Below are positions 1 through 39,819 of a stretch of 39,819 nucleotides of DNA, in pieces. Numbering within the stretch: position 1 is the stretch's first letter; every line of letters begins with the position of its first letter. The stretch lies in the sequence record NZ_CP038019.1; one strand, given 5' to 3'. The stretch is from a plasmid. The position numbers were made by a program, and so were the translations under genes. The notes beneath the pieces were generated by a model. That model saw only the letters and a list, made by a program, of their open reading frames with translations, had not been told where the DNA came from and made no database searches.

Positions 1-431
1 GAAGCAACCAGATTCAGCCAGGCGGCGTTTCTGGTTTCTTTTATTTTCTGATTCACGGCGGTATCGATGACGTTACTTAAATTGTTTAGCTTGCTGCTTA
101 GTTGGGCACAAGTCTGTTCAATCTGCCGGTTGGCTTGGTTTTCGGTTTCGTGGAGTATTTTAATGATGACGGCACGGAGCTTATCTTGGTTTTGGTTGAG
201 GAAAGTTTCAATGTCCGGTTCGGATTGCTGTTGAATCGAGACCTTCCAATTGTGGGTTGTTTCCTCTATTTGTGACCGGAACTCGTTCAGTAATTCAGTT
301 TGGCCAGTTTTAAGTTGCTCTTCCAAGATTTCCATCATGGTGTATACCACCATGATGGGGTCTTTCGGGCTGATCGGTATCCCATTTTTCTCCAATATGG
401 TCGCCCGTATCATTTTAAGCTTGTCTTCCAT
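1..431 (-). CDS. traM: TraM-like conjugal transfer protein. It is partial here: the ATG is at 431-429 and the ORF runs off the window start. If the molecule is circular it would continue at 39819..39768 through a hydrophobic C-terminal segment.
   Basis: Manual minus-strand translation MEDKLKMIRATILEKNGIPI...NAAWLNLVAS has no stop down to position 1. The ORF starts 20 bp after the traL stop, which is the RP4 traK-traL-traM order. Joining the frame across the window ends gives ...SALVMLAVLILVLKFTF*. Confidence 0.45.
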   Translation of the reverse strand, partial: MEDKLKMIRATILEKNGIPISPKDPIMVVYTMMEILEEQLKTGQTELLNEFRSQIEETTHNWKVSIQQQSEPDIETFLNQNQDKLRAVIIKILHETENQANRQIEQTCAQLSSKLNNLSNVIDTAVNQKIKETRNAAWLNLVA

Positions 432-450
432 AAGCTATCTCACTACCCAG

Positions 451-1176
451 TCAAACCAGGTTAGCCTGGTCAATGGCCGCGAATAGGGTTTCAGCAATGA
501 CTTTTAATCGTTGACGCTCAAAAATTGAAAATGATTCGTCGGCAATGGCTTCATCAAAGGTCAGCTGTTTTTCCAACATATCGGCCAAATCCTTCCCTTG
601 CAAGGCCGGGTCTAATTCCGGAATACGGATGATGGCCGAGATTCTGGCACGGTGGGTTTTATAAGCTTTCAACTCTTCAAATGCTTTGCCTTGATAATTG
701 ACTTCTCCCCAAAACGGATTAAGCCAAATGACAAATTCTGCCTGTTCCGGGAACTGTTCGGCCAAGGCATCAAAACCGTTGATGGTGTGTTTCAGATTTT
801 GGCCCCCGACGACCGAGGTATGAATAACGATACGGTGGCCGGCTTGATGCAGCATCTCGATCAATTGGTTGGCTAGAATATAAGAACAGAGCGGTACGAA
901 ACCGTTGGCGCCAACATCCAGTAACACGTCTTGTTCAGTTGCAATGACTTGTTCAAACAGTTGGTCGAATCGCCGTTTGTCGATGTCGTCCTTGCGCATG
1001 ATCTCGAATTTTTCCGCCCCCAAGCGTTTGAAGCCGAACAAGGTGGCGTTGATCGGGTCGGTATCGAATATGGTCAAAGGCTGTTGCTGTCTTTGGTAGT
1101 ACATGGCCAACATCAGGGCGAGAAAGCTTTTCCCGACTCCCCCTTTGCCTTGCAGACTGAAATGTATGGTTGCCAT
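451..1176 (-). CDS. traL: TraL-like P-loop (ParA/MinD-fold) ATPase of the Tra1 region
   Basis: Walker A motif LQGKGGVGKSF at the N-terminus. Length is 241 aa, the same as RP4 TraL. Position is between the traK-like and traM-like ORFs. Confidence 0.7.
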   Translation of the reverse strand: MATIHFSLQGKGGVGKSFLALMLAMYYQRQQQPLTIFDTDPINATLFGFKRLGAEKFEIMRKDDIDKRRFDQLFEQVIATEQDVLLDVGANGFVPLCSYILANQLIEMLHQAGHRIVIHTSVVGGQNLKHTINGFDALAEQFPEQAEFVIWLNPFWGEVNYQGKAFEELKAYKTHRARISAIIRIPELDPALQGKDLADMLEKQLTFDEAIADESFSIFERQRLKVIAETLFAAIDQANLV

Positions 1177-1601
1177 CAGAGTAAATCCTCTTCGTTAGGG
1201 GATGAGTTAAATACAAAAGATCGTGATTGCTTAGCTGTCGCAATGATCGGTTTTTTATCCGGCCCGGCCGGTTTTGTCCGTTTGGCAAGCGGTAGAGAAT
1301 GTGAAGATTGCTTATTAGCTTGCGCAGAGCTGGGCATTTTGGCCGTCGTCGGTTGGTCCAAATATTCCCGGCAATATTGCAAAAATGTTCGGTAGCTGCA
1401 CCGGATGATGCCGTGATCCAGTAAGACTTGCCATACAAACTGAATCGGCAACTTGGCTTCGATAACCAATGCGGCCACATCGTCTCGGATGCTGAGGAAT
1501 TTTGCCTTGTGTGCAGATTTGGAGCGTTTTGATTCCCGGCTATCCCGCTTAACAGCCTCAGCCAATACTAGGCTGACAATTTTTGATGGAGTAGAAGCCA
1601 T
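1176..1601 (-). CDS. traK: TraK-like oriT-binding relaxosome accessory protein
   Basis: Basic 141-aa protein encoded divergently from the traJ/traI operon across an AT-rich intergenic region. Position matches RP4 traK. Confidence 0.5.
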   Translation of the reverse strand: MASTPSKIVSLVLAEAVKRDSRESKRSKSAHKAKFLSIRDDVAALVIEAKLPIQFVWQVLLDHGIIRCSYRTFLQYCREYLDQPTTAKMPSSAQANKQSSHSLPLAKRTKPAGPDKKPIIATAKQSRSFVFNSSPNEEDLL

Positions 1602-1913
1602 ATTGTCGGTACTAATAAATACAAAACAAGTTCAAAACAATATTAAACAAATATCTATTATTGGTAATTCTACATCATCTAACAATGGTTTGCACTTTTT
1701 TCCTGGCGTAAAAAATCCGGCAAATTTAGTTTGACTAAATTTGGTTTTAAATTACTTATATTTTATATTAGAATCGTAACTATAAATGCTGGGCAAGATA
1801 GGTAATGTGACGTATCAATGTCCCATTACTTCCTTATTCGCCTTGCTCAACGGGTATCTTGCTCTGCGAGGCTGGGCAACTACCGTTGCCTCATGGTTCA
1901 AACACCAGGAAAG
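1602..1913. promoter_or_regulatory. oriT: Putative oriT with divergent traK/traJ promoters. A nic-like sequence TATCTTG|C lies at 1855-1862.
   Basis: AT-rich spacer of about 310 bp between divergent traK and traJ. The sequence gggTATCTTGCtctg resembles the RP4/R751 nic consensus YATCCTG|Y and sits about 50 bp upstream of the likely traJ start. Confidence 0.45.
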
Positions 1914-2297
1914 ATGATGGGAACTAATAAGCGGAAGTATTCCAAGCGGATTCAAGTGGTCGTCAGTGATGATGAGTTTGCAAAAATAGCCGAAGCGGCC
2001 GAGTCGGTAGGACTCAGCCATTCGGCCTATTTGCGTGAACTGGGTTTGGGCTATGCTCCGGCACCGGTTTACGATTTGGAAGCTGTAGAACAGATGATGA
2101 AGTTGAATGCTGACCAAGGTCGCCTGGGTGGTCTCATCAAGATGTGGTTGAGTAATGATGAACGCTTGCTGATGTTTGAACGTGAGTCATTAAGCAAGGC
2201 TATTTTCGGTGTGTTGAAACAGATCGAAGAGCTTCAGGGGGAGTTATTAGAGGTGGTTAAGATGCGCCGAATTTTAGCCGCTAAAAAAAGGTTCTGA
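1914..2297 (+). CDS. traJ: TraJ/MobC-like relaxosome accessory protein, probably ribbon-helix-helix
   Basis: An RBS caggaaag precedes the ATG at 1914; the ORF-track start at 1818 is probably too far upstream. The segment RIQVVVSDDEFAKIAEAAESVGLSHSAYLRELGLG looks RHH-like. The gene lies immediately upstream of the relaxase. Confidence 0.6.
   Translation: MMGTNKRKYSKRIQVVVSDDEFAKIAEAAESVGLSHSAYLRELGLGYAPAPVYDLEAVEQMMKLNADQGRLGGLIKMWLSNDERLLMFERESLSKAIFGVLKQIEELQGELLEVVKMRRILAAKKRF
2273..2285. promoter_or_regulatory. KorB-type operator palindrome TTTAGCCGCTAAA
   Basis: Perfect 13-bp palindrome matching the RK2 OB consensus. It lies in the 3' end of traJ, 15 bp before the traI start. Confidence 0.7.
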
Positions 2298-2299
2298 GC

Positions 2300-4408
2300 A
2301 TGATTGCCAAAAAAATCCCGATGCGCAATGTTAGGTTGAGCAGTTTTGCTGATTTGGTTACGTATTTGTCATCCAGTCAAGGCATCCATAACCGGGTCGG
2401 CAAAATCGCCCTACATAATTTCCAGGTGGAAAATGTAGATTTTGCCGTACAGGATGTGTTGCGGGTGCAAGACTACAATAAAAGCACAAAGGCGGATAAA
2501 ACCTATCATTTGCTGGTTTCGTTTGCTGACGGGGAGAACCTGTCTGATGAGCAGCTGGCACGGATTGAGCAAAGTATGGTGGAGGCACTGGGTTACGGTG
2601 AGCATCAGCGGATCTCGGTGGTGCATCGTGATACCGATAATCTGCATTTTCATGTTGCCATTAATAAAATTCACCCGCAGAAAAAAACTGTTCACGAACC
2701 CTATCGGGATTTTAAAGTGTTGGGTGAGCAGTGTCGTAAGTTTGAAATTGCATTGGGTTTGCAGCGGGTAGGGCGCGGCGGCGGCAATCGTGCTGGTATC
2801 GATATGGAGGAGATGTCGGGTCTGGAAAGCCTGCTGGGTTGGGTCAGACGTAATGTTGCCGACGGCTTGCGCAAGGCGCAGTCTTGGGAACAGTTGCATC
2901 AGATGGTTTTGGAAAATGGTTTAGAGCTGAAACAACGCGGCAACGGCTTGGTTTTTGGTGCCGGCGGGGTCTGGGTCAAGGCCAGTAGTGTTGATCGGGA
3001 ATTTTCCAAAGCCAAATTGGAACAAAAACTGGGTGCATACCGCCCGCCGCCAGTCGATTTGGCGCGGCCGCCGGTTAAGGCCCGGTATGAAAAAAAACCC
3101 TATTCCCGAACCGATACCAGCCGTTTGTATGCCGCCTACCAGGCCGAGCGCAGCAAAACCGAGCGCCGTCGTCGCGAACAACTGGAAGATTTGATGTATG
3201 AACGCGATCGGGATATACGGTCGATTAAGGCTAAATACGAATTCAGAATCCGCTTGGCCAAATTGGGTGGGCGGCGTAACCGAACGGTACTCCGTATTTT
3301 GTCCAGTCAACGGCGGTTGGAGTTGCAAAGCCGTCGCAGCCAGTACCGTTGGCAGTGTCAATCGGTTTATCAGCAGCACAAACAGCAAACCTGGGCCGAC
3401 TGGTTGAAGCGGCAGGCGGCCGCCGGTAACGCCGAGGCTTTGCAGGCATTGCGCGACCGGGGAAAACAAGCAGTGTATCGCGGTAACCAGTTTCAAGGTC
3501 GGGAAGAGGGCGGCGGTTTGGCAGAAATGCGGGTAGATACTGTGACCAAAAAGGGTACGGTGGTTTACGAGCAGGACGGCTATACTATTCGGGATGCGGG
3601 TCAAACGCTGCATTTGGCGGATATTCCGGCTGATCCGGCGGTAGAAAAGGCGTTGCGTTTGGCAATGGCCAAATACGGTCGGCGTCTGAAGGTAGAGGGG
3701 ACGCAGGACTTCCGTCAGAAGGTTGCCCGTATTGCGGCAGCGGCTGGTTTGGGTGTTGAGTTTACCGATCCGCTTCTCGAGCAAAGTTTCCAACAATACA
3801 AACAGAGGTATGTCGATGTCAGAGCAGGAACACACAGCGGACTTGAAACAATTGATGGCGTTGGGAGCCGAGATGGCATCGGATCAATCGACGGCGCCGC
3901 TGGAATCGAGGGAACCCGAATCATCTCCGGCGAACGCAATGATGTCGGCAGCCGAGATGACCGCGTCGATGGAGCAGTACGTTCCGGCGCGCACACGCAG
4001 TTCGACGACCTTGGAAGGGTTGGCGTTGGAGCGGCCTCACCGTTTGCCGAAGGAGACGACGGTTTGCGAGGAATGTCTGAACGTCGTTTGAAGCAATCGC
4101 GAGCCGCACAATTGGCTGATTTGGTGCAACAGTACATTGATGAGCGGGAAGAAAAACGGCAAAAAGGCTTCGATATAGTGCATCATAGGCGGTATAATGC
4201 AACTGATGCTGGCTGGCTGATTTTCAACGGAATACGGGAAGTTGGCGGCCATCCAATCGGTCTATTCAAACCGGCGCACCGTGACGAGGTGGTGGTGCTG
4301 GGCTTGAGTGATTACGCCCGGCGGCGACTGGGCAAACTCAAATTGGGATCTGAAGTGACCATCAACAAAATTGGTCAGGTACGGATTGGTAAAGGTAGAA
4401 ATAAGTAA
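2300..4408 (+). CDS. traI: MOBP-family conjugative relaxase (TraI)
   Basis: Relaxase motif III of the RP4-TraI type is present as VVHRDTDNLHFHVAINKIHP (HxDxxxxHxHxxxN). The 702-aa protein lies between traJ and the coupling-protein gene. Confidence 0.9.
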   Translation: MIAKKIPMRNVRLSSFADLVTYLSSSQGIHNRVGKIALHNFQVENVDFAVQDVLRVQDYNKSTKADKTYHLLVSFADGENLSDEQLARIEQSMVEALGYGEHQRISVVHRDTDNLHFHVAINKIHPQKKTVHEPYRDFKVLGEQCRKFEIALGLQRVGRGGGNRAGIDMEEMSGLESLLGWVRRNVADGLRKAQSWEQLHQMVLENGLELKQRGNGLVFGAGGVWVKASSVDREFSKAKLEQKLGAYRPPPVDLARPPVKARYEKKPYSRTDTSRLYAAYQAERSKTERRRREQLEDLMYERDRDIRSIKAKYEFRIRLAKLGGRRNRTVLRILSSQRRLELQSRRSQYRWQCQSVYQQHKQQTWADWLKRQAAAGNAEALQALRDRGKQAVYRGNQFQGREEGGGLAEMRVDTVTKKGTVVYEQDGYTIRDAGQTLHLADIPADPAVEKALRLAMAKYGRRLKVEGTQDFRQKVARIAAAAGLGVEFTDPLLEQSFQQYKQRYVDVRAGTHSGLETIDGVGSRDGIGSIDGAAGIEGTRIISGERNDVGSRDDRVDGAVRSGAHTQFDDLGRVGVGAASPFAEGDDGLRGMSERRLKQSRAAQLADLVQQYIDEREEKRQKGFDIVHHRRYNATDAGWLIFNGIREVGGHPIGLFKPAHRDEVVVLGLSDYARRRLGKLKLGSEVTINKIGQVRIGKGRNK

Positions 4409-6320
4409 TATGGGTATTTTCAGCAAGCAACACCGAAATAATGCAGCCGGCCATCGGGAAGAACCGATTTCCAAAAACAGGGAACGCTGGGTAGCAGTGG
4501 GTCTGCTGTTGGGTAGCGTATTACTCGGCCTGTCGGCAGCGACACAGTATTTTGCTGCCGCTGCCGGTTATGACCCTGCTTTGGGTTTCCATATCGGCAA
4601 GCTTTATATGCCGTGGAGTATTTTGATTTGGTACGGTAAGTGGCGGTCGGTGTATCCCAAGCCGTTAATGACGGCATTCAGCATCATGTTGGTGCTGGTC
4701 ACTCTGAGTATGATGGGCATACTGATATGGCGCATTGTCAGAGCAAACACCAATAAGGCACACGAATCCTTGCACGGTTCGGCACGATGGGCTGACCGTA
4801 AGGATATCGAAACCGCTGGCTTGCTACCGAAAAAAGGACAGGATAGCGACGGTGTGTACGTTGGTGGCTGGCTCGACAAACAGGGTAAGCTGCATTATTT
4901 GCGCCATTCCGGTCCGGAGCATGTACTGACTTACGCACCGACCCGTTCCGGTAAAGGTTTGGGTTTGGTTATCCCGACCTTGTTGTCATGGCCGCACAGT
5001 ACGGTCATTACCGATTTGAAAGGCGAATTGTGGGCATTGACCGCCGGTTGGCGCCGCCAATACGCCTATAACAAGGTTATCCGCTTCGAGCCGGCCACTG
5101 CCGCTGGTAGTGCTGCCTGGAATCCGTTGGAGGAGATCCGTATCGGTACCGAGTATGAAATCGGCGACGTGCAGAATTTAGCTACCATGATTGTGGATCC
5201 AGACGGGAAAGGGTTGGTCAGCCACTGGGAAAAAACCGCATTTGCCCTGCTGACGGGCGTTATTTTGTTTGCCTTGTACAAAGAGCGGAAAAACGGGCGG
5301 ATGGCCACTTTACCGGGGATCGACCGGATGTTATCCAATCCGGAACAACCGGTGCAGGATTTATGGGTCGAAATGGCGACCCATTCCCAGGACTATACCG
5401 ATGATGGCCGTGAGTTACTGGTGGTGTCCTCCGCCGGACAGGATATGTTGGATAGGCCGGACGAAGAGGCCGGTTCCGTCCTTTCTACGGCCAAATCCTA
5501 TTTGGCCTTGTACCGCGACACGGTGGTGGCAGCCAATGTCAGCCGTTCGGACTTTCGGATTAAAGACCTGATGAATGACGAAAGCCCGGTCAGCCTATAC
5601 ATCATTACCCAGCCGAACGATAAATTGCGGTTGCGCCCGTTGGTGCGTATTTTGGTAAATATGATTTTCCGGTTGCTGGCGGACAAAATGGAGTTTGAGA
5701 ACGGGCGGCCGAAGGCCAATTACAAGCATCGGCTGCTGTTTATGGCGGATGAATTTCCCAGTTTGGGCAAGTTGGATATTCTGCAAGAGTCGCTGGCGTT
5801 TGTTGCCGGTTACGGGATCAAATGCTACCTGATTACTCAGGATTTGAACCAATTGAAGAGTCGGGAAACCGGCTATGGTCCGGATGAGACCATTACCTCA
5901 AACTGCCACGTCCAAAACGCTTATCCGCCCAACCGGATTGAAACGGCAGAACATCTGTCTAAGCTGACCGGTGTTACAACGGTGGTCAAAGAACAAATCA
6001 CCACCAGCGGCAAACGCGCCAGTGCCATGTTGAGCCAGGTGTCGCGCACGACGCAGGAAGTACAACGGCCCTTGCTGACAGCCGACGAGTGCATGCGCAT
6101 GAAGGGGCCGGTTAAAGATGCCAACGGTATGGTTACCGAGGCCGGTGATATGGTGATTTATGTGGCGGGTTATCCGGCGATTTACGGCCGCCAGATCCTG
6201 TATTTTATGGATCCGGCTTTTTCGGTCCGTGCCAAGGTACCGGCTCCGCGCCATACCGACCGTACCCGTACCTGTATCCGGATCTCGGATGCGCCCAGCG
6301 CATTCGACTTGATGACATGA
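4371..6320 (+). CDS. traG: Type IV coupling protein of the TraG/VirD4 family. An alternative start lies at 4410.
   Basis: N-terminal transmembrane segments, Walker A APTRSGKGLGLVIPTLLS and a DEF..LGK-type Walker B region (MADEFPSLGK). Length is 649 aa. Confidence 0.9.
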   Translation: MVRYGLVKVEISNMGIFSKQHRNNAAGHREEPISKNRERWVAVGLLLGSVLLGLSAATQYFAAAAGYDPALGFHIGKLYMPWSILIWYGKWRSVYPKPLMTAFSIMLVLVTLSMMGILIWRIVRANTNKAHESLHGSARWADRKDIETAGLLPKKGQDSDGVYVGGWLDKQGKLHYLRHSGPEHVLTYAPTRSGKGLGLVIPTLLSWPHSTVITDLKGELWALTAGWRRQYAYNKVIRFEPATAAGSAAWNPLEEIRIGTEYEIGDVQNLATMIVDPDGKGLVSHWEKTAFALLTGVILFALYKERKNGRMATLPGIDRMLSNPEQPVQDLWVEMATHSQDYTDDGRELLVVSSAGQDMLDRPDEEAGSVLSTAKSYLALYRDTVVAANVSRSDFRIKDLMNDESPVSLYIITQPNDKLRLRPLVRILVNMIFRLLADKMEFENGRPKANYKHRLLFMADEFPSLGKLDILQESLAFVAGYGIKCYLITQDLNQLKSRETGYGPDETITSNCHVQNAYPPNRIETAEHLSKLTGVTTVVKEQITTSGKRASAMLSQVSRTTQEVQRPLLTADECMRMKGPVKDANGMVTEAGDMVIYVAGYPAIYGRQILYFMDPAFSVRAKVPAPRHTDRTRTCIRISDAPSAFDLMT

Positions 6321-6868
6321 TAGCGCGGCGCATCCGGCCGCTGCTTGCGGCGGCTGCCAAGTGGGCGGCCGTTGCTTTAACTGTCGTCTTTGTCCTGTTG
6401 GCCACTGCCTATCTGTTGGGTATTCGTTTTAATACTTCCCGCAGCGTTCCCTACGGTTTTTACCGCATAGTGGACAAACCGATTGCCCGGCAGGTTTATG
6501 TACGCTTTTGTCCGCCGGATACCGTACCGTTCAGGTTGGCGCGGACACGCGGATACATCGAAGCCGGTTCCTGCCCCAGTGGTGCCCGTGGATTGATTAA
6601 AACAGTGGTGGGGATGCCGGGCGACCATTACCGGTTTAGTGATGCCGGTCTGGTATTGAACGGTCATTTGCAGACCAATACCCGTCCGTTGCTTGAGGAT
6701 GGTGCCGGTCGGTCTTTGCCCTTGAATCGCAGTAGCGGCATTTTGCAGGCGGGGCAATATATCCTGATGGGGAACAACGTGCCCAACTCTTACGATGCCC
6801 GTTATTACGGCATCATCAACGAGCAGGATGTGACCGCGGTTTTGGAACCGGTATGGTTGCTGGACTAA
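6317..6868 (+). CDS. traF: TraF-like conjugative signal peptidase (S26 family), involved in pilin maturation
   Basis: N-terminal transmembrane anchor. S26-like segments GDHYRFSDAGLVLNG and ILMGNNVPNSYDARYYG. The start overlaps the traG stop (ATGA). Position matches RP4 traF. Confidence 0.75.
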   Translation: MIARRIRPLLAAAAKWAAVALTVVFVLLATAYLLGIRFNTSRSVPYGFYRIVDKPIARQVYVRFCPPDTVPFRLARTRGYIEAGSCPSGARGLIKTVVGMPGDHYRFSDAGLVLNGHLQTNTRPLLEDGAGRSLPLNRSSGILQAGQYILMGNNVPNSYDARYYGIINEQDVTAVLEPVWLLD

Positions 6869-6884
6869 CTGATAAGGCTGAATC

Positions 6885-9086
6885 ATGAGCAGACTGTATA
6901 TTGCCGAAAAACCAGACGTGGCGCGTGCTTTGCGCGAGGCATTGGATCTGCCGGCCGAACGGCTGGACGGCTATTTCAAGTGCAGTAACGGCGACATGAT
7001 TACCTGGTGCTACGGCCATATGCTGCAACTGATGGATCCGGAAGATTACGATCCAAAGTATCAGCAATGGTCACTTGAGCACTTACCGATTGTCCATATC
7101 CCTTGGCGTAAAAAACCGTTACCCGACAGTGCCGTCCAGTTACAGCTAATCGGCAAGTTGTTGCAACAGGCAGCGGAAGTCGTGCATGCCGGCGATCCGG
7201 ATGAAGAAGGGCAGTTGTTGGTGGATGAGGTGTTGGAATATTTTTCTTGGCGCTTGCCGGTCAAACGGGTGCTTATTAACGACAATAATGCCAGCGTGGT
7301 ACGCAAAGCCTTGGCGCAGATGCGTGACAATGCCGAGTACCGCGGTTTGTCCCAGTCGGCGGAAGCCCGTTCGGTCAGTGATCAGTTGTACGGCTACAAC
7401 CTGACCCGGGCCTACACCTTAAAAGCGCGGGAGCAGGGATTTAACGGCGTGTTGTCGGTAGGACGGGTGCAAACGCCGATGCTGGGTTTGGTGGTGCGGC
7501 GTGACCGGGAAAATCAAAACCATGTCAAACAGTATTACTACCAGGTACAGGGAAATTTTGAGGTATCCGGCCAAGTCTTTTCCGCCCGCTATCAACCGCA
7601 ACCGGATACGGATGCGTTAGATGACAAAGGCCGTTTGGCGCGGCAGGATGAGGCAGAAGCCATTGCCCGGGAATGCAGCGGGCAGTCGGCAAAAATTTTA
7701 GCCGCTAAAATTTCCCACAAAACCCAGGCACCGCCGCTGCCATACAATCTGCTGAAGCTGCAAGCTGATTGCGCCCGCAAGTTCGGCTTGAAGCCGGACC
7801 AAGTCAAAGACATTACCCAAGTGTTACGCGAAAAATACAAACTGATTACCTATAACCGCAGCGACTGCCAGTATCTGAATGACGAGCATCATGCGGAGGC
7901 ACCGGTGATTTTGGCGGCCATCGGGCAGAATGCGCCGCTGTTTGCCCGGGTTTTGGCGAAAGCCGACCCGACCATCAAAAGCCGGGCATTCAATAATGAA
8001 AAGGTTTCTGCCCACCACGGCATTATCCCGACCCGGGCAACGGCCGATTTCAGCCGTCTGACCGAAGACGAGCAGCGGATTTATCTGCTGATTGCCCGTT
8101 CTTATATCGCCCAGTTTTACCCGGTGCATGAGTTCGACCAAACCGACTTAACCATCCAAGTCGGCCAGCGGCAGTTCGGTTGCCGCAGCCATAGCACTAC
8201 GGCTGCCGGTTGGCAGGTGCTGTACAAGAACGACCAGGGCAATACAGAAACCCAGCAGGGTGGGGGAGCGGAAGCCATATCGGAAATCGATTTGCGTAAC
8301 CTCCATCAAGGCGATACCGGCTGTTGCCGGACTGCCGAAGCCGTGAGTCTGGAGACCAAGCCCAAACCGCTGTATACCGTCGATACCTTGCTAAACGACC
8401 TGACCCGGGTGGCTAAATACATCCAGAATGACCAACTCCGGAAAATTTTGATTGAAAAAGATAAGGAAAAAGAAGGCGAACATGGCGGCATCGGTACACC
8501 GGCGACCCGGGACGAGATTTTACGCAACCTGTTCGACCGTGGTTATTTGGTCGAAAAAGGGAAACATATTGTCAGTACCGAGATCGGTCGTCAGCTATAC
8601 GATGCCTTGCCGGATCAGGCCAAATATCCGGATATGACCGCTTTGTGGCACCAACAGCAGCAGTACATCGTTAAAGGCGAATTGGATGCCGAACGCTTTG
8701 TCCGCAACTTAATGGAATACATAGGCGGCGAAGTGGCTCGGGTGCAGCAGGACGGCATTCAGCTTGCAATCAAAAAATACCCCTGTCCCAATTGCGGCAA
8801 ACCGCTGCGTCGGATGAAAGGCGGCAAAGGCTTCTTTTGGGGGTGTACCGGTTACAAAGACGGGTGTAAGACTTCTTTTTCCGACAAGGCGGGGCGGCCG
8901 GTTCTGGTGCCGAAAAAGCCGGAACCCAGCAGCAAATATGAATGCACGGCCTGCGGCAGTAAATTGATCAGACGGGCCGGTAAACGTAAAGGAACGCATT
9001 TTTGGGGGTGCAGCAGTTATCCCGACTGCAAACAATATTACCCCGATCTCAATGGGAAACCGGACTACTCACAGACGAAAGGATGA
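6885..9086 (+). CDS. traE: DNA topoisomerase III (type IA) at the RP4 TraE position
   Basis: Toprim N-terminus MSRLYIAEKPDVARAL, type IA core, and C-terminal Cys4 zinc ribbons (CPNCGKPL...GCTGYKDGC; CTACGSKL...GCSSYPDC). Confidence 0.85.
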   Translation: MSRLYIAEKPDVARALREALDLPAERLDGYFKCSNGDMITWCYGHMLQLMDPEDYDPKYQQWSLEHLPIVHIPWRKKPLPDSAVQLQLIGKLLQQAAEVVHAGDPDEEGQLLVDEVLEYFSWRLPVKRVLINDNNASVVRKALAQMRDNAEYRGLSQSAEARSVSDQLYGYNLTRAYTLKAREQGFNGVLSVGRVQTPMLGLVVRRDRENQNHVKQYYYQVQGNFEVSGQVFSARYQPQPDTDALDDKGRLARQDEAEAIARECSGQSAKILAAKISHKTQAPPLPYNLLKLQADCARKFGLKPDQVKDITQVLREKYKLITYNRSDCQYLNDEHHAEAPVILAAIGQNAPLFARVLAKADPTIKSRAFNNEKVSAHHGIIPTRATADFSRLTEDEQRIYLLIARSYIAQFYPVHEFDQTDLTIQVGQRQFGCRSHSTTAAGWQVLYKNDQGNTETQQGGGAEAISEIDLRNLHQGDTGCCRTAEAVSLETKPKPLYTVDTLLNDLTRVAKYIQNDQLRKILIEKDKEKEGEHGGIGTPATRDEILRNLFDRGYLVEKGKHIVSTEIGRQLYDALPDQAKYPDMTALWHQQQQYIVKGELDAERFVRNLMEYIGGEVARVQQDGIQLAIKKYPCPNCGKPLRRMKGGKGFFWGCTGYKDGCKTSFSDKAGRPVLVPKKPEPSSKYECTACGSKLIRRAGKRKGTHFWGCSSYPDCKQYYPDLNGKPDYSQTKG
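7697..7709. promoter_or_regulatory. Intragenic KorB-type operator TTTAGCCGCTAAA
   Basis: Perfect 13-bp palindrome with extended AATTTTAGCCGCTAAAATTT flanks, inside the topoisomerase III gene. Confidence 0.65.
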
Positions 9087-9089
9087 GCA

Positions 9090-9272
9090 ATGGATACAAC
9101 AAACGATGTAATTGCCCAGAAAGTATTGGATTTGGACGTGCCGGGCGTGGAAGTGGCATTCGATCCCGAAGAGGCCGAGGCATTGGGTGCGTTTGTGGAA
9201 ACGGCATTGGAAGAAGCCGATGCGCGCGCCTCCGTCATCGATTTGGCCGAAATATCGGCTGAGGAGGCATAA
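9090..9272 (+). CDS. Small acidic protein, 60 aa, at the RP4 TraD position
   Basis: ORF with Asp/Glu/Ala-rich sequence whose stop overlaps the RBS GAGGAGG of the next gene. Assignment is by position only. Confidence 0.35.
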   Translation: MDTTNDVIAQKVLDLDVPGVEVAFDPEEAEALGAFVETALEEADARASVIDLAEISAEEA

Positions 9273-9273
9273 C

Positions 9274-12237
9274 ATGACGGCCAAAAAACCGTTCTACCAA
9301 CAAGTAGCCGATAAACTGATCGAACAGTTGCAACAAGGAACCGCTCCCTGGCAAAAGCCGTGGGATGGTGAAGGTATGCCAGACCACATGCCCCACAATA
9401 CGATTACCGGTCGCCGTTATCGCGGCATCAATAATCTGTGGTTGCTGGCACAACAACGGCAAGATCCACGTTGGATGACATACAAACAGGCTGCCGCAAT
9501 CGGTGCCCAGGTGCGTAAAGGCGAAAAGGGCACGGTCATTGAGTATTGGAAGTTTACTGAAGAAATCAACAAGACCGATGAGCAAGGCCGCGAAATCATT
9601 GGTGCAGACGGCAAACCGGAAAAACAGACGGTGCAGCTGGAGCGACCCAAAGTATTTCATGCCGTGGTGTTCAATGCCGAACAAATCGACAATCTGCCGC
9701 CATTGGAAATATCGCCGCTGGCTTGGAATCCGGACGAACGGGCAGAAACCATCCTGCGCAATTCCGGTGCTTTGATCCAGCATCGCGCCGGTGACCGAGC
9801 ATTTTATTCGCTCAGAACCGACAGCATCACCCTGCCCCTGCGTGAGCAATTCGCTGATGCGGGGCATTACTATGCCGTTGCCCTGCATGAATTAGGCCAT
9901 TGGACCGGGCATGAGACCCGGCTAAATCGTGATATGTCCCATCCGTTCGGCAGCGAAGGTTATGCCCGGGAAGAATTGCGGGCAGAAATCGCATCTTTGA
10001 TGCTGAGCCAGGACTTGGGCGTTTCTTTCCATCCCAAACAACATGCCAGCTATGTAGACAGTTGGATTAAAGCGTTACAAGATGATCCGATGGAAATCAT
10101 GCGGGCCGCTGCTGATGCGGAAAAAATACATGCTTATGTTATGGAACTGGCCCAGATGCAGACAGTTGAGCAGCAGCAGGAGGAGAGTATGGGGCAAACC
10201 CAGCAGAACATAGATGAAGCCAGTCTGGATGCGGAACGGCAGGCTCTCCAGGCTGTTCAAGATGGATCCATCGCTGAATCGGTCGACTCATTGGTCAAAG
10301 AGCACCGTGTATCAGATCTCAAACAATTAGATGCCATCGTGGCCACGATAGAAGAGAGTGGTCGGCAAGGTGCTTTTTGGCAGCGGCATCAGCCGCCGGC
10401 AGACGAAGCAGCTTTTTTGGTTAAGTTGGTTGAAGCCAGAACGGTCTTGGATGATGCTGTGCACCAGATGGCAGCCGAGGTCGAGTCGGTGGCCGAACAG
10501 CTGCAACCGTTCTTGCCGCCGCAATCGGATGACGAGACAGTCAAAATCGTATCTGATGAAAAACGCTATGTACAAATCCCGTATGCGGACAAAAATGAAG
10601 CCAAAGCCCTGGGTGCCCGTTGGGATAAGGAGAAGAAATCCTGGTATATCCCCCCTGGCGTTAATCAAGCACCATTTGAAAAATGGTTGAACAGCCCGGT
10701 CAATCAGGCACAAACGGTTAGTACCACGGAACCGGCCGCCGACAAAATTCTGATTGATGTCCCGTACCGTGAAAAAAATGATGCACGCGCCCTAGGTGCC
10801 CGTTGGGATAAAGAACAGAAATCCTGGTACATCCCGGCTGGCACCAATGCCGCCCTGTTTGCCCGCTGGATGCAGGCGAAACCGGAGGTTGTTGCAGAAG
10901 AAGCGGCTCCCGATTCAATGCCGCAAGATGCGGCGGTCGAGCAGCAAGCAGCTGCGGTGCAGCAAGAACGGCAGGCAATCCGGCAGCAACAGGGTGACCA
11001 AACGCTTGAACGGGTGTATTTGGCCGTACCGTATGCCGAACGCGGTGCAGCCAAGGAACAAGGTGCCCGCTGGGATAAGGCCAACAAGTCTTGGTACATC
11101 ACCAGCGATCATCCCAATTTATCGGCCGTTGCCAAATGGCTGCCGGAAAACCAAGCGCTTCAGAGCGAACCGGCGATGTCGCCGCAAGAAGAGTTTGCCG
11201 ATAAGTTGCGTGAATTGGGCTGCGTGGTGGAGAAGGGGCATCCGTTCATGGACGGGCAAAAGCACCGCATTACCACGGTTGGCGATAAAGCCGGAGAGAA
11301 ATCCGGCTTCTACATCGCTTATCTGGATGGGCATCCGGCCGGTTATGTGAAGAATAACCGGACCGGCCAAGAAGAGCGTTGGAAAGCCAAAGGTCATAGT
11401 TTATCGCCGGCAGAAAAAGCTAAACTGGCTGCCGAAAGTGCCAGCAAACTTCAACAGCGCGAAGAACAAAAGCGGCAGGCGCAAGAGGCGGCGGTTGAGC
11501 GCATCAAACACTATATGCGCGGTTATCAACCGGTGTCGGAACCAACCCCTTATTTACAGACGAAAGGCATCCAACCGCAACCGGGTATTTTTACCGACCG
11601 TACCGGCCAGAAAACCTATATCCCGGTTTATAACATCGAGGGCGAATTGCGTTCGATGCAGTATATCCAACCGGACGGCACCAAACGTTTCGCCAAGGAC
11701 AGCCAACAGGAGGGCGGTTTGCACGTCGTGGGCGCCCGCGACCTACAAACCGCCAGTACCATCGTGTTGGCCGAGGGCTACGCCACCGCCGCCACTATTA
11801 ACGAAGCCACGGACGAGACCGTGGCCTGTGTCGCCGCGTTTAATTCCGGTAACCTGCCGTTGGTGGCCGCCGAATTAAGCCGCCGCTATCCGGAAAAACA
11901 ATTTTTGGTTGCCGGGGATGATGATTTGGCGGTGCAGGCCAAACAAGGGCGCAACCCCGGACGGGAAAAAGCCATGGAAGCAGCGGCCGTGTTGAACTGC
12001 CCGGCGGTGTTGCCGGTTTTCGCCCCCGGCGAACAATCGGCTGATCAAAAAGCGTTCACCGATTTCAACGATTTGGCACAGAAATCGGCGTTTGGCCGTG
12101 AAGGCGTGGCCAAACAAATCGGTGAAAAAATCCGTGCTCAGGCTGTTACCCAAACGGCTCGGCACGACCGGAAGCCGCCTCAGCCAGAACGGGAGCAAGC
12201 CGTAGCAGTTAAAAAACGCAGTGGTCCGCGTCGTTAG
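9274..12237 (+). CDS. traC: TraC-like multidomain protein: an N-terminal ArdC-like ssDNA-binding and zincin domain, three tandem WYIP repeats, and a C-terminal Toprim DNA primase
   Basis: RBS GAGGAGG, then ATG at 9274. The first 54 codons of the ORF-track start at 9112 look like read-through junk. An HEXXH-type motif is present (ALHELGHWTGHE). There are three copies of the repeat PY(A/R)(D/E)KN(D/E)A(K/R)ALGARWDK(E/A)(K/Q)KSWYI. The Toprim segment reads VLAEGYATAATINEATDETV...FLVAGDDD. Confidence 0.8.
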   Translation: MTAKKPFYQQVADKLIEQLQQGTAPWQKPWDGEGMPDHMPHNTITGRRYRGINNLWLLAQQRQDPRWMTYKQAAAIGAQVRKGEKGTVIEYWKFTEEINKTDEQGREIIGADGKPEKQTVQLERPKVFHAVVFNAEQIDNLPPLEISPLAWNPDERAETILRNSGALIQHRAGDRAFYSLRTDSITLPLREQFADAGHYYAVALHELGHWTGHETRLNRDMSHPFGSEGYAREELRAEIASLMLSQDLGVSFHPKQHASYVDSWIKALQDDPMEIMRAAADAEKIHAYVMELAQMQTVEQQQEESMGQTQQNIDEASLDAERQALQAVQDGSIAESVDSLVKEHRVSDLKQLDAIVATIEESGRQGAFWQRHQPPADEAAFLVKLVEARTVLDDAVHQMAAEVESVAEQLQPFLPPQSDDETVKIVSDEKRYVQIPYADKNEAKALGARWDKEKKSWYIPPGVNQAPFEKWLNSPVNQAQTVSTTEPAADKILIDVPYREKNDARALGARWDKEQKSWYIPAGTNAALFARWMQAKPEVVAEEAAPDSMPQDAAVEQQAAAVQQERQAIRQQQGDQTLERVYLAVPYAERGAAKEQGARWDKANKSWYITSDHPNLSAVAKWLPENQALQSEPAMSPQEEFADKLRELGCVVEKGHPFMDGQKHRITTVGDKAGEKSGFYIAYLDGHPAGYVKNNRTGQEERWKAKGHSLSPAEKAKLAAESASKLQQREEQKRQAQEAAVERIKHYMRGYQPVSEPTPYLQTKGIQPQPGIFTDRTGQKTYIPVYNIEGELRSMQYIQPDGTKRFAKDSQQEGGLHVVGARDLQTASTIVLAEGYATAATINEATDETVACVAAFNSGNLPLVAAELSRRYPEKQFLVAGDDDLAVQAKQGRNPGREKAMEAAAVLNCPAVLPVFAPGEQSADQKAFTDFNDLAQKSAFGREGVAKQIGEKIRAQAVTQTARHDRKPPQPEREQAVAVKKRSGPRR
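10570..11145 (+). repeat. Three imperfect tandem repeats inside traC, each about 120 nt and about 230 nt apart
   Basis: ggtgcccg(t/c)tgggataa(g/a)...tcctggta(t/c)atccc recurs three times at the nucleotide level. The protein repeats are IPYADKNEAKALGARWDKEKKSWYIP, VPYREKNDARALGARWDKEQKSWYIP and VPYAERGAAKEQGARWDKANKSWYIT. Confidence 0.8.
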
Positions 12238-12246
12238 GAGAATAGC

Positions 12247-12795
12247 TTGGATCGTAGGAAATTTTTACAGGGTGCGGTTGGTACGCTGGGTGCCGGTATG
12301 CTTGGTTTGCCGACCATTGCCCTGGCTGACGACAATCGTTTTTGGCTGCGTGACCGCAAATTATCGATATATCGGCCGGCTTCAGGCGAAAGGCAAAATG
12401 TTACATTTTTCAAGGACGGCCGCTATTCACAAGATGGTTATCGGCGGTTGTGCTGGCTGTTTCGTGACGTAGTGGACGGCAATGCCGTCATTGCCATGAA
12501 TATCAGCCTGTTTAACCTGCTGTTCGCCCAGCAGCAGTATCTGCGTGCTATTGGCCGCAGCAATCCGCTGTTGGTCTTGCACAGCGGCTATCGTACCCGC
12601 CGGCACAACAATACTTTGGAAGGGGCAGCAAAAAATTCACGCCACTTGGTCGGGGATGCGGCCGATTTCCATTTCCGACAGGCGACGTTGGAGGAAGTGC
12701 TGGCACTGGCCAGGCGTTTTCGGGTCGGCGGTATCGGGACGTACAGTACTTTCGTACACAACGACATCGGTCGCTACCGTGAGTGGCGCGGTTGA
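12247..12795 (+). CDS. Tat-exported zinc peptidase of the M15/DUF882 (YcbK-like) family with a TTG start; likely a peptidoglycan peptidase
   Basis: RBS aggaga lies 5 nt before the TTG. Twin-arginine signal RRKFLQGAVGTLGAGMLGLPTIALA|DD. M15-type metal ligands are present (H in SGYRTRRHNN, HLVGDAAD, H in FVHND). Confidence 0.6.
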   Translation: MDRRKFLQGAVGTLGAGMLGLPTIALADDNRFWLRDRKLSIYRPASGERQNVTFFKDGRYSQDGYRRLCWLFRDVVDGNAVIAMNISLFNLLFAQQQYLRAIGRSNPLLVLHSGYRTRRHNNTLEGAAKNSRHLVGDAADFHFRQATLEEVLALARRFRVGGIGTYSTFVHNDIGRYREWRG

Positions 12796-12800
12796 TAAAC

Positions 12801-12828
12801 GGGCTACCTGAAAATCTTCAGGTAGCCT
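12801..12828. terminator. Perfect 11-bp-stem hairpin made of an inverted DNA-uptake-sequence pair (Eikenella dialect), 6 bp after the peptidase stop
   Basis: gGGCTACCTGAA aatc TTCAGGTAGCCt. The minus-strand arm is an exact AGGCTACCTGAA. Inverted DUS pairs act as terminators in Neisseriaceae. Confidence 0.55.
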
Positions 12829-13024
12829 GTTATGTAAAGAAGTTACTTTTGCCACAAAATTGAGCTATAATAAACTTACTGCAAGAGCTTTTTTAAGACA
12901 CATTAACCAGCGAACGGGTGTCTTAATGTGGGCAGTCTGGCTGTCGCTAGCCAGTTCAGTAGCTCAATCGAAAGATTGGTATCCGACCCCATGAGAGCTA
13001 AGGAGAGGCTGCGGCTACTACTTC

Positions 13025-13053
13025 AAGCACCTAACATTAGGTGCTTTTGTTTT
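13025..13053 (+). terminator. Rho-independent terminator: an 8-bp stem followed by TTTTGTTTTG
   Basis: aagcacct aacatt aggtgctt then a T-run. It closes the structured intergenic region and overlaps the convergent orf143 stop. Confidence 0.6.
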
Positions 13054-13468
13054 GCCTGGGCATCGTGCCTATTTTTGTGCCGCGAGCCATTGTTCCACCG
13101 AAAGCGGTTACGACGGAATAGGTAGTCAGCCCGTCCCTTTCCTGCCGTTCCAAAACAACCGTGCCCAATCGAAAGCGTACAACCATAGGCCGGTGAAAAC
13201 CGCGCATATTGCTAAATTCGCAATGAATCCCTGCTCCGGGCTGTAATATCATCTTCACATACAGACAGACACCTTCTTCATCGCAAGGCAAATTATGTCG
13301 ATTTAAATCCGCCGTATGCTCCGCCAAAATATGTGCTGCCCCAAAACCGCGGTTAGCCCCTCGGTGTTCTCCGTACTTCACTACGATTATGCCAGGAGGA
13401 AATGTATGTTTATGGGGTTCATTCAGTAACGGGAACTGCCCAATTTCTTTGATTATTCGATTTCTCAT
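13037..13468 (-). CDS. Hypothetical protein, 143 aa; the only minus-strand gene in the cargo region
   Basis: Intact ORF with a His-rich central segment (EHRGANRGFGAAHILAEHTADLNRH). No family recognised. It is convergent with the tra operon. Confidence 0.35.
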   Translation of the reverse strand: MRNRIIKEIGQFPLLNEPHKHTFPPGIIVVKYGEHRGANRGFGAAHILAEHTADLNRHNLPCDEEGVCLYVKMILQPGAGIHCEFSNMRGFHRPMVVRFRLGTVVLERQERDGLTTYSVVTAFGGTMARGTKIGTMPRQNKST

Positions 13469-13616
13469 CTCGTTAATCCTTTATTTCTAGATATCTTATG
13501 AAAAAGCCGAGTGAATTTCAAGCTTGTAGATATATTTATTTATATGCGTCTGAAATTCAGTGTACGGCTTGATTTTTATTGGCATTGTAAATGGATGGGC
13601 AATTTACCTATTAATT

Positions 13617-13645
13617 ATTGACCTAGTTAATTAACCTATGTACAA
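13617..13645 (+). promoter_or_regulatory. Sigma70-like promoter TTGACC-N17-TACAAT with a 10-bp palindrome GTTAATTAAC in its spacer
   Basis: Read directly from the AT-rich divergent region 13469-13769. It points toward the 13770 ORFs. Confidence 0.4.
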
Positions 13646-13769
13646 TACAAATTATTGACCAAGCGGATGGGATGGCCAACAACCTATACTTAATTTAGCT
13701 AAGGTGGTTTTATGAAGGTAAACTATAGAAATGATGAAAATTGTAAAGAATCAATAGAAGGGTTGTTAA

Positions 13770-14066
13770 ATGGTTGTTGACCTTAATAAGGTGCTTACAG
13801 AGATGAATCCGCCGCCGATGTTTGTAGATATAAGAAAGCTACTCCGGTTGCAGTATAACCGCTCGATAGACAGTGAAGTATTGAAAATATACTCAGGTAA
13901 GGTTGATGCTGATATGCAGGATTGGTTAGCGAGGAAGGCGGCATACTGCTTACTAAAAGGAGATGGAGATAATGCATACGCTTGGATAGAATTTATTTTG
14001 GCATTGGATATAGATAATACAAAAATTATTGTGGATTACATTAACGGTAATCAGGATTTATCATAG
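13770..14066 (+). CDS. Hypothetical protein, 98 aa, AT-rich codon usage
   Basis: ORF in low-GC DNA. Product unknown. Confidence 0.35.
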   Translation: MVVDLNKVLTEMNPPPMFVDIRKLLRLQYNRSIDSEVLKIYSGKVDADMQDWLARKAAYCLLKGDGDNAYAWIEFILALDIDNTKIIVDYINGNQDLS

Positions 14067-14078
14067 ACTGGAGGTATC

Positions 14079-14381
14079 ATGGAAGAAAAAGAAAATCTGA
14101 AAGGGTTGTTATCTAAAACCTATGAATTAAGGGATGGGTTAAAGAAAGATTATAGATTTGCTTTATTAATGGAGGCTATATCTATATTGTCGCTTATTTT
14201 AGGAGTTATGAAGTTAAATAATGATGTATGGGTCTCGCCATTTGTTTTAGTTCTTCTTGGGACTAGCCTAATTTTTGGGTATATGATTGTGAGAGGTTTC
14301 TTTTTACTAAGAAGAACAATGGCTGTTATCATTGCGTTGGAATATGAAATTAAACAGAAGAGTAAAAATGAAAAAATGTAA
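14079..14381 (+). CDS. Hypothetical small membrane protein, 100 aa, two predicted transmembrane helices
   Basis: Hydrophobic segments ISILSLILGVMKL and VLVLLGTSLIFGYMIV. The stop overlaps the recombinase start (taATG). Confidence 0.4.
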   Translation: MEEKENLKGLLSKTYELRDGLKKDYRFALLMEAISILSLILGVMKLNNDVWVSPFVLVLLGTSLIFGYMIVRGFFLLRRTMAVIIALEYEIKQKSKNEKM

Positions 14382-15043
14382 TGAATAAAAAAGCCAAAAT
14401 CGCCCGCATTTATTGTCGGGTATCCACTGTGCATCAAGATTTGACCCGGCAGATGGCGTTAGTCGAATGGGCAGAGCAGCGCGGCTATTATGTAGCCAAG
14501 GTATATGCAGAAAAAGCCAGCGGTCGCACAGCTAACCGTGAAAAGCTGGCCGAAATGATAGACGACCTGAAACAAGGGGAAGTGGTCATTGTAGAAAATA
14601 TCGACCGTCTAACCCGTCTGCCTATCAAGGAGGCGGAAAAGCTGATCGGCCGAATTAAAGCTAAAGGCGCACGGCTGGCCATGCCCGGCGTGGTGGATTT
14701 AGATGATTTGTATCCGGCCGACAGTATGGCCGGTATCGTGATGGATACCGTACAAGACCTGTTGCTGAAGATCGCCATGAAATCGGCCAGCGATGATTAC
14801 GAACTGCGCCGAGAGAGGCAGGCTGCCGGATTCGCTCGAGCTCGGGCAGAGGGGCGCAGCGTGGGTGGGCGCAGAATAGACCAGAAGCGTATCGATGCCG
14901 TAGCCTTTTGGCGTCAAAAAGGTTTGTCAATCGCGGAAACCGCCAAAGCATTGAGTTGTTCGCCAGGCACAGTTAAGCGAATCTGGCGGAAGATACAGGC
15001 TGGTGAATATAGGGTTTCCGGCAATAAGCTGCCCGAAAAATAG
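14381..15043 (+). CDS. Serine recombinase (resolvase/invertase family), probably the plasmid multimer resolvase
   Basis: N-terminal catalytic motif IYCRVSTVHQD (serine nucleophile). C-terminal HTH GLSIAETAKALSCSPGTVKRIWRK. Confidence 0.85.
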   Translation: MNKKAKIARIYCRVSTVHQDLTRQMALVEWAEQRGYYVAKVYAEKASGRTANREKLAEMIDDLKQGEVVIVENIDRLTRLPIKEAEKLIGRIKAKGARLAMPGVVDLDDLYPADSMAGIVMDTVQDLLLKIAMKSASDDYELRRERQAAGFARARAEGRSVGGRRIDQKRIDAVAFWRQKGLSIAETAKALSCSPGTVKRIWRKIQAGEYRVSGNKLPEK

Positions 15044-15168
15044 GCAGAGCCGGTGCGCTAGCATAAATTCAAGTGTTTATGCCGATCTGGCAGCCGTTGT
15101 TCATGGGGTTATGAACAGGGTTTGTGGAAAACTTGCCGGAGCAGTCTTTAACGAAGAAAGGAAATATC

Positions 15169-15387
15169 ATGGGACATACTGAAAAAAGAAGTGTTACTGA
15201 CGTTTATGGTGAATTGGTAAGGGATATGGAACGAAATGCGGCTGATCCAGAAAGTCGATTTTTTAATGGGGTTAGGGCAGTAATCATTGGTGATAGGATT
15301 AAACGTGGTGAAGAGGTAACAGAAGAGGATAGAAAGCTCTGGGAGCAAAAGGTCGTTGCATCTTTGACAACAAAAAGAGATAACTAA
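15169..15387 (+). CDS. Small protein, first gene of the zeta operon; omega-like regulator or antitoxin component
   Basis: RBS aaggaaa then ATG at 15169. 72 aa, charged. It sits in the same position as omega in omega-epsilon-zeta operons. Confidence 0.4.
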   Translation: MGHTEKRSVTDVYGELVRDMERNAADPESRFFNGVRAVIIGDRIKRGEEVTEEDRKLWEQKVVASLTTKRDN

Positions 15388-15404
15388 CTTATTAGGAACT
15401 GACT

Positions 15405-15629
15405 ATGAATACAATTAAACCTACTGGTCGTGATGATACCATTAAGATGATAAAAGAAGCTTGTGAGAAAAACCGTCGGATGATGGAAGACAAGGAGTAC
15501 TGCAAGAAAATAGAGGCTGAGTTGCATTACACTGTGGATTCTCCAGCAGTACAAAAGTTGCGTGAAGAGTTAAAAGTATTGAGAGGTCAGAGAGAACAAC
15601 AGGAGGTGGCTGCCGATGGTGGCGCTTAA
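15405..15629 (+). CDS. Epsilon-like antitoxin, 74 aa, translationally coupled to the zeta toxin gene
   Basis: Small helical acidic and basic protein. Its stop overlaps the zeta start by 14 nt. Confidence 0.5.
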   Translation: MNTIKPTGRDDTIKMIKEACEKNRRMMEDKEYCKKIEAELHYTVDSPAVQKLREELKVLRGQREQQEVAADGGA

Positions 15630-16821
15630 CTCCGAAATTAAAGAAAGAGATTTTTCAAATTCACCAGAACTGGCAGAAGTTCAAAGAGAAGCTATTGACC
15701 AGGCTAGCCGTTATACTGGTGAAATGCTTGAAAGATACAATCAGCATCCAGATACTTCCGATGGTCGCTATATTTGTGCGGACACCTTTAAAGAACTTTT
15801 TGCAGTATTTGAGAATAAAGATGATCGAGCCAAGGTCAACAATGCAATTCATAACTCGGCTGCCGTTTTATCCGCCACACAGTTTGATGAAATATTGAAA
15901 CGGGAAGAACCAGACAAGAGTCAAGCTATTTTTGTTACGGGGATTCCTGGGTCGGGTAAGACTACAACAGTAAAAAATATGATGATGCGGGAGAATACAA
16001 AGTTACTCTTTGAAGGACAGCTTGCACGGCCGCAACCTGCTTTCCATAAGATTGAGCAATGCTTGGGAAAAGGGTTGGAGGTTACTGTTGTGGCAGTCAG
16101 TATGACAGCAGAACGGGCTTTAGATAATACGTATAGGCGATTTAATGAATACGGGAGGGGTGCAAGCATTGGCATCATGGCTGATATTCAAGCCAATTTA
16201 CCCAATGGTCTTAGACAAATTCATGAAAGATTTGGCAATGCAGTCAAAATTGTTGGTATCAACCAAGATAAGAATAGCGAGTTTCTTGATAGGTTCGATG
16301 ATGTTCTCAACATGCTTTCCTTGGGGTCTCAAGACCAGATATTAGGTAGGTTGGCTGGAAAGATTCAGAGTGACTTGGTAACCGGGAAGATTGATGTATC
16401 CTGTTTCAATCAAGCCAAAGGCAGCATGAATTTAGAAAGCATTTTTGCTGAGAAAGAGTACGTGCAACAGAGGGTAGTAGTTAATTCTAAAAGTGTTGTG
16501 TTGGAAGCTAAACTGGCAAGCGGTATTTGGACGAAACTCAAAATAATACCAGTACAAGGGATGAAGGGCGGTGTTTATCCGTTGGGAACGGCCAAACCGG
16601 CCGCAGCCGACCAATCTTATGAAGGCGAAATTGTCTATAAGGATAATGCGTCGATTTTCCAGCAAACCAAGCAAGGGTTGGTTCGGCATCAGAACACCGA
16701 GCAGCTGGCCGGTCAGGTACGGATAGGGCAGCACTATGCCATCGGCAACGGCCAAGCCAAGGCAGTCAGCCTGACAGCCAGCCGGTCGATGAAGCAGACA
16801 CATGGTCGTCGGCTTCGATAG
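15616..16821 (+). CDS. Zeta-toxin family P-loop kinase (UNAG kinase type) fused to a shared C-terminal domain of about 115 aa
   Basis: Walker A IFVTGIPGSGKTTTVKN. Total 401 aa. The C-terminal 285-401 segment (VVNSKSVVLEAKL...GMKGGVYPLGTAK...RSMKQTHGRRLR) is homologous to the C-termini of the ORFs at 17188 and 38167. Confidence 0.8.
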   Translation: MVALNSEIKERDFSNSPELAEVQREAIDQASRYTGEMLERYNQHPDTSDGRYICADTFKELFAVFENKDDRAKVNNAIHNSAAVLSATQFDEILKREEPDKSQAIFVTGIPGSGKTTTVKNMMMRENTKLLFEGQLARPQPAFHKIEQCLGKGLEVTVVAVSMTAERALDNTYRRFNEYGRGASIGIMADIQANLPNGLRQIHERFGNAVKIVGINQDKNSEFLDRFDDVLNMLSLGSQDQILGRLAGKIQSDLVTGKIDVSCFNQAKGSMNLESIFAEKEYVQQRVVVNSKSVVLEAKLASGIWTKLKIIPVQGMKGGVYPLGTAKPAAADQSYEGEIVYKDNASIFQQTKQGLVRHQNTEQLAGQVRIGQHYAIGNGQAKAVSLTASRSMKQTHGRRLR

Positions 16822-16852
16822 GCAGGGCGGGATATAATAAAACAGCATAAAG

Positions 16853-17179
16853 ATGAAAGGAAGGGTGATGGCTGAATTAACTCACGAACAGAAACAGAAA
16901 TTGTTGGCCGAATTTGAACGGCCCAAGGTGGTGAAATACAGCCCGGAAGAGATCCGGTCTGGGAAAGAAATCTATATTCAGGTGGTGGCCAGCTGTGCAT
17001 TGGAGGGGCATGCCCCAGATGATTTTGGCAAAGTGGTAACGATGGAACGTATTCGTGGTGAATTAACTCCGGAAAAAGAGCTACAAATTTTATTACAGCA
17101 AGATCCGGTTGAGACAGAACGAATCCAAGCGAAAGTCGCACGTTTGCAAGAGTTGGGATTATCGTGGAAGGATTTATAG
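16853..17179 (+). CDS. Class I Fic antitoxin (VbhA-like). The probable true start is at 16868.
   Basis: Inhibitory (S/T)xxxE(G/N) motif present as SCALEG. It lies immediately upstream of a Fic gene. Confidence 0.55.
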   Translation: MKGRVMAELTHEQKQKLLAEFERPKVVKYSPEEIRSGKEIYIQVVASCALEGHAPDDFGKVVTMERIRGELTPEKELQILLQQDPVETERIQAKVARLQELGLSWKDL

Positions 17180-17187
17180 GATAAATC

Positions 17188-18261
17188 ATGGGGCTTTCTA
17201 ACGAAGAGCAAATGGAGTTCAACCGGGTTGTTACTAGTAATTTACAAATGGCAGTTGTCGAGTTAAGAGCAACCCAAGATTTTTCTTTCCATGGTTTGAA
17301 GCAACTTCATGATAAAACATTCTTTCCTAGCCCTAGTTTGCCGGAGAGAGTCCGGGTGGAAATGAATAATTTTTATCAAATGCGCCCGGCAAGGGAGGAT
17401 TGGGGTGGGAAGTTGCGCTTTAATATCACTCCGTATCCGTATGAGACGTATTATTCGCCGTTGGAAAAAGCCGATTATCAACAGGTGGAACGGGTCATTG
17501 GGCTGGCGAAATATGCCAATACCAAAGACTTACCATTTGAGGAGAAAGTGCAACGGTTGGCTCAAGTTTATGCCGAGGTCGACTATCTGCATGCCTTTTG
17601 GGATGGCAACAGCCGGGTGAATCGGGCCTTTGTCCAAGAGTTGGCGGCCAGTTCCGGAGTTGAACTCGATTTCAGTAAAGTCAGTGAAAAGGAGATGTAT
17701 ATCGCCCGGGATAAATCTCTGGCCGAACTGAATCTAAGCCGGCGTCCCGAGCAGTTGAAAAACCTGACGCATATGAATCCCAACCCGTACGTTAGCTTGC
17801 AGGGATCGCTGGAGGAGTTGAATCAGTATTACCCCAAGATAGATTTGCCTTCGGTATTTCGGCAGATTGCGGTGGAGCGGGCAATTCGCCAAGAGCTCGA
17901 TTACAGCCAGGTGCGGGCGGTGGTCAATTCATCTGGTGTTGTGCTGCAACAGAAAACCGGCGATGCCTGGCAGGATGTCGAGCGAATACCGGCAGAAGGG
18001 ATGAAGGCCGGTATTTATCCATTGGGCACGGCCAAGTCGGCTATTGCCGGCCAATCCTATGAGGGTGAGGTGGTTTATCGGGACAACGCTTCGATTTTTC
18101 AAAAGACCAAGCAAGGGCTGATTCGGCATCAGAATACCGAGCAGTTGGCCGTCCAGGTAAGGGTAGGGCAGCGCTATAGCATCGGTAAGGGGCAAGCCAA
18201 GGCAGCCAGCCAGACCGTCAGTCGGTCGATGAAACAGACGCATAGTCGTTGGATTCGATAA
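17188..18261 (+). CDS. Fic/Doc-family protein with a variant active-site motif, plus the shared C-terminal domain
   Basis: Motif HAFWDGNSRVNR against canonical HxFx(D/E)GNGRxxR. The C-terminal 233-357 segment is about 80% nucleotide-identical to the zeta C-terminus (GMKAGIYPLGTAK...RSMKQTHSRWIR). Confidence 0.75.
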   Translation: MGLSNEEQMEFNRVVTSNLQMAVVELRATQDFSFHGLKQLHDKTFFPSPSLPERVRVEMNNFYQMRPAREDWGGKLRFNITPYPYETYYSPLEKADYQQVERVIGLAKYANTKDLPFEEKVQRLAQVYAEVDYLHAFWDGNSRVNRAFVQELAASSGVELDFSKVSEKEMYIARDKSLAELNLSRRPEQLKNLTHMNPNPYVSLQGSLEELNQYYPKIDLPSVFRQIAVERAIRQELDYSQVRAVVNSSGVVLQQKTGDAWQDVERIPAEGMKAGIYPLGTAKSAIAGQSYEGEVVYRDNASIFQKTKQGLIRHQNTEQLAVQVRVGQRYSIGKGQAKAASQTVSRSMKQTHSRWIR

Positions 18262-18333
18262 TAGATGTAGTATTGATTGCAACTGCAAAACTTTTGTTTT
18301 ACAATTGCAGCCAATTTAAGAGGATATTTGTAA

Positions 18334-18620
18334 TGCGTAGTGTAAATTTTAACATCCGTATGGATGAAAGCCTCAAGGAGCAGTCATTTCCGATTATTGA
18401 AAGTTATGGCCTGACTCCTGCTCAAGCAGTCAAGCTGTTTTTGCGGCAAATTGCTGATACCCGGACTATTCCGATTTCTTTCAGTCATAAAGCGGGACAT
18501 ATTCCAAATCACTTGACTGAACAAGCGATTAAGGAAGCTCGGCTTGAAGCGGTGAAGGCGAAGCAATATGGTTCGATTGACGAGGTAATTGGCGCAATAC
18601 AAAAAGTTGCAGGGGAATAG
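18334..18620 (+). CDS. dinJ: RelB/DinJ-family antitoxin
   Basis: MRSVNFNIRMDESLKEQ... is a DinJ-type N-terminus. RBS aagagga. The ORF-track start at 18249 is probably too long. Confidence 0.7.
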
Positions 18621-18698
18621 CTTATGGATTAGATATTTAGTAAGCTGATTTTCTTGTAATATTTGTATTGCTTTTTATACCTTCAGTGAAAGGAAAAA

Positions 18699-18989
18699 AT
18701 GAGCAATAACAATAACTGTTATCGAGAAATCAGTATGACTGGTCAATTTAAACGCGATGTGAAGAAGCATTGTTCTGAATTGATTTCAAAAGAAGGAATA
18801 GAGATATTAGGCAAATTAATTAGGGACTTGCCTCTGCCAGAAAAATATTCAGATCATAAATTAAGCCATAATTGGGCAGATTGTCGCGATTGCCACATAA
18901 GACCAGACTTAGTACTGATATATAGAAAAACGAAAGAAAACGTATTACAGCTCATCCGTTTAGGGACTCATTCCGAGTTGTTTAAATAG
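18699..18989 (+). CDS. yafQ: YafQ/RelE-family type II toxin (mRNA interferase)
   Basis: 96 aa. HNWADCRDCHIRPDLVLIYRK...LIRLGTHSELF is the YafQ signature region. It lies downstream of the DinJ-like gene. Confidence 0.7.
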   Translation: MSNNNNCYREISMTGQFKRDVKKHCSELISKEGIEILGKLIRDLPLPEKYSDHKLSHNWADCRDCHIRPDLVLIYRKTKENVLQLIRLGTHSELFK

Positions 18990-19026
18990 TATGAACATAC
19001 CCTACGTAGATAAGTAAGATAGGAAA

Positions 19027-19061
19027 AGACCCAACACTATGTATTGTTGGGTCTTTTTCTT
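19027..19061. terminator. Bidirectional rho-independent terminator between the yafQ-like gene and trbN
   Basis: agacccaaca ctatgtat tgttgggtct then TTTTTCTT, with T-rich flanks on both strands. Confidence 0.6.
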
Positions 19062-19701
19062 ACTTTACTATTGGATTGCTCGATCGCCAAACCACCGAAC
19101 TGGTGGTTCTCGGGTCAGTATAACGGGCAGTGGCAGTTCGCTCCCTGACCACTGTCGCCGGTTGTAGGCTCGGCCGTCTTTCTTGGCGTCTAACCGGTTC
19201 GTGTCGAATCGGCCGGTTGCGTTCGGCCGCGACCGCTTGGGTGGGAACGGTTGAATTGGGTAAGTTGGCCGTTTGGATGCCGTGCGCTTGAAACCAGTTG
19301 CGCCACATCTCGGCATGCCGGATCAATTTTTGCCGGTATCGGCTGTTGAATCGTGGGGTGTAGGAATGGTAATTGGCCACCCGGGTCCATAAGTCCCCCC
19401 GGTCGCGCACGATGTGCCGCTTGATGCGCCAAGCGGCCAAGAAGTAGGAATAGCAGCCCGGCCGAGCCGCATCTTGCGGCGTGATACCGTATTTGGCCAA
19501 TGTGGCCAAATACGCGGTATTCAACTGCATGGCACCGACATCGTGGGTGCCGTTTTTGTTGCGTACCCACTGGCCAGGCCGGCCGTTTTCATTGCTTGCT
19601 ACGGCCAACAGAATCAACGGATCCAGCTGGTATTGGGCGGCGGCCTGCACCGAACAAACCGCCCGTTCCTGCTGTACTGCCGGCGGCAAATCTATTGCCA
19701 T
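19060..19701 (-). CDS. trbN: TrbN-like lytic transglycosylase (VirB1-like)
   Basis: SLT-domain segments AVASNENG...HDVGAMQLN. Last gene of the trb operon. Confidence 0.8.
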   Translation of the reverse strand: MAIDLPPAVQQERAVCSVQAAAQYQLDPLILLAVASNENGRPGQWVRNKNGTHDVGAMQLNTAYLATLAKYGITPQDAARPGCYSYFLAAWRIKRHIVRDRGDLWTRVANYHSYTPRFNSRYRQKLIRHAEMWRNWFQAHGIQTANLPNSTVPTQAVAAERNRPIRHEPVRRQERRPSLQPATVVRERTATARYTDPRTTSSVVWRSSNPIVK

Positions 19702-20387
19702 TACCGATCAACCCAACGGCCGCCGTTGCGCTCATCCCCGACATAATGCACCCGCTCTCCGGTCGTCGTCCATCGGTGCTGATGGTAGGCTTGGCAATAG
19801 CTGGGTTTGGCGTTTCGGATATAAGGCACCTTGACGTCCTGCCAGCCACCATCTCTTTGTGTGCCGACCCAAACGCGTTTGGTGTAGGTGGCACGGTTGA
19901 TCTGGTTCAGGGCAGCCGCATTGCAGCGGCCGGCGCCGTTGGCGATGGCGTCAATCAACTCAGGCATATTGTCCTCGTTACTGGAGGGACACAAGCGCAG
20001 GAAATCTTTCCTGGCGTTCAAGGTTTGGTGCAGCTTGCGGTGTCGGATAGAGAAATAGCGGTTCAGCGATGGGGCGCACTCCGTCGGCCGCTTGCCGGAG
20101 GACAGGCACAAGATCGCTTCACAAGCCAGTTTGGGGTCGCCGGTCAGTACGCTTTCAGCGGACGGCCGGTTGTTTTGCCGACCGTTGCGGTTACCGCCGG
20201 TTTGCCCGGTGTTAGCCGGTGCTGCCGTGCTGTTTTGTTGGTTGCCGTTGTTACGGTTATAACTGCGGCCGTCGGTGGCGGTACGACCGCTGGAAGCCGA
20301 GTTCAGGGCATCATTCAGGTTTTGGCCGAAACTGAGGCCGGTGCAGGCCAAGGCGGCCAGCATGATCGCAAGTTGGCGTGTTTTCAT
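19701..20387 (-). CDS. trbM: TrbM-like periplasmic conjugal transfer protein
   Basis: Signal peptide, an N/Q/G-rich low-complexity stretch and a Cys-rich C-terminal domain. Position is between trbL and trbN. Confidence 0.55.
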   Translation of the reverse strand: MKTRQLAIMLAALACTGLSFGQNLNDALNSASSGRTATDGRSYNRNNGNQQNSTAAPANTGQTGGNRNGRQNNRPSAESVLTGDPKLACEAILCLSSGKRPTECAPSLNRYFSIRHRKLHQTLNARKDFLRLCPSSNEDNMPELIDAIANGAGRCNAAALNQINRATYTKRVWVGTQRDGGWQDVKVPYIRNAKPSYCQAYHQHRWTTTGERVHYVGDERNGGRWVDR

Positions 20388-20402
20388 AGGTTCTCCCTAA
20401 GA

Positions 20403-22016
20403 TTATTGCTGCTGTTGTTGCTGCGCCCGGTTGCGGGCGCTGACTTCTTTTAATGCTTGGCGTACTAAACCGACTCCGCCCAGCAGCATCAGTGCGGCAT
20501 TGAGCATGGAGCCAACCACGCTTTTTGCCGAAAACCCGATGCCTTCATTACCGCTGCCGCCGGCCAGGCTGCCCACCATTGGCGGTACCTTGGTGCATAA
20601 AATCGCCAGCGTCAGGCCGACTAGCAACAATACCGTATAGTGGAATAGCATAAAGCCTTCCGTTTGACTCACCATGCTGGTAATGATGTTTTTACCAATT
20701 GCCATCATCAACATCATGGTCATCAGTTGCAACCCGATATTCAGCAGCTGTCGATAATAAGAGATAGCCATGTCGGAGGTCCAACGTCCGCCGCCGAAGC
20801 CCAGTACGAATAGTCCGGCAGTCATATATATCCAGGCAGCGATATACAAAAGGGCGTAGTTGATTGCAATGAGTACCAAAGCAAAGAAAGTCACCACCAT
20901 CATCAGGATGGCGACAAACAATTCCGGATTGAGCCAAGAGGCTGCATTGGTAATATCTATTAGGTCGGGTATTTTGACTGCTCGGATCGAGTTGGCGGCC
21001 GCAGCACGGTTCCACATATCAAACAATGATTGTACGAAGCCGGCCGTTTTTTGTGTTTCACCGCCGGTACCGGCCTCAACCCCCAGTTGGTTGAACGAAT
21101 TGATGATGGATTCGCTGATGGCAAAACCGTTTTGCAGCAGCCACCAGAAAAAGCCGATGAACAAAATCAGGCGGATGGTTTCGGCGAAGAAGGCGGCAAT
21201 ATCGTCTTTACGGAATACCAGATCAATGCCGGTATAAACCACGCTGATGGCGGCCAGTGACCAAAACAACCAGCTGGCGGCAGTAGTCAGGGCGGTTACC
21301 CATTTGCCGGTGCCATCCCGGAAGGTATCCATTATCTGATCCAATACGCTGGCATCCACTGGGTTGTTGCCGGGGTCAAGTTTTTCCGCATCCGAGGCGC
21401 TTTCCAGATCTCCGTCTTCGATTGGTTGGATAGGTGTGCCACGTCCCTTGGCCATCCTGTCGGCCATATCGCAGATCGAGGTTTTATTGATGTCGCGGAA
21501 ACCGCCGCAACGGCCGGAATTCAGCATTTTTTGACAGTTGCCGACCCCCAGTTGCACACAGGCTAAAACCAGCTCTCCTGTTACCGGTCGGCCGTCAAAG
21601 GTTTTCATTTGCATCAATCGTCGCACCACGGGATTGCGCAACCCGTCCGTAGTCAATTTTGACCAGGCATTAAGCTGGGTTTGCAGACTGGCGAGTTTGT
21701 ATTGCTCCGGCGACATATGGGCATAAGCGCGGATATTGCGGTGGTTCAATTGCAATACACCGAAGCAGCAGGAGCCGTTATAGAGGTGCAGATAGCCGCC
21801 ACTTTCTACATTGATGGCTAGATTGGCCACGGCGTTGGCATTCTGTTTTAACCAAGGGCTGGCATAGGGTGAATTGCGAACAGCATCAACAATTTGTTGA
21901 TGTGTGGCACGTTGCTGGGAAAAGTAGGTTACTTTTCCCATCGCTGTTGTCGTCGACAACAGGAACAACAGGCACAAACCGATCAGTCGACACCAGATTG
22001 CCGTTAGCCGTTGCAT
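20403..22016 (-). CDS. trbL: TrbL/VirB6-family inner-membrane protein with an N-terminal periplasmic domain of about 200 aa and a poly-Q C-terminus
   Basis: Polytopic VirB6-like core FAETIRLILFIGFFWWLLQNGF... The protein ends in ...RAQQQQQQ. Confidence 0.8.
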   Translation of the reverse strand: MQRLTAIWCRLIGLCLLFLLSTTTAMGKVTYFSQQRATHQQIVDAVRNSPYASPWLKQNANAVANLAINVESGGYLHLYNGSCCFGVLQLNHRNIRAYAHMSPEQYKLASLQTQLNAWSKLTTDGLRNPVVRRLMQMKTFDGRPVTGELVLACVQLGVGNCQKMLNSGRCGGFRDINKTSICDMADRMAKGRGTPIQPIEDGDLESASDAEKLDPGNNPVDASVLDQIMDTFRDGTGKWVTALTTAASWLFWSLAAISVVYTGIDLVFRKDDIAAFFAETIRLILFIGFFWWLLQNGFAISESIINSFNQLGVEAGTGGETQKTAGFVQSLFDMWNRAAAANSIRAVKIPDLIDITNAASWLNPELFVAILMMVVTFFALVLIAINYALLYIAAWIYMTAGLFVLGFGGGRWTSDMAISYYRQLLNIGLQLMTMMLMMAIGKNIITSMVSQTEGFMLFHYTVLLLVGLTLAILCTKVPPMVGSLAGGSGNEGIGFSAKSVVGSMLNAALMLLGGVGLVRQALKEVSARNRAQQQQQQ

Positions 22017-22023
22017 GATGGGC

Positions 22024-22584
22024 TTACCTTAGCTGAATAGAGCGGTCGCATTCGCGTGTATGGCGACCATACATGATGGTGCGGAAACGTATGGTTTTGC
22101 TGGCGGCATCGTAGGCGTATTCGGTATGGTGCCGGGCCAGATTACCTGGTTCGTCATCCAGATTCAGGTAGCAGTAATTGGGCAGGTCGCGCACCGTGGT
22201 GCGGCCGCTGGCTTTATGGCGTTGTACCACCCGCATTGTGCAGGTCGAGTAGGTAGGCTGAGCCCTTGTTGTGCCGTCGCCGTTGGGAGGAGCTAGGCAG
22301 GTGCCGCCGGGTATATCGCTATTATCCAGCATGGTGAAAATATAGTGGTTCTCGGTGGTATCGACTTCGGTCAGCAGCGCAAACGCCACATCACGCGGCC
22401 GCAGGCGGTTGCCCCACACTTCGCGCACGGTTTGCGCCTGTTGCGGGGTGCCGGTTTTTCGGTAGAAATTAAAGGTGATTTCCGGCATCTGTTTCCAAGC
22501 AGTCCGTCCCGGGGCATTTTGTGCCGCTGCCGGCAGTGTGCAGACAACCAATCCGGCTGTCAGTAGTAAGGCAAATGATTTCAT
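22024..22584 (-). CDS. Secreted or periplasmic hypothetical protein, 186 aa, between the two trbL paralogues
   Basis: Signal peptide MKSFALLLTAGLVVCTLPAAAQ. Four Cys residues. No recognised family. It contains a DUS-core 10-mer. Confidence 0.4.
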   Translation of the reverse strand: MKSFALLLTAGLVVCTLPAAAQNAPGRTAWKQMPEITFNFYRKTGTPQQAQTVREVWGNRLRPRDVAFALLTEVDTTENHYIFTMLDNSDIPGGTCLAPPNGDGTTRAQPTYSTCTMRVVQRHKASGRTTVRDLPNYCYLNLDDEPGNLARHHTEYAYDAASKTIRFRTIMYGRHTRECDRSIQLR

Positions 22585-22658
22585 CAGCTACTCCTTATCA
22601 GGGTTGGGGTAGCCAAGGAGCCAGGCGGTTACCACCCGTATTCCCCTTGGCGCCAAAT

Positions 22659-24311
22659 CTATGCTTCCGGATCGTGATCCGGATTCCGTTCACGTTGTTG
22701 GCGGCGCTCCCGCTCTTCACGGATTTGGTTGGCCAGCTTCCCGCCGCGGGTTTGATTCATCAGGATCCGGCCGGCGGCGGTACTGATGGCTTGAATGGTA
22801 CTCATGGCAATGGTTTTGCTGGCCCCTTCCGCCGCAGCGGTATCGTTTTGCCCGGCGGCGGCCCGGCCGCCGGCATCGCCGCCTTTTTGCCCGCCACTGT
22901 CGGCTTTGCCGCCGGAGGCTTCCGGCGAACTGATAGTGTTGCCGCCACTGGTGTTGCTGCCGGCAACGTTGGTGGCTTGGGCGGTCGCTGCGGTGTTGCG
23001 GTTGCCTTCTGCGATCAGCGGCTGGCCGTCTTGGCTGGCGCTGTTGTCGGCCGAACCGGAATCACTCAGGGCTTCCATCGCACTGCTCTTGTGGTGGCTG
23101 TCGCCGGTTTCGCTTTGCGTACCGCCGCCTTGGTTTTTACCACCTTGGCTGACACTGTCTTTTTTCAGTTCGCGTACGGCTTTGGCAAAACCGGCCAGTT
23201 CCAAGGCCGCGCCCGTCATGGCTGCCGTGGCCGCCATCACCGCGCCGCCACCGAAGGCACCGACCCCGTTGCTGCCGCTGCCGCCGGCAATCGAGCCGAC
23301 CATTTGCGGGACTTTGTTGGATAAGATGAATAGGGTGATGGCCACCAGCAGCAGCACCACGAATTTGAAGAGTGCCATAGATTGGACGGCCTGACTGGCT
23401 TCTCCCATTACATTTTTAGCAATACCAATCATCAGGATCATGGTCATCAGTTGCAACCCGATATTCAGCAGCTGTTTGAAATAGGCCACCGCCATGTCCG
23501 AAGTCCAGCGCGAACCGCCGAAGCCCAATACGAATATGCCGGCGTACAAATACAGCCAGACCGAGATTTTGAGTAACAGGAAATTGATTGCGATCAGTGC
23601 GATGAATACTGTGGTCAAGACCAGCATAAGGATGCCGGCCAGTAGCTGAGCGCCGCTTAATTGGCTGGTACTTTTGACAGTATCTGCCCACAGTTTAAAG
23701 GCCAGCAACATCACGTCCGAAGGGGTGATGGGGCCGGTTTGCCCGGCCGATTCGCCTAATTGCACAAAAGAGTCGATGATGGCGGTACCGATGTCGATAC
23801 CGTTTTGCAGCAGCCACAGAAAAAAACCGAAAAACAGGATAAAGCGTACCGTTTCAGCAAAGAAATCGGCAATATCGCCCTTGCGGAACACCATCTGGAT
23901 TCCGGTCCAAGTGAGGCTGATGGCGCCCAAGGTAAAAAACAGCCAAGTGGCGCGTTGTACCAAGACATCGCTCCATTTTTGTGCTTTATTCTTGAATTCC
24001 CTTTCAATCATGGAGAATTTTTGGGCATCACTGTCTACCGGCATCGATTCTTCGGCGACAGTGTCATTTTTCGGCGGGTTAATTAGCACCGCTTCCCCGC
24101 CGACGGACACGATTCTGGGCTCGGAGGCAGCCGATGGCTGTTCGACGGTTTGCTGTTTTGGCTCGGATGCCGCTGTCGGTTGGGGGTCCCCCCAAGCGCC
24201 GGCGGCAAACAGCAGCAGTCCCAGCAATAGTAGACAAAATGGCAACCAGCGTTGTATCCGGTGCGTCCAGGTTAGTGATGTCGAGACAGGCAGCGTGGCG
24301 GTAGCCATCAC
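22659..24311 (-). CDS. Second TrbL/VirB6 paralogue with a long Gly/Ser/Ala-rich, charged C-terminal extension
   Basis: FAETVRFILFFGFFLWLLQNGIDIGTAIIDSFVQLG aligns with FAETIRLILFIGFFWWLLQNGFAISESIINSFNQLG of trbL. C-terminus is ...GGSGSNGVGAFGGG...REERERRQQRERNPDHDPEA. Confidence 0.75.
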   Translation of the reverse strand: MMATATLPVSTSLTWTHRIQRWLPFCLLLLGLLLFAAGAWGDPQPTAASEPKQQTVEQPSAASEPRIVSVGGEAVLINPPKNDTVAEESMPVDSDAQKFSMIEREFKNKAQKWSDVLVQRATWLFFTLGAISLTWTGIQMVFRKGDIADFFAETVRFILFFGFFLWLLQNGIDIGTAIIDSFVQLGESAGQTGPITPSDVMLLAFKLWADTVKSTSQLSGAQLLAGILMLVLTTVFIALIAINFLLLKISVWLYLYAGIFVLGFGGSRWTSDMAVAYFKQLLNIGLQLMTMILMIGIAKNVMGEASQAVQSMALFKFVVLLLVAITLFILSNKVPQMVGSIAGGSGSNGVGAFGGGAVMAATAAMTGAALELAGFAKAVRELKKDSVSQGGKNQGGGTQSETGDSHHKSSAMEALSDSGSADNSASQDGQPLIAEGNRNTAATAQATNVAGSNTSGGNTISSPEASGGKADSGGQKGGDAGGRAAAGQNDTAAAEGASKTIAMSTIQAISTAAGRILMNQTRGGKLANQIREERERRQQRERNPDHDPEA

Positions 24312-24342
24312 GAACTCCTTAATTCATGCAACATATTGATGA

Positions 24343-25074
24343 CTAATGGCTCCAGAACAGTTTGGAAGAGGCTGCTTCCCGCGCCTGTTGGTCGATGAGC
24401 GCTTGTCGTGCGACAGCTTGGGCCTGCATATTCATCAACATCACTTGGCGCAGTTGCATGGTCTGATGTATTTGGGCGCTACGGAGTTGGTTGCCGTACT
24501 GGATCGCTTCCATCTGGCCTTTGGCCGATTGCGAAGCGCGTTGCAGCCGTTCCAAGGTCACCAGATCCTGTTGGATCGCGGTCAGTTGCTGGTCGATACC
24601 CAGCAGCAGGCTGTCGTTGGTCATTTTTTGCAGGGTGGAGATTTGGTCGCGGTTACGTTCCAGTTGTGCCCGTTCCGCTGCCGTGCAGCCGCGCAGGCGA
24701 TAACAAGGCGAGCCCTTATAATATTCGGAAGACTGATAGCGGTTCAGTAGCTCGCGGATCTCCCCCAATTGTTGCCGTTTGGCTCGTAACTCCGCCATCG
24801 TTTGATTCAACCCGTCAATGGTTTGGCGGGTGCGGTCCCAAATATAGGCTGCCGGTGCCGCGGTATTGCGCAATTGGTTTTCGTACTGCTTCAGTTGCAG
24901 CCGGTATTGCTCGATCTGTTTTAACAGGGACTGTACGTCTTGCAGGGCAGAGATGGTGCTTTGGGTCACGTTGGCCCCGTCAAAGGTCGGGATGCCGCCG
25001 GCTTGGGCGGGCAGGGCGGATAAGCCCAGTGCGGCGATTGTGATGGCCACAGCAGATAATTTGGAAAGTTTCAT
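24343..25074 (-). CDS. trbJ: TrbJ/VirB5-like protein
   Basis: Signal peptide, then coiled-coil-rich sequence. Position is between trbI and trbL. Confidence 0.7.
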   Translation of the reverse strand: MKLSKLSAVAITIAALGLSALPAQAGGIPTFDGANVTQSTISALQDVQSLLKQIEQYRLQLKQYENQLRNTAAPAAYIWDRTRQTIDGLNQTMAELRAKRQQLGEIRELLNRYQSSEYYKGSPCYRLRGCTAAERAQLERNRDQISTLQKMTNDSLLLGIDQQLTAIQQDLVTLERLQRASQSAKGQMEAIQYGNQLRSAQIHQTMQLRQVMLMNMQAQAVARQALIDQQAREAASSKLFWSH

Positions 25075-25129
25075 GGATTCAACTCCGTTCTAAAGTTGGT
25101 ATTGGGTAAAACGGGACGTTATATTCAGA

Positions 25130-25462
25130 TTATTCTGCTTTTTTATATCTACCCATGTCGGGAGAAACCATTTCACCAGTGGTTGGGTCAATGGTAAATT
25201 GGAAGGTTCCACTGATTATTAGTGTGTCATCCAATAATTTGCCTGCTACTGTTGCTGTGTGTGAAGCAGTATGCGAAGGGTTACTCTCCGTAATTTTAAC
25301 AATAAAGGCATCTTGGGAATTTTCATTCCGTTTAATTTCATATTGAAAGCGGTTGTCTGAACTTTGCCATTTCCCTACAAATTGTTCTCCCGGCTTGTCG
25401 CCGCAACCGGTCAGCAGCAGGGTCAGACCCAATAACAGTATGGATAACAGTTTTCTCATCAT
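25130..25462 (-). CDS. Small lipoprotein, 110 aa; candidate entry-exclusion or accessory lipoprotein
   Basis: Lipobox LLLTGCGDK. Lies between trbI and trbJ. Confidence 0.45.
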   Translation of the reverse strand: MMRKLLSILLLGLTLLLTGCGDKPGEQFVGKWQSSDNRFQYEIKRNENSQDAFIVKITESNPSHTASHTATVAGKLLDDTLIISGTFQFTIDPTTGEMVSPDMGRYKKAE

Positions 25463-25480
25463 AAGCTCCTTATTACTTGG

Positions 25481-26827
25481 TTAGAACAGGATGTCTTTGG
25501 TCACTACTACGTTGAAGCGGTAGCCGGGACGGATTTCCAGTGTCGGCGACAGGTTCAGGTTTTTTTGCAGCGTTTGGGTAATGGCCTGGCCGAAGGTGGA
25601 GGCCAGGCTGGTGGACAGTTCGCTGCTGAAGGTGGTGGTGTTATTGTTGTTGCCGTGCCGGTCACGATCGGTGCCGTAAGATATGCCGGCACCAATTACC
25701 GACAGCAGCAGGGCATTGCCCCAAATCCGCATGTAGTGGTTATTGACCTTATCGTGGAAGCCGGGGTAGCCGGCGCCGTTGGAGCCGGGCATGGAGCCGA
25801 TGTCTAAGGAACGGCCGTCCGGGAAAATCAGCCGGTTCCAGGCGATAAACAGGCGTTTCTGACCGTATGACACATTGTTGTCATACGAGCCGATCAGTTT
25901 GGTCCCTTGCGGAATCAGCAGGCGGCGGTCGGTACGGCTGTCATACACGTTTTGCGATACCTGCGCCATGACCTGGCCGGGCAGGTCGGAGTTGATGCCG
26001 CTGGTGGCGATGGCCGGAATGACCGATCCGGCCATCAAGGCGTTGGCATGGGCCCGTTCCGGTCGGTTGGCCAGCTGCCAACGGTTATCACTGGCGGCAG
26101 TATTGTTGTTGGCCACGGCCGGCTGTGGCGGGATGTTCAGATTGACTGGCGCATTGCCGCCGATCCCGCCGACTCCGTTACCGCCACCCCCCAATGCTTG
26201 GTTCAGCTGGTTGTAGGTATTCAGGGCGGCGGCTTGGTCGTTACCGTTGTTGAGGGCGTTGTCTGCCTCCTGCTGTACCTGTTGGATCTGTGCCAGTATC
26301 TCGTCGCGGTTGGTGGGTCCCGCCTGCGCCGCGCCGGCAAAGTTACTGCTGGGGGTGCCGGCGGTGGCTTGGACCTGGGTGGGCGATTTGATGGCGGCGG
26401 CCAGCATCTGCTGCCGGTTCTGCTGTGCTTCGTCGGGCAGATCGGGCGCCATCGGCGCCTGCGGTAGCGGCAGGGTCATCGGGGCATCGTCCGGCAAGGT
26501 TGGGTTGGGCGGCAGGCTGTCTAAATCCAGTGCCGGCAATTCCGGCGGGGCGGCACCGATCACACCGTTGGCCGGGGCATCGGCCAGGATGTTCTGCGCC
26601 AGTTTGCTGGAGTCGCCTTCGCCCTTGACTTGTTCGGCCAGCTGCCGGGAGGCTTGGCCTTTATTAATCGCGATTAAGGCAATAATCAGTGCGAAACCGA
26701 CCAGGATGCCGCCGACAATGTACACTGGCAGGCGGTTGAGCCGGCGCACGGACGGCTGCCGTCCGGCGGTGTTGGGTGCGGCGGAAGGGGAGGAGTGGAC
26801 GTTGAGCAGATCGTTGTCGTTGGCCAT
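25481..26827 (-). CDS. trbI: TrbI/VirB10-like protein
   Basis: N-terminal cytoplasmic segment plus transmembrane helix, a Pro-rich linker, and a C-terminal beta-domain (GSMPGSNGAGYPGF...). Confidence 0.8.
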   Translation of the reverse strand: MANDNDLLNVHSSPSAAPNTAGRQPSVRRLNRLPVYIVGGILVGFALIIALIAINKGQASRQLAEQVKGEGDSSKLAQNILADAPANGVIGAAPPELPALDLDSLPPNPTLPDDAPMTLPLPQAPMAPDLPDEAQQNRQQMLAAAIKSPTQVQATAGTPSSNFAGAAQAGPTNRDEILAQIQQVQQEADNALNNGNDQAAALNTYNQLNQALGGGGNGVGGIGGNAPVNLNIPPQPAVANNNTAASDNRWQLANRPERAHANALMAGSVIPAIATSGINSDLPGQVMAQVSQNVYDSRTDRRLLIPQGTKLIGSYDNNVSYGQKRLFIAWNRLIFPDGRSLDIGSMPGSNGAGYPGFHDKVNNHYMRIWGNALLLSVIGAGISYGTDRDRHGNNNNTTTFSSELSTSLASTFGQAITQTLQKNLNLSPTLEIRPGYRFNVVVTKDILF

Positions 26828-26836
26828 AACAGACTC

Positions 26837-27244
26837 CTATTTACGGGACCAGCTACCGGCGGGGGCGATGTTGCCATTGCTATTGACCAGGTAACCACGG
26901 GTATAGGTGGTGCGGCCGTCCACGGTGTAGCTGACCCGGTACAGTTCGCCGGCCACCTGATCGACTTTATCCAGTACCACGGACAGTCGGTTGGCGGCGG
27001 TGTTGCCAGGCACGCTGTCGGCCACCGCAAAGCCTTTTTCACGCAATGCTTGGCCGAGGTCTTTACCAAACGGATCGCCGCCGTCGAATACAAACAGGGT
27101 ATTCGCCGCCGGGTAGTCGGCACTCAGTCGGGCGGTAACATCTTGTGCGACGTAGCGTTCCAGTGCGGCGGAATGGACGTAGGAACTCATGCTGCCGCAG
27201 GCGGCCAGCATGGTGCTCGCAATAAGGGCATACAGTGTTTTCAT
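26837..27244 (-). CDS. trbH: TrbH-like lipoprotein (VirB7 analogue)
   Basis: Lipobox MLAACGS. 135 aa. Overlaps the trbG stop. Confidence 0.6.
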   Translation of the reverse strand: MKTLYALIASTMLAACGSMSSYVHSAALERYVAQDVTARLSADYPAANTLFVFDGGDPFGKDLGQALREKGFAVADSVPGNTAANRLSVVLDKVDQVAGELYRVSYTVDGRTTYTRGYLVNSNGNIAPAGSWSRK

Positions 27245-28104
27245 GGCTGTTTCCTAGTGATAACGACTTTGGATTGGTGGCGACCCACCCCGGTCAGTAA
27301 CACGGCTTTATCAAAAATGGTGTCCACGATAAAACGGTCGCCGTCGAGTCGGTAATTGACCAGAGTGTCTTCGCCGTCGCGCACGATCAACAAGGTTGGT
27401 GCTTCGCCTTGGGCCATGCTGGCCGGCATCTGGATGAAGGTACGGGTGCCGTCGTTATACACGCGCAACGGTTTCCATGACGGTGAGTCGCCGCTGATGT
27501 TGTATTCGAAGTCCAGTTTGTCGATTTGCTGGCCGGAAGGCAGTACGTTAGAGGCGTTTTTCCAGGCTGCTTCCTGGCGGGCACGTTGCAAGGCGGCCTG
27601 TTGGTCTTCAGGATAGATGAAGCCGACTGCCGGCATGAAACGGCTGCGGTGCGATTTCAGCCGCAAATGGTAGGTACGGCGGTCGGTGGCGATAAACAGG
27701 GTAGTCTGTAGGCCGACATCGAACGGTTTGACTAGAATGTGCATCTGCGGTACGCCGTCCTTACCGGAAACGGCCGGCTGGATGTCCCAGCGGGCGGTAT
27801 CGCCCGCATTGAGGCTGTTCAGTTGCTCGCCGGGTTGCAGGGCGATGTCGCATACCTGTAAAACCGCACACACGATGGAGGGGTTGGACCCCAAGGGAAA
27901 CATGAGGCGGCCTTGTTCGCCCAATCCGGGCGGGGTCGCCATGCGGCCGTCGGAGGAAAAGTCGTGCGAGTAGCGCAAACCGGTGTTTTCTTGGCGGTTA
28001 AGCGGCGGGTTCGGGACATCTTTGAAATAGTCGTCTGCCATTTTGTCGGCGAAGGCGCTGCCGGCAACGGCACTCATCAATAGTCCGAGGATGAGGTGTT
28101 TCAT
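27241..28104 (-). CDS. trbG: TrbG/VirB9-like protein
   Basis: Signal peptide. Size and position fit VirB9. C-terminal motifs VNYRLDGDRFIVD. Confidence 0.75.
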   Translation of the reverse strand: MKHLILGLLMSAVAGSAFADKMADDYFKDVPNPPLNRQENTGLRYSHDFSSDGRMATPPGLGEQGRLMFPLGSNPSIVCAVLQVCDIALQPGEQLNSLNAGDTARWDIQPAVSGKDGVPQMHILVKPFDVGLQTTLFIATDRRTYHLRLKSHRSRFMPAVGFIYPEDQQAALQRARQEAAWKNASNVLPSGQQIDKLDFEYNISGDSPSWKPLRVYNDGTRTFIQMPASMAQGEAPTLLIVRDGEDTLVNYRLDGDRFIVDTIFDKAVLLTGVGRHQSKVVITRKQP

Positions 28105-28137
28105 AGTTGGGCTTCCCTTTCGGTTCAGGTTAATTGG

Positions 28138-28845
28138 TTAAGTGGCCGGAGACCAGGAGTAGTCTTTGATGTATAGGCCGACCGGGTTGCGCAGAATCTG
28201 CTCTTCATTGGTGGGCGGAACAAAGTAAATGGTAAACAGGCCGCGCATATTCTGCGGCGGTTTGGTTAAATTGCCGTCATGGGAGCGGGTGGTTTCTACC
28301 CAGTCGATTTGCCATGATGATTCCGACTGCCGCAGCACGGATTGGATTTCGACATTGACCAATACCGTTTCCGCCCGCTTGAACGGTGAGGCTTCCGCCG
28401 AACCGTTGAACCATTCGTTGGTCTTGGCGGTGGCGGCATCTTTGGGGTTAAGCATGCCGTAAGCGTCTTGGATGTATCGGCGCTGTAAAGATACGTCGGT
28501 GGTCACGGTGCGGGTATGAGTCAGCCAGCTGGCCAGCATGGCACGGGTAATGCGTTCGTCGGCCGGAGCGGCGCGGTCGGCGCGGCCGATCGATACGGTG
28601 CTGCCCAGTTTATCTACTTCGACCAGGTACGGTACAAATTTGGACTGGCTGCCGATATAGGTCATGCCGGCGATACCGGCCAGCCCGATCAATAGGCCGA
28701 ACAGGCCGGCAAACTGCCACATCTGCCTTGAGGACACCATGTCCCCCATGATGAAGTTCCATTGTTTCCTGGCGTTTAAAAAGGGGTTGTCAGTCAATTC
28801 GTGCTGGCTTTTTTCCGAGCCACGGAAGAGGTTTTTCAATGACAT
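28138..28845 (-). CDS. trbF: TrbF/VirB8-like protein
   Basis: Single N-terminal transmembrane helix with a periplasmic NTF2-like domain. Position fits. Confidence 0.7.
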   Translation of the reverse strand: MSLKNLFRGSEKSQHELTDNPFLNARKQWNFIMGDMVSSRQMWQFAGLFGLLIGLAGIAGMTYIGSQSKFVPYLVEVDKLGSTVSIGRADRAAPADERITRAMLASWLTHTRTVTTDVSLQRRYIQDAYGMLNPKDAATAKTNEWFNGSAEASPFKRAETVLVNVEIQSVLRQSESSWQIDWVETTRSHDGNLTKPPQNMRGLFTIYFVPPTNEEQILRNPVGLYIKDYSWSPAT

Positions 28846-28857
28846 GGTTCTGCTCTT

Positions 28858-31395
28858 TTAATAGGGGGTTGCATACTGATTGATGTCGATACCGCGGCTG
28901 ATCAGCCACTGGTTCACCCAGTCGTCACCGAATTGATCGATGAATTTGTACATCAAGGCCAAGGTGTCGCCGTCCGATACCCCGACAAAGGCCAGTGATA
29001 ACGGGCCAAGTGCCAGTTCAAACAAGCGGCGGCCTTGCGGTGAAGTATAGTAATACTGACGTTTGGGAATGGCGGTGGCGATGATTTCGATCTGCCGCTC
29101 GTTCAGCCCCATACGTTTGTACAGAATAGTGGCGTCTTCATCCCGGGCGAACGGATTGGGCAGGTAGATCTTGGTCAGACAGGACTCGTTTAATACATCC
29201 AAAATTCCGGATTTGGAGGCATCACTCAGACTCTGTGTGGCCAGCACGACGGCGCAGTTCTTTTTACGGAATACTTTGAGCCATTCGCGGATTTTTTCTT
29301 TGAACAAATCATGCCCCAACATGATCCAAGCTTCGTCGAGGAACATGAATGCCGGCGCACCGGTCAGTGACAGTTCGATACGGCGGAACAGGTAGAACAT
29401 GATGGGTAGGCGGAACTTGTCATTCAGCGACATCAATTCTTCAATTTCAAAACAGCTGAAGGAAGACAGTTCCAGGTTGTCATTTTCCGCATCCAATAAA
29501 TAGCCCATCGAGCCGTCTACAGTATAGCTTTTGAGTGCTTCGCGCACTTGGGCGTCCTGAATCGTATTGGAAAAATCGGATAGAGAATAAGACTGTTCGG
29601 CGGCATTGTTGCGAATGGCCGCCTCGATCTCGTTGCGACGCTGCGGGGTAACCTGCACGTCGTTGAGAATCATGATGGATTCGATCCAATCGGCTGCCCA
29701 GGCATGGTTTTGCGGGTCGCGAATCAATTGCAACGGGGCAAACTGCAAGGTGGTATCACGGTCGCCGATGCTGAAATGTGCCCCGCCGCAGGCTTTGGTC
29801 AGGGCTTCCAATGAACGGCCCTTGTCGAAGCTGTACACCCGCATACCGCGGTAGCGCTGTGCCTGTGCGGCCAAGGTGGCCAACAGGGTTGATTTACCGG
29901 CACCGATCGGGCCGAAAATCAAGGTATGCCCCACGTCGCCGACGTGCAGGTTTAAGCGGAACGGACTGGAGCCGGCGGTCACCACTTGCATCAAAGGTGG
30001 GGATTTAGGCGGATAAAACGGACAGGGGTTGTATTCTTGGCCGGTCCAAATGGTGCTGGTTGGAATCATGTCGGCCAGATTCAGGGTATTCAACAGCGGC
30101 CGTCTGACGTTTTCCACCCCGTGGCCGGGCAGGCTGCCCAGCCAAGCTTCCATGGTGTTGATGGTTTCGATGCGGGCGGAAAAGCCGAGGGTGTTGATTT
30201 CTTTTTCCGTTTGCCGCGCCATTTCCTCCAGACGCTTGCGATCTTCGTGCATCAGCACGATGACACTGGTGTAGTACCCTTGGCCGACCAAGCCGGATTT
30301 GGTTTCGGCCAGGGCATCTTCCGCATCATCCACCATCATCAGCGCATCTTGGTCGATGGCGCCGCTGTGGGTGTTGAACACTTGGTCGAAAAAGCCGCGG
30401 ACTTTTTGCCGCCATTTTTTCCGGAATTTTTCTAAATGAGCGATGGCTTGGTGCTGATCTAAGAAGATAAAGCGGTTGGACCAGCGATACTCGATCGGCA
30501 GTTCGGCCAGTCGTGCCAAAATGCCGGGATAGGATTCCATGGCGAAGCCATCGATGGCCACGGTTTGGATATATTTGCCGCCGATCATCGGCACCACGCC
30601 GCCATATAGCTCTTGTCCACCAACCAAAGAATCGATGTACATCGGTGCCGCTGGCAGATTAATCGGATGGTTGCGGCCGGTAACACAGAACTGTATCCAG
30701 CGCAGAAAGTCATCTTGCGTGATTTCCGAACCATCTTCCTGCACCACACGATGCGATTTCAGACGGATTAACTCCAAGGGAATACTGAGGTTGGATTCGA
30801 TGGTTTCGCAGGCTTGTTTGAAATGAGCCAGGGTGCGGTCCTGTTGGGCACGTTTGCTGGATTCTATCGAATCGTCATCAAACATCAGTTCCGCCACTTT
30901 TTTCTCGGCCAGTAACGGCGGGAAATAGGTGGCGACAATGACAAAATAGCCTTCATACAGGGTACCGATGGATTGGAACAGTTGTCGGCGTTCTTCATCG
31001 ATGGCTTTTGCCACGGTATTGGGGAAGAAGTTGGCACCGGCTTCGGTGTATCCGGGTGCTGGCCGTCTGGCGGCATCAATATGCAGCATCCAGCCGTTAC
31101 CCAAACCCGCGATGGCTTTATTGATACGTTTGGATACGTCTTCACGCTCGGCCGGCGTACTGCTGCCCAAGTCTTTGCCCCGATATATCCAAGCGGCCAT
31201 CAGTGAGCCGTTTTTACCCAAGATAACGCCGTCATCAATCACCGCAGCATAGTTCAGCAGGTCGGCCAAACCTTCTTCGGTCGACCGGTGCTGTTTCAGT
31301 TGCATGGCGGAGGTAACGGCACGTACCCGTATAAATAGGCTGACCAATAAAATCAGCCCAACCGCGCAGATACTCAGCAGCAATAGGTAAATCAT
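28858..31395 (-). CDS. trbE: TrbE/VirB4 ATPase
   Basis: 845 aa. Walker A LIFGPIGAGKSTL. Walker B region FMFLDEAW. Confidence 0.9.
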   Translation of the reverse strand: MIYLLLLSICAVGLILLVSLFIRVRAVTSAMQLKQHRSTEEGLADLLNYAAVIDDGVILGKNGSLMAAWIYRGKDLGSSTPAEREDVSKRINKAIAGLGNGWMLHIDAARRPAPGYTEAGANFFPNTVAKAIDEERRQLFQSIGTLYEGYFVIVATYFPPLLAEKKVAELMFDDDSIESSKRAQQDRTLAHFKQACETIESNLSIPLELIRLKSHRVVQEDGSEITQDDFLRWIQFCVTGRNHPINLPAAPMYIDSLVGGQELYGGVVPMIGGKYIQTVAIDGFAMESYPGILARLAELPIEYRWSNRFIFLDQHQAIAHLEKFRKKWRQKVRGFFDQVFNTHSGAIDQDALMMVDDAEDALAETKSGLVGQGYYTSVIVLMHEDRKRLEEMARQTEKEINTLGFSARIETINTMEAWLGSLPGHGVENVRRPLLNTLNLADMIPTSTIWTGQEYNPCPFYPPKSPPLMQVVTAGSSPFRLNLHVGDVGHTLIFGPIGAGKSTLLATLAAQAQRYRGMRVYSFDKGRSLEALTKACGGAHFSIGDRDTTLQFAPLQLIRDPQNHAWAADWIESIMILNDVQVTPQRRNEIEAAIRNNAAEQSYSLSDFSNTIQDAQVREALKSYTVDGSMGYLLDAENDNLELSSFSCFEIEELMSLNDKFRLPIMFYLFRRIELSLTGAPAFMFLDEAWIMLGHDLFKEKIREWLKVFRKKNCAVVLATQSLSDASKSGILDVLNESCLTKIYLPNPFARDEDATILYKRMGLNERQIEIIATAIPKRQYYYTSPQGRRLFELALGPLSLAFVGVSDGDTLALMYKFIDQFGDDWVNQWLISRGIDINQYATPY

Positions 31396-31709
31396 TTGTA
31401 TCTAGCCCCTTGGGTTGCGGAGTTATTGCGGAAGGGTGTGGCTCTCGGTGGGTAATAGCTTTTGTATTTGGTAATGGCACGTAAGCCAACGAAACGCAGT
31501 AATGGGTCGTATTTGGCCAAGCGGCGCAGTAGGTACAGTGCCAGTACCCAGAAAACCAGACCGATGATGGCGGCATATAAATTTTGCGAGGCTACTACCA
31601 ACACAAAGGTCAGCAGCATCGACATTTGCACCATTTCCCGGTCGCCACCTAGGAAAAGGTTGGGTCGGTTTGCCACGCGACGGATTGGAATGGTTCGGAT
31701 CGGTCTCAT
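31392..31709 (-). CDS. trbD: TrbD/VirB3-like membrane protein
   Basis: 105 aa with hydrophobic helices. Overlaps the trbE start (ATGA). Confidence 0.7.
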   Translation of the reverse strand: MRPIRTIPIRRVANRPNLFLGGDREMVQMSMLLTFVLVVASQNLYAAIIGLVFWVLALYLLRRLAKYDPLLRFVGLRAITKYKSYYPPRATPFRNNSATQGARYK

Positions 31710-31730
31710 GCCGATGCCTCCTGTGTCGAA

Positions 31731-32126
31731 TTAAGAATGGGGAGAGTAGGTATATCCGAGGGGAGTCGCAGTCGGTGAAGCTTGGGCAGAAACGGTTATT
31801 TCGGCACCTGAGTCGAACAGATTAGTCATCAAGTTTTGGGCACCGACCAGCAGGGACATCACCAAGACGATAAAAATCAATGACCGGAAGAACGCATTCA
31901 ATTCACCGCCGAAAATCAATACTGCACCGGCCACCACAATGCCGATAATGGAAACGGAAAAAGCGACAGGGCCAGTCACCGATTGACGCAGTTTGGTCAG
32001 CCAACCTTCATACGGTAGGCCGCCCCCTTGTGCGGCCGAAGCGAAAGCCGATTGGGTAAACAACAGAAGCAGAACGGTAAAAACGAGCAACATGAATAAG
32101 TATTGGCGAGACAGAGTTAATTTCAT
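31731..32126 (-). CDS. trbC: TrbC/VirB2 pilin precursor
   Basis: Long signal peptide followed by two hydrophobic helices, typical of VirB2-type pilins. Confidence 0.7.
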
Positions 32127-32225
32127 AGTAAAACCTTTATATTTTTATAAGTGGGGAAAATAAAGTGGAAACGCGCAGTGAAAGTTAATCATTCGGTCGG
32201 TGGTATGTTAAATGCCTCCTTGGGG

Positions 32226-33224
32226 TTATAAATACTCAAAATCAAACGACTTATCGTGATGATTATAACCGCTAATTTTGATGATTTCTCGGATTTTCCT
32301 CCCGGTGTTTCGGTCTTTTGAAATAAAAACGATGATGTTCACGACTTGGGCAATCAGTTGCCGGATTTCGGTAGGGTGGAATGGGTTGCGAGTAATCAAC
32401 CCTTCCAATCTCTCCAGGCCCAGTACCGCCGAGTTGGCGTGTACTGTGGCTACCCCGCCCGGGTGACCGGTATTCCAAGTATCCAGCAGGTCCAATGCTT
32501 CAGCACCACGGACTTCACCCACGACAATGCGATCTGGACGAAAACGCAGGGCGGTCCGCACCAGTTTGGTCAAATCTGCCGCCATCGTGGTATAGACATG
32601 CACCTTGTTGGGCGAGTCACAACGGATTTCACCGGTATCTTCCGAAATATAAATACGTTCGTTTGGGTGTTGATCGGTCATTTCCCGGATGATGCCGTTG
32701 ACTAAGGTGGTTTTACCGGAACCGGTACCGCCGATAACCAAAATATTGCTTTTATCGGTTATCGCCTGTTGGATTATCGACTTTTGCTGTTCGGTCATGA
32801 TGTCGTTGGCCACATACTCGTCCAATGTAAATACCCGATTGGGTCGTTTACGGATGGTGAAGGACGGGGTAGTGGTGACCGGCGGCATGATGCCGGTAAA
32901 ACGGCTGCCGTCAATCGGGAACTGACTTTCTAAGATGGGATCGGCTTCATTGACAGTTTTGTTGTAATAGCCGGCAATGGTTTTGATGACGCTTTCCGCG
33001 CGACTGGAATTGAAGCGTTTGCTCATTTCCGGGTCATAGACCATGTCCTGACCCTGTTCTTCCCAGAAGATCGATGATGAGCCATCTTCATTGGGATTAC
33101 ACATCACTTCCAACAGGTTGGGATTCAGGAATTTCTGTAAAAATTCCTGACCCAGATCCCGTTTCAATTTTTCAAGCGCCCTACCCTTTCGGCTGGCGAC
33201 GCTGTCTTCTTGATGATCATTCAT
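32226..33224 (-). CDS. trbB: TrbB/VirB11 secretion ATPase
   Basis: Walker A ILVIGGTGSGKTTL. Segments typical of VirB11/GspE (IRCDSPN...VGEVRG, Walker B/His-box region). Confidence 0.9.
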   Translation of the reverse strand: MNDHQEDSVASRKGRALEKLKRDLGQEFLQKFLNPNLLEVMCNPNEDGSSSIFWEEQGQDMVYDPEMSKRFNSSRAESVIKTIAGYYNKTVNEADPILESQFPIDGSRFTGIMPPVTTTPSFTIRKRPNRVFTLDEYVANDIMTEQQKSIIQQAITDKSNILVIGGTGSGKTTLVNGIIREMTDQHPNERIYISEDTGEIRCDSPNKVHVYTTMAADLTKLVRTALRFRPDRIVVGEVRGAEALDLLDTWNTGHPGGVATVHANSAVLGLERLEGLITRNPFHPTEIRQLIAQVVNIIVFISKDRNTGRKIREIIKISGYNHHDKSFDFEYL

Positions 33225-33303
33225 AAAGCATTTTCCCTTGGTGTATTATACAATACGATATAATGAAGTGTAAAAGAATTTGAACCAAGCCTTAACGAAT
33301 AGG

Positions 33304-33338
33304 CAAAAAAATACCCATTTTGTTGTAAAATGGGGTAT
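33304..33338 (-). terminator. Rho-independent terminator after trbA, ahead of the trbB promoter
   Basis: Minus-strand hairpin (plus-strand sequence atacccatttt gttgt aaaatggggtat) followed on the minus strand by a T7 run. Confidence 0.5.
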
Positions 33339-33367
33339 TATTCTTGCATTCAGCAGTTGCGAAAGGG

Positions 33368-33739
33368 CTATTTTTTGCGTTTTAGCTCTTTAATTGCCTC
33401 AGCCCCCCATTTTTTGACGGTAAATGCCCGGTATTTGGGTAGGATAACGGTTACACATTCATAGTTGTCCGGCAATATAGGCATATATTGCCTATCTTTG
33501 GACAACATGGCCAGGTAATCGGCATCCAAGTCATGGTGAGTCAGTAAATAAGGCAACGGTGTTTCCAATGCGGCAGCAATGGAGGCCATGGTTTCTAAAG
33601 TAGGGTTGCCTTGCCCCCGGGTAATTGAGGACAACAGGCTGGCTGATAGCTTAGCTTTGGCAGCTAATTCTTGGTGGGTCATCTTTTTTTCCACAGCCGT
33701 ATTGAGTACGTTGGTGAAAAAGATGTGGTGGTAACTCAT
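33368..33739 (-). CDS. trbA: XRE-type HTH repressor at the RK2 trbA position
   Basis: HTH MTHQELAAKAKLSASLLSSITRG. Encoded divergently from ssb-trfA with a KorB operator in the shared region, as in RK2. Confidence 0.55.
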   Translation of the reverse strand: MSYHHIFFTNVLNTAVEKKMTHQELAAKAKLSASLLSSITRGQGNPTLETMASIAAALETPLPYLLTHHDLDADYLAMLSKDRQYMPILPDNYECVTVILPKYRAFTVKKWGAEAIKELKRKK

Positions 33740-33746
33740 GGGGAAA

Positions 33747-33759
33747 TTTTAGCGGCTAA
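33747..33759. promoter_or_regulatory. KorB-type operator TTTAGCGGCTAAA in the divergent trbA/ssb-trfA promoter region
   Basis: Perfect palindrome with AAATTTTAGCGGCTAAAATTT flanks. Confidence 0.7.
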
Positions 33760-33797
33760 AATTTAATTTCAGTAGTATAACAAACAACGGAGGGTGT

Positions 33798-34184
33798 ATG
33801 AACAAGTTCCTTATTTCTGGCCGAACTACCAAAGACTTGATATTGGAAACGACTGCCCACGGTAAACCGTTTACCGTCCTGACCATAGCTGAAAATTATG
33901 GCTATATAAAAGATGGTCAAAAAGTTGAATCCGTTAATTATTTCAGAATTTTAGCTTACGGCGAACAGGCAAAAAATGCGGTTAAATTCTGCGGCAAGGG
34001 TTCCTACCTGCTGATCGAGGCTCGAATTGAAAATGATAACTACGAAAAAGATGGGCATAAGATCTATAAAGATGCCATGATTGCCAGACGTATCGAATAC
34101 GCGGCCTTGAAAGCCCCGGCCGGCAGCAGCGCAGCAGAAAATCCGCCAGCTTTTACCTATGATCCCGAACAGGAAGTGAAATAA
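33798..34184 (+). CDS. ssb: Plasmid single-stranded DNA-binding protein
   Basis: OB-fold SSB-like sequence (LISGRTTKD...NYFRILAYGEQAKNAVKFCGKGSYLLIEARIEN). First gene of an ssb-rep operon as in RK2. Confidence 0.75.
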   Translation: MNKFLISGRTTKDLILETTAHGKPFTVLTIAENYGYIKDGQKVESVNYFRILAYGEQAKNAVKFCGKGSYLLIEARIENDNYEKDGHKIYKDAMIARRIEYAALKAPAGSSAAENPPAFTYDPEQEVK

Positions 34185-34264
34185 TACAGGGTTTGTTTAC
34201 CCCAGGGAAAAGCTGTGCCAGGGCAGGATATCTCCCCCTGCCCTATCCAACAAAAGGAAAACTG

Positions 34265-35137
34265 ATGAAAACAGAGAATAAATCCACAACCGACTTGGTA
34301 CAGGCGAGGCAAGAAGAGCATCGCCGGCGCAGCTATTTGCAGGAAAAAGGTATTAACCCAGACGGGGAAATGGTGATTCAAGACCTGTTTGGCCGTACCT
34401 TATTCGGCTCGTCTCATCGCCAGCTGCCCAATGACTTTGCCAGGTCTTGTTTATTCACGGCCCGGCACCCCAAAATCCCGAGGAAAACATTTAGTCGTGC
34501 AAAGTTATTTCATGTTTCAGAGAAAATCGAAATCCTTTATACCGGTATCGAATTACGGTCCATTGACGATGAACTAATTTGGATGCAGCTGGTGGAGTAT
34601 TGCCGCTCCGCCCCATTGGGCGATTATATCGAATTCGATATTAGACAGCTGATTAAAGACATCGGCTGGGGAACTGCCGGAACTTATTATAAAAAAGTCA
34701 GGGAATCCATCAGCCGGATGAAGGCGACAGAAATTTATATCAAAAACAGCAATGCCTTCGGTATCAGCGGAGGACTGTCCCTTATCGGCGATTATGTTGG
34801 ATACGCCAACCAAGACGGACAGCCTACTCGTTATCAAATCAGTATTGATAAAAACTTGATTCTGCTATTTGCGGGAGAGACCTTTACCAATATTCCTTGG
34901 AGTCAATACAAACAGCTGTCGCCCATGGCCAGACGGTTGACCGATTATGTCTTTAGCCATCGGCAACCCAACCCCATCCAAGTCACCACCTTTTTGGCCA
35001 TGTGCGGTAGCGACCAAATCGACTCTCCCTCCAAAACCCAAAATCATAGTGCCAAAAAAGTCTGTGCCGAATTGGTTGATAAACAATTGGTCAAGGCGGC
35101 GTTCGTTCACGATGGCCGGATTATTGTAGAACGTTAA
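34265..35137 (+). CDS. trfA: TrfA-like replication initiator. The ORF-track start at 34193 is probably too far upstream.
   Basis: RBS aaaggaaaa then ATG at 34265, giving 290 aa. Operon context is ssb upstream and a 17-bp iteron array immediately downstream. Assignment is by synteny. Confidence 0.55.
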   Translation: MKTENKSTTDLVQARQEEHRRRSYLQEKGINPDGEMVIQDLFGRTLFGSSHRQLPNDFARSCLFTARHPKIPRKTFSRAKLFHVSEKIEILYTGIELRSIDDELIWMQLVEYCRSAPLGDYIEFDIRQLIKDIGWGTAGTYYKKVRESISRMKATEIYIKNSNAFGISGGLSLIGDYVGYANQDGQPTRYQISIDKNLILLFAGETFTNIPWSQYKQLSPMARRLTDYVFSHRQPNPIQVTTFLAMCGSDQIDSPSKTQNHSAKKVCAELVDKQLVKAAFVHDGRIIVER

Positions 35138-35240
35138 CCTCTCTCGGTCTAAAGGCCGGGTTTCTATGACTATCAGCCATATCCTGTCCCCAAGTTCGTT
35201 TCTTAGTGAGGCGTTGGCATTGTGGAAAACTACGCATGGT

Positions 35241-35607
35241 GCGTAATCTTAGCTGCCAAAAAATAGGATGCTGCGTAATCTTAGCTGCCAAAAAACAGGA
35301 AAAACCGGGAAACTGCGTAATCTTAGCTGCCTAGCATCCTAAAACACGGTATTTGCGTAATCTTAGCTGCCCAAATAGGCTGTTTCAGCCGTACGTCATA
35401 TAGGCGAACTAAATGAAAACAAAAAAAGCCGTTAATTTTAGCTAAAGTTATGTGGATAACCTGTGGAAAACTAATAATTCCGCCTAAAATTTAGGCAAAA
35501 AGTGCGTAATCTTAGCTGCCATCTGCGTAATTCTAGCTGCCCTCGCGCGTAATCTTAGCTGCCAATTTGCGTAATCTTAGCTGCCAAACCGCGTAATTTT
35601 ACCTGCC
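35241..35607. repeat. oriV: oriV iteron array: nine copies of the 17-bp GCGTAATCTTAGCTGCC, the last five at exact 22-bp spacing
   Basis: Copies start at 35241, 35273, 35315, 35355, 35504, 35525 (variant), 35547, 35569 and 35591 (variant). An AT-rich tract follows at 35608-35700. Confidence 0.85.
35451..35459 (-). promoter_or_regulatory. Consensus DnaA box TTATCCACA on the minus strand between the iteron groups
   Basis: The plus strand reads tgtggataa. Near-consensus copies tgtggaaaa occur at 35221 and 35462. Confidence 0.65.
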
Positions 35608-35748
35608 TACCCATTTGTAATGCCATGATATGACTAATAAAAAACACCCATTTTTTTGCCCTAACCTATTTCTAACCTATATATAACCTATGTTGCTTCG
35701 CAACTTCACCTAGTCTGTCGGCTTCGCCGATTTGGACAACTTCATTAT

Positions 35749-36171
35749 TTGCCTGTCAGCCTACCGGCTGATTTAGATTGTTTTACCCCAAGGGGAAATA
35801 TGGCGCTCATCGAACTTTCTGCATTACTCACACCGTATCAAGCTTATTCCGTCCGGATTTGGGATAAAGAAAACCGACAAAAGGCAGGTTTGCCATCTAG
35901 AGCAGAAACGGCAGCTGACCTAGCTGAGAAAATCCGGCCAGAGTGTTTTTTACCCTTCCCAGAGTGGTCGGTGCCTACCAAGGAAGAAGTCACCGCTTTA
36001 TTGGATATATCCGGTCTGACCCAAAAGCAAGCAGCAACCTTAGTGGGGTTGAAAGATAACAATGGGCGTACTTTTAGGCGGTTCACCATGGGGGAGACCC
36101 CGATAGCTTATGCTTACTGGTTTATCTTATGCCAATATGCAGGCTTATCAAACAATTACAAAAATATTTAG
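35749..36171 (+). CDS. Hypothetical HTH protein upstream of parA/incC. A possible internal start lies at 35797.
   Basis: HTH-like segment LTQKQAATLVGLKDNNGRTFRRF. Confidence 0.35.
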   Translation: MPVSLPADLDCFTPRGNMALIELSALLTPYQAYSVRIWDKENRQKAGLPSRAETAADLAEKIRPECFLPFPEWSVPTKEEVTALLDISGLTQKQAATLVGLKDNNGRTFRRFTMGETPIAYAYWFILCQYAGLSNNYKNI

Positions 36172-36173
36172 AT

Positions 36174-36186
36174 TTTAGCGGCTAAA
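36174..36186. promoter_or_regulatory. KorB-type operator TTTAGCGGCTAAA in the parA/incC promoter region
   Basis: Perfect palindrome about 60 bp upstream of the parA start. Confidence 0.7.
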
Positions 36187-36234
36187 ATTATTGTGCTATA
36201 GGTTATTTTAACCTATAATATAGCCATATTTGAT

Positions 36235-37008
36235 ATGGAGGTAGCGATGAAAACCATCGTGGTAGCCCAGCAAAAGGGTGGGGTCGGCAAAACAGCACTT
36301 GCGCTACATTTGGCTTGGTTTCTAACCGAGCGTAAGAGCAGCAAAGTGTTATTTATTGATTTAGATACCCAAGGCAATGCGACTTATTCCTTGTCTGGGG
36401 TAAAACAAATTGTCGGTATGGGTAGCGGTAACTTATTTTCGGCTGATTTGACGGTTACCTATGATTTCTCTGATTCTCCCCTGGTGTTACTTCCGGCCGG
36501 CAGTATGCTGGCCAATATCCAAAACCTGTCTTTACAGGAAGCCGCATCTGCCTTTTTGAGTAATTTTAATGCCATTAAGGAAATGGGTTATTTTGATTAC
36601 TGCGTGATTGATACCCCGCCGAGCTTAGGCAATGCTTTGGCCGCCGCATTGATGGCTGCTGATTTTGTGGTGTGCCCGATTGAACCGGAAACTTATAGTA
36701 TCCAAGGTATTGGTCAAATGGCATTAACCATTAATAACATCAAAAAAATCAACAAGAACCTGACCTTTTTGGGATTGTTGCCAAGTAAAGTAGACATGCG
36801 TAATCCACGGCATATCAAACATTTAGCACAGATTAAGAGCCAATACAGTGATTATTTGATTCCGGTATCTATTGGTTTACGCAGCAGCATTGCTGATGCG
36901 GTTGCCTCCAGTGTCCCGGTGTGGCACATCAAAAGGACTGCGGCCCGAAAAGCGGCCAAAGAAGTGAATGCAGTTGCCGAATATATTTTTACAAGAATGC
37001 GAGGTTAA
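36235..37008 (+). CDS. incC: ParA/IncC partition ATPase. The likely true start is at 36247.
   Basis: Deviant Walker A QQKGGVGKTALALHLA. ParA-type length. Encoded upstream of the parB/korB-like gene. Confidence 0.85.
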   Translation: MEVAMKTIVVAQQKGGVGKTALALHLAWFLTERKSSKVLFIDLDTQGNATYSLSGVKQIVGMGSGNLFSADLTVTYDFSDSPLVLLPAGSMLANIQNLSLQEAASAFLSNFNAIKEMGYFDYCVIDTPPSLGNALAAALMAADFVVCPIEPETYSIQGIGQMALTINNIKKINKNLTFLGLLPSKVDMRNPRHIKHLAQIKSQYSDYLIPVSIGLRSSIADAVASSVPVWHIKRTAARKAAKEVNAVAEYIFTRMRG

Positions 37009-37919
37009 TGATGATGAATTTAGACAGCCTGGAAGATTTAAGTTCTTTGTTGAACGCTCCTGCTCCGGTTACCGGGGTTCCCTTATTGCTTAAATTGAGC
37101 CAAATACAGGAAGACCCCAATCAACCCCGGAAAATTTTTGATGAAGAGAAACTGCGAGAGTTGGCGGATAGCATCAAAGTACGTGGTGTAAAAACCCCCA
37201 TTTCCGTGCATGAGGACGAATCAAATCCCGGTTTCTATATCATCAACCACGGATCACGGCGTTACCGGGCATCCATGATGGCTGGAAAAGAGACGATCCC
37301 GGCATATGTCGATGGAGATTACACATTTTTGGATCAACTGGTTGAGAATATCCAACGGGATAATTTAACGCCAAGGGAAACAGCGGATGGCATAGCATTG
37401 ATGCTTAACTCAGGAATGAAAAAAGGCGAAGTAGCCAAAAGACTGGGTAAATCTGCCGCTTTCGTTAGCCAACATGTTGCTTTGTTATCGTTGCCAGAAC
37501 CGGTGGCCGCTGTCTTTAACGCGGGAAAGGTTAGTGATGTGACGGTAGTCAACGAGTTAAATACTTTATATGGGCGGTATCCGGAGGCAGTAGAGGAGTT
37601 GCTACAGAATGAAGATGATATTACTCGTTCCACCATCCGGCATTTCAAGGAGTTTTTAAAAGGGGACCCATCTGCCGAAAAAGAAAGTGAGGCAGTGTCT
37701 GCCCCGGAAATTAACGCCAAGAAAGATAAGCCAGCCGACCCGAAGAAACTGAAAAAAGCGATTGTGCAAGTGATGTATCAAGGACAGCTGGCGCGGTTGA
37801 TTTTGAATAAGCGGGCGCATAATACGGATGAAGTCTGGTTGCAATTTGAGGAATCCGGTGAGCAGGAATCGGTACCGTGTGCTGAGATTTCCAGTATTGT
37901 GGCCGTTATTGAAGGATAA
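37008..37919 (+). CDS. korB: ParB/KorB-like partition protein and global regulator
   Basis: ParB HTH region ETADGIALMLNSGMKKGEVAKRLGKSAAFVSQHVALLSL. The five KorB-type operators found in this window imply that its operators are present. Confidence 0.8.
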   Translation: MMMNLDSLEDLSSLLNAPAPVTGVPLLLKLSQIQEDPNQPRKIFDEEKLRELADSIKVRGVKTPISVHEDESNPGFYIINHGSRRYRASMMAGKETIPAYVDGDYTFLDQLVENIQRDNLTPRETADGIALMLNSGMKKGEVAKRLGKSAAFVSQHVALLSLPEPVAAVFNAGKVSDVTVVNELNTLYGRYPEAVEELLQNEDDITRSTIRHFKEFLKGDPSAEKESEAVSAPEINAKKDKPADPKKLKKAIVQVMYQGQLARLILNKRAHNTDEVWLQFEESGEQESVPCAEISSIVAVIEG

Positions 37920-37932
37920 GAAAGGATAAATA

Positions 37933-38157
37933 ATGCAACTGAATGATGAACAGAGACGCGAACTTGAAGAAAATATGAAGCAAACAGACGCCATTTTAGC
38001 GTTGGAGGGATTTGAAAAGACCGAAGAGAGTCGGGCCAGAAATAAAGCTGTTTTAGCTGGTCGCTTTACTCATGAGGAACTGGCTGAATTGATGCTTGCC
38101 TATGCTCAAAAACATAAAACTATTGAAGGATTTAATCAAAGTATGGGAATAGATTAA
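37933..38157 (+). CDS. Small Fic antitoxin-like protein (VbhA-like)
   Basis: 74 aa. ILALEG resembles the xxxE(G/N) inhibitory motif. It is coupled 10 nt upstream of a canonical Fic gene. Confidence 0.5.
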   Translation: MQLNDEQRRELEENMKQTDAILALEGFEKTEESRARNKAVLAGRFTHEELAELMLAYAQKHKTIEGFNQSMGID

Positions 38158-38166
38158 GGAAGTATT

Positions 38167-39195
38167 GTGGCAAGCGTATATAGGGACAATAATGGGGTGC
38201 TGAAGAATAAGCTAGGGATTACTGATGCTGATGAATTGCGTAAATTGGAGTACGCCCTTACTGAAGAAAAGATAAACGGGATTCTATCAAAGGGAAGTTT
38301 GGGAAACATACAAGGTTACGGTTTGGAACGGCAGCAGGCTATTCACCAACACTTATTTGAAGGTATCTACGAGTGGGCAGGCAAGGTACGGACTGTACCT
38401 TCCAGCAAAGGGATGGGTGGCGGTTTAGTGTCCATATTCGCCGATCCGGATGAAATCCACCAGGTTTGGGGTTTATTGGAGCAGAAAACCGCCCGTTTTG
38501 CCCGAGCCGAAAATCTGAGTTTTGAGCAAAAATTAGAAGAGTTGACCGATATATTTATCCAAGCCAACCATGCCCACCCCTTTCCGGAAGGGAATGGCCG
38601 CAGCTTACAAGTATTCATGCGCCAGCTGGCAGCCGAGCAGGGTATCCGTTTGGATTACAGTAAAAACGATAAAGACGAGTGGAACTATGCCAGCGCCATA
38701 AGCGGGGTATATGGGGTATTTTGGGAGGACAATGGAGAGAAATACGTGAATCCCCTGCCGTCAAACAAGGAACCGATTAAAGCTATTTTCCGTAATATGG
38801 CGACCCCTATGCAGACTTTGAATCAGACACCCCAGGAAAATATAAACGTGGAGAAGCAGCGGGTGGTAGTCATGAACAAGACTTACCTGCTGGAAACCGA
38901 GCAGAACGGCAAATGGCAGACGGTAAGTGTCACTCCTGCCCCCAAAGGGATGAAGCCAGGGGTTTATTTGCTGCATACGGCCAAAGAGGCGGCAGAAGGC
39001 CAGGAATATGATGGCCAGATTGTGCACAAGGATAAAAATCATGTGTTCCAAAAAACCGCATCTGGAATAGTCAAACATCCGGCTAAAGCGTTTGTCCAGC
39101 TGCCGGAATTGGGTGCCACGGTTTCGATAAAACGCCAAGGGGATAAGGTTGTGGTGGCGGAAAGCCGGGGGCGGAAATCAGGCCGCCGTATCTAA
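38167..39195 (+). CDS. Fic adenylyltransferase-type toxin with a canonical motif, plus the shared C-terminal domain
   Basis: HAHPFPEGNGRSLQVF matches HPFx(D/E)GNGR. The C-terminal 228-342 segment (GMKPGVYLLHTAKEAAEGQEYDGQIVHKD...ESRGRKSGRRI) is homologous to the C-termini of the ORFs at 15616 and 17188. Confidence 0.85.
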   Translation: MASVYRDNNGVLKNKLGITDADELRKLEYALTEEKINGILSKGSLGNIQGYGLERQQAIHQHLFEGIYEWAGKVRTVPSSKGMGGGLVSIFADPDEIHQVWGLLEQKTARFARAENLSFEQKLEELTDIFIQANHAHPFPEGNGRSLQVFMRQLAAEQGIRLDYSKNDKDEWNYASAISGVYGVFWEDNGEKYVNPLPSNKEPIKAIFRNMATPMQTLNQTPQENINVEKQRVVVMNKTYLLETEQNGKWQTVSVTPAPKGMKPGVYLLHTAKEAAEGQEYDGQIVHKDKNHVFQKTASGIVKHPAKAFVQLPELGATVSIKRQGDKVVVAESRGRKSGRRI

Positions 39196-39197
39196 AT

Positions 39198-39210
39198 TTT
39201 AGCCGCTAAA
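39198..39210. promoter_or_regulatory. KorB-type operator TTTAGCCGCTAAA, 3 bp after the Fic stop and 17 bp before the next ORF
   Basis: Perfect palindrome with AAATTTTAGCCGCTAAAATCT flanks. Confidence 0.7.
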
Positions 39211-39226
39211 ATCTTGGAGGACATCA

Positions 39227-39771
39227 TGAGCAGTGACAGTGGATTGGTTAAAGCAGATGCCCTACTCCATGAGGCAAGGGATGATGTGGCCGCATTCGAT
39301 AGTTTGTTGGAAAAGCGGGCACAGCTAGAATATGAATTTAATAGTCTGGCCGATGCCTGCCTGCTGGAAAAAGTAGCACAGGTGGAACGTATCGAGGAAC
39401 GTTTGGAAGCCATGATTGCCCGCCAGCGCGATAAAATTCAAAGCCTGCAAAATCACAAACCAGGATTATTTAAGCTACCTAAGGCAAGAGGGGTTTGGGC
39501 TGACCAATGCCAACAGGCGCAGTCGCGATTGTTGATGTTGGCCGACCGGCTAGAAGATGTTCAAGAGCTCAAGCATGGTATGGGTAGCAAAAATTCCCGG
39601 TTACAGGTGTTGGCAGTACAAAAAACCAGGATGAATCACCAAGAGTTGGCACAGGAATTGGATGAGGCCCAAGTTGCGGTACGAGTGCACCGCTTGCATC
39701 AGCAACAGTTGGCCAAGAAAAAACAGACCCAGAGCATGGGTCTGGGTCAGTCCTTGACTATTGAGCATTAG
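39227..39771 (+). CDS. Alpha-helical, coiled-coil-type protein under a KorB operator; KfrA-like by position
   Basis: RBS ggagg then ATG at 39227. The sequence is charged and helical (LEKRAQLEYEFNSLADACLLEKVAQVERIEERLEAMIARQRDKIQSLQ). Assignment is by context only. Confidence 0.35.
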
Positions 39772-39819
39772 AAAGTAAATTTTAAAACCAAAATCAGCAC
39801 AGCGAGCATGACCAATGCC

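Follow-up and report, generated by a model that had tools for sequence, protein, structure and literature searches.

The stretch of DNA analysed here (the window, 39,819 nt, sequence record NZ_CP038019.1) represents an entire circular plasmid of 39.8 kb, which is IncP-1-like and comes from an Eikenella-group host. It shares synteny with pEP5289, a plasmid of the gonococcus, and its circularisation is apparent from traM, a complete 160-aa open reading frame across the joined ends. Pfam searches identified the IncP-1 backbone proteins TrfA, SSB, relaxase, TraG-type coupling protein, TraF peptidase, topoisomerase, TrbL, and TrbM, and the Trb mating-pair and Tra DNA-transfer modules follow the IncP order, in synteny with pEP5289 and R751. 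The central part of the plasmid comprises trbA (33368–33739, minus strand), the ssb-trfA replication operon (33798–35137, plus strand; Pfam SSB, TrfA), nine iterons past that operon (35240–35618), a long form of korC with an N-terminal extension (35800–36171, plus strand; tblastn with R751 KorC, E 3e-20), incC (36235–37008, plus strand), and korB (36921–37919, plus strand). Three of the four IncP-1 global regulators (KorB, KorC, and TrbA) are present, with KorA missing.

Number, sequence, and positions of the palindromes

A pattern search of the whole window for the 13-bp palindrome TTTAGC(C/G)GCTAAA, the same sequence as the experimentally defined KorB operator (OB) of RK2 (PMC2680271, PMC5577506), returned five exact matches, at 2273–2285, 7697–7709, 33748–33760, 36174–36186, and 39198–39210. 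Since the window closes into a circle, these five sites represent the full complement of the plasmid. The first-pass annotation had already listed five perfect copies, correctly at four sites but one base off at the third (33747 instead of 33748), and had called them identical, which holds for the 12 arm bases but not for the central base (C at 2273, 7697, and 39198; G at 33748 and 36174). The palindrome measures at least 15 bp at all five sites (tTTTAGCSGCTAAAa) and 21 bp at 7697 and 33748. One hundred dinucleotide-preserving shuffles of the window gave 0.00 matches. A mismatch-tolerant search of the window added no copies with one or two mismatches to the five exact ones; matches with three mismatches numbered 14 vs 11.5 expected, which is chance level, and the site set is cleanly bimodal, with exact copies and then nothing until this background.

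The site at 2273 falls within the final 25 nt of traJ and precedes the traI ATG by 14 nt. It is the exact counterpart of OB4 of RK2 and R751, with equivalents at 34420 in pEP5289, 8059 in R751 (L003), 15235 in the relative L008, and 4811 in the relative L009. OB4 of RP4, located between traJ and traI, represses traGp (PMC7314908). The site at 7697 is located inside traE, the topoisomerase III gene, where it spans codons 271–275 within the peptide KILAAK. Its offset from the ATG is 812 nt in both the window and pEP5289, while over traE as a whole the two plasmids use the same codon for only 52% of the amino acids that they share. KILAAK forms a conserved island within a variable TraE loop, R751 TraE differs there, and IncP-1 plasmids have an OB in traF instead of traE. 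Judged from the sequence, the traE copy would be a distal loading site peculiar to this lineage and maintained by selection at the DNA level. Of these two copies, which the first-pass annotation likened to RK2 class III distal operators, the traJ/traI site is the exact counterpart of OB4, and the traE site has no IncP-1 counterpart.

The site at 33748, within its 21-bp palindrome, is located in the 58 bp that separate the divergently oriented trbA and ssb(-trfA) genes, and by position it is the counterpart of the IncP-1 trfA/trbA promoter site (OB10), with equivalents in pEP5289 (26609), R751 (16902), L008 (690), and L009 (36803). The site at 36174 begins 2 nt past the stop of korC, with 4 nt between its end and the −35 element of the predicted incC-korB promoter (36191–36219, plus strand; TTGTGC, 17 nt, TATAAT), which was read by eye and whose −35 matches at only 3/6 positions. 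The same layout is found with TTGACA...TATAAT in pEP5289 (28901) and in the metagenome contig L010 (523), and in R751 korAp an OB likewise lies 4 bp ahead of TTGACG. Both positions had been proposed as promoter sites, between trbA and ssb-trfA and upstream of incC, respectively, and both placements hold.

The fifth site, at 39198, lies inside an operon, starting 2 nt past the stop codon of fic-kfrB and ending 15 nt short of the ATG of kfrC, and has equivalents in pEP5289 (31478), R751 (834), L008 (12036), L009 (1465), and L010 (3029). It had been placed upstream of a kfrA-like gene, but the next gene is kfrC, and no KfrA homologue was found on the plasmid; a role as promoter operator was rejected because the interval from the fic-kfrB stop to the kfrC start leaves no promoter space. 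The IncP-1 kfrB/kfrC site is, by site order along the IncP-1 maps, what we take to be OB3. OB3 is described as the RK2 partition site (PMC3597684; Williams et al. 1998, cited in PMC5577506). Being at this position, 39198 is the best centromere candidate on the plasmid.

Operators are divided into a promoter-proximal class (4–10 bp from the −35 element) and a distal class (PMC11790492). The sites at 2273, 7697, and 39198, all intragenic or intra-operon, belong to the latter, and 36174 is promoter-proximal with respect to its predicted promoter. Overall, four of the five sites, instead of the two counted originally, are intragenic or in very short junctions. The cargo module, said to be wired into the same circuit, has no OB anywhere within its ~12.8–19 kb according to the motif search of the whole window.

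KorB, IncC, and the partner repressors

The korB gene encodes a ParB-family CTPase (Pfam ParB_N, KorB, KorB_C, HTH_ParB). Its longest open reading frame has a GTG start codon at 36921, translation probably beginning at the ATG cluster at 37008, and pEP5289 KorB begins just after incC. Among RK2 KorB structures, 8QA8 (E 9.5e-67) and 1R71 (E 1.7e-41) were matched, as was 1IGQ, and the best non-KorB structural relatives were Spo0J/ParB. The protein is 64% identical to KorB of pEP5289 and ~45% identical to that of IncP-1 plasmids, and KorB homologues of 39–64% identity accompany the same motif in Neisseria, Azoarcus, Burkholderia, and Xanthomonas plasmids. Residues R117, N146, T211, R240, and F249 of RK2 KorB are kept as R114, N143, T208, R236, and F245 (ORF numbering), and the GxRRYR and ENxQR motifs of the ParB_N CTPase domain are conserved. 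T211 and R240 are reportedly the operator-specificity residues of RK2 KorB. The principle that operator-reading residues lie outside the helix-turn-helix of KorB has been described (PMC3597684), and R117 and N146 serve CTP binding and clamp closure (PMC11790492), KorB being an OB-loaded CTP sliding clamp that is locked by KorA or TrbA (PMC11790492; bioRxiv 10.64898/2026.05.27.728120). F249, here F245, is the aromatic residue on helix alpha10 used for partner docking. IncC is a ParA-type partition ATPase of the short, IncC2-like form (Pfam AAA_31, CbiA, ParA), and the candidate ParABS components on the plasmid comprise IncC as the ParA ATPase, KorB as the ParB CTPase, and, as putative cis-acting site, the OB at the RK2 partition-site position (presumably OB3, by map order).

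TrbA (Pfam HTH_3) combines an N-terminal helix-turn-helix with a C-terminal KorB-docking domain, is 46% identical to R751 TrbA with an invariant C-terminal LP..E.V...LP...AF.VKKW, and carries F106 at the position aligned with RK2 TrbA F104 and KorA Y84. The KorB-TrbA lock is described as depending on an aromatic residue on KorB alpha10 and on the TrbA C-terminal helix (bioRxiv 10.64898/2026.05.27.728120), and both docking aromatics, KorB F245 and TrbA F106, are present here. No KorA was found on the plasmid by tblastn, R751 KorA matching only the C-terminus of TrbA; its operator GTTTAGCTAAAC has no copy in the window, and the interval from the incC promoter to incC is too small for korA. The promoter-proximal and distal repression logic of RK2 that had been invoked for these sites is matched in layout, but in RK2 it rests on KorA, which is absent together with its operator. 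As KorA is the best-characterised KorB partner, the repression strength known from RK2 is not transferable to this plasmid, where the available partners are only TrbA and, possibly, KorC.

For the ssb-trfA operon, the putative target of the OB at 33748, the promoter scan detected no canonical sigma-70 promoter on the plus strand beside this site. The predicted trbA promoter (33774–33802, minus strand; TTCATA, 17 nt, TG-TATACT) scores 9/12 plus an extended −10, which is weak alone, and the OB would fall at ~+7 to +20 of its transcript. A predicted trbB promoter (33245–33274, minus strand; TTTACA, 18 nt, TATAAT; 11/12) lies 474 bp from the same OB and contains the TrbA-operator-like motif TACGATATAATGAA (33254–33267) in its spacer, and a predicted traG promoter inside traI (4169–4198, plus strand; TCGATA, 17 nt, TATAAT; 10/12), 1.9 kb downstream of the OB at 2273, is overlapped at its −35 by the like motif TTCGATATAGTGCA (4169–4182). 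The pattern T[TA]CGATATAnTG[AC]A occurs in the window at these two predicted promoters only, its operator role being assigned by similarity. Equivalent TrbA-type motifs are found at trbBp in pEP5289 and IncP-1 beta plasmids and ~250 bp upstream of traG in pEP5289 (36601), L008 (17277), and L009 (6886); a motif scan of the traK-traJ (oriT) gap did not find one.

A separate observation concerns KorC, whose extension of ~40 residues, absent from IncP-1 KorC, carries a KorA/TrbA-like KorB-docking motif, LLTPYQAYSVRIW, with the aromatic residue Y16. The extension motif LLTPYQA[YF]xV+xW aligns to the docking helix of KorA and TrbA, with Y16 at the position of KorA Y84 and TrbA F104 (hhalign of the extension against the KorA/TrbA C-termini, probability 93.9%, E 1.6e-7), and in six-frame scans it matched only known KorB-partner proteins and this KorC. 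In addition, a 17-bp KorC-type palindrome, TAGGTTATTTTAACCTA (36199–36215), is situated in the spacer and −10 of the predicted incC-korB promoter, at a position kept in pEP5289 (28927) and L010 and 27–29 bp centre-to-centre from the OB, where IncP-1 plasmids have the KorA operator; its half-site TAACCTAT occurs 6 times vs 0.78 expected. Tentatively, and at somewhat less than even odds, KorC may have replaced KorA in capturing and locking the KorB clamp at the central control promoter in this lineage without KorA, which comprises the Eikenella plasmid, pEP5289, and a few relatives from metagenomes. If true, KorC would add a third type to the KorB partners, with the docking module moved onto a different DNA-binding domain.

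A probable reduced IncP-1-type network and its alternatives

The best explanation, to which we assign a probability of roughly 0.85 on sequence grounds, is that the KorB encoded by the plasmid uses the five palindromes as its OB sites, which together constitute a reduced IncP-1-type control and partition network. The core of the first-pass annotation, namely that operators of the KorB type make up an IncP-style regulon on a plasmid from the Neisseriaceae, was supported by every in silico test run, including the encoded KorB with its conserved residues, site positions as in pEP5289 and IncP-1 plasmids, and the Eikenella-group host.

Binding, sliding, and repression by KorB are in what follows carried over from RK2 biochemistry, and the promoters are predictions. 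Briefly, KorB dimers would load at each OB, bind CTP, close as a clamp, and slide. At 36174, KorB would directly repress its own incC-korB-(vbhA-like)-fic-kfrB-kfrC operon, while at 33748 it would occupy the face-to-face ssb-trfA and trbA promoters and so, it is proposed, set the levels of the replication initiator and of TrbA. From 33748, the clamp may slide 474 bp to the trbB promoter and be locked there by TrbA at the operator-like motif, although control over this distance is an extrapolation, since the plasmid has no site between trbA and trbB (IncP-1 OB9). From 2273, KorB may similarly slide 1.9 kb to the traG promoter with its TrbA-type motif, as OB4 does for traGp in RK2. The site at 39198 would most likely act as the IncC/KorB centromere, and 7697 in traE as a distal KorB loading site.

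That the sites might serve IncC and KorB solely as parS-like centromeres, with no transcriptional role, draws on KorB being a ParB homologue encoded beside a ParA, on one site lying at the RK2 partition-site position (presumably OB3, by map order), and on the possibility that the dispersed sites of RK2 also aid segregation (PMC3597684). However, a single site is enough for RK2 partition, as the title of the 1998 paper by Williams et al. (cited in PMC5577506) states, two of the sites here occupy promoters exactly as in IncP-1 plasmids (one 4 bp ahead of the −35, the other in the 58-bp trbA/ssb gap), and the F249 equivalent of KorB and the docking motif of TrbA, both of which serve repression rather than partition, are kept, which makes a purely segregational role improbable. 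Slightly less improbable, but still unlikely, is that only the three intergenic copies are functional operators, those in the 3′ end of traJ and in traE reflecting coding constraint or inert relics. Both of the latter encode ILAAK in frame, the traE copy has no assigned target promoter, and RK2 itself has low-affinity sites with no known role, such as OB6 (PMC7314908). On the other hand, the traJ/traI site persists in IncP-1 plasmids in a 34-bp gap, where it is non-coding, so that DNA and not peptide is conserved there, and in RP4 it represses traGp as OB4 (PMC7314908). In traE, the loop is variable and the R751 peptide different, but no arm base differs between the window and pEP5289 even though codon identity elsewhere in the gene is 52%.

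Binding by some other protein, or an origin as a selfish or chance repeat with no link to KorB, can be regarded as highly improbable: nothing specific speaks for it apart from an oriT inverted repeat that shares AAATTTAG with the extended arm, whereas the motif equals the experimentally defined RK2 OB (PMC2680271, PMC5577506), has a chance expectation of zero in the shuffles, goes with KorB homologues (39–64% identity) in plasmids of the four genera named above, and is accompanied on this plasmid by a cognate KorB with conserved specificity residues.

Comparison with known systems

The closest known system is that of pEP5289, pEP5233, and pEP5050 from N. gonorrhoeae, the 'Dutch backbone' of a divergent IncP-1 subfamily (PMC2848598), with which the plasmid shares the gene order (trbA / ssb-trfA-oriV-korC-incC-korB-kfrB-kfrC / traMLK / traJIGFE...), the lack of KorA and KfrA, the long KorC, and the KorC-type palindrome in the incC promoter. 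All five OB sites lie at positions orthologous to those of pEP5289, with 60/60 arm bases unchanged, while the central base differs in four of the five pairs and the 60-nt flanks show 22–77% ungapped identity. L010, a third Neisseriaceae-type relative, keeps the incC-promoter and kfrB/kfrC sites. Pachulec & van der Does 2010 (PMC2848598) reported six KorB sites for pEP5289 itself, with some reaching 19 bp; the sixth, in the cargo region, is missing from the window. Further differences are a DNA identity of at most ~73%, reached only in trbE, the lack of kleE between korC and incC and of tetM, the fusion of kfrB to a Fic domain, other cargo, and Eikenella-type uptake sequences.

RK2/RP4 and R751 share with the plasmid the 13-bp operator, the KorB domains and key residues, the TrbA docking motif, TrbA-operator-like motifs at the trbB and traG promoters (predicted in the window), and the sites at the trfA/trbA promoter, the central control promoter (4 bp before the −35), kfrB/kfrC, and traJ/traI; four OB positions are common to R751, a B. 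ambifaria plasmid, and an X. translucens plasmid. Unlike these IncP-1 plasmids, which in RK2/RP4 and R751 have 11–12 OB sites, the plasmid has five, lacking KorA and its operator (OA), KfrA, and the kle, kla, and klc operons with their sites, as well as the OB sites between trbA and trbB (OB9), in trbJ, and in traF, while having an extra OB in traE and a KorC-type palindrome in place of OA in its central control promoter. Chromosomal and plasmid ParB-parS clamps resemble the system in their ParB_N CTPase domain, palindromic loading sites, and ParA partner, but here the DNA-binding domain is of the KorB type, with a C-terminal beta-barrel, the 13-bp site is unrelated to the 16-bp parS, and KorB sites lie on promoters, where they would serve repression together with partner repressors. 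Taken together, the five sites are an expected feature, since they are laid out as in IncP-1 plasmids and the gonococcal relative, and this plasmid adds another case within a known family whose KorB sites have been recognised in pEP5289 since 2010.

Probable KorB operators and their predicted reader

The 13-bp palindrome TTTAGCSGCTAAA, the predicted operator (OB) of the ParB-family CTPase KorB, is present in the window in exactly five exact copies, starting at 2273, 7697, 33748, 36174, and 39198. The first-pass annotation had counted five KorB-type palindromes, and the number holds, although its coordinate of 33747 lies one base off. It also described the operators as identical, which is true for all 12 arm bases, but the central base is C in three sites and G in two. 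The palindrome extends to 15 bp at every site and to 21 bp at 7697 and 33748. A pattern search of the window allowing one mismatch, which had been proposed as a check, returned the five exact copies and no one-mismatch copies; two-mismatch copies were likewise absent, and dinucleotide-preserving shuffles of the window gave zero matches. Three-mismatch copies, one of which lies within the TrfA iterons, were rejected as further operators because their frequency equals chance (14 versus 11.5 expected). With exact copies, none at one or two mismatches, and a chance level at three, the set is sharply bimodal, a pattern expected under selection.

The predicted reader of these sites is encoded by korB (36921-37919, start probably at 37008). 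The protein carries the Pfam domains ParB_N, KorB, and KorB_C and matches the RK2 KorB crystal constructs 8QA8 (E 9.5e-67) and 1R71 (E 1.7e-41). Using the numbering of 1R71 (RK2 residues 117-294), alignment showed that R117, N146, T211, R240, and F249 are all retained, which predicts an unchanged operator sequence. T211 and R240 are reportedly the operator-specificity residues as numbered by Khare et al. in 2004, while F249 is the partner-docking aromatic residue. R117 and N146 are required in RK2 KorB for CTP binding and clamp closure (PMC11790492), and the principle that operator specificity resides in two side chains outside the helix-turn-helix has been described for the same protein (PMC3597684). 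RK2 KorB is loaded at OB and, having bound CTP, forms a closed clamp that slides until promoter-near KorA or TrbA captures and locks it; the distance from an OB site to the promoter downstream is either 4-10 bp or 45 to >1,000 bp (PMC11790492; bioRxiv 10.64898/2026.05.27.728120).

Plasmid backbone and host

Pfam scans and tblastn identified an IncP-1-type backbone. The genes traM, traL, and traK on the minus strand are followed by traJ (1818-2297), traI (2300-4408), traG, traF, traE (6885-9086), and traC, a cargo region of resolvase and toxin-antitoxin genes (about 12.8-19 kb), and the trb operon (19060-33224, minus strand). The remainder comprises trbA (33368-33739, minus strand), ssb (33798-34184), trfA (34193-35137), oriV with nine TrfA iterons (TGCGTAATCTTAGCTGCC; 35240-35618, four spaced and five at 21-22 bp), korC (35800-36171), incC for the ParA-type partner (36235-37008), korB, a fic-kfrB fusion (38167-39195), and kfrC (39226-39771). 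Homologues of KorA and KfrA were absent from the plasmid in our searches, and a motif search found no KorA operator on it. The gene after 39198 had been read as kfrA-like, which the negative KfrA search rules out in favor of kfrC. Because traM is split across the window ends (39772-39819 and 1-431) and becomes a 160-aa ORF once circularized, the window represents the whole circular plasmid; the 41,113-bp source contig is consistent with a terminal overlap.

Several further features were recorded. A C-terminal KfrB domain is found on three toxin-like enzymes, two Fic and one zeta toxin (38167-39195, 15616-16821, and 17188-18261). Upstream of the control-operon Fic-KfrB gene lies a 74-aa ORF (37933-38157) that weakly matches the VbhA antitoxin; two TTTAGC half-sites inside this ORF (37995 and 38052) were judged to be chance occurrences. 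Between the two iteron groups of oriV lie a DnaA-box-like TGTGGATAA and a KorA-operator-like core TTTAGCTAAA (35437), even though korA is absent. An inverted repeat in the oriT region, CAAATTTAGTttgACTAAATTTG (1721-1743), has AAATTTAG in common with the extended KorB-operator arm.

Contig LXSK01000012.1 (assembly GCA_001648345.1) carries a gene for the identical KorB, and a 39.5-kb Eikenella halliae contig encodes a 98% identical KorB and has five sites, with four of the five intervals the same as in the window. The Eikenella-type DNA uptake sequence GCTACCTGAA occurs three times versus 0.05 expected, at 12803-12826 and 22163-22172 (PMC3630211); two copies form an inverted, terminator-like pair directly after the DUF882 gene. 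Megablast of positions 1-20000 against PLSDB gave no match, and matches to the second half were confined to gonococcal plasmids, at 73% in trbE. The closest PLSDB plasmids are gonococcal conjugative plasmids, with a DNA identity of at most 73% confined to trbE, so comparisons were made by position and at the protein level. KorB is 64% identical to that of the gonococcal plasmids and about 45% to IncP-1 KorB. The window adds a diverged relative, from an oral commensal genus, to the family of plasmids by which tetM is disseminated among gonococci.

Proposed roles of the sites and of KorC

The roles proposed here follow RK2. The site at 36174 ends 4 bp before a predicted promoter (TTGTGC, 17 nt, TATAAT; 36191-36219) directly upstream of incC, and would act as a proximal, autoregulatory site. 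The same layout, with the consensus -35 element TTGACA, is found in the gonococcal plasmid pEP5289 and in L010, a metagenome contig of a Neisseriaceae-type relative. The site at 33748 fills the 58-bp trbA/ssb gap; it would lie at about +7 to +20 of the transcript from a predicted trbA promoter-like site (33802-33774, minus strand), and any -10 element for ssb would set its -35 element within it. It is 474 bp from a strong predicted trbB promoter (TTTACA, 18 nt, TATAAT; 33274-33245), whose spacer contains the TrbA-operator-like motif TACGATATAATGAA (33254-33267). KorB loaded at 33748 could slide to this promoter, where TrbA would lock the clamp. Similarly, KorB loaded at 2273 would reach a predicted traG promoter-like site 1.9 kb downstream (4170-4198), the -35 element of which overlaps a TrbA-operator-like motif, TTCGATATAGTGCA (4169-4182).

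Within the window, the TrbA-type motif T[TA]CGATATAnTG[AC]A occurs solely at the predicted trbB and traG promoters, with equivalents at both promoters in IncP-1 beta plasmids and pEP5289; a scan of the traK-traJ gap at up to two mismatches found none. TrbA retains its C-terminal docking motif, including F106. A perfect RK2-type CGATATATCG (12365-12374) is present inside the DUF882/yegA-like gene, and the trbA coding sequence holds a palindrome, GGCAATATAggcaTATATTGCC (33471-33492), containing TAGGCATATATTGCCTA, a second TAGG-N9-CCTA element.

The site at 39198 is squeezed between the fic-kfrB stop codon (2 nt before it) and the kfrC ATG (15 nt after it) and therefore cannot be a promoter operator. 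Its position is that of the IncP-1 kfrB/kfrC site, which, from the site order along IncP-1 maps, we take to be OB3. OB3 is the partition site of RK2 (PMC3597684), as attributed to Williams et al. 1998 in the citing paper PMC5577506. The suggestion that the promoter sites match RK2 logic stands for the trbA/ssb gap and the incC promoter, but 39198 is a non-promoter site, and KorA and its operator are missing.

KorC may have replaced KorA as the KorB lock in this KorA-less lineage, given a docking motif in its extension and a KorC-type palindrome at the place of the KorA operator. The protein has 123 aa versus 85 aa in IncP-1, the difference being an N-terminal extension (MALIELSALLTPYQAYSVRIWDKEN) that is kept in pEP5289 KorC and metagenomic relatives. 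This extension bears the KorA/TrbA-type KorB-docking motif LLTPYQAYSVRIW, and hhalign matched it to the C-terminal docking region of KorA/TrbA with a probability of 93.9% (E 1.6e-7), Y16 aligning with the critical aromatic position (PMC2680271). A loose motif scan of six-frame translations of seven plasmids or loci matched KorA, TrbA, and KlcB in annotated IncP-1 plasmids, one unannotated ORF directly upstream of korB in an Azoarcus locus, which is probably KorA, and in Neisseriaceae-type plasmids TrbA and the long KorC and nothing else. An exhaustive search returned 161 representative KorC relatives, 3 of which span the extension, versus just 3 matches in a word-indexed search.

The incC promoter spacer contains the 17-bp palindrome TAGGTTATTTTAACCTA (within 36197-36217), which occupies the place of the KorA operator in IncP-1 plasmids and lies 27 bp from the KorB site, centre to centre (28-29 bp in pEP5289). 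Its TAGG...CCTA ends are presumably those of the RK2 KorC operator. The half-site TAACCTAT occurs six times versus 0.78 expected, including three 11-bp-phased direct repeats upstream of korC (35662-35691), a triple repeat also found in L010, and a copy (13632-13639) between the -35 and -10 elements of a promoter-like site in the cargo region. In the AlphaFold2 model of KorC (mean pLDDT 68.5), motif residues 12-25 are predicted to be helical at a low pLDDT of about 45-55, so the model speaks neither for nor against docking and the proposed lock is a reading of sequence. Such a small natural network, with five sites, TrbA, and a modified KorC but no KorA, could let clamp sliding-and-locking be dissected with fewer components, and could address whether KorB has partners besides KorA and TrbA.

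Comparison with pEP5289 and canonical IncP-1 plasmids

Six exact OB sites are found in pEP5289, five of them at window-equivalent places: the traJ 3' end, traE, the trbA/ssb gap, the korC/incC gap, and the kfrB/kfrC junction. When the paired sites are compared, 60 of 60 arm bases are the same and the central base is changed in four, with the 60-nt flanks showing 22 to 77% ungapped identity. The traE site lies 812 nt from the ATG in both plasmids, despite 69% TraE protein identity and the same codon at only 52% of common residues, and its KILAAK peptide is conserved within an otherwise variable loop that is not in R751 TraE; together, these sequence comparisons point to the DNA, rather than the peptide, as the target of selection.

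The canonical IncP-1 plasmids used for comparison were R751 and one plasmid each from B. ambifaria and X. translucens. With 10-12 OB sites apiece, they share with the window those at the trfA/trbA promoter, the central control promoter (OB 4 bp ahead of the -35 element, as in the window), the kfrB/kfrC junction, and the traJ-traI gap; L010 retains the incC-promoter and kfrB/kfrC sites. The copy at the traJ/traI junction was correctly recognized as an RK2-like distal site, being at the place of OB4, through which traGp is repressed in RP4 (PMC7314908). The copy in the topoisomerase gene traE lacks an IncP-1 counterpart: this intragenic site is conserved in pEP5289, is confined to the Neisseriaceae lineage, and is replaced in IncP-1 plasmids by a traF site. 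The proposal that the operators also wire the cargo module fails, as none of the five lies there; the sixth OB of pEP5289 is in its cargo region, whereas the promoter-like site in the window cargo (13618-13646) has a KorC-type half-site only.

At the sequence level the window sites are OB sites, but the four global regulators of IncP-1 are incomplete owing to the missing KorA. Pachulec and van der Does (PMC2848598) have already described the six KorB sites of pEP5289 and assigned such plasmids to a divergent IncP-1 subfamily, to which the window adds a new and more distant member with sites as expected; as a discovery, the five sites are confirmatory. What the comparison adds is that the KorB-operator pair and four core site placements are fixed over >50% protein divergence among Neisseriaceae, Burkholderia, and Xanthomonas plasmids.

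Follow-up and report, generated by a model that had tools for sequence, protein, structure and literature searches.

An inverted pair of DNA uptake sequences in the Eikenella dialect, following the Tra1 operon of an IncP1-like conjugative plasmid

The last gene of the Tra1/primase operon in a plasmid of about 39.8 kb is followed immediately by a hairpin whose two arms are inverted copies of a DNA uptake sequence (DUS) of the Eikenella dialect, AG-eikDUS. We consider it likely that this hairpin is a genuine inverted DUS pair (irDUS) marking the 3' end of the operon, and that the plasmid, which is of the IncP1-like conjugative type, lives in Eikenella. The principles involved have all been published: that inverted DUS pairs serve as terminators, that mobile elements are poor in DUS, that the dialect of a DUS indicates the lineage of origin, and that DUS offer conjugative elements a route of transformation. 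What is new is the instance: the gonococcal family of conjugative plasmids has a branch in Eikenella, and this branch carries the Eikenella dialect. No description of this branch was found in the literature searched, and it has no close match in PLSDB. Since the principle is established, the case is one of confirmation and extension, and not of discovery.

The plasmid and its hairpin

The sequence analysed (NZ_CP038019.1; 39,819 nt, referred to here as the window) is a complete IncP1-like conjugative plasmid of the pEP5289 family. The features needed for the argument are as follows.

1791-1873, + strand: traJ-II RNA (RF01760), 56.7 bits, upstream of the traJ/relaxase operon
6317-6868: 183-aa ORF in the traF position, placed by synteny with pEP5289 and relatives only (no domain scan)
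12247-12795, + strand: M15/DUF882 peptidase gene (Pfam PF05951, 2.4e-21), with its TGA stop at 12793-12795
12798-12831: entire hairpin, 34 bases, a putative bidirectional terminator or 3'-end hairpin
12801-12812, + strand: left arm, GGGCTACCTGAA
12817-12828, - strand: right arm, exact 12-mer AG-eikDUS AGGCTACCTGAA, found by direct search
12836-13056, + strand: conserved spacer between the hairpin and the convergent ORF
13037-13468, - strand: convergent 143-aa ORF with no Pfam match
14381-15043: serine resolvase, 1.5 kb from the hairpin
22163-22172, - strand: third eikDUS 10-mer core GCTACCTGAA, within a 186-aa ORF (22024-22584, - strand)
34193-35137, + strand: TrfA replication initiator (match 7.9e-59)
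35242-35581, - strand: presumed oriV iterons, GCTAAGATTACG present seven times without mismatch, as two clusters a short way downstream of trfA

The window has the full set of modules of the family: TrfA with iterons, Trb (MPF-T), a MOBP TraI relaxase with an oriT region, and partition genes of the KorB/IncC type. The trfA gene together with the seven iterons (34193-35581) shows that the plasmid is an autonomous IncP1-like replicon; KorB domains were found, and the IncC/KorB-type partition genes follow ssb-trfA. The MOBP relaxase, the T4CP coupling protein, TopoIII, an ArdC/primase fusion and the M15/DUF882 peptidase are all encoded on one strand, which also carries the traJ-II RNA, the sole Rfam family detected in the window. 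They make up the operon traJ-traI-traG-traF-topB-ArdC/primase (Tra1), of which the peptidase, with its twin-arginine-type N-terminus (MDRRKFLQ...), is the final gene. The gene order up to the peptidase is shared by pEP5289 and eight other family members. Beyond the peptidase lies a load region of low GC, containing the resolvase, a zeta-toxin-like gene and Fic/KfrB proteins, and the Trb operon lies on the strand opposite to the Tra1 genes.

The closest described system is the N. gonorrhoeae plasmid pEP5289 / pLE2451 (IncP1-like, 'Dutch' backbone; Pachulec & van der Does, 2010), which has the same modules in the same order: traJ-traI-traG-traF-topB-primase-DUF882, a load region with zeta toxins and a resolvase, Trb, ssb-trfA and par/kfr. 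Nucleotide similarity to pEP5289 is nevertheless detectable only in trbE/trbF, at 73%. This region gave the only megablast similarity in PLSDB, at 73% identity to 52 gonococcal plasmids, while positions 1-25000 of the window were without a megablast match in PLSDB and phage records. A look-up of the exact peptidase sequence, with either L or M as its first residue, gave no recorded protein. Unlike pEP5289, the window has no tetM.

Some further features of the gene content may be recorded here. Two tandem TrbL/VirB6-like genes (537 and 550 aa) occupy 20403-24311 on the - strand, where pEP5289 has one annotated trbL. Between them is the 186-aa ORF listed above, within which the third DUS core lies; its product has a signal peptide and conserved cysteines, and gave no match in Pfam. 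Three paralogous load genes (15616-18261 and 38167-39195, + strand) have a C-terminal KfrB part fused to a zeta-toxin-like or Fic/DOC N-terminal part, and their common C-terminus accounts for a 276-nt direct repeat (16545-16820 and 17985-18260, 80% identity). Two small ORFs at about 18.3-19.0 kb (no domain scan) resemble a toxin-antitoxin module.

The hairpin begins 5 nt after the stop codon of the peptidase gene. Positions 12796-12835 read TAAAC GGGCTACCTGAA AATC TTCAGGTAGCCT GTTATG, so that a stem of 15 bp is formed (12798-12812 with 12817-12831, including one G.U pair in the + transcript), closed by the 4-nt loop AATC at 12813-12816. The repeat finder likewise returned arms of 15 nt, 93% complementary and 4 nt apart. 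The right arm is an exact AG-eikDUS, and the left arm has the exact 10-mer core and matches the 12-mer at 11 of 12 positions, with G for A at position -2 (the first base). As RNA, the + strand is predicted to fold with -24 to -26 kcal/mol (z about -4.9) and the - strand with -21 kcal/mol (z about -4.8). The repeat search found no larger repeats or transposon ends around the hairpin, and an Rfam search of 12700-13800 gave no match.

The motif is over-represented in the window compared with chance. When AGGCTACCTGAA was searched allowing at most one mismatch, only the two hairpin arms matched, against an expectation of 0.05, and two matches were reached in none of 100 shuffles. The 10-mer core GCTACCTGAA occurs three times (at 12803, at 12817 on the - strand and at 22163-22172 on the - strand), again with 0.05 expected, and three were reached in none of 100 shuffles. 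The two arms are better counted as one event, which leaves two independent sites and a Poisson probability (at least 2, mean 0.05) of about 0.001. The canonical Neisseria core GCCGTCTGAA is absent from the window, although it has five one-mismatch matches against 2.05 expected; all six other dialect 10-mers (GCCGTCTGAA and the muc, sim, king, king3 and wad forms) gave zero counts, so that eikDUS is the sole dialect that occurs. An earlier, sequence-only reading of this DNA had described an inverted eikDUS pair forming a hairpin right after the peptidase gene, with an exact inverse arm, a further core on the minus strand and no canonical Neisseria DUS, and had proposed a count of all dialects and a comparison with chance as checks. 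The description holds in each of these respects, and neither check refutes it.

The third copy differs from the hairpin arms in that it matches as a 10-mer only, its 12-mer being CTGCTACCTGAA. It encodes the conserved residues C-Y-L-N as TGC TAC CTG AAT. In a relative with 40% GC the same residues are encoded by TGT TAT TTG AAC, and the motif is not formed. The core is kept in every Eikenella-clade relative whose sequence covers the region (L001, L013 and L014). This copy may be a by-product of GC-rich synonymous codons on C-Y-L-N as much as a result of DUS drive.

Dialect and host lineage

The sequence of AG-eikDUS is given as AGGCTACCTGAA (PMC12061091). In E. corrodens ATCC 23834, with 3269 copies, and in N. 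shayeganii 871, with 2245, it is the predominant repeat (Frye 2013, PMC3630211); its position rules are A at +4 and +10, T at +3, and a CTG core from +6 to +8 (PMC3630211). N. shayeganii is now grouped with Eikenella, and AG-eikDUS is termed characteristic of Eikenella species (PMC11316581). The assignment of the dialect to Eikenella, which the sequence-only reading had made, agrees with the literature.

That reading had also taken the dialect as a hint that the plasmid came from, or resided in, Eikenella or a close relative. A protein-seeded scan with the peptidase was made of 185,579 species-representative genomes, one per bacterial species. The best match was a 39,451-bp contig of Eikenella halliae NML130454, whose peptidase is 99% identical and which is syntenic with the window over the 20.5 kb compared, at 94-98% nucleotide identity (84-98% at the widest). 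The dialect had therefore anticipated the host genus of the nearest relative, which the protein search found independently. A host of the eikDUS group is established for this relative, from an isolate genome, and it is from the relative that we infer the host genus of the window.

Three metagenomic contigs belong to the same clade as the window and the E. halliae contig. The hairpin is present at the same place in all four of these relatives (L001 and L013-L015), with both arms perfect (AGGCTACCTGAA-AATC-TTCAGGTAGCCT), and the G in the left arm of the window must then be a derived, private substitution. Peptidase homologues (62-76% identity) led to eight further family members, of 33-52% GC, which are devoid of eikDUS and in which the sequence 3' of the peptidase is unrelated, and no eikDUS hairpin was found in L016-L030 or in pEP5289. 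A check of related plasmids, as proposed at the outset, thus gave conservation within the Eikenella clade and absence from more distant members: within the family, the DUS sites are confined to the Eikenella branch. As a separate observation, four of the metagenomic relatives (L020 and L025-L027, 33-39% GC) have a load region with an S8 autotransporter protease, an OmpA-like gene and a YadA-type adhesin, a virulence-like cargo that is absent from the window. One or two Haemophilus (Hin)-type USS 9-mers occur in L025-L027; they may hint at a Pasteurellaceae host, and are too few to interpret.

A comparison of k-mer signatures, the other proposed check, was of use for only part of the plasmid. 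The tetranucleotide signature of the window correlates with that of Eikenella-like contigs at r = 0.70, compared with 0.66 for the gonococcal plasmid pEP5289 and 0.94-0.96 for chromosomal chunks. Values of 0.70 and 0.66 do not discriminate, the comparison being with Eikenella-like contigs only, and the signature was rejected as a test of the host. The load region alone gives 0.31, which shows it to be foreign.

Comparison with chromosomal pairs, and termination

Inverted DUS pairs in the chromosomes of Neisseriaceae are described as two non-overlapping inverted DUS whose stem-loop directly follows a stop codon (Ambur 2007; Frye 2013; Spencer-Smith 2016; bioRxiv 10.1101/2025.10.24.684340), and the plasmid hairpin resembles them in this. 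In E. corrodens ATCC 23834 the pattern GCTACCTGAA-N(1,19)-TTCAGGTAGC accounts for 431 pairs (Frye 2013, Table S2), and the pair in the window fits it with N = 4. For a wider comparison, metagenomes were scanned for perfect 12-mer pairs, giving 120 contigs (835 kb, mean GC 53%) with 158 pairs. These contigs were picked by the motif, and are called 'Eikenella-like' on the basis of motif content and GC; densities were calculated with and without the seeding pairs.

The commonest loop length among the sampled pairs is 4 nt, as in the window. In position they are strongly biased: open frames of 100 codons or more end no more than 60 nt before 77% of the pairs, as against 19% of random sites, and convergent frame ends flank 56% of them (17% of random sites). 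Their median distance from the stop codon is 23 nt, compared with 5 nt in the window, where the pair is likewise intergenic, soon after the 3' end of an operon, and 208 nt from the stop of the convergent ORF. It is concluded that the plasmid hairpin is a typical Eikenella irDUS in anatomy and placement. It differs from the chromosomal pairs in being on a plasmid, in being the sole pair in 39.8 kb, in the G at position -2 of one arm, and in having a weaker U-tract than two thirds of the sampled pairs. A BLAST search of the window against the 120 contigs found no shared flanks, and there is thus no sign that the hairpin arrived within a chromosomal fragment.

The hairpin closes an 11-kb co-directional operon, and stands between it and both the convergent gene and, 35 nt downstream, a promoter-like element. 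Most inverted DUS pairs are reported to be within predicted terminators. The U-tract here is poor, the stem being followed by UUAUGUAA in the + direction and by GUUUAUCA in the - direction, with four T in eight in each tail, which explains why a scan for consensus terminators did not call the hairpin. At least five T on one side are found in 67% of the sampled chromosomal pairs, so that the tail in the window is in the lower third. Judged from its sequence, the hairpin would probably serve for termination or for stabilisation of the 3' end, though leakily. Another candidate, a GCAGCCTGAA 10-mer in L013/L014, was rejected as a DUS pair, and belongs to an ordinary A/T-flanked terminator.

The transcript of the convergent 143-aa ORF would head toward the hairpin. 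In L013 and L014 this ORF is among the called genes; it diverges fast, with 86% and 73% nucleotide identity in relatives, beside a spacer that is 98% identical in E. halliae and the metagenomic relatives. The spacer contains a perfect -10 element, TATAAT (12866-12871), followed about 150 nt on by a strong + strand terminator (13025-13046) and then TTGTTTT; it also holds a 22-codon ORF, MWAVWLSLASSVAQSKDWYPTP (12927-12995). It has no Rfam match, its fold z-score is only -2.2, and it was found in the Eikenella clade only. From these features it could be a gene for a small RNA or for a small, toxin-like peptide. In the low-GC clade L020-L022 there is also a non-coding stretch after the peptidase, and there an unrelated hairpin follows the stop.

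Uptake, alternative explanations and significance

The sequence-only reading had further suggested that the plasmid would be a preferred substrate for transformation of the Eikenella lineage. The tag itself is present, and published data indicate its likely effect: transformation of E. corrodens succeeds with eikDUS DNA (6.4e-5) and is undetectable with AT-DUS DNA, and binding of eikDUS DNA by N. meningitidis is about 95-fold weaker than that of its own DUS. DNA bearing the tag should accordingly enter Eikenella more readily, and Neisseria less so. It is only as a carrier of the tag that the plasmid fits the suggestion. The window has 0.075 cores/kb (3 in 39.8 kb), compared with 0.98-1.36/kb in the 835 kb of Eikenella-like contigs, which is 13-18 times lower and well short of the chromosome-like density of about 1 per kb. 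A low density is expected for a mobile element, and has no bearing on whether each copy is a DUS. The plasmid thus carries an uptake tag but is not DUS-enriched, and there is no sign of selection for uptake.

In this respect pEP5289 is very similar. It contains three GCCGTCTGAA, published as 14-fold below the density of the gonococcal chromosome, so that both plasmids have exactly three DUS cores in the dialect of the host at a density 13-18 times (window) or 14-fold (pEP5289) below that of the chromosome. The dialects differ, GCCGTCTGAA in pEP5289 and GCTACCTGAA in the window, and the sites are non-homologous. The three DUS of pEP5289 are all intragenic and unpaired, and there is no hairpin after its DUF882 gene. 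Two of its three canonical DUS have the AG-DUS form typical of commensal Neisseria and not the gonococcal AT-DUS form. At 9349-9365 there is a palindromic TTCAGGCAGCCTGAA, consisting of overlapping AG-kingDUS and AG-simDUS as described for Simonsiella muelleri, and at 9701-9710 a king3DUS 10-mer; both adjoin the tetM load region. The stray-dialect and AG-DUS sites may be traces of earlier hosts. The same logic has been applied to ICEriNK and ICENmu (Microb Genom 2020, PMC7371117), DUS-poor mobile elements whose dialect points to the resident lineage, and DUS sites were there proposed to give a conjugative element transformation as a second route. Those elements are chromosomal ICEs of Neisseria and Kingella, without homology to the gonococcal conjugative plasmids, and the study makes no mention of Eikenella or eikDUS.

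On the reading that we favour, a genuine irDUS on an Eikenella plasmid, the established biology of the Neisseriaceae suggests what the hairpin would do. Each arm, as double-stranded DNA, is a predicted binding site for the Eikenella type IV minor pilin ComP, and plasmid released by lysis, or fragments of it bearing the hairpin, would be taken up by competent Eikenella and only poorly by Neisseria. As RNA, the 15-bp stem would end or stabilise the operon transcript. It may also block read-through from the convergent gene and so act as a two-way terminator, though it would probably leak. The origin or fixation of the pair most likely dates from residence in Eikenella, through the same drive or selection that has made such pairs abundant in Eikenella chromosomes, and a density of three cores in 39.8 kb is what would be expected of an element that spreads mainly by conjugation.

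The hairpin could instead be a real eikDUS that is of no use to the plasmid, a passenger produced by molecular drive, the biased uptake with recombination through which DUS spread in Eikenella DNA, or by recombination with the chromosome, and harmless because it lies after the last gene of the operon. We regard this as possible, although rather doubtful. It would fit the density 13-18 times below the chromosomal level, which is matched by pEP5289, as well as the weak U-tract and a tetranucleotide signature that is only partly adapted (r = 0.70 compared with 0.94-0.96). Against this, the pair is perfect in all four relatives while the neighbouring ORF has fallen to 73-86% identity, and the absence of flanks shared with the 120 sampled contigs means that no imported block is seen. 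The operon also needs some terminator at this point, and in L020-L022 a hairpin of unrelated sequence lies after the peptidase stop.

An extension to the whole family can be put forward tentatively, as a suggestion that we think unlikely to be correct: that the family gains a few DUS of the local dialect independently in each genus of the Neisseriaceae, and keeps them, at about 1/15 of the chromosomal density, as a minimal tag for a second, transformation-based route of spread or rescue. It derives from the finding of three GCTACCTGAA in Eikenella plasmids and three GCCGTCTGAA in Neisseria plasmids at non-homologous sites, together with the stray Kingella/Simonsiella-type sites of pEP5289.

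It is much harder to see the hairpin as acting at the level of DNA, whether as an ssi-type or priming structure in conjugation or replication or as a recombination site for the resolvase, its identity as a DUS being incidental. Its position directly behind the primase (ArdC/Toprim) gene, with the resolvase gene 1.5 kb away, would suit such a role, and for a Neisseria ICE it has been suggested that the integrase targets inverted DUS pairs (PMC7371117). However, there is no second copy or partner site in the plasmid, other family members have no equivalent at this position, and no larger repeat is conserved beyond the DUS arms; we consider this explanation very improbable. The view that this is an ordinary terminator with a coincidental likeness to DUS and no particular link to Eikenella can draw on there being just one hairpin and one intragenic 10-mer and on a k-mer signature that does not separate Eikenella from Neisseria plasmids (0.70 and 0.66), but it is close to refuted, because a 12-nt arm would match one of eight dialects by chance with a probability of only about 8/4^12, three cores are present where 0.05 are expected, the dialect foretold the genus of an independently found closest relative, and both loop and placement match those of chromosomal pairs.

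The preferred reading, of a genuine Eikenella irDUS, implies that the host genus of a plasmid without any other label can be read correctly from a few bases of DUS dialect. If the independent gain of local dialects were also true, the DUS sites of a plasmid would record, in readable form, its travels from host to host. The Eikenella branch belongs to the plasmid family that spreads tetracycline resistance in gonococci. Given that the human oropharynx is common to Eikenella, Kingella and Neisseria, uptake tags of this kind bear on how far resistance plasmids can reach, by transformation as well as by conjugation.

Follow-up and report, generated by a model that had tools for sequence, protein, structure and literature searches.

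A probable class I Fic toxin-antitoxin module with a GNSR active-site motif and a shared C-terminal domain on a pConj-like conjugative plasmid

Introduction

Does a plasmid-borne Fic protein that has lost the second glycine of the GNGR active-site motif still act as an ordinary Fic toxin, or does the altered motif reflect a nucleotide pocket of another kind? The question is raised by a gene in a 39,819-nucleotide stretch of plasmid DNA (NZ_CP038019.1), hereafter the window, that was originally predicted to encode a Fic-family protein with a non-canonical motif. According to a published structural argument, a side chain at the second glycine, here termed G2, should interfere with binding of the beta and gamma phosphates (PMC8401265). 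While this reasoning demands a Gly at G2 for triphosphate substrates, a whole clade of plasmid toxins, to which the present protein belongs, has a conserved Ser at this position (rarely Thr or Asn). The clade spans clinical enterobacterial IncP plasmids and plasmids of plant pathogens, and its chemistry would either extend the nucleotide-binding rules of Fic proteins or reveal a new modification.

Results

The element that carries the gene is a pConj-like conjugative plasmid of about 40 kb from Eikenella/Neisseriaceae, with an IncP-like backbone, a MOBP relaxase and a Trb-type T4SS. The genes for TraI, the T4CP and the Trb proteins are located within the window, that of the T4CP at 4371-6320. 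The toxin pair itself sits in the accessory (load) region, between epsilon/zeta and RelB/YafQ addiction modules (Table 1). Gonococcal pConj, for which the epsilon/zeta pairs have been described (PMC5923241), carries a second epsilon/zeta pair at the slot that is taken here by the Fic toxin, which suggests that the toxin head was swapped on a constant tail. A megablast search of PLSDB with nucleotides 15300-19000 gave zero matches, and no identical Fic protein is on record. When nucleotides 15000-19100 were scanned for promoters and terminators, fewer matches were obtained than with shuffled sequence, and none of them lay between zeta1 and the antitoxin gene. In a related Eikenella element, an Abi_2 gene is located nearby.

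Table 1. Features of the Fic locus and of related loci in the window
Feature	Coordinates	Strand	Details and evidence
epsilon1-like (15405-15629) and zeta1-like (15616-16821, 401 aa) genes	15405..16821	+	Pfam Zeta_toxin, KfrB; directly upstream of the toxin pair
Direct repeat partner, zeta1 3' end	16545..16820	+	80% DNA identity to 17985-18260, 276 nt
VbhA-family antitoxin gene	16868..17179	+	103 aa; longest ORF, from 16853, 108 aa
Inhibitory-helix motif S-C-A-L-E-G	16991..17008	+	Motif scan; sole [ST]xxxE[GN] in the antitoxin ORF
Fic toxin gene	17188..18261	+	ATG start, 357 aa; ORF, Pfam, AlphaFold, Foldseek, dN/dS
Active-site motif HAFWDGNSRVNR, residues 135-146	17590..17625	+	H135-A-F-W-D139-G-N141-S142-R143-V-N-R146
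Second clade motif 'xRD'	17698..17718	+	Y171-I-A-R174-D175-K-S177; homologue alignments
C-terminal OB/KfrB region and basic tail SRSMKQTHSRWIR	17842..18261	+	phmmer, Pfam, multiple alignment A4
Second module, partner ORF and FicB	37933..39195	+	Same architecture as the toxin pair
KfrC homologue after FicB	39214..39771	+	BLASTP against pAKD4 KfrC, 41% identity, E 1e-23

The toxin comprises a class I Fic domain (residues 1 to ~230), an OB/KfrB domain (residues ~240-325) and a basic tail. Pfam recognised Fic (PF02661) with an E-value of 1.1e-5 (score 26.6 bits, cut-off 24), and the EcFic and VbhT models of NCBIfam matched weakly. In the AlphaFold model, residues 1-230 mostly had a pLDDT of at least 90 and adopted a Fic fold. 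Foldseek matched the model to Bep1, BepC, VbhT and EcFicT with target-normalised TM-scores of 0.55-0.64, and also to ng_zeta1. Judged by phmmer and Foldseek, the nearest solved Fic fold is that of VbhT, with the Beps and EcFicT likewise among the closest solved relatives. The predicted Fic-family gene was thus confirmed by ORF, Pfam, AlphaFold and Foldseek analyses, and the structure prediction that had been proposed as a check placed the non-canonical motif inside a confident Fic fold. A motif scan detected zero [ST]xxxE[GN] sequences in the toxin, which has no intrinsic inhibitory helix. Purifying selection acts on the gene, as dN/dS values of 0.12-0.19 were obtained in both domains against three of four orthologues, the fourth (L023) being near-identical and, with a dS of 0.004, uninformative.

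The stop codon of the small ORF upstream precedes the toxin start by 8 nt. The true start of this ORF is probably the ATG at 16868, as indicated by the 103-aa gene calls in near-identical contigs and by AAAGGAAGG just upstream. It had been predicted to encode the inhibitory partner on the basis of a SCALEG motif, which is indeed present (Table 1). Upstream ORFs of 97-110 aa are conserved at three independent loci (L001, L003 and L006) with 53-61% identity. Furthermore, Ser47 and Glu51 are invariant in four aligned antitoxins of the family, the Gly of the motif being Asp in one of them. When the family profile was compared with the PDB, three VbhA chains were the best matches, with marginal E-values of 0.003-0.04, and the profile alignment placed SCALEG in register with SQRLEG of VbhA. 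Both the VbhA match and the invariant residues support the role of inhibitory partner, and NCBI names the partners of clade members 'antitoxin VbhA family protein'. As in class I FicTA modules, the [ST]xxxE[GN] helix resides on a separate, adjacent small protein.

The active-site motif of the toxin, HAFWDGNSRVNR, has two changes: G2 is occupied by Ser142 and the Pro by Ala. Whereas the former exchange and the Ala were correctly foreseen in the original prediction, the Trp that was also proposed to replace the Pro occupies a free 'x' position. The Pro, which rigidifies the loop, is lost in the Eikenella/Kingella/Cardiobacterium branch, and throughout this family the Ser is invariant. In 26 homologues, with identities down to 20%, H135, D139, G140, N141, S142, R143 and R146 are invariant and F137 is Tyr in only one, from which we conclude that the motif is not a chance string. 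Since a side chain at G2 is disfavoured (PMC8401265), ordinary ATP binding may be impaired in the toxin.

Such motif variants had been likened to those of Doc and AnkX, but these comparisons did not fit. Proteins of the Doc branch have the motif HxFx(D/N)(A/G)NKR, in which G2 is Lys and the final Arg is absent, and are paired with a Phd antitoxin, whereas the present toxin has Ser, R146 and a VbhA-like partner. The AnkX branch (HxFxDANGRxxV) is represented by a large eukaryote-targeted effector, and the toxin differs from it in that it is a bacterial protein of the TA type and has kept the first Gly as well as the final Arg. Both Doc and AnkX lack the final motif Arg, and in AnkX the first Gly is changed as well. 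Doc-like and AnkX-like identities were rejected on these motif tests. The retention of both motif Arg residues, of the Mg-binding Asp and of a Glu-bearing antitoxin rather argues for a triphosphate-type substrate that is bound roughly as in AMPylators.

The Ser at G2 had been regarded as setting the toxin apart from a normal Fic neighbour; instead, it proved to be the hallmark of a large clade with the motif HPFx[D/E]GNSRTLR and a second motif, 'xRD'. Among 158 clade sequences, a set containing the best 150 out of 891 cluster representatives, G2 was Ser in 155, Thr in two and Asn in one, and never Ala or Gly. This indicates that the Ser is functional and not merely tolerated. The second motif Arg (R2) was found in 156 of these sequences, the Asp/Glu in 157, an Asp three residues before the His (H-3) in all 158 and xRD in 154.

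In the toxin, the residues Y171, A173, R174, D175 and K176 of the xRD region are invariant in the homologue alignment. As judged from alignments with Bep1, FicB and the pAKD4 Fic protein, xRD stands in for the segment that carries the ribose-contacting Ser/Cys in VbhT and Bep-type Fic proteins, where the Ser of VbhT was placed by means of its aligned RAS segment and its role in ribose contact was taken from the literature (PMC8401265). Of the ribose contacts known from AMPylators, the Asn/Asp at H-3 corresponds to D132, and the Ser/Cys about 28 residues past R2 to A173, R174 or D175, the alignment being ambiguous by 1-2 residues. Ser142 and xRD co-vary, as exemplified by an Enterobacter cloacae IncP protein (GNSR and LYLARD) and the pAKD4 protein (GNGR and TQASIE), which are encoded at equivalent positions, are 44% identical and differ at exactly both sites.

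All homologues of the toxin that we found lie in conjugative T4SS neighbourhoods, and 104 of the 139 PLSDB plasmids that carry clade members are typed as conjugative. NCBI annotates the members on Xanthomonas plasmids as 'Fic family protein / antitoxin VbhA family protein', the PromA plasmids pIPO2 and pSB102 carry a member as 'hypothetical 37 kDa protein', and members on enterobacterial IncP plasmids go under the names Fic, VbhT or KfrB domain-containing protein. The branch of the present toxin occurs only in Eikenella, Kingella, Cardiobacterium and Paralysiella. The clade includes no solved structure, and a full-text literature search for GNSR Fic proteins returned no relevant paper and no assayed member.

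Residues 219-354 of the toxin matched the C-terminus of ng_zeta1 (6EPH) with an E-value of 2e-29 in phmmer, and Pfam KfrB (PF18790) aligned to residues 290-333 with 23.9 bits, just below the 25-bit cut-off. For the paralogous tails, the score exceeded this cut-off, with 28.7 bits in zeta1 and 43.9 bits in FicB. In the seven-way alignment A4, the last ~135 residues of the toxin were common to the adjacent zeta1 and to the second Fic protein of the plasmid. The two copies of the repeat, in zeta1 and in the Fic gene, are spaced 1440 bp from start to start, and the protein alignment has 67% identity. Foldseek comparison with the FIC-OB constructs of Bep1 and BepA yielded alignments of ~330-340 columns, which are at most a hint of a common order of FIC and beta domain, given the low confidence of the C-terminal model (pLDDT 50-70) and the large rmsd. 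The KfrB tail has so far been found behind two kinds of Fic, a zeta kinase and a lipase-like enzyme.

As in VbhT-type toxins, the C-terminal tail is positively charged (net charge of +5 over the last 20 residues), and the host is a conjugative plasmid that encodes both a T4SS and a coupling protein. BID signals are found at the C-terminus of VbhT and of a PezT toxin, and a conjugative T4SS exports VbhT (PMC5675462). A BID domain was not detected in the toxin, to which the VbhT model aligned over the FIC part only. KfrB displayed zero detectable homology to BID and zero similarity to the part of VbhT that follows the FIC domain, the NCBIfam VbhT model aligning only at positions 2-192. The BID domain derives from the relaxase C-terminal domain. 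An equivalent origin of KfrB was rejected as undetectable, since BLASTP gave zero matches and hhalign of A4 against the TraI-C alignment A6 a probability of 2.4%. A word-indexed search for KfrB alone yielded a single fragment, too little to be informative, full-text searches for the KfrB domain, or for KfrB together with Fic, retrieved no relevant paper, and the polyvalent-protein paper contains no mention of Kfr.

The second Fic protein, FicB (38167-39195), is a Fic-KfrB protein that fills the kfrB slot downstream of korB, which lies at 36921-37919, in synteny with IncP-1 pAKD4. It had been described as a canonical Fic toxin next to the present one, from which a distinct activity of the latter was argued. 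Contrary to this description, FicB is located 20 kb away and has a deviant motif, HPFPEGNGRSLQ, in which the final Arg is Gln, while its partner ORF (37933-38157, 74 aa, '...AILALEGFE...') has Ile where Ser or Thr is expected. The argument from a canonical paralogue is therefore weak.

Discussion

Taken together, these findings make it likely that the gene pair constitutes a class I FicTA module of the VbhTA type, with an active toxin, a remodelled nucleotide pocket, a portable tail and a plasmid-stabilising role. The toxin is read as active because the catalytic His135, the Mg-binding Asp139, the two phosphate-binding Arg residues, 143 and 146, and the antitoxin Glu are kept. Transfer of AMP or of another NMP is most likely its chemistry. 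[quoted passage not shown] In the complex, the antitoxin Glu would engage Arg146 and mis-position the gamma-phosphate, as VbhA does in VbhT. Ser142 and Arg174/Asp175 are predicted to re-shape the pocket on the sides that face the ribose and the beta/gamma phosphates, so that the handling of the nucleotide would be altered in preference or geometry, without catalysis being abolished. The module would stabilise the plasmid through post-segregational killing, and the shared OB/KfrB domain and tail may link plasmid toxins to the plasmid's own machinery. We favour T4SS-mediated export into recipients as the role of the tail, with the KfrA/KfrC-KorB segregation complex as an alternative.

It seems rather unlikely that the toxin is an ordinary FicT in which Ser142 is neutral and GyrB/ParE are AMPylated exactly as by VbhT, EcFicT and YeFicT. 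Its closest solved relatives (VbhT, the Beps and EcFicT), the conserved H, D, N, R1 and R2 with a VbhA-like antitoxin, and the positionally equivalent pAKD4 protein of IncP-1, a near-VbhT with canonical motif, would all accord with this idea. Nevertheless, G2 is Ser in 155 of the 158 sequences and never Gly or Ala, this Ser co-varies with xRD in place of the ribose-binding segment, and the structural argument disfavours any side chain there (PMC8401265). In addition, the flap (KLRF-NITPYPY-ETYY) and the ~20-residue insertion before it differ from those of FicT toxins, which means that a GyrB/ParE target cannot be assumed and makes membership in the GyrB/ParE-targeting FicT toxins doubtful at the sequence level. 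Conceivably, and in line with the original suggestion, the Ser clade performs other chemistry, such as Doc-like phosphorylation with inverted ATP, transfer of another NMP or phosphocholination, and we regard this as possible, if still on the unlikely side. A conserved polar side chain is found where Doc has Lys and AMPylators have Gly, an invariant Arg-Asp reshapes the ribose side of the pocket, and Campylobacter fetus Fic2, with Thr at G2, is toxic with a translation-type phenotype (PMC5651007). The canonical logic of triphosphate binding is, however, preserved in both motif Arg residues and in a Glu-type inhibitor aimed at R2. The toxin also keeps the final Arg that is missing from Doc and AnkX and the first Gly that is changed in AnkX, and the H-3 Asp, a ribose binder in AMPylators, is universal in the clade.

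A primary function in anti-phage abortive infection, instead of plasmid maintenance or transfer, is suggested by a match to PDC-S04, a candidate Fic defence family in PADLOC (E 8.6e-17), and by the Abi_2 gene of the related Eikenella element. We judge it improbable, as the match spans the generic Fic core only and PDC-S04 is itself merely a candidate system, while the pair is flanked by other addiction modules in the load region and all homologues found are carried by conjugative elements. Finally, the Fic domain could be a dead scaffold for partner binding alone, a role that has been proposed for BepC, with the activity residing in the OB/KfrB domain; the lost Pro and second Gly, and the fact that KfrB alone is a stability factor of IncP-1 plasmids, would fit. 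Given that the catalytic residues (His, the Mg-binding Asp and the two Arg) are invariant and that selection has kept an inhibitory antitoxin dedicated to the toxin, this is the least credible of the explanations and very unlikely.

Beyond the favoured reading as a VbhTA-type module, a broader scenario can be sketched, which we offer tentatively and consider unlikely to hold in all its parts. The OB/KfrB domain and tail would be a portable module that turns unrelated toxin heads into substrates of Trb-type T4SSs, which enter recipients along with the DNA, as with BID and VbhT; the 'KfrB' of IncP-1 would be an orphaned toxin tail, and the clade with GNSR and xRD would perform a modification other than standard AMPylation. 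The same C-terminal domain is found on three toxins of one plasmid, on the zeta toxins of pConj, a proposed drug target, and in KfrB of IncP-1, and it bears on the question whether conjugative plasmids routinely inject addiction toxins into recipients.

Of the known systems, VbhT/VbhA from pVbh of Bartonella schoenbuchensis (PDB 3SHG, 3ZC7) likewise consists of a class I toxin just downstream of an S-x-x-x-E-G antitoxin, resides on a conjugative plasmid that brings its own T4SS, and has a non-catalytic C-terminal extension that ends in a basic tail. VbhT differs by its canonical motif, HPFREGNGRTLR, and its BID domain, whereas the present toxin has Ser for the second Gly, Ala for the Pro, ARD for the ribose-Ser segment, another flap and the OB/KfrB extension, and its antitoxin is ~40 residues longer than VbhA. 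The ng_epsilon1/ng_zeta1 system of pConj (PDB 6EPG/6EPH) shares the backbone and the insertion slot, and a zeta1 orthologue lies directly upstream of the toxin pair; yet, the head of ng_zeta1 is a UNAG/UNAM kinase and not a Fic domain, and its antitoxin is epsilon, not a VbhA-like protein. C. fetus Fic2 (HPFREGNTRTIA) is a T4SS-linked Fic protein in which a residue with a hydroxyl side chain takes the place of the second Gly (GNTR), and it is toxic in Escherichia coli in a manner that requires the catalytic His (PMC5651007). Unlike the present toxin, Fic2 has also lost the last Arg and is neutralised by the Fic protein Fic1 instead of a small VbhA-type antitoxin.

KfrB of IncP-1 and the Fic-KfrB protein of pAKD4 have the C-terminal KfrB domain in common with the toxin. 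The 'kfrB' ORF of pAKD4 forms the tail of a VbhT-like Fic protein of 323 aa that is paired with a VbhA-like antitoxin, but this Fic protein has a canonical GNGR, and its position matches that of FicB and not that of the toxin. The GNSR proteins of the ~47 kb Xanthomonas citri plasmids, of PromA pIPO2 and pSB102 and of enterobacterial IncP plasmids (e.g. CP035638.1) share with the toxin the GNSR motif, xRD, an upstream VbhA-type antitoxin and the setting on a conjugative plasmid, and the enterobacterial IncP version likewise ends in a KfrB domain with a basic tail. Identity between these proteins and the branch of the toxin is only about 25-35%, and this branch is distinguished from the proteins with HPFx(D/E)GNSRTLR by Ala, Ser or Gly in place of the Pro, VNR in place of TLR and the ~20-residue insertion before the flap.

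A class I Fic toxin–antitoxin pair

The originally predicted Fic-family ORF with a non-canonical motif, and the ORF carrying SCALEG upstream of it, were both confirmed. The motif falls within a Pfam Fic match (E 1.1e-5, over the gathering score), and the predicted fold that contains it (pLDDT ~90 or more over residues 1-230) has the FIC domains of Bartonella Bep1, BepC, VbhT and E. coli FicT as its best structural neighbours, while SCALEG is the sole [ST]xxxE[GN] match in the upstream ORF. Residues D139, G140, N141, S142, R143 and R146 are unchanged across 26 homologues with identities down to 20%. Furthermore, dN/dS is 0.12-0.19 in both protein halves for three of four orthologues, the fourth pair being near-identical (dS 0.004) and therefore uninformative. 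This invariance and these ratios argue that the motif is not a chance string.

Plasmid features considered in this analysis
Feature	Position (nt)	Strand	Details
Topoisomerase III	6885-9086		beside transfer genes
Polyvalent protein	9112-12237		1041 aa
epsilon1/zeta1 orthologue	15405-16821		
Antitoxin ORF	16853/16868-17179	+	ends 8 nt before toxin ORF; SCALEG inside
Fic toxin ORF	17188-18261	+	357 aa
Active-site motif	17590-17625	+	HAFWDGNSRVNR, residues 135-146
Sigma-70-like promoter match	18277-18305		ahead of RelB/YafQ
RelB/YafQ pair	18333-18989		immediately downstream of Fic toxin
TrbL/VirB6 paralogue	20403-22016		
TrbL/VirB6 paralogue	22659-24311		
Second Fic module	37933-39195		
Second Fic-KfrB protein	38167-39195		motif HPFPEGNGRSLQ

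Conserved ORFs of 97-110 aa lie upstream of the toxin gene in every locus examined. Four antitoxins align at 53-61% identity with A46, S47, L50 and E51 invariant (numbered from position 16853), and in one of the four the Gly of the SxxxEG motif is replaced by Asp. The best PDB matches of a profile built from these four were three VbhA chains (E 0.003-0.04), the alignment pairing VASfaLEGaePD with LASQRLEGLEPD. No inhibitory [ST]xxxE[GN] motif was found within the toxin. Since a separate VbhA-like antitoxin carries the motif and the toxin has none of its own, the sequences place the pair in the class I arrangement. The longest antitoxin ORF opens at 16853. Because a strong AAAGGAAGG Shine-Dalgarno sequence serves the ATG at 16868, and the resulting 103-aa product is the one called in related contigs, this ATG is likely the true start.

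Plasmid context

Pfam matches in the rest of the window comprise TrfA, SSB, IncC/ParA, KorB, a NikA-like protein, a MOBP TraI relaxase, a VirD4-type coupling protein, topoisomerase III and an ArdC-metallopeptidase-primase polyvalent protein, together with a Trb-type T4SS (TrbB, E, F, G, I, TrbM and two TrbL paralogues). The 41-kb Eikenella contig GCA_001648345.1 encodes the second Fic protein of the window residue for residue, and since its gene order connects the end of the window to its start, the window is essentially one entire circular plasmid of ~40 kb. The backbone matches that of the gonococcal conjugative plasmid pConj (MOBP, MPF_T). The order in pConj is M15 peptidase ... epsilon1/zeta1 - second epsilon/zeta - recombinase - VapD - TrbN - TrbM, whereas in the window it is M15 peptidase ... 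resolvase - epsilon1/zeta1 - [antitoxin/Fic] - RelB/YafQ - TrbN - TrbM. By this comparison, the Fic pair sits where pConj has its second epsilon/zeta cassette, among a row of addiction modules.

Four TA-type modules are present on the plasmid if that of the second Fic protein is counted. The gonococcal pConj counterpart of the epsilon1/zeta1 orthologue on this Eikenella-type plasmid is a UNAG/UNAM kinase and a proposed drug target. The polyvalent protein, likely an establishment protein transferred by the T4SS, combines an ArdC N-domain, a zincin metallopeptidase, three DUF5710 repeats and a Toprim primase, and closes with the basic tail ...KKRSGPRR. The TrbL/VirB6 paralogues belong to one T4SS operon, and the same duplication is present in a related Eikenella element, L007. 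The topoisomerase III gene is of note in view of the poisoning of gyrase and topo IV by classical FicT toxins.

The serine defines a Fic clade

A word-indexed search returned only 21 relatives. The source-named ones came from Eikenella halliae and Kingella kingae; the motif H[AS][FY]xDGNSRVNR was present in every relative with a Fic domain. Cardiobacterium and Paralysiella were added by further look-ups. In an exhaustive profile search covering 1.84 billion cluster representatives, a core family of 12 matches (E <1e-30) was followed, after a sharp score drop, by a far larger set (213 matches <1e-10, 891 <1e-3). Among the 158 clade sequences read, i.e. the core family and the best 150 of the 891 representatives, the second-Gly position was Ser in 155, Thr in two and Asn in one, and neither Gly nor Ala was found there. 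The consensus of these sequences is HPFx[D/E]GNSRTLR, in which the last Arg (156/158), the D/E (157/158) and an Asp at H-3 (158/158) are kept, and a Y-x-A-R-D motif lies 24-31 residues past this Arg in 154; of the four sequences lacking it, two are truncated. Pro occupies position 2 in 128 of the 158; in the window's branch this position is A, S, G, M or L. Specific to this branch are also VNR instead of TLR and a helical insertion of ~20 residues ahead of the flap.

Named clade members include plasmid proteins of Xanthomonas citri and Methylobacterium radiotolerans and a protein from an Accumulibacter metagenome-assembled genome. A PLSDB search with the Xanthomonas protein retrieved 139 plasmids (104 typed conjugative), among them PromA plasmids pIPO2 and pSB102 and ~50-70 kb IncP plasmids of Klebsiella, E. 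coli and Enterobacter. On the Xanthomonas plasmids, NCBI already applies the labels 'Fic family protein' and 'antitoxin VbhA family protein'. PDB searches found no GNSR entry, the nearest solved structures being VbhT and the Beps (both GNGR), and literature searches found no published assay of a GNSR-clade member. Judged from these alignments, the 'non-canonical' Ser is the hallmark of a large, plasmid-borne and biochemically unexplored Fic clade.

Possible roles of Ser142

In Fic enzymes, any side chain at the second-Gly position should disturb beta/gamma-phosphate binding, and a Ser/Cys ~28 residues past the last motif Arg hydrogen-bonds the ribose, which the N/D at H-3 is poised to bind (PMC8401265). 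The second-Gly rule of the same study is broken in the GNSR clade by a conserved small polar residue, and A-R-D stands in place of the ribose-contacting Ser/Cys segment; HMMER and BLAST alignments set A173, R174 or D175 on that Ser, with a precision of one or two residues. A natural pair shows that GNSR is coupled with the ARD change: the IncP Fic proteins of E. cloacae CP035638.1 and pAKD4 share an equivalent backbone position and 44% identity, the former having GNSR, LYLARD and a six-residue insert and the latter GNGR and TQASIE.

The canonical set for catalysis and inhibition is kept in the toxin (His, Mg-binding Asp, Asn, both Arg, Asp at H-3), as are the inhibitory Ser and Glu, invariant in the antitoxins. 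This retention leads us to infer that the enzyme is active and still binds a nucleoside triphosphate in roughly the manner of AMPylators. In this model, Ser142 would be an additional phosphate ligand, and Arg174/Asp175 would be new ligands for ribose or phosphate. A Doc- or AnkX-like mechanism, both named as examples in the original prediction, fits poorly, since the Doc and AnkX motifs lack the final Arg and have inhibitors of other kinds, whereas the toxin keeps this Arg and a VbhA-type inhibitor. The only experimental precedent found is C. fetus Fic2 (HPFREGNTRTIA), which showed His-dependent toxicity in E. coli and disturbed ribosome subunit joining (PMC5651007).

The second Fic protein

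The supposedly canonical Fic next to the toxin proved to be neither canonical nor adjacent: its motif has Gln in place of the gamma-phosphate and inhibitor-binding Arg, and its gene lies between korB and a KfrC homologue (41% identity, E 1e-23), the position of the kfrB slot of IncP-1 plasmids. The last motif Arg is normally gripped by the inhibitory Glu. The preceding 74-aa ORF has AILALEG, in which Ile takes the place of the expected Ser/Thr, and the two genes may form a co-adapted toxin/antitoxin pair with a changed inhibition contact. In the kfrB slot of pAKD4 (GQ983559.1, 3286-4442), a VbhA-like ORF (ALASQRIEGLEPD) precedes a 323-aa VbhT-like Fic (HPFREGNGRTQR) that scores 272 bits against the VbhT model. 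The 114-aa 'KfrB stable inheritance protein' of this record corresponds to the last 114 residues of the Fic ORF, so that IncP-1 KfrB may be a relative or a leftover of a FicT toxin tail.

A C-terminal domain shared between toxins

The C-terminal domain that the Fic toxin shares with the gonococcal toxin ng_zeta1, a domain to which Rocker et al. assigned no function (PMC5923241), is named KfrB in Pfam. It ends three window proteins, i.e. the zeta1 orthologue, the Fic toxin and the second Fic, and is also terminal in both pConj zeta toxins, the enterobacterial IncP GNSR-Fic and the pAKD4 Fic. The zeta1 and Fic toxin tails share 67% protein identity, and the two genes carry a direct repeat of 276 nt whose copies are 80% identical in DNA and start 1440 bp apart. 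The remaining core-family Fic proteins have unrelated, low-complexity C-termini. On L007, a 341-aa protein (6609-7634) joins a lipase-like head with a GHSKGG nucleophile elbow to a KfrB-type domain ending ...RKNIQRR, a fourth head type on the common tail. The presence of one tail on zeta, Fic and lipase-like heads indicates an exchange, either of heads on a constant tail or of tails between heads.

Together, these findings indicate a genuine, selected class I FicTA module in which a Ser-clade Fic head is fused to a toxin-tail domain common across the plasmid. Support is good for the fold, the VbhA-type arrangement and the plasmid context; the toxin's chemistry, its target and the role of its tail are directly testable.

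A basic tail closes every KfrB-type protein compared, and the final 20 residues of the three window tails have a net charge of +5 or +6. Arg is the last residue in 85 of 187 wider-clade proteins, with recurrent ...G-x-E-R endings; individual endings include ...KGIER, ...RGPER, ...RGLDR and ...SRGRSR. In TraI relaxases of related plasmids, the terminal residues are ...KGR[S/N/H]R, and a common C-terminal T4SS signal could be present in clade Fic proteins and TraI. Alternatively, the KfrB tail may bind the KfrA/KfrC-KorB segregation complex. T4SS recognition is the most attractive reading, by analogy with VbhT (Fic-BID), which is exported by the conjugative T4SS of its own plasmid; Fic-BID and PezT(zeta)-BID fusions are found elsewhere (Harms et al., PMC5675462). 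The plasmid described here combines the same two toxin families, but with a different common C-terminal domain.
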